Shown here: positions 1 to 37,564 of the stretch, in pieces | Position numbering within the stretch: position 1 is the first letter of the stretch | How the letters are laid out: each line of letters opens with the position of its first letter | DNA from: Neisseriaceae bacterium | Lineage (GTDB): Bacteria > Pseudomonadota > Gammaproteobacteria > Burkholderiales > Neisseriaceae | Length of the DNA stretch: 37,564 nt | Assembly: GCA_017553165.1 (NCBI GenBank) | Contig: JAFZMY010000106.1 | Coordinates: 1 to 37,564 of the forward strand | Direction of reading: 5' to 3' | The notes under the pieces: model-generated | Told to the model about the DNA's origin: nothing | The model's input: the letters and a program-made list of their open reading frames with translations, nothing else | Database searches by the model: none | Position numbers and translations under genes: made by a program

Positions 1-57
1 ACCTGCTGATGATATAGCAATTGCTACTATCATAGCTATAATTTTTTGTGCTTTCAT
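1..57 (-). CDS. N-terminal fragment (leaves the window) of a second copy of the secreted toxin-like protein
   Basis: The reverse complement of 1-57 reads MKAQKIIAMIVAIAISSAG. That is 18/19 aa and 53/57 nt identical to the start of the 824..1633 gene (1577-1633). An AGGAAG Shine-Dalgarno (reverse complement of 68-73) lies 10 nt upstream of the ATG at 57-55. The ORF is open to the window edge, so it is absent from the ORF track. Confidence 0.6.
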   Translation of the reverse strand, partial: MKAQKIIAMIVAIAISSAG

Positions 58-96
58 TATTTTAAAACTTCCTATACTTTTACACTGCCGGAAAGC

Positions 97-759
97 TTAA
101 ATATCTTCCCACTTAATCCAATAATCTATCATTTCCGGCAGACGGTTATTACTGCATATGGCTTTAAAATCTTTATCATCAGCTTCAATAGTTAACCAAT
201 CATTTTGCGTTTCATCACCAATGGAAATATTTAGTTCTGATTTATCATATTCTCCATCGATAAGTAATTCCCAAGCACAATTATCAATTGTTTTTAATGT
301 CATTCCTGTTCCATGATTATCCCAAGCTAAATCGATAGCCCACAATTCACCACGATATTCTAATGATTGAATGGCAAATTTAATAAAAAACCATTTTTGT
401 AGAAAATGTAAAAAACCATCTCTAAAATTTAATGGTATTTCTTCAAAATCTAACCATTTTACAAAATGATAAATTAAATCTGGAAAATTAATACGACCAG
501 AGTAAGCTTCAAATGAATTTTCATTTGCATTAATAACTATCCAATTATCATTATTTACCAATGGATTAAGTTCATCAACTATTCTTAATGGAGTACCTTC
601 ATCAATATAATCAAATTGAAATATCTGTTTATTTTTTTCTCCATTGACTTCTAATTTCCAACCTGGATTATCAACATTATCTAATGTGAAACTGCATTCA
701 CTATTATCTTTATACCATTTTTGTAATAAATTAATAAAATACATATTATATCCATACAA
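97..759 (-). CDS. two-domain Imm53-like immunity protein, candidate cognate of the 269-aa toxin-like protein
   Basis: Intact 220-aa ORF lying directly downstream (minus strand) of the toxin-like gene. It has an internal duplication. Repeat 1 is LLQKWY...LDNVDNPGWKLEVNGEKNK...NDNWIVINA...FPDLIYHFVKW. Repeat 2 is FLQKWF...CAWELLIDGE...NDWLTIEA...CSNNRLPEMIDYWIKW. The W..W/DNPGW/DW.I/..W pattern matches what I recall of the Imm53 family. There is no signal peptide. The first codon at 759 is TTG, and the ATG at 744 is an alternative start. Confidence 0.55.
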   Translation of the reverse strand: MYGYNMYFINLLQKWYKDNSECSFTLDNVDNPGWKLEVNGEKNKQIFQFDYIDEGTPLRIVDELNPLVNNDNWIVINANENSFEAYSGRINFPDLIYHFVKWLDFEEIPLNFRDGFLHFLQKWFFIKFAIQSLEYRGELWAIDLAWDNHGTGMTLKTIDNCAWELLIDGEYDKSELNISIGDETQNDWLTIEADDKDFKAICSNNRLPEMIDYWIKWEDI

Positions 760-791
760 TAATATTCATTGAATTATATTGATATTATCTT

Positions 792-821
792 AAAAACAAA
801 GGGATTTACCCCTTTGTTTTT
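792..821. terminator. strong bidirectional-looking hairpin between the toxin-like gene and its immunity gene
   Basis: AAAAACAAAGGG (792-803) pairs with CCCTTTGTTTTT (810-821), giving a 12-bp stem and a 6-nt loop. A/T runs flank it on both sides. It starts 3 nt after the TAG stop of the 269-aa gene (824-826). Confidence 0.6.
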
Positions 822-823
822 AA

Positions 824-1633
824 CTATTTTCCCCTTTTTCTAATACCTTGTGCTGATTGAAGTTGTTGCTTTAATAATCTATCTGCTATACGAATATCTT
901 GATTTGTTGCAGCCTTGATTTCGCCATTGTTATTTAAAAATACTTTACCATCTTGTGGACGAATATTTCTTGTAAGCCATTGAGAATGTGGCGTTTCTAT
1001 TTGTGTATTTGTTTTTTTGTTTGTTGTATGTGCTCGACCACGTAAGTCTATACGACCACTTCTTTCTGCAGTATTAAATCTAACCGAATTGGTGTTGTAT
1101 TTTTTCGCAACATCTTCTGCCATTTGTTTTGTAGTTTTAGGAGCGTAATTTGTTGTAGTATTTGCAATCTTTTTGGTGTTATTTACAGTATTTACCGCAT
1201 TCGTAGTCTTTTTAGTGTTACTCACCGCTTTGGTAACTTTTGCAACGGCTTCCACCTTTTTCACTGTACCAATAGCAGAACCACCTGGAATTGCAGAAGT
1301 AGCACCTTCAATAGCACCTGCTTTTGCGACTTCCTTAACGCTTGCAGGTTCTCCGGTTTTAGCATAGCTTTCGCCATGTTTCATCCACATTCCAAAGGCA
1401 ATTGCACCCAATCCAATGGCAACAAGCGGTAAAAACTCGCCCTCTGTTTCCTGCATTTCTTGCTTGGACAGTTCCACCGCTTGTATTTTGTGGTTATTGT
1501 CTACATCAAATACTTTGCTGTTAAAGGCTTTTTTTGCCTGTACTGCATTGGGACGAGTTGTTACTTCTTTGGCAAAACCTGCTGATGATATAGCAATTGC
1601 AACTATTGTTGCTATAATTTTTTGTGCTTTCAT
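824..1633 (-). CDS. secreted or membrane-anchored polymorphic-toxin-like protein with a basic C-terminal domain of unknown fold
   Basis: Intact 269-aa ORF with a GAGGA RBS. It has a Sec-type signal peptide (MKAQKIIATIVAIAISSAGFA/KE) and a Gly/Ala-rich hydrophobic segment (LPLVAIGLGAIAFGMWM, then GAIEGATSAIPGGSAIG). A Lys/Thr/Asn/Ala low-complexity linker follows. The last ~95 aa form a basic domain (NSVRFNTAERSGRIDLRGRAHTTNKKTNTQIETPHSQW...). The N-terminus is duplicated at 1-57, and an immunity-type gene lies immediately downstream. That it is coding is near certain; the toxin function is inferred. Confidence 0.5.
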   Translation of the reverse strand: MKAQKIIATIVAIAISSAGFAKEVTTRPNAVQAKKAFNSKVFDVDNNHKIQAVELSKQEMQETEGEFLPLVAIGLGAIAFGMWMKHGESYAKTGEPASVKEVAKAGAIEGATSAIPGGSAIGTVKKVEAVAKVTKAVSNTKKTTNAVNTVNNTKKIANTTTNYAPKTTKQMAEDVAKKYNTNSVRFNTAERSGRIDLRGRAHTTNKKTNTQIETPHSQWLTRNIRPQDGKVFLNNNGEIKAATNQDIRIADRLLKQQLQSAQGIRKRGK

Positions 1634-1796
1634 TAAAAAATCCTCATTATTTATTTAATATACAATAAGTTACTTTGATTTCACTCAACGTAACTTGCGA
1701 TGTGTGTGATGCATCACGTGGCTAAATTTACAAGCAAAATATTTGTCAAAGCAAGGAGTACTTTTAAAAATTTTATTGCTTAAAAAGTAATCAAGC

Positions 1797-1812
1797 AAAA
1801 AAAAAAAAAAAA
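1797..1812. repeat. A16 homopolymer (T16 on the coding strand of the flanking genes)
   Basis: Counted directly: a at 1797-1800, 1801-1810 and 1811-1812, followed by CAAAACAA. It lies 12 nt after the stop of the 131-aa ORF and 164-179 nt upstream of the toxin-like gene's ATG. Confidence 0.95.
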
Positions 1813-1824
1813 CAAAACAATATG

Positions 1825-2220
1825 TTACAAATTCGCCAAGTGTTGTATTTTGACAACATGCGAAGTGGCTTGTGTTAGATAGTAAATATACTCACTATTC
1901 CATAAATAAGATAAATTAGCATAAATATCGGTTTTACCAGTTAAACCATAACGCAATCCCACATTACCCAATAGCATATCATTATTGCTATTAGTTTGTG
2001 AAAAAACTGTTGGTATTGCCACCAATGAATGATTAGTAGTTTCAATATAAACAGGTTGCGAAACAGAATTATTTTGTTGCTCACTATTAGCATAAGTTAG
2101 ATTAGCTTCTAATTTAAATTTACCCTTATCGGTATAAAGTTCTTCTAAACTTAAAGGCAAATCTGCCCATAAATTAGTAGAACACAAAAATGCAAAAACA
2201 AATAAAAAACGTTTATTCAT
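1825..2220 (-). CDS. signal-peptide protein resembling the N-terminal part of an outer-membrane beta-barrel, probably a truncated remnant
   Basis: 131-aa ORF with a signal peptide (MNKRFLFVFAFLCSTNLWA/D). It shows alternating beta-strand-like segments (KFKLEANLTYANSE, LLGNVGLRYGL, TDIYANLSYLW). This pattern is typical of small OM barrels or MetA-pathway-type transporters, which are usually about twice this length. There is no C-terminal aromatic residue. All frames downstream are closed. AAGGAA RBS. Confidence 0.4.
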   Translation of the reverse strand: MNKRFLFVFAFLCSTNLWADLPLSLEELYTDKGKFKLEANLTYANSEQQNNSVSQPVYIETTNHSLVAIPTVFSQTNSNNDMLLGNVGLRYGLTGKTDIYANLSYLWNSEYIYYLTQATSHVVKIQHLANL

Positions 2221-2242
2221 ATATTTTCCTTATAAATTTTCA

Positions 2243-2857
2243 TTAAATACTTACCCAATGTATAGCATAATCAAATGCTTTAATTAATCTATTATTACTA
2301 CACGTACATTCAAATACTTGATGATTAAATTCTTGAATATTTGAATTAATAAAAATCCAATCATCATCAGAATTTTTAATTTTTATATCAATAATATCTT
2401 TATTTTTTTCACCATTAATACGTATTTTCCAAGCAAAAGAATCTAAACTATCAACATGAAAACCATAACAATGTTCCCAATCTCCATTACATTTTGAATT
2501 ATACCATTTTTGCATAGAAGTTAACAAATCAATATTATCTATGCAATAAGTATTATAATCAGTAATCCATTGAATAAAATAATTAAATAACTCTGGAAAT
2601 CTATTATTACTGCAATAACCATTAAATTCATTTGATGTGGCTTTAATTGAAATCCAATCATTATCATCTTCTGGATTATCAAAAAATATTTTTATATCTT
2701 TTTTATTAATTTCACCATTTACTTCTATAAACCAACCAGGATTATCTAAATTACCTAAATGAAAATTTAAATTTTGTTTAATATTTTTATTGTATTTAGA
2801 ATTACACCAATCTTGTAAAAATTTAACAGTATTGTTTTTCATATTTTTATAATCCAA
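2243..2857 (-). CDS. two-domain Imm53-like immunity protein with no adjacent toxin gene (orphan)
   Basis: 204-aa ORF with two repeats. Repeat 1 is FLQDWCN...LGNLDNPGWFIEVNGEINK...DNDWISIKA...CSNNRFPELFNYFIQW. Repeat 2 is MQKWYNSKCNGDWEHCYGFHVDSLDSFAWKIRINGEKNK...DDWIFINS...CSNNRLIKAFDYAIHW. The WY..CNGDWEH..G and LDNPGW motifs are the Imm53 signature as I remember it. It is roughly 30% identical to the 220-aa paralogue. TTG start. Confidence 0.6.
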   Translation of the reverse strand: MDYKNMKNNTVKFLQDWCNSKYNKNIKQNLNFHLGNLDNPGWFIEVNGEINKKDIKIFFDNPEDDNDWISIKATSNEFNGYCSNNRFPELFNYFIQWITDYNTYCIDNIDLLTSMQKWYNSKCNGDWEHCYGFHVDSLDSFAWKIRINGEKNKDIIDIKIKNSDDDWIFINSNIQEFNHQVFECTCSNNRLIKAFDYAIHWVSI

Positions 2858-2904
2858 TATTACTTTTAATCAACAAGGTGAATATTATTTCACCTTTTGT
2901 TTGT

Positions 2905-2933
2905 ACTATATATTTAACATAAGAAAAATTCAA
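2905..2933 (-). promoter_or_regulatory. possible sigma70 promoter for the 204-aa / 131-aa gene pair
   Basis: The minus strand reads TTGAAT (reverse complement of 2928-2933), a 17-nt spacer, then TATAGT (reverse complement of 2905-2910). An 8-bp hairpin (2875-2882 / 2889-2896) sits in the predicted leader. Confidence 0.3.
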
Positions 2934-3028
2934 TTTTTGTTCCGAGATACTCCCATTCCTCTTTTGATAATACCTTGTGGAAACCCCTGCAAAACCCCAA
3001 ATTTTTTAGCAAAAATGTGTTAAAAAAA

Positions 3029-3047
3029 TTTTCAGGCAGCCTGAAAA
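3029..3047. other. subterminal hairpin inside the IS whose two strands read as DUS 12-mers of other Neisseriaceae dialects
   Basis: TTTTCAGG-CAG-CCTGAAAA forms an 8-bp stem. The plus strand contains AGGCAGCCTGAA (3034-3045), and the minus strand of 3031-3042 reads AGGCTGCCTGAA. A related hairpin, TCAGGC-TTTTT-GCCTGA, lies at 3128-3144 just after the transposase stop. Confidence 0.4.
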
Positions 3048-3146
3048 TGAGAATTTTCTCAATTTCATCGAAAAATGGGCAAAAAACAGCGAAAAACAGT
3101 CATTTTTACCCCCAAATCCGCTTATTTTCAGGCTTTTTGCCTGATT

Positions 3147-4163
3147 TTAGGCGTAGTACGGCATAAGTTGTCCTACGCAATGCAATTTATTTGCCGCTTT
3201 CAGTAGATTCGCACAGATTGCTTTTAGCAAAAACTGACCTTCGCATTTTTTCAAGCCAAAGTAACTCGACCGTTTGCCGCCGAAAATGCGGTGTATTGTG
3301 CCGAATGTGCGTTCAACCACATAGCGAGTTTGCGTTAATTTTTTGTTGCGTTGTAGTTGAGCGTCCGTCAAAGGCGTACCTTTCTTCACCTTATCCATAA
3401 TTCCATTTTTCAAACCACGATTTTTTAAGTGATTGCGGTTCTCTTCACTACAATAACCCTTATCCGCATAAACCATTGTATTTTCAGGTAAATCATCTAA
3501 CAGCGGAGCAAAATTTTTGGTATCACTCTCGTTTGCAGGTGTGCCGTAGGCTTTACCCACAAAACCCTCCTCATCAACTATATTGTGCATTTTGAAACCC
3601 AACTTCCACTTACCATATTTCTTCTGCCAGCCAGCGTCTTGGTCTTTGCACAGCGTATATTCAACGGCGTTGCCGTCTTTATCTTCTTCAATGACTTTGT
3701 TATATTTACTTGCCGCCGTTTGAATAATGGTTGCGTCAATAATCGCCGTATCTGCATTTTTGACTTTCAAGCCATATTCTTCTAATTGACGATTGATTTC
3801 ATCTAACAATTTACTCAATAAACCATTATCTATCAAAAAGTTACGAAAACGCCCCAAAGTTGTTGCATCAGGAATTTCCATATCATCAAAACCACAAAAC
3901 AGCATAAAATCATTACGAACCGCCAAAGAATATTCCAACGCTTCGTCCGATAAAGAATGTCATTGACCTAATATAACCGCTTTCAACATAGCAATCGTAT
4001 CATAAGGCGGACGACCACCTTTGTCGTAAGAAACTTGCTTAACTTCTTGAACAATCAATAAAATCTTTTTCCAGTTAATCAGTATGTTAATCTTCAACAA
4101 AGGCGATTTCTGTGCATACCGCTCCATTTTGTCCTTAACCGTCTGCATAAAAAAACTGCTCAT
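3147..4163 (-). pseudogene. IS5-family transposase interrupted by one in-frame TGA (3960-3962)
   Basis: ORFs 3960..4163 and 3147..3938 are in the same frame. The junction reads ...AVILGQ*HSLSDEALEYSLAVRNDF.... In IS5/InsH-type transposases this motif is LLQQW(F/Y)NLSD, so the TGA replaces a conserved TGG Trp. The N-terminal part has the GRPPYD motif (DUF772-like). The C-terminal part is a DDE domain (IIDAT..., YADKGY..., ERTFG). Confidence 0.75.
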
Positions 4164-4241
4164 CTTTAATCCTACCGAAATTCGTAACTTATTGAATTAT
4201 AACAAGTTTGTGATTTTGTGTCAAGCAAATTATAAATAAAA

Positions 4242-4381
4242 TCAATAGGTTAGTAAATTAAACCAAAATGGTTGATGAAAAGTGAAAAAGGGGTTTTGCA
4301 GGGGGTTCATAAAGTCAATGGGTTAGTAAATTAAACCAAAATGGTTGATGAAAAGTGAAAAGGGGGTTTTGCAGGGGGTTC
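4242..4381. repeat. tandem duplication of the IS right end (2 x 67 bp, period 73 bp)
   Basis: 4242-4308 and 4315-4381 (TCAATRGGTTAGTAAATTAAACCAAAATGGTTGATGAAAAGTGAAAARGGGGTTTTGCAGGGGGTTC) differ at only 2 positions. Confidence 0.85.
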
Positions 4382-4488
4382 TTTAACCTATCGATAATCA
4401 CCGAGTGAAATTAAAATTTGCGAAATAATATTGACACAACCACGCAGGGTCGCCACTACGGAATAAATTTCTTTTGTTTTTAAAATAA

Positions 4489-4548
4489 GTTTTGCAGGGG
4501 TTTCTCAAAATGACAAATAAAATAAAAGTAGGTTTTGCAAAGGTTTCA
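4489..4548. repeat. two further solo right-end TIR copies in the same orientation
   Basis: GTTTTGCAGGGGTTTC (4489-4504) is the perfect reverse complement of the IS left TIR at 2980-2995. TTTTGCAAAGGTTTCA (4533-4548) is identical to the right end of the MITE at 10489-10504. Confidence 0.6.
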
Positions 4549-4560
4549 ATCTACAAATAA

Positions 4561-4587
4561 AAAGCCACGTTAGCGTAACGTGGCTTT
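4561..4587 (-). terminator. rho-independent terminator of the cco operon
   Basis: AAAGCCACGTTA-GCG-TAACGTGGCTTT forms a 12-bp stem. It lies 23 nt downstream of the ccoP stop and is followed on the minus strand by TTTTATTTG. Confidence 0.75.
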
Positions 4588-4609
4588 GAGTTTGTCAATT
4601 AAACTTAAA

Positions 4610-5929
4610 TTACTGTAAAGATACTTCTACACGGCGTGCTTCTGCTTCTGCACCGGCATCAGTACTTTCAGGTTTTTTAAGGTCAATTACGTCTTCTGGA
4701 ATGCCTAATTCAAGCAAAGTTTTTTGGACTGACATTGCACGCTGTTTTGCTAATTCAGCATTTTGTGCAGCATCGCCAGATGCGTCATGGAAACCAGAAA
4801 TTACAACTTTTTTACCTTCGGCAACACCTGCAACAATAGCTGCGAGTGATTCGGCGGCATCAGCAGATAAATCTTGGCTACCAGATGCAAAGTAGAATTT
4901 AACCACGCCATCATCACCTACAACAACGCTGTTTTCATCAGCAGCAGGAGTTGCTGCTGTATCCTCAGCCGGTGTAACAGCTGGTGCTGGGTCTTTGCTG
5001 TGGTCAGATAAGCCCCATACGTATGCAGTTAAGATACGTAATTTGGCAGTATCATCACCATCAACCAAGAAGTTTTCCCATTTGGGCATTTCATTGGTAT
5101 GACCTTGTCTAATGGTATTTATGATGTCTTGTTCACCAGCTCCCCATAACCAAACATTGTCGGTTAAGTTAGGTGCTAAACCTGTTAAACCTTTACCGTC
5201 ATCTTGGTGGCAAGTAAAACAGATTTGATCATAAATTAGCTTACCTTTAGCTACACGGTCTTCAATGGCTTTGCTACGGAATGCTTCATTTTCATTCAAA
5301 GACAGTACGTAATGAGCAACATTACGAACTTCGTCTTCTGGGAATGGTTCTAAACCACCGTATGCAGGCATGCTACCAATACGACCGTAACGAATGGTCT
5401 CTTCGATTTCTTCTGGAGAACCACCCCATAACCAATCGTTATCAGTCAAGTTAGGGAAACCAATCGCACCTTTTGCATCAGAGCCATGGCACTGAATACA
5501 GTAAGTGTTGAATAGGTTTTGACCGATAACTTTTGCTTCTGAATCTTTTGCAATTTCTTCAATAGATTTATTAGCAAATTTGTTATAAATCGGTTGATAT
5601 TGTGCTTTTGCTTCTGCTACTTCATTCTCATAACGATTGGCACTTGTCCAACCTTTGAGACCTTTGAATGATGAAAAGCCTGGATATAGAGTTAAATAAG
5701 CTATACCGAAAACAACGGTAATAATAAACAGATAGAACCACCAACGGGGTAGGGGATTGTTGTATTCCTCAATTCCGTCCCATTCGTGTCCCATTGTTTC
5801 AACCTTGTCGCCTGTTCTTTTGGTTTTGTTTTGAGAAACTAACAGCCAAACCAAACCAATGAAACTGGCGATCACGATCACTGCTGTATAGATAGTCCAG
5901 AAATTACTGGTGAAATCTGATGTATTCAT
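4610..5929 (-). CDS. ccoP: cbb3-type cytochrome c oxidase subunit III (dihaem CcoP) with a C-terminal OmpA-like domain
   Basis: 439 aa. It has an N-terminal TM helix, the PLPRWW motif and two haem c sites (CIQCH, CFTCH). An Ala/Pro/Thr linker follows. The C-terminal ~100 aa fit the OmpA_C pattern (VKFYFASGSQDL...VVISGFHDASGD..QNAELAKQRAMSV...LGIPEDVI...RRVEV). It lies in ccoN-O-Q-P order. Confidence 0.9.
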   Translation of the reverse strand: MNTSDFTSNFWTIYTAVIVIASFIGLVWLLVSQNKTKRTGDKVETMGHEWDGIEEYNNPLPRWWFYLFIITVVFGIAYLTLYPGFSSFKGLKGWTSANRYENEVAEAKAQYQPIYNKFANKSIEEIAKDSEAKVIGQNLFNTYCIQCHGSDAKGAIGFPNLTDNDWLWGGSPEEIEETIRYGRIGSMPAYGGLEPFPEDEVRNVAHYVLSLNENEAFRSKAIEDRVAKGKLIYDQICFTCHQDDGKGLTGLAPNLTDNVWLWGAGEQDIINTIRQGHTNEMPKWENFLVDGDDTAKLRILTAYVWGLSDHSKDPAPAVTPAEDTAATPAADENSVVVGDDGVVKFYFASGSQDLSADAAESLAAIVAGVAEGKKVVISGFHDASGDAAQNAELAKQRAMSVQKTLLELGIPEDVIDLKKPESTDAGAEAEARRVEVSLQ

Positions 5930-6132
5930 TTATTCGCTCCGTTTTCATGAGAGTCTGATTGCTTCTGACTCGATGTATTTGCAATAGGAGTATCATCGTC
6001 ATCGACAATACCGCGAGCAATTTGGTCATATTCTGCTTTTGCACCTTTGCGATAAGCAATAAGTACAAAGGCAATGAACGCACCAAAACAAACTACTGTA
6101 AAAAGAGTTCGAGCCAGATCAATCATAATCAC
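5926..6132 (-). CDS. ccoQ: cbb3-type cytochrome oxidase subunit CcoQ (FixQ)
   Basis: 68-aa single-TM protein lying between ccoO and ccoP. It has a 4-nt ATGA overlap with the ccoP start. Confidence 0.75.
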   Translation of the reverse strand: MIMIDLARTLFTVVCFGAFIAFVLIAYRKGAKAEYDQIARGIVDDDDTPIANTSSQKQSDSHENGANK

Positions 6133-6144
6133 TTATCTCTTGGG

Positions 6145-6768
6145 TTAGTTCGCTTGGTTAGTTTCATCAGCCAAAGCATGACCTAAACTTTGCAAGTAAG
6201 CAATCATCGCGTCTAATTCGGTTTTATTAGACATCAACTCTTGGGCTGCTGCAAAATCCGCCTCGGTATATGGAACACCAACGATTTTTAAGGTCTTCAT
6301 ATGGCGAACTGTTGCATCAATATTTACTGGATTGCGTTTAAGCCAAGGGAATGCTGGCATCACTGATTCAGGTACAACTGAACGTGGATCGTCCATGTGT
6401 TGTTCGTGCCAAGTGTCGGAATAACGACCACCAACACGTGCTAAATCAGGACCAGTACGTTTGGAGCCCCATTGGAATGGGTGATCATAAACAGACTCAC
6501 CACCGACAGAGTAATGACCATAGCGTTCGGTTTCTGCACGGAACGGACGAATCATTTGTGAGTGGCAGTTGTAGCAGCCTTCACGAATGTAAATGTCGCG
6601 ACCTGCTAATTCCAAAGCGTTGTATGGTTTTAAACCAGGTGCTGGTTCGGTTACAGATTTAGAACCGAATAATGGCACCACTTCGATAAGTAAGCCTACA
6701 CTGATTAACAGAAAAATGAAAATAATCAAGAATGCTAACTTTTCTTCTGCAAGTTTTTGTAGTTCCAT
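6145..6768 (-). CDS. ccoO: cbb3-type cytochrome c oxidase subunit II (monohaem CcoO)
   Basis: 207 aa with an N-terminal TM helix and the CYNCH haem motif. It also has conserved [10 protein letters not shown] and RPF..E..RYG blocks. Confidence 0.93.
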
Positions 6769-6787
6769 AATTTAAGCCCGCCTTTCA

Positions 6788-8218
6788 TTAATGTTGAGTT
6801 TGCGAAGCAGTTGGAATAGGAGCGTCAACACACTCACCTGCACCAATGGTTTTTAAGGTGTTAATTAACATAACCACCATACCAGACAGGTATAACAAAC
6901 CACCCAACATGCGGATAACGAAGAACCAATGACTTTGTTTAACAGACTCAATGAAAGAGTAAGTTAAAGTGCCGTCAGGGTTCAAATCACGCCACATTAA
7001 ACCTTGCATTACACCAGCAATCCACATGGAAGCAATGTATAACACAACGCCGATGGTGGCAATCCAGAAGTGTAATTCTACTAATTTGGTAGAGTACATT
7101 TCTTTGCGACCAAACAAGCGAGGAATTAAGTAGTACATAGACCCCATAGTTACAAAGCCAACCCAGCCTAATGCACCAGAGTGTACGTGACCCACGGTCC
7201 AGTCAGTGTAGTGGCTCAATGCGTTCACTGATTTAACAGACATCATTGGACCTTCAAAGGTACTCATACCGTAGAAAGACAAAGATACAATCAAGAATTT
7301 CAAAATAGGATCGGTACGCAGTTTATGCCATGCACCAGATAAGGTCATAATACCGTTAATCATACCACCCCAAGATGGAGCCAATAAAATCAAAGAGAAC
7401 ACCATGCCCAAAGATTGTGTCCAGTCAGGCAATGCGGTGTAGTGTAAGTGGTGAGGACCTGCCCACATATAAGTGAAAATCAAAGCCCAGAAGTGAACCA
7501 CTGATAAACGGTAAGAATAAACAGGACGACCTGCTTGTTTTGGCACGAAGTAGTACATCATACCCAAGAAGGCTGCGGTCAAGAAGAAACCTACAGCATT
7601 ATGACCATACCACCATTGAACCATGGCATCAATCGCACCTGCATATACAGGATAAGATGTGGTGAAATCAGATGGAACCGCAATGTTATTTACAATGTGT
7701 AACAGTGCTACTGCAAGAATAAATGCAGCGTAGAACCAGTTAGCCACATAAATGTGTTTTACCTTGCGGATTGCTAATGTACCGAAGAATACGATTGCAT
7801 AAGCCACCCAAACCACAGTTAATAACAAGTCTGCCCACCAAGGTAATTCGGCGTACTCTTTACCTTGTGTAATCCCTAATGGGTAACATATAGCGGCAGA
7901 AAGAATCACTAACTGGAAGCCCCAGAAAGTGAACATTGCCAACGGTCCTGCGAAGAGGCGTGTGTTACAAGTGCGTTGCACCACGTAATACGATGTTGCG
8001 AACAATGCACAACCGCCAAATGCAAAGATGACGGCATTAGTATGTAAAGGGCGTAGTCGTCCAAAATGAAACCACGGACCAATGTCCGTTAAGTTTAATG
8101 CTGGGAATGCAAGCTGAGCTGCAATCAGCACCCCAACCAACATGCCGACAATACCCCAAACTACGGTCATAACGGCGAACATCCGTATTACCTTGTAGTT
8201 GTAAGTTTGCGTTTCCAT
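6788..8218 (-). CDS. ccoN: cbb3-type cytochrome c oxidase subunit I (CcoN)
   Basis: 476-aa polytopic haem-copper oxidase subunit, with conserved His ligands in [19 protein letters not shown] and [13 protein letters not shown]. Confidence 0.95.
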
Positions 8219-8330
8219 AAAAAAATCTCCATAAATTATGGGGGTTAAATATTAAGCATTTCGCATTCCAACCTATAAACACGAATGCTCATCTGTTTAG
8301 GATATATTTGATTATTAAATACACCACGTT

Positions 8331-8344
8331 ATGATTTTCATCAC
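8331..8344 (-). promoter_or_regulatory. weak FNR/CRP-type box upstream of ccoN
   Basis: ATGAT-TTTC-ATCAC matches TTGAT-N4-ATCAA at 8/10 positions, with symmetric outer mismatches. It is centred ~120 nt upstream of the ccoN ATG, and an AT-rich -10-like stretch lies ~30 nt downstream on the minus strand. The box sits in the loop of a 7-bp inverted repeat ACCACGT/ACGTGGT (8323-8349). Confidence 0.25.
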
Positions 8345-8462
8345 GTGGTATATTTTATAACAAACTATATCCACAAACCAACAGAAACCTTCAAGTGAGA
8401 TAGAAAAGTTCTGGTGGATTGCAATGTGCTATCAAGGTTATAGAAATTGGCTTTATTTTATT

Positions 8463-8489
8463 TTGACAAATATCAAATAAATTTAGAAT
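8463..8489 (+). promoter_or_regulatory. possible promoter of the M61 peptidase gene (the site also resembles an FNR box)
   Basis: TTGACA (8463-8468), a 15-nt spacer, then TAGAAT (8484-8489); the spacing is suboptimal. The same site reads TTGAC-AAAT-ATCAA, a 9/10 match to the FNR consensus. Confidence 0.3.
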
Positions 8490-8526
8490 ATACTTTTCAT
8501 ATTTCTTTATATAAAAGGCTTTGACG

Positions 8527-10251
8527 ATGATTTACTACCGTATAACACCTGTTTCATTGGATAGACATGTTTTGCGTGTAACAATTTGTTTTAAAAATGA
8601 AAGATTGGAAAAACAGGCATTGTTTATGCCGAACTGGACTCCCGGAAGTTATATGATTCGTGATTTTTCTCGGCATATATTGAGAATTTCGGCAAAATGT
8701 CAAAATGTATCGCAAGAGATACAGCAGATTAAGAAAAATGTTTGGCAACTTCCTGCATTAATCGGTGATTGGGAGGTTGAGTATGATATTTATGCGTTTG
8801 ATTTGTCGCCTCGTGGTGCTTTTGTAGATGATAAACGTGCTTTTTTTGATGGTGCGGCTGTATGGTTGGCAGTTGTTGGGCGAGAAAATGAGAATTGTAA
8901 TGTAGAGTTTAGTCTGCCGGAAAGCTGGTCTGTTGCTACTTCTTTGAGAGAAGTTTCGCAAAATGTATTTTTTACAGAAAATTATGCCGATTTGCTTGAT
9001 GCTCCGATGTCTGCCGGAAACTTGAAGATTTTATCGTTTAGTGTAAAAGATATTTTGCATCGTGTTGTTTTAATTGATGAATGTGATTATTTAGATGATA
9101 AGCGTTTATGTGAAGATGTGGGGCTTATTTGTAAAAAACAGATAGAATTATTTGGTTGTGCTCCTTTTGATAATTATACTTTTTTATTGCATGTTACATT
9201 TGATGGATATGGTGGTTTGGAGCATTTATCTTCTTCGTCTTTGATAACTTCTCGTAAATGTTTGCCTTCAATTCGTAATTGTAATAATCGTGATGATTAT
9301 GTTAATTTGTTGGGTTTGTTTAGTCATGAGTATTTTCATGCTTGGAATATTAAATCAATTAAGCCTGATGTTTTTCAACATTATGATTTACAAGAAGAAG
9401 TTTATACAAATCAATTATGGGCATTTGAGGGTATTACTTCTTATTATGATGATTTAATGTTATTGCGTTCTGGGGTAATAAGTTTAGAGGAATATTTAAA
9501 ATTAATATTAAAAACGATAGATAATGTATCTCATCAGTATGGGCGTAAATTGCAGTCAGTCGCTCAATCAAGTTTTAATGCTTGGACGAAATTTTATAAA
9601 TCTAATGAGAATAGTCATAATTCTATAATTAGTTATTATCAAAAGGGTGCGTTGGTGGCGTTGTGTTTAGATGATTTATTGCGTTCTCATTCTGATGATA
9701 AATATTCTTTGGACGATGTAATGCGTGGTTTGTATAACTCTCATCAGCAGGTTAGTGATGATGATTGGCAGCGTGTTGCAGAAGAGTTAGTTGGTGGTGA
9801 TTTGTCTGATTTTTTCCGGCAGTATGTGTATGGTACGCAAGAGTTGCCATTGATAGATGTGTGTAAAAATCGTGGTATTGTGCTGGATTTTCTATCAGTG
9901 GATAAACCAGATTTGGTAGATGAGTTTCCAAGTGAAACGCATAAATTGTTTTTTGGTGCTACTTGTGAGGATTGCGGTTTTGGCAAGAAAATTAAAAAAA
10001 TAAATTATGATTCTATTGCTGATGCGGCACAACTTGCTGTGGGTGATGTGATTGTGGCGATTAATGGGTTTGGGGTAAGCGAGTTCGATTATGTGTGGCA
10101 GCAGTTGCGTTGCTCTGATACGCTTGAAATTCATTATCTGCGGAATAATCGTTTGGGTGTAACTTCATTGGTAGTTGAAGATTGCAAAGTTTTTCACGCA
10201 GTGTTTAAGATTGAAAATCGCAAGTTATTGTGTAAGAGATTCGGAGTTTGA
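8527..10251 (+). CDS. M61 family (glycyl aminopeptidase-like) metallopeptidase with a C-terminal PDZ domain
   Basis: It has the zinc motif FSHEYFHAWN and a downstream EG(I/F)TSYY block. A PDZ-like segment (GDVIVAINGF) lies near the C-terminus. The ORF-track start at 8521 is TTG. The ATG at 8527 has an AAGG 9 nt upstream. Confidence 0.85.
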   Translation: MIYYRITPVSLDRHVLRVTICFKNERLEKQALFMPNWTPGSYMIRDFSRHILRISAKCQNVSQEIQQIKKNVWQLPALIGDWEVEYDIYAFDLSPRGAFVDDKRAFFDGAAVWLAVVGRENENCNVEFSLPESWSVATSLREVSQNVFFTENYADLLDAPMSAGNLKILSFSVKDILHRVVLIDECDYLDDKRLCEDVGLICKKQIELFGCAPFDNYTFLLHVTFDGYGGLEHLSSSSLITSRKCLPSIRNCNNRDDYVNLLGLFSHEYFHAWNIKSIKPDVFQHYDLQEEVYTNQLWAFEGITSYYDDLMLLRSGVISLEEYLKLILKTIDNVSHQYGRKLQSVAQSSFNAWTKFYKSNENSHNSIISYYQKGALVALCLDDLLRSHSDDKYSLDDVMRGLYNSHQQVSDDDWQRVAEELVGGDLSDFFRQYVYGTQELPLIDVCKNRGIVLDFLSVDKPDLVDEFPSETHKLFFGATCEDCGFGKKIKKINYDSIADAAQLAVGDVIVAINGFGVSEFDYVWQQLRCSDTLEIHYLRNNRLGVTSLVVEDCKVFHAVFKIENRKLLCKRFGV

Positions 10252-10272
10252 TTTTTTTAATATGTTTCTAAT

Positions 10273-10312
10273 AAGTCTGCCGGAAAGTATATAATTACTT
10301 TCCGGCAGACTT
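10273..10312 (+). terminator. terminator built from an inverted pair of the uptake-sequence-like 13-mer
   Basis: AAGTCTGCCGGAAAGT (10273-10288) pairs with ACTTTCCGGCAGACTT (10297-10312), giving a perfect 16-bp stem and an 8-nt loop. TTTTG follows. It starts 22 nt after the peptidase stop. Confidence 0.8.
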
Positions 10313-10354
10313 TTGCTTATATGTAATATATTGATCATTATGTTTTCCGGTAGA

Positions 10355-10505
10355 CTGAAACCTTTGCAAAATTAGCATCTGTGGCACACTTCATACGTTT
10401 GCGTTGCTTTTCAACGACAAGCCTTTCTACTTGTTATGTCTTCGTTTGCTGTGTTACTACAACTTTGAAATCTGCCCACATCTACTAATTTTGCAAAGGT
10501 TTCAG
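10355..10505. mobile_element. MITE copy A (~150 bp, non-coding, TIRs related to the IS5 element)
   Basis: Perfect 21-bp terminal inverted repeats: CTGAAACCTTTGCAAAATTAG (10355-10375) and CTAATTTTGCAAAGGTTTCAG (10485-10505). The interior is colinear and clearly homologous with copy B at 33305-33452. The TIR core GAAACYYYTGCAAAA matches the IS ends at 2980 and 4308. Confidence 0.7.
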
Positions 10506-10508
10506 ATT

Positions 10509-11024
10509 TTATTTATCTTGTTGTCTATCTTTAAGGATTTTTTCATAAACTGCTTGTGGTACATAGCGGCGTACAATTTCTTGCCAGTTATTAGGTCCGA
10601 TTAGTCCTTTTACCATGGTGGACGATACTTCGGCAAATTCACGTGGTGGCATTAGGAAGATGGTGGAAATTTCATTACGTAAATCCGCATTGATATGACG
10701 CATAGAGCGTTCAAATTCGTAATCGCCAACGGTGCGAATGCCTCTGACAATATATTTCGCCTGCATGGCATCAGCATATTCGACTAAAAAACGATTTTCC
10801 ATGGAGGTTACAGTTACCCCATCAAATTCGCGTACGATTTCTTGTAACATTGAAACTCGTTCTTTTACTGAATAGGTGCAGTGTTTTTCTGGATTATCAC
10901 CAACGGCTACAATTAGTTCATCAAATAGAGATTGTGCAGTACGAATCATCCATAAATGCCCGTTAGTAGGTGGGTCAAAACTACCTGCATAAACTGCACG
11001 GCGAATATTTGGCTTTGCATTCAT
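10509..11024 (-). CDS. coaD: phosphopantetheine adenylyltransferase
   Basis: It has the [18 protein letters not shown] motif (nucleotidyltransferase H/TxGH) and is ~170 aa. The ORF-track start at 11045 is TTG, so the ATG at 11024 is preferred. Confidence 0.9.
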
Positions 11025-11091
11025 TGTTAATAATCCATTAGGCAAGAAATGCGAGAGTATAACCGAAAAAGTTATGATTGATTCTATTTAG

Positions 11092-11904
11092 TTATTTGCT
11101 GATGCAATAAATCAATAACAAAATTCCAGCTATAATGCGATACCAACCCCATGGTTTGAAGCCAAAGCGTTTAATCATATCGATAAAAAACTTAATTGCA
11201 AGAATGGCAACAATTAAGGCAACAAGATTGCCAATGAGAAAGTGTTTGATATTTTCTGGCGATGACAAGATGAGTTGATAACCTTTTTGAGTTATACCAT
11301 TTTCACCCCAATTTTTAAGAAATAGGGAATAACATGTGGCAGCAGTCATGGTGGGTACGGCTAAAAAGAATGAAAATTCCGCAGCTGCTTCGCGACTTAA
11401 TCCTTGCTGCATACCACCAATAATCGAAGCCGCTGAACGACTTGTACCTGGCATCATAGCTAAACATTGCCAAAACCCAATTGTAATTGCTTGTTTTATT
11501 GAAATATCTTTTTCGCAAAGTGTTGTAGGATTGTTAAAGAATTTATCAATAAATAATAAAATAATTCCGCCTATTACTAATACTATGGCAATTGGAATGG
11601 GTTTTTCCAAAATAGTGTCGATAATGTTGCCAAATAAAAAACCTAATATCAACGCTGGAATAACTGCAAATATTAATTTGTAATAGAAAGTCAAATTTTT
11701 GAAATTAAAGAATTTTTTATAATATAAAAATACAACTGCCAAAATTGCACCAAATTGAATTGCAATTTCAAATAATTTCACAAAATCACTATTGGCTACA
11801 TTGAGTAATTCGGCAGTAAAAATCATGTGTGCCGTTGATGAAATGGGTAGGTATTCTGTTAAGCCTTCAATAATGGCGATGATAATAGTTTGAAGTAAAT
11901 TCAT
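11092..11904 (-). CDS. uppP: undecaprenyl-diphosphate phosphatase
   Basis: It has the EGLTEYLPISSTAHM motif and a PGTSRSAASI block, and is polytopic. The upstream extension to 11973 overlaps the secB terminator, so the ATG at 11904 is preferred. Confidence 0.9.
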   Translation of the reverse strand: MNLLQTIIIAIIEGLTEYLPISSTAHMIFTAELLNVANSDFVKLFEIAIQFGAILAVVFLYYKKFFNFKNLTFYYKLIFAVIPALILGFLFGNIIDTILEKPIPIAIVLVIGGIILLFIDKFFNNPTTLCEKDISIKQAITIGFWQCLAMMPGTSRSAASIIGGMQQGLSREAAAEFSFFLAVPTMTAATCYSLFLKNWGENGITQKGYQLILSSPENIKHFLIGNLVALIVAILAIKFFIDMIKRFGFKPWGWYRIIAGILLLIYCISK

Positions 11905-11930
11905 ATTAAAAATATTCAGTTGTTGAAAAC

Positions 11931-11966
11931 AACACAAACAGCCTATCGTAACAGGCTGTTTGTGTT
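11931..11966 (-). terminator. rho-independent terminator after secB
   Basis: AACACAAACAGCCT pairs with AGGCTGTTTGTGTT, giving a 14-bp stem and an 8-nt loop. GTTTTC follows on the minus strand. Confidence 0.7.
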
Positions 11967-11985
11967 TGTACACAAGATATTTGAT

Positions 11986-12462
11986 TTATTTAGACTCTTG
12001 TTCAGCTTTTGCTTGTTGCTGTTGTTGATACATAGCTTCGAAGTTCAAAGGATTTAAGTACACAGGTTGGAATCCACCGCGTACGATTAAATCGCTAATA
12101 GCTTCACGTGCAAATGGGAACAAGATGTTTGGACAAGTAATGTTCAAAATCAATTCTTTTTCTTGTTCAGAGAAGTTTTGTACCAAGAAAATACCGCTAC
12201 TAACTACTTCTGCTAAAAATAGTACTTTGTTTTCAGGCAGATTAGCTGTAATGGTGATGGTGATTGATACATCATAAAAGTCTTTTTCTAATGCACGATT
12301 GCCAATGCCGATTTTAATATCCATTTCCGGTGCTACTTGACTGCGGAAAACTTCTGGTGCATTAGGAATTTCTAATGAGGCATTTTTAACGTATATTTTT
12401 TCAATATTAAATGCTTGACTGTTGTTTGCTTCTGCTGCTGTGTTTTCAGGTTGTTCGCTCAT
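11986..12462 (-). CDS. secB: protein-export chaperone SecB
   Basis: 158 aa with the FNIEKIYVKNASLE...P start block and an acidic/Gln-rich tail. It sits in the conserved grxC-secB arrangement. Confidence 0.9.
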   Translation of the reverse strand: MSEQPENTAAEANNSQAFNIEKIYVKNASLEIPNAPEVFRSQVAPEMDIKIGIGNRALEKDFYDVSITITITANLPENKVLFLAEVVSSGIFLVQNFSEQEKELILNITCPNILFPFAREAISDLIVRGGFQPVYLNPLNFEAMYQQQQQAKAEQESK

Positions 12463-12501
12463 TGCGTATCCTTTCGAAGGTAAATAAATTAATAATCAGG
12501 T

Positions 12502-12759
12502 TTACTGCGTTAATAACGCATCTAACTTTCCATTGCGGTTAAGTGCATTTAAGTCATCAAAACCGCCAACATGTGTTTCTCCGATAAAAATTTGGGGGAC
12601 GGTACGCCGTCCGGTAATGTTAATCATTTCTTCGCGTGAGTTTGGTATTTTATCAATGCGAATTTCTTCCCAAGTGTTTATGCCTTTTGTTTGCAATAGT
12701 CTTTTTGCCATATTGCAATATGGGCAGTAGCCTGATGTGTATATTTTGATTGATGCCAT
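12502..12759 (-). CDS. grxC: glutaredoxin 3
   Basis: It has the CPYC active site, TVPQIFI and GG.DD motifs, and is ~85 aa. The ORF-track start at 12777 is TTG, and an ATG lies at 12759. Confidence 0.9.
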   Translation of the reverse strand: MASIKIYTSGYCPYCNMAKRLLQTKGINTWEEIRIDKIPNSREEMINITGRRTVPQIFIGETHVGGFDDLNALNRNGKLDALLTQ

Positions 12760-12783
12760 TTTTTTTGTTTTCTTCAAATTAAG

Positions 12784-14178
12784 TCAAAGTTGCGATGATA
12801 CACGATTTTGAGATTGATTGTATTCTTTAACTAATGAACGTACTAAATTATCCATATCAGATAAATAGGCAACCGATTGTGGACTATTAATAATTATTGC
12901 AATTGCCAATGGGTGTTCGTCTTCATTATCTGGTAATTTATAGCCTGCCAATGCTCTTACGTTTTTTAGTGTTCCAGTTTTCATGGTGAGATTTGGGACA
13001 TCTTTTAGTCTACGTCTTAATGTTCCATCTACACCTGCAATTGGAAGACTGTCGATAAATGCTTGTCCAAACTGCGGTTCATAATAGGCACGATATAGCA
13101 TAGTGCCTAATGTGCGAGTGCTAACTCTTTCTATGCGTGATAATCCAGAGCCGTTTTCTAATATTAAGCTATCAGTTGGCACGCCGGTGCGTTTGAAACT
13201 TTCAAATACGGTATTGCGTGCGTTTTGAATAGTGTCTCCTTCTTTGTTCGCTCCTAATGTCAAAAATAAGGTGCGAGCAATTAGATTATCTGAAACTTTA
13301 TTCATATCGCGGATAACTTCTGATAATGGCGGAGATAGGTGTTCTGCCAATGTTTGAGAGTTTTCCGGCAGACTTCCTTCTCTAATTTGAATATTTCCTT
13401 TGCCACCGGCAAATTTCCATTGTCCGATAAAGCTTTCTGCGGCAAATTGTTGAGAAGTTAGTACGTTCACGTAAGTTCTTTGTCCGCTACATGTAGCAGG
13501 TATTTTACCGTTGATATGTAATGCTTCGCCGTCCCAATATACTTTTATCATGCGGTTGAAGCGATTGCATTTGCCACCTATGGTTTGAATGTTCTTTTTG
13601 ACATCGATATTAGCAAATGGTGGATTGGTGCTTACGTCCATTTTGCCACTACTGTTTTTAAAAGCTTCAATCCAGATTACTTTGTAAGATAACATGTGTT
13701 GATCTGGTGGAATGGTAAAGCTTTTGCCTTCGTCAGATTCGAATTGTTCAGCCGAGCCGTTTGATGACCATGCACTACGGTCTAATACTAAATATCCGTT
13801 GATAGTGTGAATGCCTTTTTGGCGTAATTGTTCTTGCATATTGATGATGTCTTTTTGTTCCATCATGGGATCGCCAGTGCCTTGCCAAAATATGTTTCCG
13901 TCCAATATTCCTTGATTAATTGGGGCACGTGCACTCCATTTGGTATGCCAGCGGAAATCTTTACCCAAAGTTTCTAATGCAGCGTAGCTTGTAACTAATT
14001 TCATTACAGAAGCCGGATTCATTGGAATATCAGCACGATGTTCAGCAATAACCTCTCCGGTGAGAATATCTTGAACAAAATAGGAAAGTTCCAAAGGCGG
14101 AATCCTGCCAGAATCAGGAGTGGCAAGTACTGTTATAGGAAAACACAAAAAAATAGACAGTAATATACGCAATAACAT
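12784..14178 (-). CDS. dacB: D-alanyl-D-alanine carboxypeptidase/endopeptidase (PBP4 family, S13)
   Basis: It has a signal peptide plus the SVMK (SxxK), SDN and KTGT motifs in the order and spacing typical of PBP4. Confidence 0.85.
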   Translation of the reverse strand: MLLRILLSIFLCFPITVLATPDSGRIPPLELSYFVQDILTGEVIAEHRADIPMNPASVMKLVTSYAALETLGKDFRWHTKWSARAPINQGILDGNIFWQGTGDPMMEQKDIINMQEQLRQKGIHTINGYLVLDRSAWSSNGSAEQFESDEGKSFTIPPDQHMLSYKVIWIEAFKNSSGKMDVSTNPPFANIDVKKNIQTIGGKCNRFNRMIKVYWDGEALHINGKIPATCSGQRTYVNVLTSQQFAAESFIGQWKFAGGKGNIQIREGSLPENSQTLAEHLSPPLSEVIRDMNKVSDNLIARTLFLTLGANKEGDTIQNARNTVFESFKRTGVPTDSLILENGSGLSRIERVSTRTLGTMLYRAYYEPQFGQAFIDSLPIAGVDGTLRRRLKDVPNLTMKTGTLKNVRALAGYKLPDNEDEHPLAIAIIINSPQSVAYLSDMDNLVRSLVKEYNQSQNRVSSQL

Positions 14179-14256
14179 TTATCTTTAATAAGATTAATCA
14201 ATTTTTTTATACAGGCAATCGTAGACACAAACTTTTTTGATTAAGTTCCATAAAGT

Positions 14257-15339
14257 TTAAAAAGGTGCTTGTAAATTGGATTCTTGGCATTGTGCACGGT
14301 TACGCAAAGCATGATCCATTAAAACCAAAGCCATCATTGCTTCTGCAATCGGCACGGCACGTAATCCCACACAAGGGTCGTGGCGACCGTGTGTGGATAG
14401 CATTTTTTCTTGTCCGACTTCGTCTATGGTTTTTCTATCTTGGGCAATGCTTGGGGTGGGCTTAATTGCTAATGAAACGCGAATATCTTGTCCATTGGAA
14501 ATTCCACCTAAAATACCACCGGCATGATTGGAGAGAAAACCATTGGCATCAATTTCATCATTGTGTTCGCTTCCCTTTTGGCTAACTACATCAAAACCAT
14601 CGCCAATTTCTACACCTTTAACCGCATTAATTCCCATCATGGCGTAAGCAATTTCTGCATCTAATTTATCAAAAACAGGTTCTCCTAAACCAATTGGTAC
14701 ATTGCGTGCGGTTATAGTTATACGAGCACCGATGCTGTCTTTTTGTTTACGGATTTCGTTTAAGTATTCTTCTAATTCGGATACTTGTGAATAATTGGCA
14801 ACAAAAAATGGATTTTCATTAATATGTGATTCGTTTTCGAAGACGATTTTTTTATTACCAATTTGGGTTACGTGGGCAATAATTTGAGTGTCAAATTTTT
14901 CTGCCAACCATTTTTTAGCAATTGCACCGGCTGCTACTCTGGCAGCTGTTTCACGTGCAGAGCTTCTGCCACCACCACGATAATCACGAATGCCGTATTT
15001 ATGCCAATAGGTAAAATCAGCATGACCAGGACGAAAAGCGTTGGCAATTTCACTGTAATCTTTGCTACGTGCATCGGTATTGCGAATTAAGAGTGCAATC
15101 GGTGTTCCGGTAGTCTTTCCATCAAAGATTCCAGATAGGATTTCTACTATGTCATCTTCACGTCTTTGGGTTACAAATTTCGAAGTACCAGGACGGCGAC
15201 GGTCTAAATCAGGTTGTATGTCTAATACGCTTAAAGGTAGGTTAGGGGGACAGCCGTCAACTATACAGCCAATTGCATTTCCATGACTTTCACCAAATGT
15301 GGTAATGCTGAAAATTTTACCGAATGTGTTGCCTGACAT
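14257..15339 (-). CDS. aroC: chorismate synthase
   Basis: 360 aa with the [17 protein letters not shown] start and conserved [15 protein letters not shown] and RHDPCV blocks. Confidence 0.95.
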
Positions 15340-15386
15340 GAGTTGTCCTCCTTGAATTTGTTAATATGAGTAATTTTGTAATTGAT

Positions 15387-15415
15387 AGTCTGCCGGAAAG
15401 GTTTTCCGGCAGACT
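15387..15415 (-). terminator. terminator after serC built from an inverted pair of the 13-mer
   Basis: AGTCTGCCGGAAA (15387-15399), GGT, then TTTCCGGCAGACT (15403-15415), giving a 13-bp stem. It lies 54 nt downstream of the serC stop and upstream of aroC. Confidence 0.75.
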
Positions 15416-15468
15416 TAACTTATATATTTATCATTAACTTATCATTATGATGATGATATTTGTGTTAA

Positions 15469-16578
15469 TTAACCATAGCGTTTTTGAAATTCGCTCATAA
15501 AGTCGATTAAGGCTTCTACGCCTTGTAGGGGCATGGCATTGTAAATGCTGGCACGCATGCCACCCATGCTTTGATAGCCTTTTAATAGACGCAAACCACG
15601 TGTGGTGGATTCTTGGGCAAATAGTAAATCCAATTCTTTGCTTGGCGTGTGGAAAATCACATTCATGTGCGAACGAGCTTTTGGTGCGATTTTGTTAGTG
15701 TAAAAACCGCCGCTGTTGTCGATTGCTTCGTACAAGACTTTTGCTTTGAGTGCATTGATAGTTTGCATGGCTTCAACGCCACCTTGTGATTGCAACCAAC
15801 GGAATACCAAACCTGAAATATAAATCGGATAAGTAGCGGGAGTGTTGTACATACCTTGACGATTAACATGAGATTTGTAATTCCATACATCAGGAATGCG
15901 GTCGGAACAGCGATCAAGCAAGTCTTCGCGAATGATTACAATCGTAGCACCAGCAGGACCGATATTTTTTTGTGCCCCTGCGTAAATCAAACCAAAATCA
16001 GATACATTCACAGGACGCGATAAAATTTCACTCGACATATCGCATACCATAGGTGGCATAGAGGAATTGGGTTTAGGAATTTCGCGATATTGCACGCCAT
16101 GTACGGTTTCGTTGATTACAAAGTGTACAAAGGCAGAATCAGGATTGGTATCCCAATCTTCTGGTGCTGGTAAATCTGTGTAATCGTATAATTCACCGCC
16201 GTGTGCTGCCAAGTGAATCTCGGTATTGGGCGATAATTTGCCCATTTGGCTGTATGCAATACGACTCCAATTGCCGGTAACCACAGAATCTACGCGGTCG
16301 AAGCCGTTGGCAAGGTTCATCACCGTCATATTAAATTGGGCAGATGCACCGCCTTGCAAAAATAAAACACGATAGTTAGATGGAATATTCAGTAATTGAC
16401 GCAAATCTTGTTCAGCATGATACAAAATACTCATAAAAGCATCAGAACGATGACTCATAGTCATCACTGAAAAACCAGTTCCATTGTAGTCAAACATTTC
16501 TGATTGTGCTTGACGCAATACAGATTCCGGCAAAACAGCAGGACCTGCGGAGAAGTTATAAATTGTTGGCATAGTCAT
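15469..16578 (-). CDS. serC: phosphoserine aminotransferase
   Basis: It has the YNFSAGPAVLPE start block and GAQKNIGPAG (PLP-lysine region), and is ~369 aa. Confidence 0.95.
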   Translation of the reverse strand: MTMPTIYNFSAGPAVLPESVLRQAQSEMFDYNGTGFSVMTMSHRSDAFMSILYHAEQDLRQLLNIPSNYRVLFLQGGASAQFNMTVMNLANGFDRVDSVVTGNWSRIAYSQMGKLSPNTEIHLAAHGGELYDYTDLPAPEDWDTNPDSAFVHFVINETVHGVQYREIPKPNSSMPPMVCDMSSEILSRPVNVSDFGLIYAGAQKNIGPAGATIVIIREDLLDRCSDRIPDVWNYKSHVNRQGMYNTPATYPIYISGLVFRWLQSQGGVEAMQTINALKAKVLYEAIDNSGGFYTNKIAPKARSHMNVIFHTPSKELDLLFAQESTTRGLRLLKGYQSMGGMRASIYNAMPLQGVEALIDFMSEFQKRYG

Positions 16579-16668
16579 AGTTTGGACGACCTATTAATTC
16601 AAATTATTAAGGTGGGAATTGTAAATTCTCATGATGATTGATTCAATATGATTTTTTGTTTTTTAAAT

Positions 16669-16710
16669 AGTCTGCCGGAAAAGTTTTATACATAACCTTT
16701 CCGGCAGACT
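16669..16710. repeat. inverted pair of the 13-mer in the divergent serC/cysE intergenic region
   Basis: AGTCTGCCGGAAAAG (16669-16683) and TTTCCGGCAGACT (16698-16710) are separated by ~14 nt. The pair lies between two divergent start codons, so it is not positioned to terminate either gene. Confidence 0.6.
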
Positions 16711-16769
16711 ATTTACCTTATAATAGTGTTAAAATCGAACGTCTGATTAATCATGTGTAAAGAATTAAA

Positions 16770-17567
16770 ATGAATACATTGGTGAAAAAGAAAAGCTTAT
16801 ATGGCGAAGATTTGTGGCAAGAAATTCGCAAAGAAGCAGAAGAATCAGCAAGGGCAGAACCAATATTAGCCAGTTTTCTGCACATGACCGTGTTGCGTCA
16901 TCAAACTTTAAATCAAGTATTAGCGTTTCATTTATCGAGTAAATTATCCAGTCCAGTGATGGACGCACGTGCTTTGTATGAGATTTTTCTGCACAGTTTG
17001 CAAGAGTCCCCACAATTGGGCGAAGCCATCGAAGCAGATATTCTTGCTCATTATGAACGTGATCCTGCATGTTCTATGTTTTCCACCCCATTGCTTTATT
17101 TTAAGGGATTTCATGCGATTGAAACTCATAGGATTAATCATTGGTTGTGGCATCACTCTCGCCGCCCATTGTCATACTGCATACAAAATCGAGCATCAGA
17201 AGTATTTGGCGTAGATATTCACCCTGCCGCTCGTTTCGGTTCTGGAATTATGGTGGATCATGGTACAGGATTGGTAGTAGGTGAAACCGCAGTTTTGGGT
17301 AATAATATTTCTATTCTGCACGGTGTTACACTTGGTGGTTCTGGTAAGGAAACCGGAGATCGCCACCCTAAAGTCGGAAATGGGGTGATGATTGGTGCTA
17401 ATGCTTCGGTATTGGGTAATATCAATATTGGTGAATGTGCACGTATCGGAGCAGGTAGCGTTGTGGTGTATGATGTGCCTCCGCATAGTACTGTGGTTGG
17501 TGTTCCTGCTCATGTGGTTGGTAGTAGTGAACAAATTCCTGCCACAGAAATGAATCAACGTTTATAA
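16770..17567 (+). CDS. cysE: serine O-acetyltransferase
   Basis: It has the N-terminal SATase helical domain plus left-handed beta-helix hexapeptide repeats (GTGLVVGETAVLGNNISILHGVTLGG...). Confidence 0.9.
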   Translation: MNTLVKKKSLYGEDLWQEIRKEAEESARAEPILASFLHMTVLRHQTLNQVLAFHLSSKLSSPVMDARALYEIFLHSLQESPQLGEAIEADILAHYERDPACSMFSTPLLYFKGFHAIETHRINHWLWHHSRRPLSYCIQNRASEVFGVDIHPAARFGSGIMVDHGTGLVVGETAVLGNNISILHGVTLGGSGKETGDRHPKVGNGVMIGANASVLGNINIGECARIGAGSVVVYDVPPHSTVVGVPAHVVGSSEQIPATEMNQRL

Positions 17568-17595
17568 TAATTTGATATTAAAAAGGATTATACTC

Positions 17596-17835
17596 ATGCT
17601 TGCTAAACAACTTTTCGAAGAAGTTACCAATAAAATCGGTGAAATTATTCAAGATAGCCCAATGAAAGATGTTGAAAAAAACGCTAAAACAGCACTTTCT
17701 GCGGCATTTTCTAAAATGGATTTGGTTACTCGTGAAGAATTTGAAGTGCAACAGCAGATGATTGAACATTTGTGTAGCGAAATATCTTCGTTGCACGAAG
17801 AAATCGAGCAGTTAAAACAATCTAAAAACGGATAA
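17596..17835 (+). CDS. ubiK: ubiquinone biosynthesis accessory factor UbiK (YqiC/BMFP family)
   Basis: 79-aa coiled-coil protein. The MDLVTREEFEVQQQM block matches the LDLVSREEFDVQ block of YqiC. An AAGGA RBS precedes the ATG at 17596. The ORF-track start at 17572 is TTG. Confidence 0.65.
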   Translation: MLAKQLFEEVTNKIGEIIQDSPMKDVEKNAKTALSAAFSKMDLVTREEFEVQQQMIEHLCSEISSLHEEIEQLKQSKNG

Positions 17836-17841
17836 CATAAA

Positions 17842-19350
17842 ATGACTTTGGCAGTTGTTTATTCACGTGCTTTAACCGGTATGAATGCACCAGTGGTTGA
17901 GGTTGAAGTGCATTTGAGTCGAGCATCACTGCCTGCGTTTAATATTGTAGGTCTGCCGGATACAGAGGTTAAAGAAAGTCGCGATAGAGTACGTGCGGCG
18001 ATTATTCAGTCTGGTTTTGATTTTCCAGTCTGCAAAATAACAGTAAATTTAGCACCGGCAGAATTGCCAAAAGATTCTGGACGCTTTGATTTACCAATTG
18101 CTTTGGGAATTTTATCTGCGTCCGGTCAAATTAAATGCGAAGATTTATCTAATTATGAATTTGCAGGGGAATTAGCCCTGTCTGGTTTATTGCGTCCGGT
18201 GCGTGGTGCTTTGTGTATGGCACGACAAACTAAACTTTCCGGCAGACATTTTATCTTGCCACAGGAAAGTGCAATCTGGGCTTCTTGGGTTGAAGATTTA
18301 ACCGTATTCGGTGCTTCAACATTAAATTCCGTGGTGGCACATCTTAATGGATTCGAACTTTTACCCAAAGTAAATCCTCCGCAACAAATCGATGTGCCTC
18401 TATCTAATCTGCCAGATTTATGTGATATTAAGGGGCAACACACGGCTCGTTTTACTTTGGAATTAGCAGCAGCTGGCGGACACAGCTTATTGATGATTGG
18501 ACCACCTGGTACTGGTAAATCCATGTTGGCACAAAGATTACCAAGTATTTTGCCTCCATTAACTACCGAAGAAATGTTAGATAACGCTGCGTTGTCATCA
18601 TTAGTTAATACCAATATCACAGACTATGATTTGCGTTTGCGACCATTTAGAAGTCCGCATCACAGTGCCTCTTCGGCTGCATTAGTGGGCGGAGGTTCAG
18701 ATCCTAAACCAGGTGAAATTTCATTAGCTAATAATGGCGTATTGTTTTTAGATGAATTGCCAGAATTTGACCGCAAAGTGTTAGAAGTATTACGAGAACC
18801 ATTAGAAAGTGGTGAAATTCACATTTCACGAGCATCTCGCCAAGCTGTTTTTCCTGCTAAATTTCAATTAGTAGCGGCAATGAATCCATGTCCCTGTGGT
18901 TTTTTGGGGCATGCAACACGCACTTGTCGATGTTCGACTGATAGCGTAATGCGGTATCGACAAAAAATATCAGGACCACTATTAGACCGTATTGACTTAA
19001 TAATTGAAGTACCAAACTTGCCACAGACAGATTTAACTAATATCCAAGCAGGGGAGAAAAGTAGTATAGTGCGAGAAAGAGTGTTATCTGCCAGAGAACG
19101 TCAATATCAACGACAAGGCAAAACTAATGCCTCTCTTACTCCAACAGAATTGGACGATTTCGCACAGATTGAACAAGATGCACGTGAAACTTTGGGTAGA
19201 TTATTAGATAAACTCAATCTGTCGGCACGTAGTTTTCACCGTTTGTTACGAGTGGCACGTACATTAGCGGATTTATCTGGTGATGAAAAAGTGGAAAAAC
19301 AGCATGTTTTACGTGCCATAAGTTTTAGGCGAGTTTTAGATAATGTATAA
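17842..19350 (+). CDS. comM: YifB/ComM family Mg-chelatase-like ATPase (competence-associated helicase)
   Basis: It has an N-terminal Lon-like domain (VEVHLS...LPAFNIVGLPD) and Walker A (GPPGTGKS). The NGVLFLDEL and CPCG zinc-ribbon-like motifs are also present. 502 aa and intact. Confidence 0.9.
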   Translation: MTLAVVYSRALTGMNAPVVEVEVHLSRASLPAFNIVGLPDTEVKESRDRVRAAIIQSGFDFPVCKITVNLAPAELPKDSGRFDLPIALGILSASGQIKCEDLSNYEFAGELALSGLLRPVRGALCMARQTKLSGRHFILPQESAIWASWVEDLTVFGASTLNSVVAHLNGFELLPKVNPPQQIDVPLSNLPDLCDIKGQHTARFTLELAAAGGHSLLMIGPPGTGKSMLAQRLPSILPPLTTEEMLDNAALSSLVNTNITDYDLRLRPFRSPHHSASSAALVGGGSDPKPGEISLANNGVLFLDELPEFDRKVLEVLREPLESGEIHISRASRQAVFPAKFQLVAAMNPCPCGFLGHATRTCRCSTDSVMRYRQKISGPLLDRIDLIIEVPNLPQTDLTNIQAGEKSSIVRERVLSARERQYQRQGKTNASLTPTELDDFAQIEQDARETLGRLLDKLNLSARSFHRLLRVARTLADLSGDEKVEKQHVLRAISFRRVLDNV

Positions 19351-19392
19351 AATAATCATATAATTATTTTTCCGGCAGACTATTTTAATTAT

Positions 19393-21351
19393 ATGATGAT
19401 GAATGAGAATTTTATGAAAGATAATCGTTTTATATTTATATTTCTCTTACTATTATTGAGTAGTCCACTGTTTGCAGATGGCAAGAGTGAATCCAATAAT
19501 GAATCATCAACTATTAGCGATTCTACTTCATCAATTGATAAAGTAGAAAATAGTGATAATAATCGTGATGAAAATTCTGCTGATAAACAAAATAGTAATC
19601 AAACCCAACCTAATCCAAGACAACTTCCACCGCTAAAAGATATGTATCAATTACAACTTAATATCGATTATAGCGGTAAAGATAAAATAGATAACAAAGA
19701 AGAATTAGCATCTTTATTAAAAGAACACCTTTCTTTATATACACGGCAAAAATCACGTTTAGAACCAGATGAAGACCAAATTTCATATTGGGTACAAGAA
19801 ACGCATAAAGAAGTGCATCAAATGCTATCCACCAAAGGATTTTTTAACAGCAAAACCAAAATAGAAAAAGAAAATGATACATATATCATTAATGTAGATA
19901 TTGGCGAACAAACAAAAATTAGCAATGTAGTATTATTATTAAATGGTGTAATAGAGTCTGATGATGATTTACCAAAATTTTATCGAGATGTTTTTCTTGG
20001 ATGGACATTTCGTCCTAATGCACCATTTACTCAAGATAATTGGTCTGCCGGAAAAGCTACCGTATTAACTGTAGTAACATCAAATAAATACCCATTAGCA
20101 AAAATAGAAGAAAGTTTAGCCCAAATAAATCCAGAAACAAATAGTGCTGAATTATTTATTAAAGTTGATAGTAAAGAATTAGTACGTTTTGGTGAAATTA
20201 ATATTACCGGTACAGAGCGTTATCCAGAATCATTGCCACGCAATTTAGCAACATTTAAAAGTGGAGAAGATTATAATCTAAATAAACTATTGGATTATCA
20301 ACAATTATTAGAAAATGACGGACATTACAGTTCTGTATCAGTATATGCAGATTTTGATAATATTTCCGCAGATAATATAGTTCCTGTAAATGTTGTATTA
20401 ACAGAAGTTCCACGTCAAAAATTAGATATTGGTTTGCAATATGACACTGCCGATGGAGTTGGTGTTCGTTTAGGATATGATCATTACAATATGTTTAAAC
20501 GAGGTTATACCGGTTCTGCAGTTGTTAGTGCCAATAGATATGAGCAAATATTTGGTGTTGGTATAAGCCAACCACGTGATGAAAAAGGACATTTCTATAC
20601 ATCTAATATTTCAGTAAAAAATAAAAAATTACAAGGATTAGAATCACAAAATATAGGTTTAGGATTTTGGAAAGCACGCATTAGACATAATATAGACTCA
20701 CGAATTGGCATAGAGCACTATCGAGAGCGAGAAAGAATAGAACTCGCTCCATCATGGAATACCAGCTACGTTACCATGCTGACCGCATCATGGAAAACCA
20801 ATCGCATTGAAACTCGTGAACGTCCGGCTAATGGTTATTATTTTTCAGGAAAAATTGGCACTACTGTTGGTTCAGTTTTATCTTCGGCAAATGTACAACG
20901 AGTAAAAGCTGATGCCGCTTATTATTACACTCCACGCCGCCGCAGTTATGGCACTTGGATTGTACATGGCGGTTTAGGTTATGTGCGTACCAACAATCAA
21001 GAAAAAGTGCCAACAGATTTATTATTTCGTATTGGTGGTATTGATACCGTGCGTGGTTATGAAACAGAAAGCATAGGTATGCCAGGACCAAGTAAGAAAG
21101 TTGTGTTAGGTGGAAAAGTAATGGCAACAGTCGGTTTGGAATATCAATATCCAATTAAAAAAGACTGGTCAGTTGCGGTATTTCATGATGCCGGTGATGT
21201 AAAAAACCGTTTTAAAGATTTGAAATTAAAACACGCTACCGGAGTTGGGGTACGCTGGTATAGTCCTATTGCACCGTTGGCGTTTGATATTGCTTATGCA
21301 CATGATATTAAAGAAATTGGTTGGTATATAACTTTGGGGGCACGTTTCTAA
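19393..21351 (+). CDS. tamA: translocation and assembly module outer-membrane component TamA (Omp85 family)
   Basis: It has a signal peptide, POTRA-like repeats and an Omp85 barrel with the RGY motif (VRGYE) and a terminal ...TLGARF. It lies directly upstream of tamB with a TAATG overlap. It carries an unusual Ser/Asn/Asp-rich stretch after the signal peptide. Confidence 0.8.
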   Translation: MMMNENFMKDNRFIFIFLLLLLSSPLFADGKSESNNESSTISDSTSSIDKVENSDNNRDENSADKQNSNQTQPNPRQLPPLKDMYQLQLNIDYSGKDKIDNKEELASLLKEHLSLYTRQKSRLEPDEDQISYWVQETHKEVHQMLSTKGFFNSKTKIEKENDTYIINVDIGEQTKISNVVLLLNGVIESDDDLPKFYRDVFLGWTFRPNAPFTQDNWSAGKATVLTVVTSNKYPLAKIEESLAQINPETNSAELFIKVDSKELVRFGEINITGTERYPESLPRNLATFKSGEDYNLNKLLDYQQLLENDGHYSSVSVYADFDNISADNIVPVNVVLTEVPRQKLDIGLQYDTADGVGVRLGYDHYNMFKRGYTGSAVVSANRYEQIFGVGISQPRDEKGHFYTSNISVKNKKLQGLESQNIGLGFWKARIRHNIDSRIGIEHYRERERIELAPSWNTSYVTMLTASWKTNRIETRERPANGYYFSGKIGTTVGSVLSSANVQRVKADAAYYYTPRRRSYGTWIVHGGLGYVRTNNQEKVPTDLLFRIGGIDTVRGYETESIGMPGPSKKVVLGGKVMATVGLEYQYPIKKDWSVAVFHDAGDVKNRFKDLKLKHATGVGVRWYSPIAPLAFDIAYAHDIKEIGWYITLGARF

Positions 21352-24300
21352 TGACTGATGAACAAATAACAACAGAAACGCCCAAAACAACAAAATCTTC
21401 TAAAAAGAAAAAGATTTTGGTGCGTTTGTTTTTAGCGTTATTATTATTTTTTGTACTATTAATCTCATCACTATCGTGGTTAGTTGGTACTCATTCTGGA
21501 CTTAAAACATTAGTATTTAGTCTGCCGGAAAAGTTTGGAGTGCATATAGAGGCAAAACAATTACATGGTACATTATGGAAAGGTTTTGGAGCACAAGATA
21601 TTAGTATTAATACTAAAATTGGCGATGAAATTTCACTATCAAATTTAACATTTGATTGGGACTCATCGCAATTATTGAAAAACAGATTATTGCATATTCA
21701 TAAATTAGAATTAGGAAAATTACATATAATTAAAATAGCAAACAGAGAAAGTAAAAAAACAACTTCGAATAAATTGCCAGATGATATTGGTTTGCCATTA
21801 AAAGTTAAGATTGATAATATAATTAGTCGCGGGGTATTATTGGGAAAGGATATTTTGCTAAATGATGCACAATTAACATATTCTTATCTTGATAAAAAAC
21901 ATCAAGCGGACATTGTAAGCATAAATACTATTTGGGGACAAATCAAAGGTCAAGCACAATTAGTAAATCAAACACCATTTCCATTATCTGGTAATATTGA
22001 TTTACATGGAGTGATTAATCAAGAATCTGCTGATGGTATTATTAAACTTTCCGGCAGTCTTAATGATATTGTTTTACAAGGTGAATTAGCAAGTGCTTCT
22101 GCATTGTGGAATAGTGATATTAAATTATCACCATTTGCTGAAAATGCAGTGGAGCGTATTCATCATATTTCAGTTTATGGTGCAAATATAAATCCACGTG
22201 ATTTTCTTAACAGTGCCCCACAAGCAAATTTAGCATTTATCACAGAAATTAAACCAGATGAAACAGCACAACAGTTAAATGGCATCTTATCATTATTTAA
22301 CGAAAATCCACGAGCATATGATTTAGGAGGATTACCTGTATCTAAATTATATGGTGAATTAAATATTAATGATGATAGCATATTATCATTGAATAATATT
22401 GCATTGACTTTAATTAATAATGGAGAAATTAAATTAAATGGTACAGTAGCTGATGAATTAAACTTGCAAGTGGCTCTTAATGACGTAAGTTTATCTGATA
22501 TTATTTCTAAACAATCATCAAGACAGGTTAATGGTAATGTTTCTATTACTGGTAAAATAGATGAACCAATTGCAAAATGGCAATTATCTCAAAAATCATT
22601 ATCTGCTAATGGTACTTTATTGGTACAATCTGCTAATAATGGTAAATCATTAAATATATCGCAAGCTGATTTTTCTGATGGAAATAATGGTATAGCAACT
22701 CTTTCCGGCAGACTTGATTTGTTTGAAAGTATGCCATTAAATATTAAATTGGAAAGCAGAAATTTTAATCCAGAAGTTATTGGAGATATTTATCCAAAAG
22801 GAAAGATAAATGGTAATTTATCTATCAATGGGACATTAAAAGATACTCCTAATTTAGATTCAAAATTATCTATAAAAAATAGTGTATTATCAGGAATGCC
22901 ACTGTTAGTGAATGGTGATTTACACTATCAAAAACAGCATTTGTCTCCATCAAAACTTGATATTTCTCTTGGTGATAATAAAATTTTTGCAGAGGGAACA
23001 TTTGGGCATAAAAATGATCGCCTTAATATTAATGTACATACTCCATCTTTAAATCAGTTTGGTTTAGGATTGCAAGGGGCATTGAATGTGCAAGGTTTTG
23101 TTGCCGGAGATATTGATTCATTAAATATTCAATTAAAAGGAAATGCTAATAAGTTTGCATATAGAGATTATGTTAGTTTGCAGCAACTTAATTTTGATTT
23201 AATTTCGTCTCCTAATTTACATGCACCATTATCAATAAATATTGATGGGCAAAATTTATTAGCAGGTTCTACCGAAATTTCACATATTAATACTAATGCC
23301 AAAGGTACATTGGCAAATCATAATATTAATGCACAAGCATCAATCAACACTGCCGGAAAACCTTATCGTGCTAATATTATTGCTGCTGGTGGATTTAATA
23401 AAGATTATCAATGGAACGGTAATGTATCTCAATTAAATTTAAGCGATAGTTTAGATGTAGTATTGGAAAGTCCAGTTTCATTAACTGCATCTAAAAGTTT
23501 AATTAATTTAGGTGCGGCACGTTGGCGTGTTTTGGGCGGTTTATTAAATTTGCAATCGCTTAATTGGAAAGAAAAACAAGGATTTTTAACCAAAGGAAAT
23601 GCCCAAAATATTCAACTATCACATTTGAAAAATATTGTTGATATTCCAGTCGAACAAAATTTAGTATTATCAGGAGATTGGGATATTCAATATAATGAAA
23701 ATATGCGTGGATATTTGAATGTTAATCATCAATCTGGTGATATTATTATTCCAAATCGCACCAAAGCTATTGGTATCAAACAATTTTCATTAAAGAGTAA
23801 TTTGTCTAATAATAGAATAAATAATACTATTGTTGCGGTAACTGATTTTGGAAATGCTGATGCACAGTTAAGTATTGCACAAAATTTTGGCGATAAATTA
23901 CTTAAATCACCAATTTCCGGCAGTCTAAAACTTAATAATGTTGATTTGAATAAATTAAAATATTTTTTACCACCGGATACAGGTTTGGGCGGACAATTAG
24001 AACTTGATACTCAAATTAAAGGTTCACTGTCAGACCCATTAATTTCCGGCAGTCTTAATGCTCAAAAACTTTATTATCGCGAAAGAGAAATGGGAATATT
24101 TTTTACTCGCGGCACTCTTAAATCTCATTTTGATGGTAATCGATGGTTAATTGATTCCCTGCATTTTGATCACAATTCTAATGGTAGTATTGACGTTTCA
24201 GGGGAAGTATCACGAGCTGGGATTCAGCCCAATGCTGATTTGAATGTATCACTAAAAACTTATCCAGTAGTTCGCCATGCCGATAGACGTGTAGTGATGA

Positions 24301-25172
24301 GTGGCGATGCCAAAATTCGCTACTCGCAAAATGGAGGTTTAATATTAGTTGGTGGCTTGAAATTAGATGAAGCCACAATTGATTTTCCCAAATCCGGTAT
24401 GCCATCGTTAAGCGATGATGTTGTAGTAGTCGGACAAACAGAAAAAGATAAAGAAGCTACTCCAATGTTGTTGGCAATTGATTTAGGGATTGATCTTAAT
24501 AATGCTTTTCGCTTTTCTGGCAAAGGGTTAGATGTGTTAATGGGGGGCGAATTGCAACTGAAAGCTCAACCCAAAGAGGAAATACGTCTGATTGGTGCAG
24601 TAAATGTTGTTTCAGGACGTTATAAAGCTTACGGTCAAGATTTGGAAATAGACCGTGGGCAAATTGCCTTTATGGGACCAATGGATAATCCGAGCCTTAA
24701 TGTACGTGCAAAACGCCGTTTATCTCCGGTGGGTGCAGGAGTTGAAGTAACTGGTACATTAAGTCACCCACGTGTAGTTTTAATTGCTGATGATCCAATG
24801 TCGGATAAGGACAAGTTAGCATGGTTAGTTTTGGGACGTGGTGCAACATCTGGTGATGATGCAGCATTAGCAGCAGCTATGGGAACTATGTTAGCCGGTG
24901 GTATCAACGATAAAATTGGCTTGGTTGATGATATTGGTTTGACTGGACGTTCTACTCGTAATGATACTGGTGAAGTGAATCCTGCTGAACAAATGGTTAC
25001 CATTGGTAAGCATTTGACTTCACGTATTTATTTAGGTTACGAATATGGATTATCTTCTACAACCCAAGCGGTTAAGTTGATTTTCCAATTAGGTCGTTCT
25101 ATTCAATTAATTGGACGTGCTGGTACAGATTCTTCTGGTGGTGAGATTCGCTATACAACTCGTTTTGATTAA
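21351..25172 (+). CDS. tamB: translocation and assembly module inner-membrane component TamB (DUF490)
   Basis: ~1273 aa with an N-terminal TM anchor (LFLALLLFFVLLISSLSWL). It has a long beta-rich repetitive body and a conserved C-terminal DUF490-like block (GRYKAYGQDLEIDRGQI.F.G..DNP.LNV.A). The ATG at 21351 overlaps the tamA stop. The ORF-track start at 21321 is TTG. Confidence 0.8.
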   Translation: MTDEQITTETPKTTKSSKKKKILVRLFLALLLFFVLLISSLSWLVGTHSGLKTLVFSLPEKFGVHIEAKQLHGTLWKGFGAQDISINTKIGDEISLSNLTFDWDSSQLLKNRLLHIHKLELGKLHIIKIANRESKKTTSNKLPDDIGLPLKVKIDNIISRGVLLGKDILLNDAQLTYSYLDKKHQADIVSINTIWGQIKGQAQLVNQTPFPLSGNIDLHGVINQESADGIIKLSGSLNDIVLQGELASASALWNSDIKLSPFAENAVERIHHISVYGANINPRDFLNSAPQANLAFITEIKPDETAQQLNGILSLFNENPRAYDLGGLPVSKLYGELNINDDSILSLNNIALTLINNGEIKLNGTVADELNLQVALNDVSLSDIISKQSSRQVNGNVSITGKIDEPIAKWQLSQKSLSANGTLLVQSANNGKSLNISQADFSDGNNGIATLSGRLDLFESMPLNIKLESRNFNPEVIGDIYPKGKINGNLSINGTLKDTPNLDSKLSIKNSVLSGMPLLVNGDLHYQKQHLSPSKLDISLGDNKIFAEGTFGHKNDRLNINVHTPSLNQFGLGLQGALNVQGFVAGDIDSLNIQLKGNANKFAYRDYVSLQQLNFDLISSPNLHAPLSINIDGQNLLAGSTEISHINTNAKGTLANHNINAQASINTAGKPYRANIIAAGGFNKDYQWNGNVSQLNLSDSLDVVLESPVSLTASKSLINLGAARWRVLGGLLNLQSLNWKEKQGFLTKGNAQNIQLSHLKNIVDIPVEQNLVLSGDWDIQYNENMRGYLNVNHQSGDIIIPNRTKAIGIKQFSLKSNLSNNRINNTIVAVTDFGNADAQLSIAQNFGDKLLKSPISGSLKLNNVDLNKLKYFLPPDTGLGGQLELDTQIKGSLSDPLISGSLNAQKLYYREREMGIFFTRGTLKSHFDGNRWLIDSLHFDHNSNGSIDVSGEVSRAGIQPNADLNVSLKTYPVVRHADRRVVMSGDAKIRYSQNGGLILVGGLKLDEATIDFPKSGMPSLSDDVVVVGQTEKDKEATPMLLAIDLGIDLNNAFRFSGKGLDVLMGGELQLKAQPKEEIRLIGAVNVVSGRYKAYGQDLEIDRGQIAFMGPMDNPSLNVRAKRRLSPVGAGVEVTGTLSHPRVVLIADDPMSDKDKLAWLVLGRGATSGDDAALAAAMGTMLAGGINDKIGLVDDIGLTGRSTRNDTGEVNPAEQMVTIGKHLTSRIYLGYEYGLSSTTQAVKLIFQLGRSIQLIGRAGTDSSGGEIRYTTRFD

Positions 25173-25208
25173 TAAGCTGAAATTGAAACCGTATATTGTG
25201 AATTTTGT

Positions 25209-25853
25209 ATGTCTAATCAAATATTAATACTAAAAAAATATCTGCTTGTGCTGATAATTGCATTGGTATCTACATCTTGCTTTCACTCCAAACATCAAAC
25301 GTCAGATGCTGATATAAAAAGCTTTCCGGCAGACTATACGCAACTTATACCATTAGAAATTGGTGATTGGATATTGCGTATGGGAAAGGACACTGATAGT
25401 CATTTAATCCGACAGATTAGCAAGGGTAAATTTTCGCACATTGGCATTGTGGTGGAAGTTGAACCAGAAGTTAAAATTGTTCATGCAATTCACGATGAAA
25501 ATTCAGGACAAAGTGGTGTGTTGTATAGCAATTTGCAAAATTTTGTTGCACCAAATGCTGCTGAATATTTCACAGTTTTAAGAGCTACAAACATAAACAA
25601 ACAACAACAAAAAAACATTGCCAAGCATATACAACAACAAATAGGACAGCCATTTGTGCTAAACACAAGAAATGAGAAACATCGATACTGTACAACGTTG
25701 ATATACAATGCTATATTACAAGTTAAACCAGATTTCTCGATACAGTGGAGCAAGGTCAATTTCCCACCATTTAGCGGTGAGTATCTGTTTCCAATTGCCT
25801 TTGAACAGTATCCGCAAGTTAAAGTAATATATTTATCACAAACTGTTGATTGA
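25209..25853 (+). CDS. probable lipoprotein, YiiX/YaeF-like permuted papain-fold (NlpC/P60 superfamily) hydrolase
   Basis: It has a signal/lipobox-like N-terminus (LIIALVSTSC). The His-before-Cys order (GKFSHIGIVV ... HRYCTTLIYNA) is typical of the permuted YiiX family. The family assignment is from motif memory only. Confidence 0.5.
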   Translation: MSNQILILKKYLLVLIIALVSTSCFHSKHQTSDADIKSFPADYTQLIPLEIGDWILRMGKDTDSHLIRQISKGKFSHIGIVVEVEPEVKIVHAIHDENSGQSGVLYSNLQNFVAPNAAEYFTVLRATNINKQQQKNIAKHIQQQIGQPFVLNTRNEKHRYCTTLIYNAILQVKPDFSIQWSKVNFPPFSGEYLFPIAFEQYPQVKVIYLSQTVD

Positions 25854-25855
25854 AT

Positions 25856-25893
25856 AGTCTGCCGAAAAGAGTTTAATTATGTTTCCGGCAGTG
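25856..25893. terminator. degenerate inverted pair of the 13-mer between convergent genes
   Basis: AGTCTGCCGAAAA (25856-25868, one G missing) faces TTTCCGGCAGTG (25882-25893). The pair lies between the stop of the 214-aa gene (25853) and the stop of lnt (25931). Confidence 0.5.
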
Positions 25894-25930
25894 TTATTTT
25901 CTTGGTTTACGTTTGTTATTTTTGGAAAGT

Positions 25931-27493
25931 TTAACAGTTTTTTTGATAATGTCTTCTAACGATAATCCCAGTTATGGTTAGTATGGTGATGAATATGGTT
26001 AATATGCCGATTATGGGTAATGAGCCTCCCATTTTCATGTATGGGGTTTCTCCTTTATATCCGTAAATGGTTGCAATTAAGGTTTGATTGACATCACGTG
26101 GAATCATTGCGATTACTGAACCTTTATTGTTAATAACTGCTGTTATTCCATTGTTTGTTGATCTGACCATGTAACGACCGTTTTCTATTGCACGGGTTTG
26201 GGAGTGTTGCAGTTGGATATTCATGGCATTTGATGAGCCAAACCAGCCCATATTGCTAACATTTGCCATCATTGATGATTGGCGTGCCACATGAATTAAT
26301 TCATCACCAAAGCTATCTTCATAGCAAATATTAAATGCGATTTTTTGTGATGCAAGGTGAAGTGGTTTTTGCCGTTTTCCTCCGCTACTTAAATCGCTAA
26401 ATGGCATGTTCATTAAGTTGTATAACGGTGTGGTTAATAGTGGAAGAGGGCGGTATTCTCCAAACGGTACTAAATGATTTTTGGAGTAGTGAGGTAGGTT
26501 TTCATAGTTTTCTGGGTCGAATTGTGCCAAGCTGATTACGCTGTTTTCATATCCAGTGTTATTTGAATTTATTTGTACGATGCCGGTTGCAAGGTCGAAT
26601 TTATTTCTTTTTGCGGTAGAGGCAAATTGGGCTAATAATCCTTCCGGCAGTGCTTGGCGTAGGACTGGAATTGCACTTTCCGGCAGTATGACAATGTCCA
26701 CATCGTGTAAAGATGCTACTTTGTCGTAGTACATTTGAATATCTTGACTGTATCTTTCTGGGTCGAATTTTAGGTCTTGTGGTACATTGCCTTGGATTAG
26801 GGCAATTTTATTTTGAGTGCCATCAGGGGTTGTGAAGTCTATTTTATGTAGATAATTGGCATATATGACAATGGATAAAATGCCACAAATTGCCCAGATT
26901 TTAGACCAAGCACTGCGTGCGATGAAAATCATTGCTAACCAAGTGCCAATACATGCCACCGATAGGGTAACTAAAAATATTCCGCCAGCAGGTGCAAATC
27001 CTGCCAAAGGTGAATCTGCTATTTGAGAGTATCCTATTACGCCCCATGAAAATCCGGTCATAGCAGTTGAACGCATGTATTCGCATATTGTCCACAGTGG
27101 TGGGAGAATTAGTGCTAAACGAGCATTTTTGCTTAATGGTAATTTTTCTAATATCCAAAAACATAATGCAGGATACAGTGCTAAATATAGTGGAAATAGC
27201 AAAGTCATAGGAATTGCATACGCTTGCGGTAATCCCCCCACATCATGCAATGAGATGTTTACCCAATAGTTTTGAGTTAAGTATGCAAAAAATCCCCACA
27301 GATAAGCAAGACGTAAAACTCGGTCTTGATGTTTATGAATGGTTAGTACCAAGATGCAAAATAAAATTGGCATCAGCCAATACAAACGATAAGGTGCAAA
27401 AGTAAATGGTGTTAAAGCACCACAAATCGACACTATCAGCCAAGATGAGTGTCGATTGAGTAGCAGTTGTTTTAGTCTGCCGGAAAGTTTCAT
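25931..27493 (-). CDS. lnt: apolipoprotein N-acyltransferase
   Basis: 520 aa with a polytopic N-terminal half and a C-terminal CN-hydrolase domain (ILPESA..., NICYE catalytic Cys). Confidence 0.9.
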   Translation of the reverse strand: MKLSGRLKQLLLNRHSSWLIVSICGALTPFTFAPYRLYWLMPILFCILVLTIHKHQDRVLRLAYLWGFFAYLTQNYWVNISLHDVGGLPQAYAIPMTLLFPLYLALYPALCFWILEKLPLSKNARLALILPPLWTICEYMRSTAMTGFSWGVIGYSQIADSPLAGFAPAGGIFLVTLSVACIGTWLAMIFIARSAWSKIWAICGILSIVIYANYLHKIDFTTPDGTQNKIALIQGNVPQDLKFDPERYSQDIQMYYDKVASLHDVDIVILPESAIPVLRQALPEGLLAQFASTAKRNKFDLATGIVQINSNNTGYENSVISLAQFDPENYENLPHYSKNHLVPFGEYRPLPLLTTPLYNLMNMPFSDLSSGGKRQKPLHLASQKIAFNICYEDSFGDELIHVARQSSMMANVSNMGWFGSSNAMNIQLQHSQTRAIENGRYMVRSTNNGITAVINNKGSVIAMIPRDVNQTLIATIYGYKGETPYMKMGGSLPIIGILTIFITILTITGIIVRRHYQKNC

Positions 27494-27573
27494 GTGATGT
27501 TTATCCCTTTTGCAATTTTCATTTTTAATTTTATCTTATGTGTTGCGGATTTTATCAGTAGTAATAAATTTAG

Positions 27574-29985
<2,412 letters not shown>

Positions 29986-29996
29986 TTAGTTAATCA

Positions 29997-30031
29997 AAAG
30001 GCATCATTATCAAATAGATAACGATGCCTTT
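29997..30031 (-). terminator. rho-independent terminator after zipA
   Basis: AAAGGCATC (29997-30005) pairs with GATGCCTTT (30023-30031). After one mismatch the stem extends by 5 more bp, with a 5-nt loop. The minus strand continues CCTTTTG. Confidence 0.65.
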
Positions 30032-30052
30032 ATTTGTTATGTGATAGGAATG

Positions 30053-31465
30053 CTATGAAAATAAACGTTTAGCCAATTCTCCACCTGGAACTATACCAAC
30101 AGCCATCATCTCTTTTTGACGTTCATCGATATATTCTCCAATGCCACGCAACCATTGTGGAGTAAGTTCGTTTAATTTATCATCTACCAAGTCCAATCCC
30201 AAAGCACCAGAAAGTTTAACAGTCAACTCCATGAAATTATTAAAGTTATTCTTATTTTTTTTGTTTTCTGGTGGGACATTGGTAATGTCAAATAAAATGC
30301 TAAAACCTTTATAGTTTTGTGCGGCTAACAATTCAGCTGTAAATGGACGATTTTCCAAATCAACTACGGTAAATAGTGCCTCATCATAGTTTGGATAATA
30401 GAATGAACCATCAGGATGTAATTCAAAACCATTAGATTCCAACGTAGAACGCATAATAGTTCCTGTAATAGTGCTACGGCTTACCAAGTGAATTGCGATT
30501 GTTTGATCCACTTTGGCACACAAAGCATCTAATGGACGTGCTTTACTTAAAAATTTATCAATATCGGTAAGGTATAAACCGCCATTCATATTTTTAGCAA
30601 ATTCATTTACTTTCTCACCGAATTGCTCTAATTCATAGGAACTTGCCAAACCAGAACGACTAATTGCTTGTAAACCGATGGCAAATGCTTGATATTGCAC
30701 TCCCGGAATAGGGTCTGCTGCCTGAAATTGTCCGTCCATAGTGCAACCGATAATACGGTACAAATGACGACCAGATGAAAGACGTGGCAGTGCGTTTAAT
30801 TCTTTGGGGTGTCGTAAAGAAACGTATGCCATGTAGTCGAAATCGTGATTGAACCAAGACAATTTGGCATTTTTTAAATCATCTAAACTAATCAATAAAT
30901 TGTTAGTTGATTCAGGCTTGGTGCTATCTAATTGAGGTTGAGTAATATTGACGAACTTATATTCATTACTTTGTTGTGGTTTGCCGCTTAATATGCTGTT
31001 TTCAGTTTCATTTTTATCAAAATTTAAATTAACTGTTTCTGATTTTTGCAAATTAGCAGTAACAGTTTTTTCTTGTGGCTTATCATCTACAACTTCTATG
31101 CTTATATCATCATCATCATCTTCATTTTCTTCGATATTGTTGATAGATACCTCGTCATCACCTAAACTTACTTCTACATTAAGTGATTGTTTGTCATCAA
31201 GAGCAAATGATTGAATATCTGGTTTTATTTCTTCTTTTACAGTTGCAGCAGGTTCGGCTTTTTTTGCGACAGGTTTAGGTTTGGTTAAGCGTTGTCCATC
31301 GCGTACTTGCTGGGCATTTTTTTCCAATAGGGCATCGCGGTCAGAATGACCAAATTGCTCATGTATTTTTCTGCGATATTCTTTTTCTTGGTAATTGTTG
31401 TATATCAATACCGCTAAAACGGCGATAGCAGCCAAAATCAGTATCCATAGAACAGTATTACTCAT
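30053..31465 (-). CDS. zipA: cell division protein ZipA
   Basis: It has an N-terminal TM anchor followed by YQEKEYRRKIHEQFGHSDRDALL (a Neisseria-type ZipA start). A long charged/acidic linker follows, then a C-terminal FtsZ-binding-like domain. It sits in the conserved position next to ligA. Confidence 0.8.
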   Translation of the reverse strand: MSNTVLWILILAAIAVLAVLIYNNYQEKEYRRKIHEQFGHSDRDALLEKNAQQVRDGQRLTKPKPVAKKAEPAATVKEEIKPDIQSFALDDKQSLNVEVSLGDDEVSINNIEENEDDDDDISIEVVDDKPQEKTVTANLQKSETVNLNFDKNETENSILSGKPQQSNEYKFVNITQPQLDSTKPESTNNLLISLDDLKNAKLSWFNHDFDYMAYVSLRHPKELNALPRLSSGRHLYRIIGCTMDGQFQAADPIPGVQYQAFAIGLQAISRSGLASSYELEQFGEKVNEFAKNMNGGLYLTDIDKFLSKARPLDALCAKVDQTIAIHLVSRSTITGTIMRSTLESNGFELHPDGSFYYPNYDEALFTVVDLENRPFTAELLAAQNYKGFSILFDITNVPPENKKNKNNFNNFMELTVKLSGALGLDLVDDKLNELTPQWLRGIGEYIDERQKEMMAVGIVPGGELAKRLFS

Positions 31466-31607
31466 AGGAATATTTCCATCAGATGTATTTGAATAAAGTG
31501 CGATTATATCTAAAAAACACCACTACGGCGATAATATTAGCCATTATTTAGCCTATCAATAGTAGATAATGTTGCATATTATTGACAATATTTTTTATAT
31601 ATAACAC

Positions 31608-32690
31608 CTATTTAGGCAACATGTCTGATAGGCAATTTTGCAATAATTCAATATCGTTACATTCCTTAATAATGGCATGTCCGAGTGATTCTAATACTAT
31701 AAATCTAATCTTTCCGGCAGCCACTTTTTTATCGTGTCTCATGTGTTCAATCCAGCGTTCAAATGGGAATTGTGGCGGAGTGTCAGGTAGTGATGCTTTT
31801 TGCAATAAATTACTAACACGTAAAGTATCTTGGGGTGAGATAAATCCCATAAGTTCTGATAGGCGACATGCAACAATCATTCCGGCAGCCACAGCTTCAC
31901 CATGTAGCCATGTTCCGTATCCCATTTGAGTTTCGATAGCATGACCAAAGGTGTGCCCTAAATTTAACAATGCACGTTGTCCATTTTCTTTTTCATCGGC
32001 AGCGACAATATCAGCTTTCATCGCACAGCATTTTTCTACTGCATACGCTAATGATTCATAATCTAATGCCATTAGTTGTTCGATATGTTGTTCTATCCAT
32101 TGTAAAAACTCAATATCTCCTAATAGAGCATATTTAATGACTTCCGCCATGCCAGCGGCAAATTCTCGTTTAGGTAAAGTGTGTAATGTATCTAATCCAG
32201 CAAACACCGCTTGTGGTTGATAAAACGCTCCAATCATATTTTTACCCCAAGGGTGATTAATACCTGTTTTCCCACCAACAGATGAATCTACTTGACTCAA
32301 TAAAGTAGTTGGAATTTGTACAAAAGGCATACCACGTTGATAGGTGGCAGCTGCAAAACCAGTCATATCACCAATTACGCCACCACCTAATGCAATTAAG
32401 GTGGAACGTCTTTCCATGCGTTTTTGCATTAAACTATCATAGATAATCTGTAAAGTTTCTATATTTTTATAACTTTCTCCATCTGGCAGAATAATCTCGT
32501 GAACATTTTTTCCGGCAGACTTTAATACTTCTGTAACGCTTTTTAAGTACAAAGGAGCGATTGTTTCGTTGGTAACAATTGTGCAATTGTTAGCAATGTG
32601 TTGGTTTGAATATTGTTGTAACAATTGAATTAACGATGCTCCAATGTAAATTGGATATGAATGAGACGGAGTATTAACAGATAAAATCAT
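31608..32690 (-). CDS. aroB: 3-dehydroquinate synthase
   Basis: It has the [19 protein letters not shown] and [12 protein letters not shown] motifs. The ATG at 32690 overlaps the aroK TGA (ATGA). The longer ORF-track start at 32735 lies inside aroK. Confidence 0.93.
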
Positions 32691-33202
32691 TTTTTTCCCA
32701 CGATAGGTAACAAGGTTTGAAGTAATTGATTGCACGATTGTTTATCGATTGAAATAGTGTAATCTGCGATTTCTCGATAAAATGGTGTACGTTCGATAAT
32801 TAGGCTTTTTAATTTTTCCAAAGGATTATCAACTTGCAATAGCGGTCTATCTTTGTGGGGACGTATCCTTTCTAACAAAGTTTCTGCTGTTGCTTCCAAG
32901 TAGATAACAGTACCACGTTTGCTTAACAAACTGCGATTAACAGGATTTATTACCGCACCACCGCCGGTTGCCAAGATAATTTTATTTCGTCCAGTAAGCT
33001 CCTCTATAACGGCTGCTTCACGTTTTCGAAATCCATCTTCGCCTTCTAACGCAAAAATCGTAGGAATATCCACCCCCATGCGTTCCATAAGAAAATGGTC
33101 GGTATCGATAAAAGTATGCTGTGTCTGTTGTGCTAACATTTTGCCTAATGTGGTTTTACCCACACCGGGCATGCCAATAAAAAAGAAGTTGTCATTTTTC
33201 AT
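32687..33202 (-). CDS. aroK: shikimate kinase
   Basis: 171 aa with the Walker A motif [11 protein letters not shown] and ATGGG. It sits in the aroK-aroB operon order. Confidence 0.93.
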
Positions 33203-33304
33203 AAGGGATAGATTGTAACCTAAACTATCGTTTGAGTCTCATAATAATAGTTTTCCGGCAGACTTCCAGCTACAAGTTTCATGCAGATGAAATATATCAA
33301 TATA

Positions 33305-33452
33305 AGAAACTCCTGCAAAACTGGCATATGTGGCACATTTCGCACGTTTAAGTTGCTCGAAATCTTGCCTAACTAATTTTTTTATGTCTTCGATTTCTGT
33401 GCTACTAAAACTTTGAACTGTATTCACATCTACCAGTTTTGCAGGAGTTTCT
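33305..33452. mobile_element. MITE copy B (148 bp)
   Basis: Perfect 20-bp TIRs: AGAAACTCCTGCAAAACTGG (33305-33324) and CCAGTTTTGCAGGAGTTTCT (33433-33452). The interior aligns with copy A (e.g. GCATATGTGGCACATTTCGCACGTTTAAGTTGCT versus GCATCTGTGGCACACTTCATACGTTTGCGTTGCT). ATA flanks both ends and may be a 3-bp target duplication. Confidence 0.7.
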
Positions 33453-33458
33453 ATAATC

Positions 33459-33488
33459 TTGACAATAAAATGATTTTAATGCTAAAAT
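33459..33488 (+). promoter_or_regulatory. candidate sigma70 promoter for rpsU, abutting the MITE
   Basis: TTGACA (33459-33464), an 18-nt spacer, then TAAAAT (33483-33488). This would give a ~180-nt leader before rpsU. Confidence 0.4.
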
Positions 33489-33674
33489 TGCCGATTCATT
33501 TTTCAGGTTTTGTTTTGAGTAACAACTTGAATTTAAGACATAGTGTGCTACTTAACTACGCATTGGGTTTGTCAGGAGGTGGTTTTTAGTAAAAAACGTT
33601 AAATCGTTAAATGCCCAAATGTGAGTTAATAGCATGATTTTGAATTAATTTTGAAATTTAAAGAAGGATAATAA

Positions 33675-33887
33675 ATGCCAAGTATTCGTGTAAAAGAAGG
33701 CGAAGTTTTTGAAGTGGCAATGCGTCGCTTCAAACGTTCTGTGGAAAAATCTGGACTCCTGACAGAGTTGCGTGCTCGTGAAGCATACGAAAAACCTACT
33801 ACCGAACGTAAACGTAAAAAAGCAGCAGCAGTTAAACGCACTCAAAAACGTTTGCGTAGCCAACAATTACCTCCAAAATTATACTAA
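33675..33887 (+). CDS. rpsU: 30S ribosomal protein S21
   Basis: [67 protein letters not shown] is near-identical to the Neisseria-type S21 as I remember it. GAAGGA RBS. Confidence 0.97.
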
Positions 33888-33925
33888 TTGTAACGGTGCA
33901 TACTGTTTGAATAAGTATGCGATAT

Positions 33926-33954
33926 GCCGCAGATTTTTACTCTGCGGCTTTTTT
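33926..33954 (+). terminator. rho-independent terminator after rpsU
   Basis: GCCGCAG (33926-33932), a 9-nt loop, CTGCGGC (33942-33948), then TTTTTT (33949-33954). Confidence 0.8.
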
Positions 33955-34015
33955 CGCATACACAACAAGTCTTGCTTGCAAAGTGGTTGATTTGTTATAT
34001 AACTGTTTGTTAAAT

Positions 34016-34840
34016 ATGAAAAATATTTTATTGTATTTTGCTTTATTAACATCTGTTGCTTTGTGCTCTTGTAGCCGGAATACAGATGCTTGTTGCGTAC
34101 AACAAGCACAAAATGCTACTGATACACAAACAGTACAAGCAAATTCTGCCACAGAAAATTCCCAAGAAAATAAAGTGCTTGCTAATTTAGCAGATATGTT
34201 ACTTTTGTATGAGGAAGAAGATGGGGATTCTGCAATAAGCAAATATGCCCTGATTGATATTGATAAAGATGGTCAAGATGAAATTTGGATAACCAGCCAT
34301 GACGAGAGAGATGGTGCGGTTTTTTCACTTATTGGCGAAAAGCCAATTTTATTAGCATCACAAATAGGAAGACTTTCGCCATCTTTTGCATCAGGAGTAC
34401 TATCTATGTCTGGTGCAACTGGAGGTCCTACTTATTACACCGGACTTATTACAATTAAAAATAGTCTGCCGGAACACACTTTGTCTATTTCTAATGTATA
34501 TGATGATTACAGCTACTATTTAGATGACAAAGAAATTAGCGAAAGTGAAGCTAAACAATTTCAATCGACATTGCCCCAAGACTTTTCGCAAACAGTAACA
34601 CTAATTGAGTTGCCAATTGGTAATGAGCAAGGCGATGAAATTGACAAGCAATTGTTTGAATTAAATAAAATAAAACATGAGTGGTTGCAAACATTGCCAA
34701 CTGATGCAAAGAATAATACCTTAATTCAACAGGCAACAACTATTAATGAAAATCTAAAAAGCAAATTAGATACAATGAGTGTAGTGCAAAAGAATGCGTT
34801 TTATACAATCAAACCAGTTGATAATTGGAAGAATCCATAA
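34016..34840 (+). CDS. lipoprotein of unknown function
   Basis: MKNILLYFALLTSVALCSCS is a signal peptide with a lipobox-like Cys. It is followed by a Gln/Thr/Asn-rich linker and a ~220-aa domain I cannot assign. The ORF-track start at 33917 would overlap the rpsU terminator, so the ATG at 34016 is preferred. Confidence 0.6.
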   Translation: MKNILLYFALLTSVALCSCSRNTDACCVQQAQNATDTQTVQANSATENSQENKVLANLADMLLLYEEEDGDSAISKYALIDIDKDGQDEIWITSHDERDGAVFSLIGEKPILLASQIGRLSPSFASGVLSMSGATGGPTYYTGLITIKNSLPEHTLSISNVYDDYSYYLDDKEISESEAKQFQSTLPQDFSQTVTLIELPIGNEQGDEIDKQLFELNKIKHEWLQTLPTDAKNNTLIQQATTINENLKSKLDTMSVVQKNAFYTIKPVDNWKNP

Positions 34841-34865
34841 ATTGTAATTCTTGGGAGCAAAAGAA

Positions 34866-35309
34866 ATGTCATTGAAACAGCAAATTAATGAAGATATGAA
34901 AAGTGCGATGAAGGCACGCCTTGCTGATAAATTATCAACTATTCGCATGCTTTTAGCTGCTATGAAACAAGTTGAAGTTGACGAACGTATTGAATTAGAT
35001 GATGCACGTATTATTACCATTATTACCAAAATGGTTAAGCAACGCCAAGATTCTGAACGCATTTACCGCGAAGCAGGACATACCGAGAGAGCCGAAAAGG
35101 AAGCCTTTGAAATTGCTCTTTTGAAGAACTATTTGCCACAACAAATGTCTGATGATGAAATTAAAAACCTTATTGACCAAACAATTAGCAATACAGGTGC
35201 AACAAGCATGGCAGATATGGGAAAAGTAATGGGGCAACTTAAAACACAATTGGCAGGACGTGCAGATATGGCTGTGGTTAGCCGTTTATTGAAAGAGGCT
35301 TTATCTTAA
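34866..35309 (+). CDS. yqeY: GatB/YqeY domain protein
   Basis: It has the MSLKQQINEDMKSAMKA...LSTIRMLLAAMKQ start and the C-terminal GKVMGQLK block typical of YqeY. A GGGAG RBS precedes the ATG at 34866. Confidence 0.8.
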   Translation: MSLKQQINEDMKSAMKARLADKLSTIRMLLAAMKQVEVDERIELDDARIITIITKMVKQRQDSERIYREAGHTERAEKEAFEIALLKNYLPQQMSDDEIKNLIDQTISNTGATSMADMGKVMGQLKTQLAGRADMAVVSRLLKEALS

Positions 35310-35357
35310 ATAGACTTTTGTATTAAGACGCAGTTGTTTTTTTAGGAATTAAGAATA

Positions 35358-37121
35358 GTGATTCCGCCTGATTTTGTCGATGATTTGCTATCACGCGTTG
35401 ATATTGTTGATGTAATTAGTGCTTATGTTCCTTTGAAAAAAGGTGGGCAAAATTATGTAGCATGTTGTCCGTTTCATAAGGAAAAAACACCGTCTTTTAC
35501 GGTAGCACCGAATAAACAGTTTTATCATTGTTTCGGTTGCGGTGCACATGGGAGTGCAATCGGTTTTTTGATGGAATATGCACATTTATCATTTACCGAT
35601 GCGGTTGAACAATTAGCCAATCGCGTTGGAATGAGCGTGCCATACACTAAACATCGAGAAACCAATCAGGAAAGAGAGGAAAGAAAACGTCATCGTGCTT
35701 CATTAGTAGATTACATGGTGCAATGTGCAGATTTTTATCATAAGCAATTAGGCTTATCGACACGTGCACAAAAATATCTGCATAATCGAGGGCTTAATTC
35801 AGAGATAATTAGCCGCTTCGGTTTAGGTTATGCACCGGCACAATGGCAGTCTTTGCATGCTATATTTGATGATTATCCGAATGAAAATTTGATTTCTTCG
35901 GGTATGGTATTGGAAAAAGATGGTAGGCATTACGATCGTTTTCGCGACCGCATTATGTTTCCAATACGCGATATTTCAGGACAAGTAATAGCATTTGGTG
36001 GTCGCATATTGGAAAGTGGGGAACCTAAATACCTTAATTCACCAGAGACACCAATATTTAACAAAGGCAGCCATCTATACGGATTATACGAAGCACGTGC
36101 CGATATTAAACATGAACAAAAGGTAGTTGTTGTCGAAGGATATATGGACGTTGTTGCTTTGGCACAGCATAAAATTGGCTATGCCGTAGCGACACTTGGT
36201 ACTGCAACAACTGCTGAACATATTCGCTTATTATTCCGGCAGACTGATGCGATTTATTTTTGTTTTGATGGGGATAATGCAGGACGTAAGGCAGCGTGGA
36301 GAGCATTAGAAAATTCTTTATCACAATTGCAAGATGATAAAAGTATTTACTTTCTGTTTTTACCACCAGAACACGACCCAGATTCATACGTGAGAGAGTA
36401 CGGTAGCGAATATTTTTCCGGCAGTCTTAAAAAAGATGCAATACCACTTTCACGTTATTGGTTAAGTGAATTAATGCGTGATATTGATACAAACACGCAG
36501 GAAGGACGGGCAGAGTTAATCCACCGTGCAATGCCACATTTATCAGAGATTAAAGCGGTAAATTTAAAATACTTGCTTACTCAAAATTTGGCACAAACAG
36601 TTGAAATAGACATTGCTGATATTCAATATTTATTGGGTCAGCAATTGCCAGTTAAAAAACAAGCTTATAGAAAAGCGAGATTTCCTAAAAAAACTTTCCG
36701 GCAGCCTCGCTTATCTACTTTGGCACAACAGCAGATTAAATGGCTTTTGATTAATCCTGAATGGGAAAAATACGTTGAAATGCCGGAGTACTTATTATTG
36801 TCGGAAGAATATACGATTTTGGCAGAATTATCAGCCTTGATTCGTGATAATAATTTACGCAGTACCGAACAAGTTTGGGAATATTTACGCAATCACGACT
36901 ATGAGGAAATTTTGCATCGTATTTGGCGTGAAAATGCCAATATTAGTGAAGAATTTGGGGAATTAGATGAAGACGATGAAACAATGTTTCGTCATGGAAT
37001 GCAAAGACTTGCTCTAACTATTCGTGATGAGCAAGTTAATGAATTAGTGGAAAAGTCAAAGTATCAACCATTGACTACTGCTGAACAGGAATTATTGAAA
37101 AGTTTACTGATTAGAAATTAA
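35358..37121 (+). CDS. dnaG: DNA primase
   Basis: It has the zinc-binding motif CCPFHKEKTPSFTV...YHCFGCGAHG and a TOPRIM domain (VVVEGYMDVVAL, FDGDNAGRKAA). GTG start with an AGGA upstream. Confidence 0.95.
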   Translation: MIPPDFVDDLLSRVDIVDVISAYVPLKKGGQNYVACCPFHKEKTPSFTVAPNKQFYHCFGCGAHGSAIGFLMEYAHLSFTDAVEQLANRVGMSVPYTKHRETNQEREERKRHRASLVDYMVQCADFYHKQLGLSTRAQKYLHNRGLNSEIISRFGLGYAPAQWQSLHAIFDDYPNENLISSGMVLEKDGRHYDRFRDRIMFPIRDISGQVIAFGGRILESGEPKYLNSPETPIFNKGSHLYGLYEARADIKHEQKVVVVEGYMDVVALAQHKIGYAVATLGTATTAEHIRLLFRQTDAIYFCFDGDNAGRKAAWRALENSLSQLQDDKSIYFLFLPPEHDPDSYVREYGSEYFSGSLKKDAIPLSRYWLSELMRDIDTNTQEGRAELIHRAMPHLSEIKAVNLKYLLTQNLAQTVEIDIADIQYLLGQQLPVKKQAYRKARFPKKTFRQPRLSTLAQQQIKWLLINPEWEKYVEMPEYLLLSEEYTILAELSALIRDNNLRSTEQVWEYLRNHDYEEILHRIWRENANISEEFGELDEDDETMFRHGMQRLALTIRDEQVNELVEKSKYQPLTTAEQELLKSLLIRN

Positions 37122-37147
37122 ATAGTTTTCTATTGGAGTATTAAAGT

Positions 37148-37564
37148 ATGGCAACGTCAACAAAATCCAAGGCAAAAAATAGTGCAACAGTTAGTAAAAC
37201 TGCCAAAACAACTGCTACCAAAGCACCTGCTAAAAAGGTTGCAAGCAAAAGTGTTCCGGCAGACTCTAAAACAAGCAAAACTATCACTACCAAAGTAAGT
37301 AAGACTGCCGGAAAAACAAATGTTGCCAAAGCAACAGCAAGCAAAGCAACAGCAAGCAAAGCAACAGCAAACAAAGCAACAGCAAGTAAGGCTACTGCAA
37401 GTAAGGCTACTGCAAGTAGGGCTACTGCAAGCAAAGCAACAGCAAGCAAAGCAACAGCAAGTAAGGCTACTGCAAGTAGGGCTACTGCAAGCAAAGCAAG
37501 TGCAAGTAAGGCTACTGCAAGCAAAGCAACAGCAAGCAAAGCAACAGCAAGCAAAGCAACAGCA
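37148..37564 (+). CDS. 5' part of a gene encoding a Lys/Ala/Thr/Ser-rich repeat N-terminus (histone-H1-like); by position possibly rpoD with a basic extension
   Basis: The ATG at 37148 lies 9 nt after GGAG (37135-38). The frame stays open for all 139 codons to the window end. It reads MATSTKSKAKNSATVSKTAKTTATKAPAKKVASKSVPADSKTSKTITTKVSKTAGKTNVAK(ATASK)n. It is missing from the ORF track because it has no stop in the window. The listed antisense ORF 37141..37554 is its mirror image. Confidence 0.55.
   Translation, partial: MATSTKSKAKNSATVSKTAKTTATKAPAKKVASKSVPADSKTSKTITTKVSKTAGKTNVAKATASKATASKATANKATASKATASKATASRATASKATASKATASKATASRATASKASASKATASKATASKATASKATA
37331..37564 (+). repeat. 15-bp in-frame tandem repeat, at least 15.6 copies, truncated by the window end
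   Basis: The units alternate between GCAACAGCAAGCAAA and GCTACTGCAAGTAAG/AGG, which are synonymous-codon variants of ATASK. Hybrid units and three substituted units (ATANK, ATASR, ASASK) are also present. Counted by hand from 37331. Confidence 0.95.

Follow-up and report, generated by a model that had tools for sequence, protein, structure and literature searches.

A probable, partly decayed toxin-antidote gene array in a rumen relative of Neisseria

What is encoded by an AT-rich cluster of small secreted proteins and immunity-like proteins in a rumen Neisseriaceae genome, and how would its products leave the cell? This question is raised by the first 3 kb of the window (the whole stretch of 37,564 nucleotides analysed here), which the original prediction described as an array of toxin-like genes, each followed by an Imm-like gene, forming a possibly undescribed system with no recognisable delivery machinery. 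The open reading frames, the common start of the two toxin-like genes, the A16 tract, the hairpin and the IS5 element are all in place as it described them, and the AT-rich character is confirmed, with a GC content of 0.24-0.35 across positions 1-3000 against mostly 0.32-0.44 elsewhere (two 1-kb bins lie near 0.30). A contig from another sample (L004) matches the window with 99.8% identity and repeats the arrangement, which is therefore not due to chance. The array stands only in part, since the window holds a single complete toxin-Imm53 pair, while the upstream Imm53 gene stands as an orphan and only 19 codons of the downstream toxin lie inside the window; the locus is a partly decayed toxin-antidote gene array of a rumen Neisseria relative.

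The toxin gene of the complete pair (824..1633, minus strand, as are all the genes described below) codes for a 269-aa pre-protoxin in which a signal peptide is followed in turn by a Nap-type leader, a Gly-rich module, a linker and, at the C-terminus, an Ntox24-like domain. Its Sec signal peptide (residues 1-21, MKAQKIIATIVAIAISSAGFA, then KE; 1571..1633), read directly from the sequence, contains no lipobox cysteine, and A21 is invariant in alignment A2. It precedes a double-glycine-like leader, E54-L-S-K-Q-E-M-Q-E-T-E-G65-E66 (1436..1474), a candidate C39 recognition and cleavage site; L55, E59, M60, T63 and G65, as well as P69, do not vary in the same alignment. The leader motif is found in ~45 of ~50 matches to the N-terminal domain (representatives at 50% identity), and two family members pass TIGR03949, a curated double-glycine bacteriocin model, exactly at this motif. 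Residues 67-125 (1259..1435) are Gly/Ala-rich hydrophobic helices with a W83..H86..T93-G94 signature and an invariant G117-G118; the full-length AF2 model places helices at 69-93 and 99-113 with low confidence. A T/N/K-rich low-complexity linker follows (residues 126-165; 1139..1258), and pLDDT is below 50 at residues 109-164 of that model.

Homology between paralogues stops at the 3' side of the linker. In eight homologues, which derive from rumen Neisseriaceae MAGs wherever a source is named, residues 1 to ~150-165 are ~85% identical (84-87%) and the C-termini that follow are unrelated; BLASTN places the DNA breakpoint at window 1129-1148, and a 99% identical copy of the 269-aa protein exists in another sample. 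The toxin cassette also includes a conserved upstream (promoter/5'UTR) region (1634..1876), 82-86% identical to its counterparts in loci L001, L006 and L007, which contains a T16 tract (1797-1812; A16 on the other strand) that measures 16 nt in the window, 17 in L004, 11 in L006 and 9 in both L001 and L007. The second toxin paralogue is represented by its first 19 codons (MKAQKIIAMIVAIAISSAG; 1..57), which end at the window edge, match copy 1 at 53/57 nt and 18/19 aa, and show 93% identity to the starts of the L001, L006 and L007 toxins. As originally noted, the two starts are alike and their upstream sequences differ, this second copy being without the conserved upstream region of the first.

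The C-terminal domain (residues 166-269; 827..1138) is Ntox24-like, with D196, L197, G199, H202, T214, P215, H216 and R248 invariant, and its match to Pfam Ntox24 (21.4 bits) lies below the gathering cut-off of 24. It occurs in ~60 other proteins, including RHS-repeat, TcdB/SpvB and eCIS-core proteins, in most of which it ends at most 6 residues from the C-terminus. Ntox24 is the sole Pfam family matched by more than one of these relatives (9/39, all sub-threshold); because the window domain and its ~60 relatives score below the Pfam threshold, we assign them on sequence grounds to a sister or divergent Ntox24 clade. The AF2 model of the domain has a pLDDT of 88.8, and no fold relatives were found in PDB and BFVD. 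This domain of ~100 aa is probably a nuclease, and its toxicity is predicted. The Ntox24-Imm53 pairing had been predicted by Zhang et al. 2012 (PMC3482391), so the toxin/immunity pair itself is not an undescribed one.

The cognate immunity gene (97..759; 220-aa ORF) codes for two tandem Imm53 domains without a signal peptide, matching Pfam Imm53 in two stretches with 62.7 bits (cut-off, 25 bits), and the orphan tandem-Imm53 gene (2243..2857; 204-aa ORF) does so, also in two stretches, with 98.5 bits. Their probable starts are the ATGs at 744 and 2842, giving products of 215 and 199 aa, exactly the lengths called on the near-identical L004. The two proteins share 32% identity, close to the ~30% of the original prediction, and the Imm53 halves are 26-41% identical to one another. 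The cognate protein is 69% identical to the Imm53 encoded 3' of P0007 in L002, a toxin with the same C-terminus, and the other Imm53 of the window is only 30-32% identical in the same comparison; as judged from these sequences, immunity gene and toxin C-terminus vary together. Imm53 genes lie 3' of P0007, P0013 and P0011, proteins with differing N-termini, in three to four contexts, and in L007 the Imm53 is collapsed to a single domain. Immunity-family genes adjoin homologues in L002, L079 and L080, so the objection that homologues never have such neighbours falls away. The polymorphic-toxin grammar first proposed is thus borne out: an N-terminus kept to residue ~165, unrelated C-termini in the eight homologues, a C-terminal domain common to Rhs, TcdB and eCIS toxins, and a co-varying Imm53.

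The claim that delivery machinery is missing does not survive. The 131-aa ORF upstream of the toxin (1825..2220) is the 5' third of napF, which codes for a FapF-like outer-membrane channel; homology covers residues 1-~108 of ~290 (window 1896-2220), beyond which the ORF reads through into the upstream region of the toxin cassette. The truncated napF is 54% identical to residues 11-138 of a 293-aa OMP of L002 (TBLASTN; also alignment A4) and matches the NapF sequence given in S1/S2 of PMC11798529, and a NapF profile matches FapF structures (5o67) with an E of 2e-5. Its partner NapP is a C39 peptidase with a Sec signal (PF03412, 6e-27; FapD model, 1e-29), whose closest NCBIfam models are FapD (amyloid) and FilB (putative pilus). 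napP is absent from the 37.5-kb window and present in relatives L002 and L008. The gene order is toxin-Imm53-napF-napP in L002 and toxin-imm-Imm53-napF in L007, both rumen relatives, and in N. meningitidis (L081) napF is followed by three leader-bearing toxin-like cargoes, each with a small ORF at its 3' side.

A profile search with the N-terminal module recovered 414 proteins, in Neisseria, Methylotenera, Collimonas and Thiodiazotropha, and an exhaustive search returned small Sec-signal proteins bearing the leader motif. The combination of a Sec signal, an ELSxxEMxETxG leader and a Gly-rich helix is common to these >400 small proteins and to the long NapB of N. lactamica (signal peptide plus ELSQKEMKETEGE; PMC11798529 S2). 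Among 69 metagenomic loci fetched by the motif alone, napF is present in 60, napP in 47 and both in 45, the loci without them being mostly short contigs; napF is nearly always directly upstream of the motif gene, on the same strand and usually within ~50 nt. The 212 distinct motif-bearing proteins include 60 with tails of at least 45 aa, which form 26 unrelated clusters. Because the module matches long NapB and is syntenic with napF in 60/69 independent loci, we identify the window N-terminus, from its sequence, as the cargo module of the Neisseria NapF/NapP system.

We think it fairly likely that this region belongs to the Nap (FapF/FapD-like) export pathway of Neisseriaceae and is a polymorphic toxin-immunity array that has undergone rearrangement. 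To the modular build, C-terminal polymorphism, Imm53 linkage, N-module homology and napF/napP synteny seen in these sequences, this reading adds a route from Sec through NapP cleavage to NapF export, which we infer. The pre-protoxin would comprise the Sec signal (1-21), a pro-region ending in ELSKQEMQETEG65-E, the Gly/Ala helices with the disordered linker, and the toxin domain. After Sec export, the leader would be recognised by NapP and cut at or near G65 (G117-G118 may be an alternative cleavage site), and the protein, still unfolded, would pass through NapF to the cell surface or into the medium. The toxin would enter related cells and kill those without the cognate cytoplasmic tandem-Imm53. 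Recombination at two conserved borders, one formed by the 240-nt upstream region plus codons 1-165 and the other by the napF gene, could generate new pairs. In the window, a toxin cassette would have taken the place of napF after codon ~108, and the toxin that preceded the 199-aa Imm53 would have been lost to IS5. Since napF is truncated and napP absent here, the window copy may not be exported, and export would need intact napF and napP elsewhere, as in the gonococcus. No polymorphic toxins on a Sec/NapP/NapF route are described in the literature searched, and the shared export tag points to an unrecognised bacterial way of releasing competition toxins.

Export by Sec alone, which would place these proteins in the generic 'T2SS' class of Zhang et al., with release by the general secretion pathway, vesicles or lysis, appears unlikely to us; the N-terminal module would then anchor the protein in a membrane or mediate entry into target cells, and NapF and NapP would serve other cargo, their adjacency marking a recombination hotspot. 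Plain signal-peptide export is listed for Ntox24 toxins (Zhang et al. 2012, PMC3482391), the modelled hydrophobic helix 69-93 might span the membrane as an anchor, and the arrangement with truncated napF is nonetheless stable in two samples. The lack of napF within 8.6 kb upstream of the L001 toxin also counts against the Nap route, as does motif position -1, which is often E or K and hence atypical for C39 substrates. However, the motif co-occurs with napF (60/69 loci) and napP (47/69) from Neisseria to Collimonas and Methylotenera, which is difficult to account for if there is no functional link, and the invariant L, S, E, M, T and G are spaced as in C39 leader peptides.

A decayed or silent cassette store, likened to orphan cdiA-CT/cdiI or mafB-CT modules, is a slightly weaker candidate still; delivery would be lacking, Imm53 would guard against the toxins of neighbours and the cassettes would be recombination substrates. 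It would accommodate a toxin lost to IS5 next to an intact Imm53, a napF that stops at codon ~108 with no napP in 37.5 kb, a second toxin copy missing the conserved upstream region, and the collapsed Imm53 of L007, but copy 1 is full-length, with signal peptide, leader and 240-nt upstream region, and not a C-terminus only, and its 99% identical counterpart occurs in another sample. Moreover, in the gonococcus a short napF allele is retained at the nap island alongside a long allele elsewhere (PMC11798529), so that napF truncation is no proof of pathway loss. It is very improbable that these proteins are not interbacterial toxins at all, acting instead in producer autolysis or on host cells, as gonococcal Nap peptides do, or forming a Gly-rich surface fibre (like the Fap amyloid or the putative Fil pilus) with another role for Imm53. 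Synthetic Nap peptides (Poncin et al. 2025, PMC11798529) had no antibacterial activity, sparing competitors, and promoted autolysis and haemolysis, and the FapD and FilB models nearest to NapP fit a fibre; against this, the toxin domain keeps its C-terminal place in Rhs, TcdB and eCIS toxins, a cytoplasmic, co-varying Imm53 follows it in three to four contexts, and Q/N-rich amyloid repeats are absent.

The Nap-linked toxin array that we favour shares with the nap island of N. gonorrhoeae and N. meningitidis the same NapF (to whose first ~108 residues the 131-aa ORF aligns), the same periplasmic NapP (present in relatives L002 and L008) and the cargo N-terminus of N. lactamica long NapB (PMC11798529); the gonococcal locus likewise has a truncated napF, AT-rich inserted cargo and homopolymer tracts. 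In that work, NapP cleavage and NapF export are only proposed for Naps, the predicted cleavage is at C-terminal GG sites, the Sec signal plus ELSxxEMxETxG module is not described in the parts available, and the cargo consists of short cationic peptides read as autolysis factors and encoded between napF and napP, whereas the rumen-lineage array lies upstream of napF and has polymorphic C-termini, in the window a nuclease-like domain of ~100 aa with Imm53. The Fap system of Pseudomonas (PMC5557850) follows the same two-step logic, from Sec through a periplasmic C39 peptidase needed for secretion to a dedicated beta-barrel, and FapC secretion through FapF requires the catalytic Cys of FapD (Rouse et al. 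2017, PMC5557850). It differs in that NapF has ~290 aa, Nap-type cargoes are not amyloid repeat proteins, and the FapD cleavage site is not established, whereas a conserved leader-like motif is evident in the window family. The Ntox24-Imm53 pairs (PMC3482391) agree in domain placement, conserved histidines, Rhs and other carriers and an Imm53 directly downstream; the window domain, however, is below the Pfam threshold, its Imm53 is a tandem duplication, and its trafficking module is outside the Zhang et al. 2012 catalogue (T2SS signal only, T5SS, T7SS, MuF).

Class II microcins and class IIb bacteriocins have the same L-S-x-x-E-[LM]-x-x-[IT]-x-G-x leader, followed by a GxxxG-rich hydrophobic peptide, and C39 processing. 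Unlike theirs, the leader of the window family is internal, with a Sec signal and then 20-40 aa of spacer before it; the C39 enzyme is free in the periplasm instead of forming the N-terminal domain of an ABC exporter, and export is predicted through a FapF-like barrel and not TolC. The MafB proteins of pathogenic Neisseria are reportedly Sec-signal polymorphic toxins, too, whose arrays include immunity genes and alternative C-termini, features that the window family has in common with them. No DUF1020/MafB N-domain was detected in the window and mafA was not seen in the region examined; the window proteins are much smaller, and their conserved neighbours are napF and napP.

The adjoining IS5-family element (2980..4308), confirmed by its transposase (NCBIfam IS5_4, 5e-53), is bounded by 19-nt inverted repeats (2980-2998 and 4290-4308), and the transposase is interrupted by an in-frame TGA. 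Next to it, positions 2930..2979 translate into a tail, (P)QGIIKRGMGVSRNKN and stop, comparable to the intact toxin tail SAQGIRKRGK and stop, which is suggestive of a toxin gene destroyed by the element and, because the tail match is short, only suggestive. A hairpin upstream of the orphan Imm53 gene (2875..2896) has the same position as the one 3' of the intact toxin (790..823), which separates the toxin stop codon from the immunity gene, has a GC-containing 14-bp stem and is terminator-like on both strands. Six terminator-like sites were found in positions 1-3000, against 1.0 expected.

The 269-aa toxin-like protein encoded on the minus strand at 1633-824 is composed of two modules, which an exhaustive HMMER search of 1.84 billion representative proteins recovered independently of each other. 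Homologues of the protein are just eight among 5.8 billion proteins searched; the sources named among them are all uncultured Neisseriaceae, one contig being that of a sheep-omasum MAG, which was also the only hit, already in the set, of a genome-contig scan with the N-terminal domain. Identity to the window toxin is 84-87% in these homologues up to residue 150-165 and is then lost altogether, the C-termini after residue ~165 being unrelated in P0002-P0006 and P0008; the exception is P0007, with the same C-terminus as the window toxin and 51% overall identity. The polymorphic-toxin grammar that the original prediction had read from the window, a conserved N-terminus joined to divergent C-termini, is therefore found across the family, with residues 1 to ~165 kept and the tails unrelated. 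At the DNA level, homology among the paralogous cassettes runs from ~240 nt 5' of the ATG to window positions 1129-1148 (codon ~165), a breakpoint located where a switch between trafficking region and toxin cassette would be expected. Of a second toxin copy only the first 19 codons are present at the left edge (57-1, minus strand), and the two gene starts are, as had been described, nearly the same (53/57 nt and 18/19 aa identical) and preceded by unrelated sequences.

The C-terminal module (residues ~160-257) matches the extreme C-termini of about 60 proteins of 94-3006 aa in the same HMMER search, ending at most 6 residues from the stop codon in most carriers, and some of these carriers contain other trafficking modules, namely RHS repeats (P0086, P0067, P0046), TcdB/SpvB (P0091) or an eCIS core (P0101). 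Residues D196, L197, G199, H202, T214, P215, H216 and R248 are invariant. Modelling followed by structural search, suggested originally as a check, was productive in its first half, giving a confident AlphaFold (AF2) model of the domain (pLDDT 88.8) built of one helix, seven strands and, at the C-terminus, a long second helix, and not in its second, where Foldseek found neither a PDB relative (best E 0.05, TM 0.31) nor one in BFVD; a PDB sequence match to 8fjf ('H10') was discarded as spurious, this being a three-fold repeat protein aligned at the first helix-strand only. The sole Pfam family touched repeatedly by the domain and its relatives is Ntox24 (PF15529), with 18.0 bits for the full protein and 21.4 for the isolated C-terminus, below the gathering threshold of 24, and with 9 of 39 relatives matching at E<=0.01 (best E 2.3e-4, none reported above the cut-off). 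Ntox24 has been described as having the conserved residues Y, H and H, Imm50 and Imm53 as immunity partners and, possibly, a metal-independent RNase activity (Zhang et al. 2012, PMC3482391). Two histidines (H202 and H216) but no tyrosine are invariant in the present domain, and its model is alpha+beta, not all-beta; we regard it, from these profile similarities, as Ntox24-like and do not count it as a proven family member.

Both small cytoplasmic proteins of the block, encoded on the minus strand at 759-97 (220 aa) and 2857-2243 (204 aa), had been called double-Imm53-like, and they are indeed tandem Imm53 proteins, with two PF15580 domains each (62.7 bits for the first and 98.5 for the second, the cut-off being 25) and the NPGW and W..WE/W..W motifs visible in both translations (Imm53 W / PGW / WE); their measured identity is 32%, in agreement with the ~30% first estimated. 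The C-terminus of the toxin is linked to Imm53, since a gene of this family lies directly downstream of the window toxin, of P0007 (a tandem Imm53, 69% identical to the window's 215-aa protein from ORF 759-97), of P0013 (a single-domain Imm53, behind a toxin with an unrelated N-terminus) and of P0011 (the start of an Imm53-like ORF), and homologues elsewhere are found beside immunity genes. Paralogues with other C-termini have non-Imm53 neighbours (a 196-aa ORF after P0005, an 81-aa acidic ORF after P0006 and an overlapping ORF after P0003), the immunity gene thus co-varying with the toxin domain. Because an Ntox24-like C-terminus is accompanied by Imm53 in three further contexts and other C-termini by other ORFs, we accept that the genes probably form toxin/immunity pairs. 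The pair had been thought undescribed, a claim that has to be withdrawn, as Ntox24-Imm53 is a combination already predicted (PMC3482391) and the window pair is a divergent member of it. In L007, a related locus carrying P0006, an 86-aa single-domain Imm53 (1365-1625) appears to derive from the tandem form by internal deletion: ~30 residues at its start match domain 1, and ~55 at its end domain 2, of the L002 and window proteins.

The N-terminal module (residues ~3-150) matches by HMMER a family of small proteins (80-220 aa) that share a Sec signal peptide, a spacer and a leader motif, [LM]-[ST]-x-x-E-M-x-[ED]-T-[EQ]-G-[EAKS]-h-x-P, followed by a Gly/Ala-rich hydrophobic stretch with W..H..SY..TG.PAS common to the family. 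The motif is present in about 45 of the ~50 N-terminal-domain matches (50%-identity representatives), and in an 18-sequence alignment (A2), which takes in NapB of N. lactamica, the invariant positions are A21 (the signal-peptide cleavage site), F42, L55, E59, M60, T63, G65 and P69. The long NapB of N. lactamica printed in PMC11798529, which starts MKKQITAAMMLSMITPAMANGLDNQAFEDQVFHTRADAPMQLAELSQKEMKETEGE..., has the same module as the toxin N-terminus. By this homology, the conserved N-terminus would be the cargo tag of the NapF/NapP system. Exactly along the leader segment, two family members pass the curated model TIGR03949 (class IIb bacteriocin, lactobin A/cerein 7B), and NCBI has named them accordingly. 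The module itself retrieves nothing in Pfam or NCBIfam beyond weak and uninformative matches to DUF3842 and the BRANT signal region, and some family members carry the precomputed Pfam label PF28279. A profile search collected 414 members from Neisseria (including meningitidis, sicca, cinerea, dentiae, musculi, weixii and yangbaofengii), Methylotenera, Collimonas and Thiodiazotropha. Annotation labels for these members are hypothetical, "integral membrane protein", "wall-associated protein precursor" or "class IIb bacteriocin". The 212 distinct motif-bearing proteins have a median length of 103 aa from the motif onward, and 60 of them extend at least 45 aa beyond the Gly-rich module; since these long tails fall into 26 unrelated clusters, the leader appears to be a trafficking module for many different C-termini.

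The original prediction recognised no delivery machinery in the block, and in this it was mistaken: the 131-aa ORF on the minus strand at 2220-1825 is a truncated napF, and in the related locus L002 the pair formed by P0007 and its Imm53 is followed by napF and napP. The first of these L002 genes encodes a 293-aa beta-barrel outer-membrane protein and the second a 212-aa C39 peptidase with its own signal peptide (PF03412 5.8e-27, NCBIfam FapD 1e-29, FilB 2e-23; Cys motif SCGAAS). The window ORF corresponds to the first ~108 residues of the barrel protein (54% identity), after which the sequence is unrelated, and this fragment truncated at codon ~108 is the only FapF-like gene in the window, intact copies being found in L002, in L008 and in the N. 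meningitidis locus L081. Direct alignment of the NapF and NapP sequences displayed in the S1/S2 figures of PMC11798529 with those of L002, L008 and the window identifies the two L002 genes, at the level of sequence, as napF and napP of the Neisseria nap island. NapF is called a FapF homologue by its authors (Poncin et al. 2025, PMC11798529), and the sole significant PDB matches to a profile of 20 NapF-like proteins are to FapF (5o67, 5o65 and 5o68, E 2e-5). The mechanism assigned to NapF/NapP is borrowed from the Pseudomonas Fap system, in which Sec-exported FapC depends on the periplasmic C39 peptidase FapD and its catalytic cysteine for its secretion by way of FapF (Rouse et al. 2017); cleavage by a C39 peptidase and passage through the barrel have been shown only for FapD/FapF with FapC and are proposed for the Naps.

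The association of leader-bearing proteins (cargo) with these genes recurs in other loci. When JGI metagenome contigs were searched by the leader motif alone and the ORFs of the resulting 69 loci were then scanned with NapF and NapP sequences, a NapF-like gene was found in 60 loci, nearly always immediately upstream of the cargo and on the same strand, and a NapP-like gene downstream in 47, both being present in 45; loci without them are mostly contigs too short to hold them. L008 and L009 have the order napF, cargo (P0010), three small ORFs and napP, and in L007 the toxin P0006 is followed by the 81-aa ORF, the single Imm53 and napF. In L081, napF comes after the pseudouridine-synthase gene known from the flank of the nap island, and beyond napF lie three leader-bearing proteins with differing toxin-like C-termini and a small ORF behind each, interspersed with napR, napC, a napA-like gene and napH.

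The 82-aa NapR is presented as a putative regulator by Poncin et al. 2025 (PMC11798529). Its gene (L081 5469-5717) lies directly 3' of the leader-bearing toxin P0182, which has a WapA/DUF4258-like C-terminus of the same family as that of P0006 (40% identity, E 8e-10), and the 81-aa acidic ORF behind P0006 (L007 1037-1282) is weakly similar to NapR (27%, E 0.03). Because NapR follows P0182 and a NapR-like ORF follows a toxin of the same family, NapR may be an immunity protein. Leader-bearing proteins with other conserved C-termini are found in human-associated Neisseria (L081 7028-7976 and 9308-10200; L008 8001-8896); one such C-terminus, ...RIAPFGNRTGHPIGKFPHYHRR..., has 14 members in the sample, and each protein of this type has behind it a small ORF for a cytoplasmic product of about 120 aa. 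Neither partner has a Pfam family, so these pairs are candidate new toxin/immunity families.

Polymorphic toxins are classed by their delivery (T5SS/CDI, T6SS/Rhs-PAAR, T7SS/LXG, MafB and eCIS), and the absence of hallmark modules, noted from the start, was upheld when MafB, CDI, Rhs, LXG and PAAR were considered and excluded. A MafB toxin was rejected on the lack of any DUF1020/MafB N-terminal-domain match in Pfam at E<=1. Some Ntox24 versions are type II toxin-antitoxin modules, with a cytoplasmic toxin lacking an export signal, but such a module does not account for the Sec signal peptide and the ~165-aa N-terminal trafficking region present here. The spacing of the leader, L-S-x2-E-M-x2-T-x-G-x, mirrors that of the double-glycine leaders LSxxELxxIxGG, which are cut by C39 peptidases, and would suggest a class II microcin or double-glycine bacteriocin secreted by a peptidase-containing ABC transporter; against this, the leader is internal, after the Sec signal, and not N-terminal, and the C39 domain is a separate 212-aa protein with its own signal peptide and not an ABC fusion. 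No ABC exporter gene was found among the called genes adjoining the cargo in L002, L008 and L081.

Under the NapF/NapP reading, the pre-protoxin would cross the inner membrane by Sec, and NapP would then recognise the amphipathic leader helix and cut at or just after G65, or alternatively at G117-G118, a pair that does not vary among the rumen paralogues. The full-length AF2 model, of low confidence (pLDDT 58.7) and used only for the order of segments, places a helix at 49-64 and a break at G65. The unfolded product would be threaded through NapF and enter related cells, perhaps by means of its Gly-rich helices, where the C-terminal domain, probably a nuclease, would kill those without the matching cytoplasmic Imm53. 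We consider this whole chain, from Sec export to Imm53-sensitive killing, somewhat more probable than not and the identity of its parts much more so, and give the step of NapP cleavage and NapF export about an even chance. A broader proposal, to which we give slightly less than an even chance, is that the Sec signal and ELSxxEMxETxG leader define an unrecognised trafficking class of polymorphic antibacterial toxins, processed in the periplasm by the free C39 peptidase NapP and exported by NapF; the nap island of the pathogenic Neisseria would be a decayed member of this bacteriocin/toxin system and NapR an orphan immunity protein.

The toxin/immunity pair and the export genes are each of known kinds, NapF and NapP having been described in 2025 for different cargo. 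In the full-text literature outside subscription journals, no description was found of a Sec signal with an internal double-glycine-like leader as a polymorphic-toxin trafficking domain, or of such toxins bracketed by napF and napP. To our knowledge, small toxins with only a signal peptide have stayed a residual class for which no outer-membrane route is known, and the present evidence ties one such class to a leader motif and a two-gene export apparatus, a FapF-like barrel and a periplasmic C39 peptidase. The leader is a searchable signature, with more than 400 proteins found, and the mechanism is testable. For periplasmic C39 peptidases, the family also provides candidate substrates and the leader a candidate recognition motif; we know of no identified cleavage site even for FapD. 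If the proposal is true, the class would have a wide distribution in Neisseria (N. meningitidis among them) and would extend to other beta- and gamma-proteobacteria. The link also allows the recently described nap island of gonococci and meningococci to be read differently, and it bears on strain competition in the rumen and the human nasopharynx.

The toxin locus of the window is rearranged. All the minus-strand ORFs lie exactly where they had been predicted, in a block whose AT-richness is confirmed (GC 0.24-0.35 in the first 3 kb versus mostly 0.32-0.44 elsewhere), as is the adjoining IS, an IS5-family element (NCBIfam IS5_4, 5e-53) with transposase ORFs at 4163-3960 and 3938-3147 on the minus strand and inverted repeats at 2980-2998 and 4290-4308. 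Elsewhere the window carries ordinary chromosomal genes (ccoNOP, uppP, PBP4, aroC, cysE, comM, tamA/tamB, lnt, ligA, zipA, aroB and dnaG). L004, from another sample, is 99.8% identical over 4.2 kb with gene order unchanged, and in the leftward direction its contig stops at the same Imm53; looking up the 269-aa and 220-aa proteins of the window by exact sequence gave no match. Directly against the end of the IS5 element, at 2979-2930, lies a 16-codon tail, (P)QGIIKRGMGVSRNKN and a stop codon, similar to the tail of the intact toxin (...SAQGIRKRGK and a stop codon) and followed by a hairpin (2875-2896) positioned like the one behind the intact toxin (790-823, 14-bp stem). This toxin-like tail and equivalently placed hairpin suggest that the toxin partnered with the 199-aa Imm53 (ORF 2857-2243) was probably destroyed by IS5. 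The order Imm53-napF is as in L002 and L007, and past codon ~108 napF is replaced by the conserved upstream region of the toxin cassette (window 1876-1634), 82-86% identical to those in L001, L006 and L007. No napP match was found within the 37.5-kb window, and the gene may lie beyond the left edge. Truncation of napF does not by itself imply loss of the pathway, since the gonococcus keeps a short napF allele at the nap island and a long allele elsewhere (PMC11798529). P0094 (294 aa, from the representative library), a predicted protein, has ~45 residues from the start of a mature NapF-like outer-membrane protein fused directly to leader-bearing cargo; it may be a further case, like those of the window and the gonococcus, in which cargo has taken the place of most of napF, or an artefact of assembly or gene calling.

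The conserved stretch 5' of the toxin gene contains a homopolymer of variable length, T16 in the window (1797-1812, A16 on the plus strand), T17 in L004 (2640-2656), otherwise 99.8% identical to the window, T11 in L006 (~620-630) and T9 in L001 (~8440-8450) and in L007. Slipped-strand phase variation is common in Neisseriaceae, and the variation could reflect it or be assembly noise. A promoter scan gave 17 sites compared with 19.8 in shuffled sequence, none convincing relative to the tract, and no promoter is therefore claimed for it.

The IS5 transposase is split by an in-frame TGA (3960-3962), and in L004 it is likewise called as two genes (67 aa and 259 aa). About 65-73 bp of the right end of the element, including the inverted repeat, are tandemly duplicated (4244-4308 and 4317-4381), and more 16-19-mers resembling the inverted repeat are located between the IS and ccoP, at 4489-4504 and 4531-4547. 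The cbb3 oxidase subunit CcoP/FixP (4610-5929, minus strand) has, at its C-terminus, a peptidoglycan-binding domain of the OmpA family (PF00691, 7e-13, residues 346-416), which may be an unusual fusion.

Follow-up and report, generated by a model that had tools for sequence, protein, structure and literature searches.

A probable CGG-core DNA uptake sequence dialect in an uncultured forestomach lineage of Neisseriaceae

Why does one 13-mer, AGTCTGCCGGAAA, recur along a metagenome scaffold whose source is an uncultured Neisseriaceae lineage with low GC (36%) that lives in the ruminant forestomach? The original prediction, made on the 37,564-nucleotide stretch analyzed here (the window), regarded it as a DNA uptake sequence (DUS)-like element occurring far above chance. 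We established the abundance and anatomy of the motif by direct counting. The 12-mer GTCTGCCGGAAA/TTTCCGGCAGAC is present 20 times in the 37.5-kb window (both strands counted), at exactly the predicted starts, and 16 of these copies extend to the full 13-mer. The one-base variant AGACTGCCGGAAA was likewise found at all six predicted positions, and the 9-mer core CTGCCGGAA, previously put at about 43 copies, was observed 43 times versus 0.11 expected. The 12-mer did not occur in 100 dinucleotide-preserving shuffles of the window, and Markov models of order 1 to 4 predicted 0.002 to 0.07 copies, which bears out the claimed excess over chance; the GC content, estimated earlier at about 37%, was measured at 36.5%. 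For all k between 8 and 14, the motif is the top-ranked k-mer of the window as well as of 327 kb of MAG DNA, and single-substitution neighbors of the core are scarce (at most 22 versus 499 intact cores). AT-richness is the sole property shared by the flanks; thus, the motif is a free-standing 13-mer. Its single copies in the window are as follows.

82-94, plus: ACACTGCCGGAAA, core intact; intergenic
132-144, minus: CGTCTGCCGGAAA; Imm53-like gene, sense
8911-8923, plus: exact AGTCTGCCGGAAA; M61 peptidase gene, SLPE frame
9008-9020, plus: TGTCTGCCGGAAA; M61 peptidase gene
9813-9825, minus: ATACTGCCGGAAA; M61 peptidase gene, antisense
13362-13374, minus: exact 13-mer; PBP4 gene, SLPE frame
18236-18248, minus: TGTCTGCCGGAAA; comM, antisense, LSGR frame; identical in RGIG6070
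19369-19381, minus: exact 13-mer; intergenic, comM/tamA; identical in RGIG6070
20042-20054, plus: GGTCTGCCGGAAA; tamA; identical in RGIG6070
21519-21531, plus: exact 13-mer; tamB, SLPE; identical in RGIG6070
22048-22060, minus: variant AGACTGCCGGAAA; tamB; identical in RGIG6070
22702-22714, minus: exact 13-mer; tamB, antisense, LSGRL
23347-23359, plus: ACACTGCCGGAAA; tamB
23914-23926, minus: variant AGACTGCCGGAAA; tamB
24043-24055, minus: variant AGACTGCCGGAAA; tamB
25323-25335, minus: exact 13-mer; C92 peptidase gene, antisense, FPAD
25882-25894, minus: ACACTGCCGGAAA; intergenic, between C92 and lnt 3' ends
26641-26653, minus: core copy GCACTGCCGGAAG; lnt; core conserved in sister species L074
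26677-26689, minus: ATACTGCCGGAAA; lnt; conserved in L074
27474-27486, plus: exact 13-mer; lnt 5' end, antisense; conserved in L074
27656-27668, minus: AGTCTGCCGGAAG; ligA; conserved in L074
27701-27713, plus: ACACTGCCGGAAA; ligA; conserved in L074
28355-28367, minus: AGTCTGCCGGAAC; ligA; conserved in L074
28629-28641, minus: variant AGACTGCCGGAAA; ligA; conserved in L074
28893-28905, plus: CCTCTGCCGGAAA; ligA; conserved in L074
29355-29367, minus: exact 13-mer; ligA, SLPE; conserved in L074
29391-29403, minus: ACACTGCCGGAAC; ligA; core conserved in L074
31711-31723, minus: TGGCTGCCGGAAA; aroB
31879-31891, minus: TGGCTGCCGGAAT; aroB
32509-32521, minus: exact 13-mer; aroB
33252-33264, minus: exact 13-mer; intergenic, upstream of aroK
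34463-34475, plus: AGTCTGCCGGAAC; unknown 307-aa ORF, SLPE
36233-36245, minus: AGTCTGCCGGAAT; dnaG, antisense
36415-36427, minus: variant AGACTGCCGGAAA; dnaG
36695-36707, minus: AGGCTGCCGGAAA; dnaG; intermediate form, AG-simDUS with the +7 T>G change only
37253-37265, minus: AGTCTGCCGGAAC; repeat-protein ORF
37302-37314, plus: variant AGACTGCCGGAAA; repeat-protein ORF

As originally described, copies lie on both strands and inside genes: 33 of the 43 cores in the window (77%) fall within coding sequences, in several frames and both orientations. The peptides encoded there are SLPE, SAGK, LSGR/LSGS, and FPA(D/E/V). Frame use inside genes is skewed, and the Cys-Arg frame is never used. The core density of ligA is 2.9 per kb. 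Half of the exact 13-mers (8 of 16) fall in the roughly 10% of the window that is noncoding, which constitutes an intergenic enrichment. One long stretch is devoid of the motif.

145-8910: 8.8 kb without a resident motif copy; about 10 copies expected, P0 about 4e-5 to 4e-6
3031-3045: TTCAGGCAGCCTGAA, a dyad of foreign dialect that reads as AG-kingDUS on one strand and as AG-simDUS on its complement; within the motif-free island

The 8.8-kb stretch contains a toxin/IS island (an Imm53/Ntox24-like toxin-immunity cassette and an IS5 transposase) together with ccoNOP. The IS5 transposase gene is about 100 bp away from the dyad; overlapping AG-simDUS/AG-kingDUS dyads have been described (PMC7371117).

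Enrichment extends beyond the window. AGTCTGCCGGAAA saturates at least two sheep-omasum Neisseriaceae MAGs, RGIG6070 and RGIG6059, which together (327 kb) carry 444 cores and 277 exact 13-mers. Core density, about 1.2 to 2.6 per kb across these MAGs and three further contigs that had been fetched via proteins and not via the motif, equals that of the window; in contigs obtained independently of the motif it was 1.3 to 2.6 per kb. LigA of the window organism is 53% identical to N. gonorrhoeae LigA and has its best matches in Neisseriaceae MAGs. The motif-bearing lineage is deep branching and, among the matches listed, comprises the window organism, RGIG6070, and RGIG6059. Its sampled relatives (three nearest by LigA and one by pilin) were all four saturated with AG-simDUS/AG-kingDUS, and they carry only 0 to 1 copy of the CTGCCGGAA core. 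AG-simDUS (AGGCTGCCTGAA) and AG-kingDUS (AGGCAGCCTGAA) are known from Simonsiella, Alysiella, and Kingella oralis (Frye 2013; PMC7371117; PMC10715097). The 10/12 match to AG-simDUS reported in the original prediction is correct against the published sequence, and with its trailing A (AGGCTGCCTGAAA) the ungapped match to AGTCTGCCGGAAA is 11/13. The two also share a density of about 1 per kb or more and one host family. They differ at +1 (T here, G there) and at +7 (G here, T there), and the latter change converts the CTG core (+6 to +8) into CGG. The four saturated relatives support this alignment, which had been preferred from the start. Another difference is that AGTCTGCCGGAAA does not form the overlapping dyad TTCAGGCWGCCTGAA of AG-simDUS/AG-kingDUS; its pairs are separated hairpins.

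The canonical AT-DUS/AG-DUS of N. meningitidis and N. gonorrhoeae (ATGCCGTCTGAA), for which ComP is the receptor, resembles the motif in lying on both strands, being enriched between genes, forming terminator pairs, occurring inside genes, and being depleted in islands, and also in being accompanied by a ComP-family pilin, a ComEA-type protein, and ComM. The pentamer GTCTG is common to both under a gapped alignment; however, CTG stays in register only if gapped (GTCTG-CCGG-AA), and GCCGTCTGAA has no copy in 371 kb. The Pasteurellaceae USS (AAGTGCGGT/ACAAGCGGT) is likewise a short over-represented uptake signal with many intragenic copies and inverted terminator pairs, but it is unrelated in sequence and belongs to another family with another proposed receptor (PMC12616744). 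We consider it probable that AGTCTGCCGGAAA, with its invariant core CTGCCGGAA, is the DUS of this lineage, a new dialect derived from AG-simDUS through two substitutions, G>T at +1 and T>G at +7. The direction of change would have been from AG-simDUS to AGTCTGCCGGAAA. No description of this dialect was found in the literature searched, in line with the earlier claim that it is undescribed. The CTG core is kept in every published DUS dialect and has been termed "invariant, strictly required." In N. meningitidis, transversions in CTG all but eliminate transformation and cut DNA uptake by a factor of more than 100 (Frye 2013); a CGG-core DUS would therefore need a retuned receptor.

Candidate genes for such a system are present in the lineage, including the intact comM that had been predicted.

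17842-19350, plus: comM/yifB, 502 aa, intact, Mg-chelatase-like AAA ATPase (TIGR00368, 609.6 bits)

ComM is a known competence-associated helicase. The lineage also possesses a ComEA-like gene and a stand-alone ComP-family minor prepilin that scores above the PF16732 ComP_DUS cutoff; a copy from the window's own sample shows unchanged synteny. By sequence, the globular domain of the prepilin has significant matches in the PDB to ComP structures only, and the best three matches of its predicted fold are ComP (TM 0.34 to 0.49, with a moderate-confidence model of pLDDT 70). This pilin is our candidate for the motif receptor. It differs from canonical ComP: by alignment it has neither the disulfide cysteine pattern (beta1 to DD-loop and beta4 to beta5) nor the long DD-region at the C terminus, and residues matching R78 and K108 are not retained. 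Two species with the identical motif share only 62% identity over its globular part.

The atypical candidate receptor could indicate a fossil DUS, in which past uptake bias left decaying relics, or copies serving only as terminators, in a host-associated-looking lineage of unusually low GC that is no longer competent. Signatures of PilT/PilB, PilQ, ComEC, and DprA were not seen in the roughly 370 kb sampled, a partial sample that is uninformative rather than negative. However, at orthologous positions in sister-species contigs all 19 of 19 motif sites, imperfect intragenic ones included, were identical against a background identity of 86 to 87%. In relics, change would keep pace with the background. 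In addition, the comM, ComP-like, and ComEA-like genes are all intact, and the rarity of single-substitution neighbors also argues against decay. We therefore regard a fossil as unlikely.

Considerably less probable is that the motif is a site for another DNA-processing system, such as a polar chromosome motif like Chi or KOPS, a nuclease target of the Ssn/NTS type, or a tag for restriction-modification or methylation based on the CCGG that it contains. Restriction sites are typically avoided and not amplified, whereas this motif is amplified 400-fold, and a methylase typically specifies fewer bases than the 13 fixed here. Its orientation relative to GC skew (246:238) reveals no replication polarity. 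The NTS/dRS3 repeats are abundant neisserial repeats tied to transformation as protein targets that modulate it; however, NTS is a hairpin of about 30 bp with hundreds of copies, 2% of them inside genes, and lowers transformation (PMC11893778), while the motif is a 13-mer found about once per kb and mostly in genes.

Inverted pairs had also been predicted, and three were found, all of exact 13-mers.

10274-10311 (10274-10286, plus; 10299-10311, minus): in the gap between the M61 peptidase gene and coaD, whose 3' ends converge
15387-15415: 3-nt loop; downstream of the serC 3' end; identical in RGIG6070
16669-16710: 16-nt spacer; between the divergent serC and cysE 5' ends; identical in RGIG6070

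The first forms a bidirectional terminator-like hairpin, in which a T run follows the 17-bp stem (-29.8 and -29.4 kcal/mol; z, -8.4 and -10.0). The second folds at -22 kcal/mol (z, -6.7 and -8.0) and the third at -30.5 and -34.1 kcal/mol (z, -11.4); the third, placed between divergent 5' ends, is not in a terminator position. Least probable of all is that the motif is a repeat of structural or mobile kind (REP, MITE, or terminator module), spread by transposition or selected purely as an RNA hairpin, with no uptake role: the pairs are very stable (-22 to -34 kcal/mol), some lie at gene 3' ends, and they are common in the MAG, but only 6 of the 43 window copies are paired, 77% of cores are single intragenic copies, and the flanks and the varying spacers (2 to 3 or 10 to 16 nt) share no sequence that would mark a longer REP/MITE unit.

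The reading as a DUS-like element stood wherever computation could have overturned it. By analogy with Neisseria, type IV pili would display the ComP-family minor pilin, which would bind motif-carrying double-stranded DNA. Pilus retraction would draw this DNA into the periplasm, to be held there by a ComEA-type protein, and a single strand would pass to the cytoplasm and recombine with the aid of ComM. Uptake would thus be biased toward DNA carrying AGTCTGCCGGAAA; we propose that such preferential uptake, with recombination at homologous loci, drove the motif to about 1 per kb and keeps it there. Intragenic copies would persist in the least costly reading frames, and inverted pairs may double as terminator-type hairpins. 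If this is true, the dialect shift would genetically isolate the lineage from the simDUS-using Neisseriaceae of ruminant gut metagenomes.

The motif AGTCTGCCGGAAA is an undescribed dialect of the DNA uptake sequence (DUS), used by an uncultured lineage of ruminant Neisseriaceae, and the interpretation given in the original prediction holds. In an unbiased k-mer census of the window, the motif was the top-ranked word at every length from 8 to 14. The exact 12-mer (GTCTGCCGGAAA/TTTCCGGCAGAC) was recovered 20 times at exactly the predicted coordinates and in none of 100 dinucleotide-preserving shuffles; Markov models of order 1 to 4 gave an expectation of 0.002 to 0.07 copies in the window. Recounting also reproduced the extension of 16 of the 20 12-mers to the full 13-mer, the six copies of the variant AGACTGCCGGAAA, and the estimate of about 43 copies of the 9-mer core CTGCCGGAA (43 counted, 0.11 expected). 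The GC content, put at about 37%, was measured at 36.5%. A logo built from all copies with up to two mismatches reads A G T(a) C T G C C G G A A A; the next position is A or G, and the tail beyond it is AT-rich. Its central nine bases are nearly invariant, and the A at +10 (numbered on the alignment to the AG-simDUS dialect, AGGCTGCCTGAA) is 100% conserved, in line with the published DUS rule. Conservation stops outside the 13-mer; the motif is a free-standing element and not part of a longer repeat. One-substitution neighbors of the core are scarce (at most 22, versus 499 intact cores), and position +7 is G in 499 cores versus T in 22.

Within the window, 33 of the 43 cores (77%) lie in genes, and 8 of the 16 exact 13-mers are found in noncoding DNA, although this accounts for about 10% of the sequence. 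Copies occur on both strands, as predicted. Taken over the lineage sequence, the orientation of the motif relative to the local GC skew is 246:238. The recurrent peptides SLPE and LSGR/LSGS were seen again. Reading frames in the window are used unevenly: SLPE is encoded 10 times, SAGK-type peptides 9 times and LSGR/LSGS, in antisense, 8 times, and the Cys-Arg frame is not used at all. A bias toward genome maintenance genes was looked at in a few genes, with 2.9 cores per kb in ligA, 1.7 in dnaG, and 0.66 in comM.

The original prediction depended on enrichment outside the window, and this was found. A scan of 185,579 species-representative genomes for inverted motif pairs yielded, among the matches listed, at least about 50 loci from RGIG6070 (JAFWUA01) and RGIG6059 (JAFWTP01), two Neisseriaceae metagenome-assembled genomes (MAGs) from sheep omasum, and 8 unrelated genomes with one hairpin each. 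The MAG loci (327 kb) contain 444 cores and 277 exact 13-mers, with a GC content of 36% and a core density of 1.36 per kb, similar to that of the window (1.15 per kb). Three contigs that were retrieved via their proteins, blind to the motif, displayed 1.3 to 2.6 cores per kb. The lineage sequence sampled in this way amounts to about 0.37 Mb and is not a complete genome. A scan of JGI metagenomes for the 13-mer pair found two contigs only, both limited to one hairpin and neither enriched for the motif; the window lineage is not represented in this collection. These contigs (L072, 486-514; L073, 2899-2927) each carry one perfect AGTCTGCCGGAAA hairpin with a 3-nt loop, have a GC content of about 36 to 37%, and are otherwise without the motif; L073 also contains a 12-nt coding tandem repeat.

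Window and RGIG6070 are 85 to 87% identical over syntenic stretches and therefore represent different species of the same lineage. Proteins identical to the ComM of the window are encoded by a Logan contig of run SRR12529216 and by scaffold_975 of ENA assembly ERZ28653899 (XIEF21-1, SAMN15830089). For LigA, the best matches were Neisseriaceae MAGs: identity was 87% to the sister species, then at most 60% (MAGs) and about 53% to N. gonorrhoeae, and among the matches listed, most of them N. gonorrhoeae variants, nothing named from a cultured genus was closer than about 54 to 60%. The drop from 87% to at most 60% suggests a deep-branching lineage within the Neisseriaceae, and, judged by LigA, the host appears to have no close named relative. 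Active maintenance of the motif is best supported by site conservation between species. All nine alignable motif sites, including three imperfect ones, are identical between the window and RGIG6070 at a background identity of 86 to 87%. From ligA to lnt, all 10 cores are kept in a sister-species contig without lineage-specific gain or loss, at a chance retention of 0.28 per site.

The window carries the usual housekeeping genes of a chromosome (ccoNOP, M61 peptidase, coaD, uppP, secB, grx, PBP4, aroC, serC, cysE, comM/yifB, tamAB, lnt, ligA, zipA, aroKB, and dnaG). The ccoP open reading frame (ORF; 4610-5929, minus strand, 439 amino acids) encodes a fusion of unusual architecture: residues 37 to 310 match cbb3 oxidase subunit III, and residues 313 to 437 (approximately) match OmpA-like peptidoglycan-binding anchors of the PA1041/YiaD type. 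At 37141-37564 (minus strand), about 16 copies of a 15-nt tandem repeat encode an (LLAVA)n protein of hydrophobic character, which extends past the window end and gave no family match. A 714-bp gap upstream of aroK (33203-33916) contains no ORF of at least 80 amino acids and has no Rfam match. In the window, pilQ is absent upstream of aroK, which we take to be its position in Neisseria.

Three inverted motif pairs in the window fold at −22 to −34 kcal/mol (z scores of −6.7 to −11.4). Their predicted location at gene ends was correct for two of them: one lies between convergent genes and was also called by a terminator scan, and the second is located downstream of serC. The third pair (16669-16710; −30 to −34 kcal/mol) separates the divergent starts of serC and cysE; it is kept in RGIG6070 and may have a regulatory role. 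An Rfam scan of the window returned no matches. The dozens of MAG pairs have spacers of 2 to 3 or 10 to 16 nt, and every spacer sequence is different. The pairs do not represent a mobile element in many copies.

The eight DUS dialects all have CTG at +6 to +8 and A at +10, and transversions of the CTG nearly abolish transformation of N. meningitidis (Frye et al. 2013). Three more dialects, from N. animalis and two Vitreoscilla, also have the CTG core (Helsem et al. 2025 preprint); seven further candidate 12-mers were chosen for CTG at positions 6 to 8 (2024 census), and Conchiformibius is reported to use no defined DUS. The 13-mer is none of these eight dialects, three additions, or seven candidates. 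Literature matches to the exact motif were unrelated primer coincidences only, and it is absent from the supplementary files to the 12-mer census of N. leonii. The dialect is undescribed, as had been proposed. The motif aligns without gaps to AG-simDUS extended by the A that usually follows it (AGGCTGCCTGAAA), with 11 of 13 positions identical. The differences are G to T at +1 and T to G at +7, so that in this alignment +6 to +8 read CGG where AG-simDUS has CTG, a departure from the CTG core rule. The second CTG of AG-simDUS, at +2 to +4, is retained. A gapped alignment to canonical DUS or AT-DUS (GTCTG-CCGG-AA) would keep a CTG in register; loss of the core is the most parsimonious reading of the CGG, though not the sole one.

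The ungapped alignment, already favored in the original prediction, is supported by the use of simDUS among the nearest relatives, most of which were recovered from ruminant-gut metagenomes. The three nearest LigA relatives (57 to 60% identity, GC content of 38 to 54%) are represented by contigs with 15 to 36 simDUS cores each and no or one core of the resident type, that is, of the new 13-mer. For the candidate receptor, the contigs of its nearest relatives (GC content of 34 to 37%) carry overlapping AG-kingDUS/AG-simDUS dyads (sim/king dyads) and no resident-type core; the exception is a short contig, L067, with neither. Intermediate forms are present as AGGCTGCCGGAAA at 36695 of the window and as two copies of AGTCTGCCTGAAA in a MAG. 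The new dialect is most likely derived from AG-simDUS. One low-GC (34 to 36%) Neisseriaceae relative (L063 to L066; ERZ27298102 and others) combines sim/king dyads with the variant pair AGGTTGCCTGAA/AGGCAACCTGAA, and its ComP-like pilin, P0003, resides in another neighborhood, thrC-pilin-yceI.

An 8.8-kb stretch of the window (145-8910) is free of resident copies, with about 10 expected (P of ~4e-5 to 4e-6). It holds ccoNOP and an island of toxin-immunity and IS5 genes, with the following features:

97-759 and 2243-2857: Imm53-family genes, polymorphic toxin/immunity cassette
824-1633: weak Ntox24-like match, same cassette
3147-3938: IS5-family transposase gene

This island (97-3938) has a GC content of 31% and hardly any resident motif, and it looks like horizontally exchanged DNA. 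Inside the motif-free stretch, a perfect TTCAGGCAGCCTGAA at 3031-3045 forms a sim/king dyad of the kind known from Simonsiella, Alysiella crassa, and Kingella negevensis (PMC7371117). Five further complete dyads (TTCAGGCWGCCTGAA) were detected in the MAG loci (L018 at 207 and 268, L036 at 718, L037 at 7479, and L043 at 238), the two in L018 directly upstream of a ComEA-like gene. Each of the six dyads is 1.3 to 3.3 kb away from the nearest resident copy, those of the MAG loci in patches with little resident motif, and their contexts are unrelated. A repeated mobile element (e.g., IS5) as their carrier was rejected: the shared part is the dyad of about 20 nt only, and the IS5 region of the window had no copy in the other loci. 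In Neisseriaceae, imported DNA is recognized in the literature as islands that are depleted in the resident DUS and may carry other dialects (PMC7371117); a motif-poor patch with a foreign dyad follows this pattern. The dyads in the new-dialect genomes probably came in from relatives that use simDUS. Two other structures lie in this part of the window, namely, a hairpin made of sim/king half-sites (ttttcaggc-ttttt-gcctgatttta, 3126-3150) that overlaps the 3′ end of the IS5 transposase ORF with its stop codon and a 73-bp tandem repeat (two copies, 95% match) at 4236-4381, between the transposase gene and ccoP.

The original prediction also pointed to ComP, the DUS receptor, and a ComP-family candidate was found in RGIG6070 and in the sample of the window. 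A screen for prepilin leaders over all sampled lineage sequence identified one gene, in the RGIG6070 locus L034 (1890-2363). The encoded protein (P0001) matches PF07963 with 35.8 bits and PF16732 (ComP_DUS) with 33.6 bits (cutoff, 27.3), and, without its N-terminal helix, it matches no PDB entries significantly other than those of ComP, namely, 2NBA (E = 7e-5), 2M3K, and 5HZ7. The gene is solitary, with ribBA/DUF1841 on one side and an S9 peptidase gene on the other, and not in a minor-pilin operon. A copy with 62% identity and the same synteny (P0002; L062, 2448-2939) is located on a contig of the sequencing run that also yielded the window and matches the same families, PF16732 weakly. The flanks of this contig are 85 to 86% identical to RGIG6070, which is the level seen between the window and this MAG; hence, P0002 is very probably the pilin of the window organism. 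Foldseek searches with an AlphaFold2 model of P0002 (moderately confident, pLDDT 70) ranked 5HZ7, 2NBA, and 2M3K as the top three (probabilities of 1.00, 0.98, and 0.94), with PilX behind, at modest TM-scores to the ComP structures of 0.34 to 0.49.

In canonical ComP, two disulfides (β1 to DD-loop, β4 to β5) bound the C-terminal DD-region. The alignment of the candidate showed no cysteine at β1 (C76) and 8 to 14 residues past the last cysteine, and the canonical DD-region is absent. Its four cysteines form one pair in the β1-β2 loop region and one C-terminal pair, a pattern common to P0003 and P0004, pilins of simDUS organisms. In a HMMER alignment that is uncertain at 22 to 25% identity, two electropositive-stripe residues of meningococcal ComP, R78 and K108, lack conservation (they align with S and I, respectively), and K94 is kept in P0001 and not in P0002. 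The missing β1 cysteine, the short C terminus, the different cysteine pattern, and the lack of R78 and K108 argue against strict ComP orthology. We regard the pilin as a putative DUS receptor. Its globular domain is 62% identical between L034 and L062, compared with a DNA identity of about 85% for the genes on either side, and BLASTN similarity of the two genes ends about one-third into the gene. The ComP-like pilin is a fast-evolving surface protein, although the identical motif is kept in both species. The lineage further encodes a secreted 101-amino-acid helix-hairpin-helix protein of the ComEA type, and comM of the window is intact, as reported before. Regex signatures of PilT/PilB, secretin, DprA, and RecA were not found in the ~370 kb, in which the ComEA-like ORF alone was detected; as this covers a fraction of the genome, the negative result is uninformative.

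Among other explanations of the motif, the embedded CCGG may have a role in methylation-based discrimination; however, this would leave 13 conserved bases unexplained. A fossil DUS in a lineage that is no longer competent is hard to reconcile with the conservation of 19 of 19 sites and with competence genes that are intact. A REP/MITE, one of the outcomes by which the original prediction would have failed, is ruled out, as is a pure terminator element, by the end of conservation at the 13-mer, the largely intragenic cores (77% in coding sequences), and the differing pair spacers. NTS/Ssn-type sites are hairpins of about 30 bp that are almost never in genes (PMC11893778) and are ruled out on anatomy, since the motif is a 13-mer located mostly in genes, and a polar motif of the Chi/KOPS type is ruled out by the 246:238 orientation ratio. 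The DUS dialect would bias DNA uptake in this lineage. It is a new dialect within a known type of system and not a new type of system. We tentatively suggest, as a possibility that falls somewhat short of even likelihood, that no earlier DUS dialect has a mutation, here to CGG, in the "strictly required" CTG core itself and that the new dialect is read by a ComP-family pilin without the canonical disulfide-bounded DD-region.

Textbooks illustrate the recognition of "self" DNA by bacteria with DUS specificity, and the CTG core has hitherto been treated as its invariant, functionally essential center, a rule that a CGG dialect breaks. Dialect searches that are prefiltered for CTG at +6 to +8 will miss real dialects. 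The motif can serve as a marker to assign metagenomic contigs to this lineage and to spot imported DNA. The CGG dialect and its CTG-using relatives constitute a natural comparative pair, which predicts which receptor contacts changed, tests whether ComP-family pilins without a DD-region read DNA sequence, and allows one to ask if a dialect switch accompanies speciation within one host habitat. If our suggestion is true, this lineage captures DNA in a sequence-specific manner through a retuned or structurally different binding mode, and the dialect switch would act as a genetic isolation barrier against the simDUS-using Neisseriaceae of the ruminant gut.

Follow-up and report, generated by a model that had tools for sequence, protein, structure and literature searches.

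What is encoded by a small minus-strand gene in which a Sec signal, a bacteriocin-like leader and core and a nuclease-like C-terminus appear to be joined, and by which route could such a product leave the cell? The gene lies on a contig of a Neisseriaceae bacterium (JAFZMY010000106.1, positions 1 to 37,564; this whole stretch of 37,564 nucleotides is referred to here as the window), and its product matches exactly the protein string quoted in an earlier sequence-only reading. All five modules described in that reading, running from the signal peptide through a leader-like string, a hydrophobic helix and a low-complexity spacer to a very basic C-terminal domain, are present in the open reading frame. 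The product is here interpreted as the pre-pro-toxin of a polymorphic toxin family that would follow a two-step export route of the Nap/Fap type, an interpretation to which we assign a probability of roughly 0.6.

The toxin gene and its cassette array

A homology search with the toxin returned eight close homologues from Neisseriaceae metagenome-assembled genomes and metagenomes. Residues 1 to about 168 form a constant part, with 84-87% identity over residues 1 to about 150 among P0002-P0006 (alignment A1), while the final 100 or so residues belong to at least seven unrelated domain types, the C-termini of P0002-P0006 and P0008 being unrelated (alignment A1). Each of these C-terminal types is accompanied by its own, differing gene directly 3': for the Ntox24-type toxins of the window and locus L002 this is an Imm53 gene, and for the other types, in L001, L006, L010, L014 and L025, it is an unrelated ORF. 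The constant N-terminus, the exchanged C-terminus, the co-varying 3' genes and the adjacent Imm53 gene together lead us to identify the product as a polymorphic toxin, as the sequence-only reading had guessed. Conservation among the paralogues ends within the spacer, the main residues of which are T (12), K (9), V (7), N (7) and A (6). At the DNA level, the toxin gene is 82.5% identical to locus L001 over 732 nt, homology starting 226 nt 5' of the ATG and breaking off at about codon 168. The 3' end of the spacer is accordingly placed, from these alignments, as the recombination junction between the constant and the variable part.

The toxin gene is not isolated (Table 1). A second gene of the same family begins at the contig end, 53 of its 57 available nucleotides being identical to the 5' end of the first, and the order in the window is orphan Imm53, truncated napF, toxin, Imm53 and next toxin. 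Comparison between loci shows the toxin gene, on this evidence, as one cassette of an array. The napF fragment matches only residues 11-138 of the 293-residue barrel of L002 (54% identity by tblastn) and is read as a cassette separator; similar fragments of 125-143 residues recur between cargo cassettes in Wielerella bovis, in L019 and in P0132. No intact napF or napP was found within the window, where this 131-residue fragment is the sole representative. A search between the orphan Imm53 gene and the upstream IS element found no toxin remnant. The promoter-like site upstream of the toxin has 9 of 12 consensus matches, which is no better than shuffled background, and the terminator-like hairpin may attenuate read-through into the immunity gene.

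Several other assignments of the toxin were considered and set aside. Lipoprotein status was ruled out as there is no lipobox, matches to DUF3842 (E 0.17) and Cas12f2 (E 0.15) were dismissed as low-complexity noise, and a PT-TG pre-toxin domain was dismissed as it gave no Pfam match at E<=1. The full toxin sequence had zero matches in the PDB at E<=10.

Table 1. Features at the toxin locus, in nucleotide positions of the window
Feature	Position	Strand	Basis or remark
Polymorphic toxin gene (pre-pro-toxin), as identified here	824..1633	(-)	ORF, 269 aa; coordinates include the stop codon
Sec signal peptide, residues 1-21, predicted cleavage AGFA/KE	1571..1633	(-)	sequence reading
Pro-region, residues 22-66, C-terminal end formed by the leader-like motif	1436..1570	(-)	alignment, motif statistics
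Mature N-module, residues 67-122	1268..1435	(-)	alignments A3 and A7; AF2 model
Spacer, residues 123-168, low-complexity Lys/Thr/Asn/Val/Ala	1130..1267	(-)	composition
C-terminal toxin domain, residues 169-269, divergent Ntox24, predicted RNase	827..1129	(-)	Pfam, bridging homologue
Cognate immunity gene, tandem Imm53, no signal peptide	97..759	(-)	Pfam Imm53 2.8e-17, two stretches
GC-rich hairpin with T-run, terminator-like	798..814	(-)	between toxin stop and immunity start
Ribosome-binding site GAGGA	1641-1645	(-)	upstream of toxin ATG; sequence reading
Promoter-like site	1657-1684	(-)	upstream of toxin ATG; consensus scan
Truncated napF (131 aa), signal peptide and first ~110 residues of NapF/FapF-like channel	1825..2220	(-)	tblastn
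Second tandem Imm53, 204 aa, orphan	2243..2857	(-)	Pfam Imm53 2e-28
Second toxin gene of the same family, first 19 codons (MKAQKIIAMIVAIAISSAG)	1..57	(-)	cut by contig end

The C-terminal domain and the immunity genes

The sequence-only reading could place the C-terminal domain (pI 11.0) in no family; through a bridging homologue, P0112, it can now be assigned to the Ntox24 lineage as a divergent member. The profile search which that reading had called for gave a mixed answer: the Pfam Ntox24 model (PF15529) scores 18.0 bits on the window toxin (E 0.0037, residues 176-238) against a cut-off of 24, and P0112, itself retrieved with the profile of the window domain, scores 50.7 bits, above the Pfam threshold. 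P0112 is 31% identical to the window domain (E 2e-11) and keeps DLxG..H, ETPH and QDIR. The Pfam model mostly misses this subfamily, finding 0 of 5 members at E<=0.01 and 2 of 10 at E<=10.

The core of the domain reads IDLxGxxH (H202, nt 1028-1030), TPH (H216, nt 986-988) and DIR. RIDLRGRAH occupies residues 194-202 and TPH residues 214-216, as originally described, but the 13 residues first counted between the two motifs span the gap from one histidine to the other, the gap from RAH to TPH being 11 residues. Among 100 relatives of the domain, D196, L197, G199, H202, T214, P215, H216, D246 and R248 are 98-100% conserved, with both H202 and H216 at 98%, and position 204 is aromatic (F/Y) in 82%. 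Conservation across relatives, here and in the leader motif described below, argues that these features did not arise by chance. Ntox24 domains have been described as having a conserved Y, H and H and a mostly beta fold, and as predicted metal-independent endoRNases with Imm53 as partner (Zhang et al. 2012, PMC3482391). The early suggestion of a nuclease-like domain with two histidines is thus borne out in its lineage and in the conservation of both residues, with RNase activity of the window domain standing as a prediction. The literature searched yielded no biochemically characterised Ntox24 protein, and that on PF15529 and PF15580 no description of the window toxin family.

An exhaustive profile search found about 108 representative proteins that end in this domain, which is about 91 residues long; among them are RHS proteins (P0026, P0047, P0055), a CdiA-type fragment with DUF637/PT-VENN (P0016) and TcdB-type proteins. 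This reuse of one toxin domain on other delivery scaffolds is characteristic of polymorphic toxins. The window protein resembles the Ntox24/Imm53 modules of CdiA, Rhs and T7SS toxins (PMC3482391) in domain lineage, paired conserved histidines, immunity family and extreme C-terminal position after a junction, and probably in a mostly beta core. Unlike those modules, it is carried on a 168-residue scaffold of Sec signal, leader and helix and not on a T5SS, T6SS, T7SS or MuF scaffold. An AF2 model of the domain is confident (pLDDT 90.6) and shows a helix, seven strands and a helix, hence not a purely beta fold. No match to this model was found in the PDB or in the viral BFVD at E<=0.001; the best was to MRP1/MRP2 (E 0.02, TM 0.32, not significant), so that fold comparison speaks neither for nor against a known RNase fold. 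For the N-module, the AF2 model (pLDDT 47.6) was uninformative.

The Ntox24-Imm53 pairing has been tabulated, Imm53 being a documented Ntox24 immunity family (PMC3482391), and the gene next to the window toxin conforms to the expectation of Imm53 or Imm50 beside an Ntox24 toxin. Its product counts 220 residues from a TTG start or 215 from an ATG at 744, and an orthologue, 69% identical, lies directly 3' of the orthologous toxin P0007 in L002. The orphan Imm53 protein is 32% identical to the cognate one.

The N-terminal module and its napF and napP neighbours

The signal peptide, MKAQKIIATIVAIAISSAGFA/KE, has a KxxK n-region, a hydrophobic core and G-F-A at positions -3 to -1, with its final Ala (A21) conserved in at least 90% of 39 relatives (alignment A7). 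The leader-like motif, ELSKQEMQETEGE (residues 54-66, nt 1436-1474), begins 32 residues past the predicted cleavage site and not about 40 as first estimated. F42, M60, T63 and G65 are invariant in 39 family members, in which mean column identity is only 18% (alignment A7), and they are shared by about 45 small Sec-signal proteins with the order Sec signal, ELSxxEMxETxG(E/A) and Gly/Ala-rich helix. The N-module defines an uncurated family of small proteins to which the long form of Neisseria NapB belongs; residues 35-69 of the toxin are 46% identical to the long NapB of N. lactamica (BLASTP, E 3e-9). The NapB of N. gonorrhoeae appears to be a remnant of this family that has lost its N-terminus. 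A literature search with the leader-motif string found no description of the N-module family.

The leader-like motif is the most conserved part of the whole family. When G65 is taken as -2, positions -4, -7, -8, -12 and -15 are hydrophobic or acidic as in double-glycine leaders, the register being occupied by G65, T63, M60, E59, L55 and A52. The resemblance is therefore better than the mimicry first supposed, with canonical spacing, and the family's genes almost always adjoin that of a secreted C39 peptidase. It was also called internal, which holds for the precursor; once the signal peptide is removed, the motif would become an N-terminal leader of the double-glycine type. The putative -1 residue is Glu in the window and, across 57 sequences of the family, Glu in 37, Ala in 17, Lys in 2 and Ser in 1, never Gly. 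Cleavage is predicted after E66. The cleavage sites of C39 peptidases that have been characterised end in GG, GA or GS and, for this reason, cleavage after Gly-Glu would to our knowledge be without precedent. Moreover, a phi-phi-Pro stretch just past the putative site is conserved in the family, unlike in classical leaders, and the motif could serve recognition instead of cleavage.

The mature N-module consists of a hydrophobic Gly/Ala helix at 67-84 (including LPLVAIGLGAIAFGMWM, residues 68-84), an H..SY..TG.PAS motif and a Gly-rich segment, GAIEGATSAIPGGSAIG (residues 106-122). The Gly/Ala zipper noted earlier is found in this last segment as a true small-xxx-small ladder of five steps (G106, G110, A114, G118, G122) that follows the glycine-zipper pattern (G/A/S)xxx(G/A/S), but the first helix, to which it had been ascribed, has just two isolated pairs (A72/G76 and A77/G81). 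Across the family, Gly-richness is kept in the zipper region but not the exact register (alignment A3). The low-confidence AF2 model gives rough helices at 68-93 and 99-113. On the proposed likeness to a class II bacteriocin core, the class IIb bacteriocin model TIGR03949 matches residues 53-80 of the toxin and, of all NCBIfam models, recurs most often in the family (9 of 39 members), in every case below threshold. Residues 66-84 have a 19-residue Kyte-Doolittle mean of 1.69, equal to that of the signal peptide, and are followed by basic residues; residues 67-84 could therefore act as a stop-transfer segment that leaves the C-terminal domain in the cytoplasm.

The likeness to class II bacteriocins and microcins, which have double-glycine leaders and are exported by PCAT ABC transporters, comprises Gly at -2, Glu at -8 and a hydrophobic residue at each of -4, -7, -12 and -15, then a hydrophobic core rich in Gly and Ala after the site, and a C39 enzyme as candidate processing peptidase; the associated C39 domain aligns to the protease domains of PCAT and LahT. 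However, the family differs from them in having a Sec signal before the leader, mostly Glu or Ala and never Gly at -1, a secreted C39 peptidase that is separate from any ABC transporter, a small outer-membrane barrel in place of TolC, and a mature product of 203 residues with a predicted enzymatic toxin domain. The toxin falls outside the double-glycine class in the strict sense of an extreme N-terminal leader without Sec and with ABC/C39 export.

A motif scan of genomes and metagenomes, built on a narrower alignment (A4), returned 20 loci. In 19 of these, genes for a NapF-like barrel and for a secreted C39 peptidase both lie within about 3 kb of the cargo gene; the contig of the twentieth stops 742 nt past the toxin gene. 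The same layout of cargo, barrel and C39 peptidase occurs in Wielerella bovis, on an Acinetobacter plasmid and at L002, the locus of the orthologue, while in N. gonorrhoeae the cargo gene adjoins the long napF allele only, napP being at a separate locus. The motif scans also recovered the nap-island loci L011 and L021, the former being a nap island of N. flavescens with a 145-residue N-module protein. The association of cargo with NapF and NapP thus spans beta-, gamma- and delta-proteobacterial loci and a plasmid. The barrel of L002 is 54% identical to NapF (9e-109) and its peptidase 61% identical to NapP (3e-89), which identifies them as orthologues. The C39 proteins of the cargo loci, about 212 residues long, have N-terminal signal peptides and no ABC domains and retain the catalytic motifs Q...SCGAAS, HFSV and DPS. 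Of the NCBIfam models, C39_FapD fits them best (9.6e-30), at 103 bits against an equivalog cut-off of 330. A profile of the barrel matched FapF structures in the PDB at E 3e-4, and a single-sequence search of the PDB with the barrel gave nothing relevant. No description of the N-module family was found in the literature on FapF-like or FapD-like toxins.

The candidate export route and its rivals

In the favoured interpretation, the Sec signal would take the unfolded chain to the periplasm and be removed at AGFA/KE, exposing a 45-residue pro-peptide as the new N-terminus. The last 15 residues of this pro-peptide (A52...L55 S56..E59 M60..T63.G65 E66) would form a periplasmic version of the double-glycine leader and, as motif and gene neighbourhood suggest, a secreted stand-alone C39 cysteine peptidase of the NapP/FapD type would cut after G65-E66. 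The mature 203-residue chain, in which a flexible K/T/N linker joins the conserved helical module, rich in Gly and Ala, to the 100-residue toxin domain, would then cross the outer membrane through a small NapF barrel, a distant relative of FapF. The helical module would probably, if speculatively, serve receptor or membrane steps on the target cell, and in the target cytoplasm the Ntox24 domain is predicted to act, probably through H202 and H216, as a metal-independent RNase. In kin cells, the cytoplasmic tandem-Imm53 protein from the adjoining gene would neutralise the toxin, as family pairing suggests. From the comparison of loci, recombination swaps in new pairs of C-terminal domain and immunity gene, with the conserved promoter/N-module block and the napF 5' fragments providing homology.

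Two published systems bear on this route. The architecture, which the sequence-only reading did not know, has a partial precedent in the nap island of Neisseria, in its long NapB together with NapF and NapP (PMC11798529, 2025), to which the present family is tied by the orthologous barrel and peptidase of L002, the napF fragment in the window and the NapB match. In the nap paper, the products are short cationic peptides with cleavage at GG sites; the model includes no Sec step and does not explain how the inner membrane is crossed, long NapB is given no cleavage site, and the outcome reported is autolysis and not competition (PMC11798529). In this, the only experimental paper on the Nap locus, synthetic Nap peptides killed no competitors and the roles of NapP and NapF are those of a model (PMC11798529). 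In contrast, the window cargo is a polymorphic toxin of 269 residues that carries a Sec signal, a putative G-E/A site and a predicted enzyme domain and is paired with an immunity protein of the cytoplasm. The Pseudomonas Fap system (FapF and FapD) shares with the proposed route Sec-exported unfolded substrates, a periplasmic C39 enzyme and a dedicated barrel, and FapD, a stand-alone periplasmic C39 cysteine protease, is required for secretion (PMC5557850). FapD/FapF-dependent export has been demonstrated for Fap only. The cargo of Fap consists of amyloid subunits whereas that of the window family is a toxin with an immunity gene, and the NapF-like barrels, with about 270 mature residues, lack the long periplasmic coiled coil reported for all FapF homologues. 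The target site of FapD itself is not known, whereas the window family offers a conserved candidate cleavage site.

A broader reading, on which we are evenly divided, holds that the N-module marks an unrecognised and widespread antibacterial delivery system composed of Sec, periplasmic leader, secreted C39 peptidase and small FapF-like barrel, of which the nap island would be a decayed bacteriocin or toxin locus. Within this reading, a single scaffold would serve for cargo as different as pore-forming peptides rich in Gly and polymorphic toxins with enzymatic activity and their own immunity genes, and the pathway would operate in beta-, gamma- and delta-proteobacteria and on plasmids. The true cargo and leader of the gonococcal 'nap autolysis island' would have been mis-assigned, and N. 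gonorrhoeae would keep an unannotated full-length toxin of the family beside its long napF allele.

The best surviving alternative to the export of the toxin, which we nevertheless consider unlikely, is that the protein is anchored in the inner membrane and directed at its own producer, with a role in programmed death or autolysis as proposed for the gonococcal Nap peptides. Residues 67-84 would then be the stop-transfer segment, with the N-terminus outside and the basic Ntox24 domain on the cytoplasmic side of the producer, where Imm53 would restrain it, and the periplasmic C39 peptidase would merely trim or sense the pro-peptide, for example in signal release or toxin activation. This agrees with the hydrophobicity of residues 66-84 (as high as that of the signal peptide), with the positive charges after them, with a putative cut exactly at the periplasmic edge of the segment, with the lack of a signal peptide on Imm53 and with the published tie of the nap island to autolysis and not competition (PMC11798529). 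However, a retained protein needs no dedicated outer-membrane channel, and one is encoded beside the cargo in 19 of the 20 loci. The C-terminal domain and the immunity gene vary as they do in toxins exported between bacteria, RHS and CdiA-type proteins end in the same domain, and orphan immunity genes such as that at 2243-2857 make sense as a defence against the toxins of neighbours. In Sec-dependent bacteriocins, moreover, helices rich in Gly and Ala are translocated by Sec.

We regard as improbable the proposal that the product is an ordinary soluble polymorphic toxin of the Sec/T2SS type, comparable to MafB, in which the N-region is a lineage-specific domain for surface anchoring or receptor binding, the double-glycine likeness is coincidental or structural, and the NapF and NapP nearby serve other cargo. 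Toxins of the T2SS type do have lineage-specific conserved N-domains after the signal peptide, MafB-N among them (Zhang et al. 2012), and the absence of Gly at -1 and the uniformly sub-threshold bacteriocin matches fit this view. MafB proteins are likewise Neisseriaceae toxins with a Sec signal, a constant N-terminus, a variable C-terminus, immunity genes and orphan cassettes. However, the proteins of the window family are much smaller and are associated with NapF and NapP, and identity with MafB was ruled out, there being no DUF1020/MafB-N match at E<=1 and no lipobox-bearing mafA-like gene near the toxin in the ORF list. Further against a soluble toxin of this kind, the N-module proteins are the sole candidate cargo between napF and napP in most loci, the invariant M, T and G sit exactly on the leader register, and the association with napF and napP recurs across proteobacterial classes and on a plasmid. 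Equally improbable is that the Gly/Ala-rich core kills as a membrane-permeabilising bacteriocin with the C-terminal domain as an accessory that binds nucleic acid or a receptor: many family members do extend little beyond the core, with genes next to them for small multi-pass membrane proteins of the kind that typically protects against pore-formers, the best (non-significant) fold matches are single-strand nucleic-acid binders (MRP1/MRP2, PC4-like, SSB) and the RNase activity of Ntox24 is a prediction, but the domain fills the terminal toxin slot of RHS, CdiA-type and TcdB proteins, has a cytoplasmic immunity partner from an Ntox24-tied family, carries invariant polar residues (D196, H202, H216, D246, R248) typical of a catalytic site and changes together with the 3' gene.

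Polymorphic toxins are catalogued by delivery route, including T5SS, T6SS, T7SS, Rhs/Tc and MafB-type Sec delivery, among others. This catalogue has no entry in which Sec is combined with a periplasmic C39 peptidase for the leader and with a FapF-like barrel, and the route suggested for the window toxin is a barely studied one. The Sec step would explain how the cargo crosses the inner membrane, which is a gap in the published Nap model. The N-module family also provides a concrete, conserved candidate site for periplasmic C39 proteases and, since the target of FapD is not known, makes their specificity directly testable, while the Ntox24 subfamily, with its confident model, offers a clean target for a first biochemical characterisation. 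A compact device for protein secretion in Gram-negative hosts could be built from leader, peptidase and barrel. For the organisms themselves, the interpretation of the toxin as exported cargo suggests that these loci may be used in inter-bacterial competition in N. gonorrhoeae, N. flavescens, Kingella, Conchiformibius and Wielerella.

A constant N-terminus with exchangeable C-termini

The minus-strand ORF at 824-1633 of the window encodes a 269-aa protein, and its ATG has the ribosome-binding site GAGGA 7 nt upstream. All five modules described in the sequence-only reading were located in the translated sequence, with two distances corrected: the leader-like motif is internal as claimed but sits 32 residues beyond the signal cleavage site rather than ~40, and RIDLRGRAH and TPH are both present, the 13 aa said to separate them in fact separating the two histidines. 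Only eight relatives turned up in a word-indexed search, every one from Neisseriaceae MAGs or ruminant metagenomes; aligned with these, the toxin shows 84-87% identity over residues 1-~150, and beyond the K/T/N spacer the sequences are unrelated, with at least seven C-terminal types. The orthologue P0007 is 51% identical over its full length and has a C-terminus of the same type. At the DNA level the window and locus L001 are homologous (82.5% identity over 732 nt) from 226 nt before the ATG as far as about codon 168 and no further, so that the promoter and N-module form a constant block and the C-terminal domain a cassette. The Imm53 gene directly downstream has an orthologue (69% identical) after P0007 in locus L002, and toxins with other C-terminal types have unrelated ORFs downstream. 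The constant N-terminus, swapped C-termini and adjacent Imm53 gene support the toxin reading, and we put at about 0.9 the probability that this is a polymorphic toxin/immunity cassette genetically tied to NapF, a FapF-like outer-membrane barrel, and NapP, a secreted C39 peptidase. The toxin/immunity pair is a new member of the known Ntox24/Imm53 kind.

Features of the window, in minus-strand order from first to last, and of related loci
Feature	Position	Strand	Remarks
CcoP (cbb3 oxidase subunit)	4610-5929	minus	FixP_N + two cytochrome c domains
IS5-like DDE transposase	4163-3147	minus	two ORFs, 67 aa and 263 aa
Orphan tandem Imm53	2857-2243	minus	32% identical to other Imm53
napF' (truncated napF)	2220-1825	minus
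T16 on coding strand (16 A)	1812-1797		between napF' stop and toxin's conserved 226-nt upstream block
Toxin	1633-824	minus	269 aa
Toxin signal peptide	residues 1-21	minus	MKAQKIIATIVAIAISSAGFA/KE
Toxin leader-like motif	residues 54-66	minus	ELSKQEMQETEGE
Toxin hydrophobic segment	residues 68-84	minus	LPLVAIGLGAIAFGMWM; Kyte-Doolittle mean 1.69 over 19 residues
Toxin Gly ladder	residues 106-122	minus	GAIEGATSAIPGGSAIG; G106/G110/A114/G118/G122
Toxin spacer	residues 123-168	minus	T/K/V/N/A-rich
Toxin C-terminal domain	residues 169-269		pI 11.0; RIDLRGRAH at 194-202, TPH at 214-216
GC-rich hairpin + T-run	814-798		in 64-nt gap, toxin stop to immunity start
Imm53 (tandem Imm53 protein)	759-97	minus	no signal peptide; Pfam 2.8e-17
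Second toxin gene, first 19 codons	57-1	minus	MKAQKIIAMIVAIAISSAG; begins 40 nt past Imm53 stop, runs off contig
Truncated napF, L025	8427-8852; 10001-10387
Truncated napF, L019	7749-7964
Truncated napF, P0132
Gene with N-terminal BRANT match, L011	9923-10360
Duplicated N-module genes, L007	184-1298; 5586-6705		Desulfobacterales MAG
Duplicated N-module genes, L009	9866-12295		Desulfobacterales MAG
NapR-like 82-aa ORF, L015	3846-4094		MNIKNEIVDLIFKKIDGG/QYSS...
Long napF and N-module gene, L027	4017-7073		N. gonorrhoeae NZ_CP119142
Barrel to peptidase, L028	5073-8153		Acinetobacter sp. SAAs474 plasmid p12SAAs474

The start of the second toxin gene is identical to that of the first at 53 of 57 nt, and since the window is an entire contig whose edge falls within this start, the assembly must have broken in the repeated N-module and the array therefore extends past the window. 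The sister contig L004 ends 10 nt past its copy of the downstream Imm53, ~90 nt or less from the same point. No toxin remnant was found between the orphan Imm53 and the adjoining IS5-like transposase. The hairpin may set the toxin-to-immunity transcript ratio. Homopolymer tracts near promoters, where T16 might be counted, drive phase variation in Neisseriaceae. Fragments of the napF 5' end (125-143 codons) recur between cargo/immunity cassettes in several genomes, cargo being the N-module proteins of napF/napP loci, and NapF of N. gonorrhoeae FA1090 is a short allele too; such fragments could be recombination scars that supply the homology by which cassettes are exchanged, or perhaps short proteins with a function of their own. 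Elsewhere the window has ordinary chromosomal genes (cbb3 oxidase, TamA/TamB, Lnt, LigA, ZipA, DnaG), and the CcoP C-terminus carries an OmpA-family peptidoglycan-binding domain behind an Ala/Pro-rich linker, an unusual fusion.

The C-terminal domain

An exhaustive profile search gave 235 matches at E<=1e-3, and among the matches listed (representatives) ~108 bear a homologous domain of ~91 residues at the extreme C-terminus, with carriers including RHS-repeat proteins, one RHS/TcdB-type protein and one DUF637/PT-VENN (CdiA-type) fragment. Its consensus is K...EMA..L....GKNSV.F.T....GHIDL.GK.HFDK.T...IPTPHVQ......GP.NG......TRPATKQDIR.AR.L., and D196, L197, G199, H202, T214, P215, H216, D246 and R248 are 98-100% conserved, so the two histidines flagged earlier are the family's invariant H202 and H216. 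Against the Pfam Ntox24 model the window sequence gives only a weak match (E 0.0037, 18 bits, cut-off 24), and most relatives go unmatched. The homologue P0112, above the Ntox24 threshold at 50.7 bits, is 31% identical to the window domain (E 2e-11), with the core DLxG..H / ETPH / QDIR common to both. Ntox24 has conserved Y, H and H, is paired with the immunity proteins Imm50 and Imm53, and has been proposed as a metal-independent endoRNase (Zhang et al. 2012, PMC3482391); no experimental characterisation was found in the literature searched. This relationship supports the nuclease-like character suggested for the domain, which is a predicted RNase. The confident AF2 model (pLDDT 90.6) comprises a helix, seven strands and a helix, found no significant fold match in the PDB and BFVD, and as modelled is a fold currently without counterpart among solved structures.

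A shared pre-pro leader and its putative export genes

The same search gathered ~45 small proteins (100-220 aa) matching profile positions ~1-150, a family modelled in neither Pfam nor NCBIfam. Every member has a Sec-type signal, then a V/I-F motif, and carries the leader motif [A/V/L]x[E/A][L/M][S/T]xx[E/Q]M[K/Q]ET[E/Q]G[E/A][F/W/L][L/I/A]P, after which come a Gly/Ala-rich hydrophobic helix, H..SY..TG.[P/W]AS and more Gly-rich sequence. Across 39 family sequences, with a mean column identity of 18%, F42, M60, T63 and G65 never vary. The NCBIfam model matched most often, always sub-threshold, is TIGR03949 (class IIb bacteriocin leader and core), found in 9/39 members (best E 0.014; window residues 53-80, E 0.19). 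With G65 at -2, the motif falls into double-glycine leader register (T63 -4, M60 -7, E59 -8, L55 -12, A52 -15); position -1 is E in 37 cases, A in 17, K in 2 and S in 1, never G, and Pro is conserved at +3 of the putative cleavage site. Once the Sec signal is removed, the protein starts with a 45-residue pro-peptide that the formerly internal motif closes, which would make it a pre-pro-toxin. P0058, P0013, P0117 and L011 match NCBIfam NF047414 ('His-rich protein BRANT') weakly over their N-terminal 25-45 residues, across the signal peptide and the first part of the pro-region (at best E 4e-5 and 24.6 bits, cut-off 44); BRANT itself may be a further cargo with this pre-pro leader.

In L002 the toxin and Imm53 genes are followed by a 293-aa outer-membrane barrel ending in Phe and a 212-aa Peptidase_C39 protein (PF03412, 5.8e-27) bearing a signal peptide. 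A motif scan of genomes and metagenomes recovered 20 loci, in hosts including rumen Neisseriaceae, Conchiformibius kuhniae, Neisseria flavescens, Kingella and Desulfobacterales MAGs, and in 19 of them the N-module gene has homologues of both barrel and peptidase within ~3 kb; the remaining locus, L005 (identical to L001), sits on a contig that stops 742 nt after the toxin gene. This linkage, together with the register, supports the leader resemblance noticed in the sequence-only reading. Wielerella bovis has three cargo and immunity cassettes with truncated barrel fragments between them and an intact barrel and peptidase at the array end. In L028, barrel, cargo, two small ORFs and a "C39 family peptidase" adjoin IS3 transposase genes on a 135-kb gammaproteobacterial plasmid, so that the system is mobile and extends beyond Neisseriaceae. 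The peptidases retain the Gln/Cys/His/Asp motifs of double-glycine peptidases (Q..x.SCGAAS, HFSV, DPS), align to the LahT and PCAT1 protease domains, and have C39_FapD as best curated family (9.6e-30), then pilus FilB; the first matches of the barrel profile are FapF structures (5o67, E 3.2e-4). Each of the duplicated Desulfobacterales N-module proteins (~147 aa, C-terminus ...FNPDNY) has a multi-pass membrane protein of 190-198 aa directly after it, an arrangement that fits putative pore-forming bacteriocins carried by this export scaffold together with immunity proteins in the membrane. The NapR-like ORF within the napF...napP locus L015 has a classical N-terminal GG leader without a Sec signal, and could be a substrate of another type or a regulator, the role put forward in the nap paper.

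A proposed export route and the gonococcal nap island

The chain would be exported by Sec with signal cleavage, cut in the periplasm by a NapP-type peptidase at G65-E66/F67 (as register and gene linkage suggest), and passed largely unfolded through NapF, by analogy with FapF, a passage with which the low-confidence N-module model and low-complexity linker are consistent. The Ntox24 domain is predicted to act in the target cytoplasm, where cytoplasmic Imm53 would neutralise it, and the mature module common to all cargo, residues 67-122, is the obvious candidate for any receptor or membrane step in target-cell entry. The full Sec, C39 and NapF mechanism with an RNase payload seems to us somewhat better than an even bet. 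Its weak points are the Glu at -1, for which we know of no precedent among C39 peptidases, residues 67-84, which could be a stop-transfer anchor, and the window itself, which has only the truncated napF' (residues 1-131 of ~293) and no napP.

In the Fap system, Sec-exported amyloid subunits are secreted through FapF, and this secretion depends on the catalytic Cys of FapD, a C39 protease of the periplasm with no known substrate site (PMC5557850). A gonococcal "nap island" linked to autolysis was described in 2025, with NapF (FapF-like channel), NapP (signal-peptide C39) and the short peptides NapA, NapB and NapC, to which GG sites were assigned; the roles of NapP and NapF are a model for its authors, with inner-membrane crossing unexplained, and in this one experimental study synthetic Nap peptides did not kill competitors (PMC11798529), a further weak point of the proposed mechanism. 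The L002 barrel and peptidase are orthologues of NapF (54% identity, 9e-109) and NapP (61%, 3e-89). The long NapB of N. lactamica (MKKQITAAMMLSMITPAMANGLDNQAFEDQVFHTRADAPMQLAELSQKEMKETEGEW....; S2 Fig), for which the authors placed no cleavage site (PMC11798529), is an N-module family member (E 3e-9 to window residues 35-69). In the literature searched, no paper mentions the leader motif or ties polymorphic toxins to this machinery. Published work has barely touched the delivery scaffold and its connection to a NapF/NapP (FapF/FapD-like) route, which together are a new variant.

L027 comes from a nearly unannotated chromosome that PLSDB wrongly files as a 'plasmid' of 2.17 Mb. After its long napF allele (288 aa) come an unannotated N-module protein of 179 aa, whose C-terminus FPHYHRR...GQGIGRHRPWE is a toxin domain differing from that of the window toxin, an immunity-like ORF, and an orphan ...SNWRVQDKGHFHLWKR fragment that has an immunity-like ORF of its own. 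N. gonorrhoeae thus appears to retain a full-length toxin of the family beside its long napF, and the delivery scaffold with its NapF/NapP link suggests a reinterpretation of the nap island.
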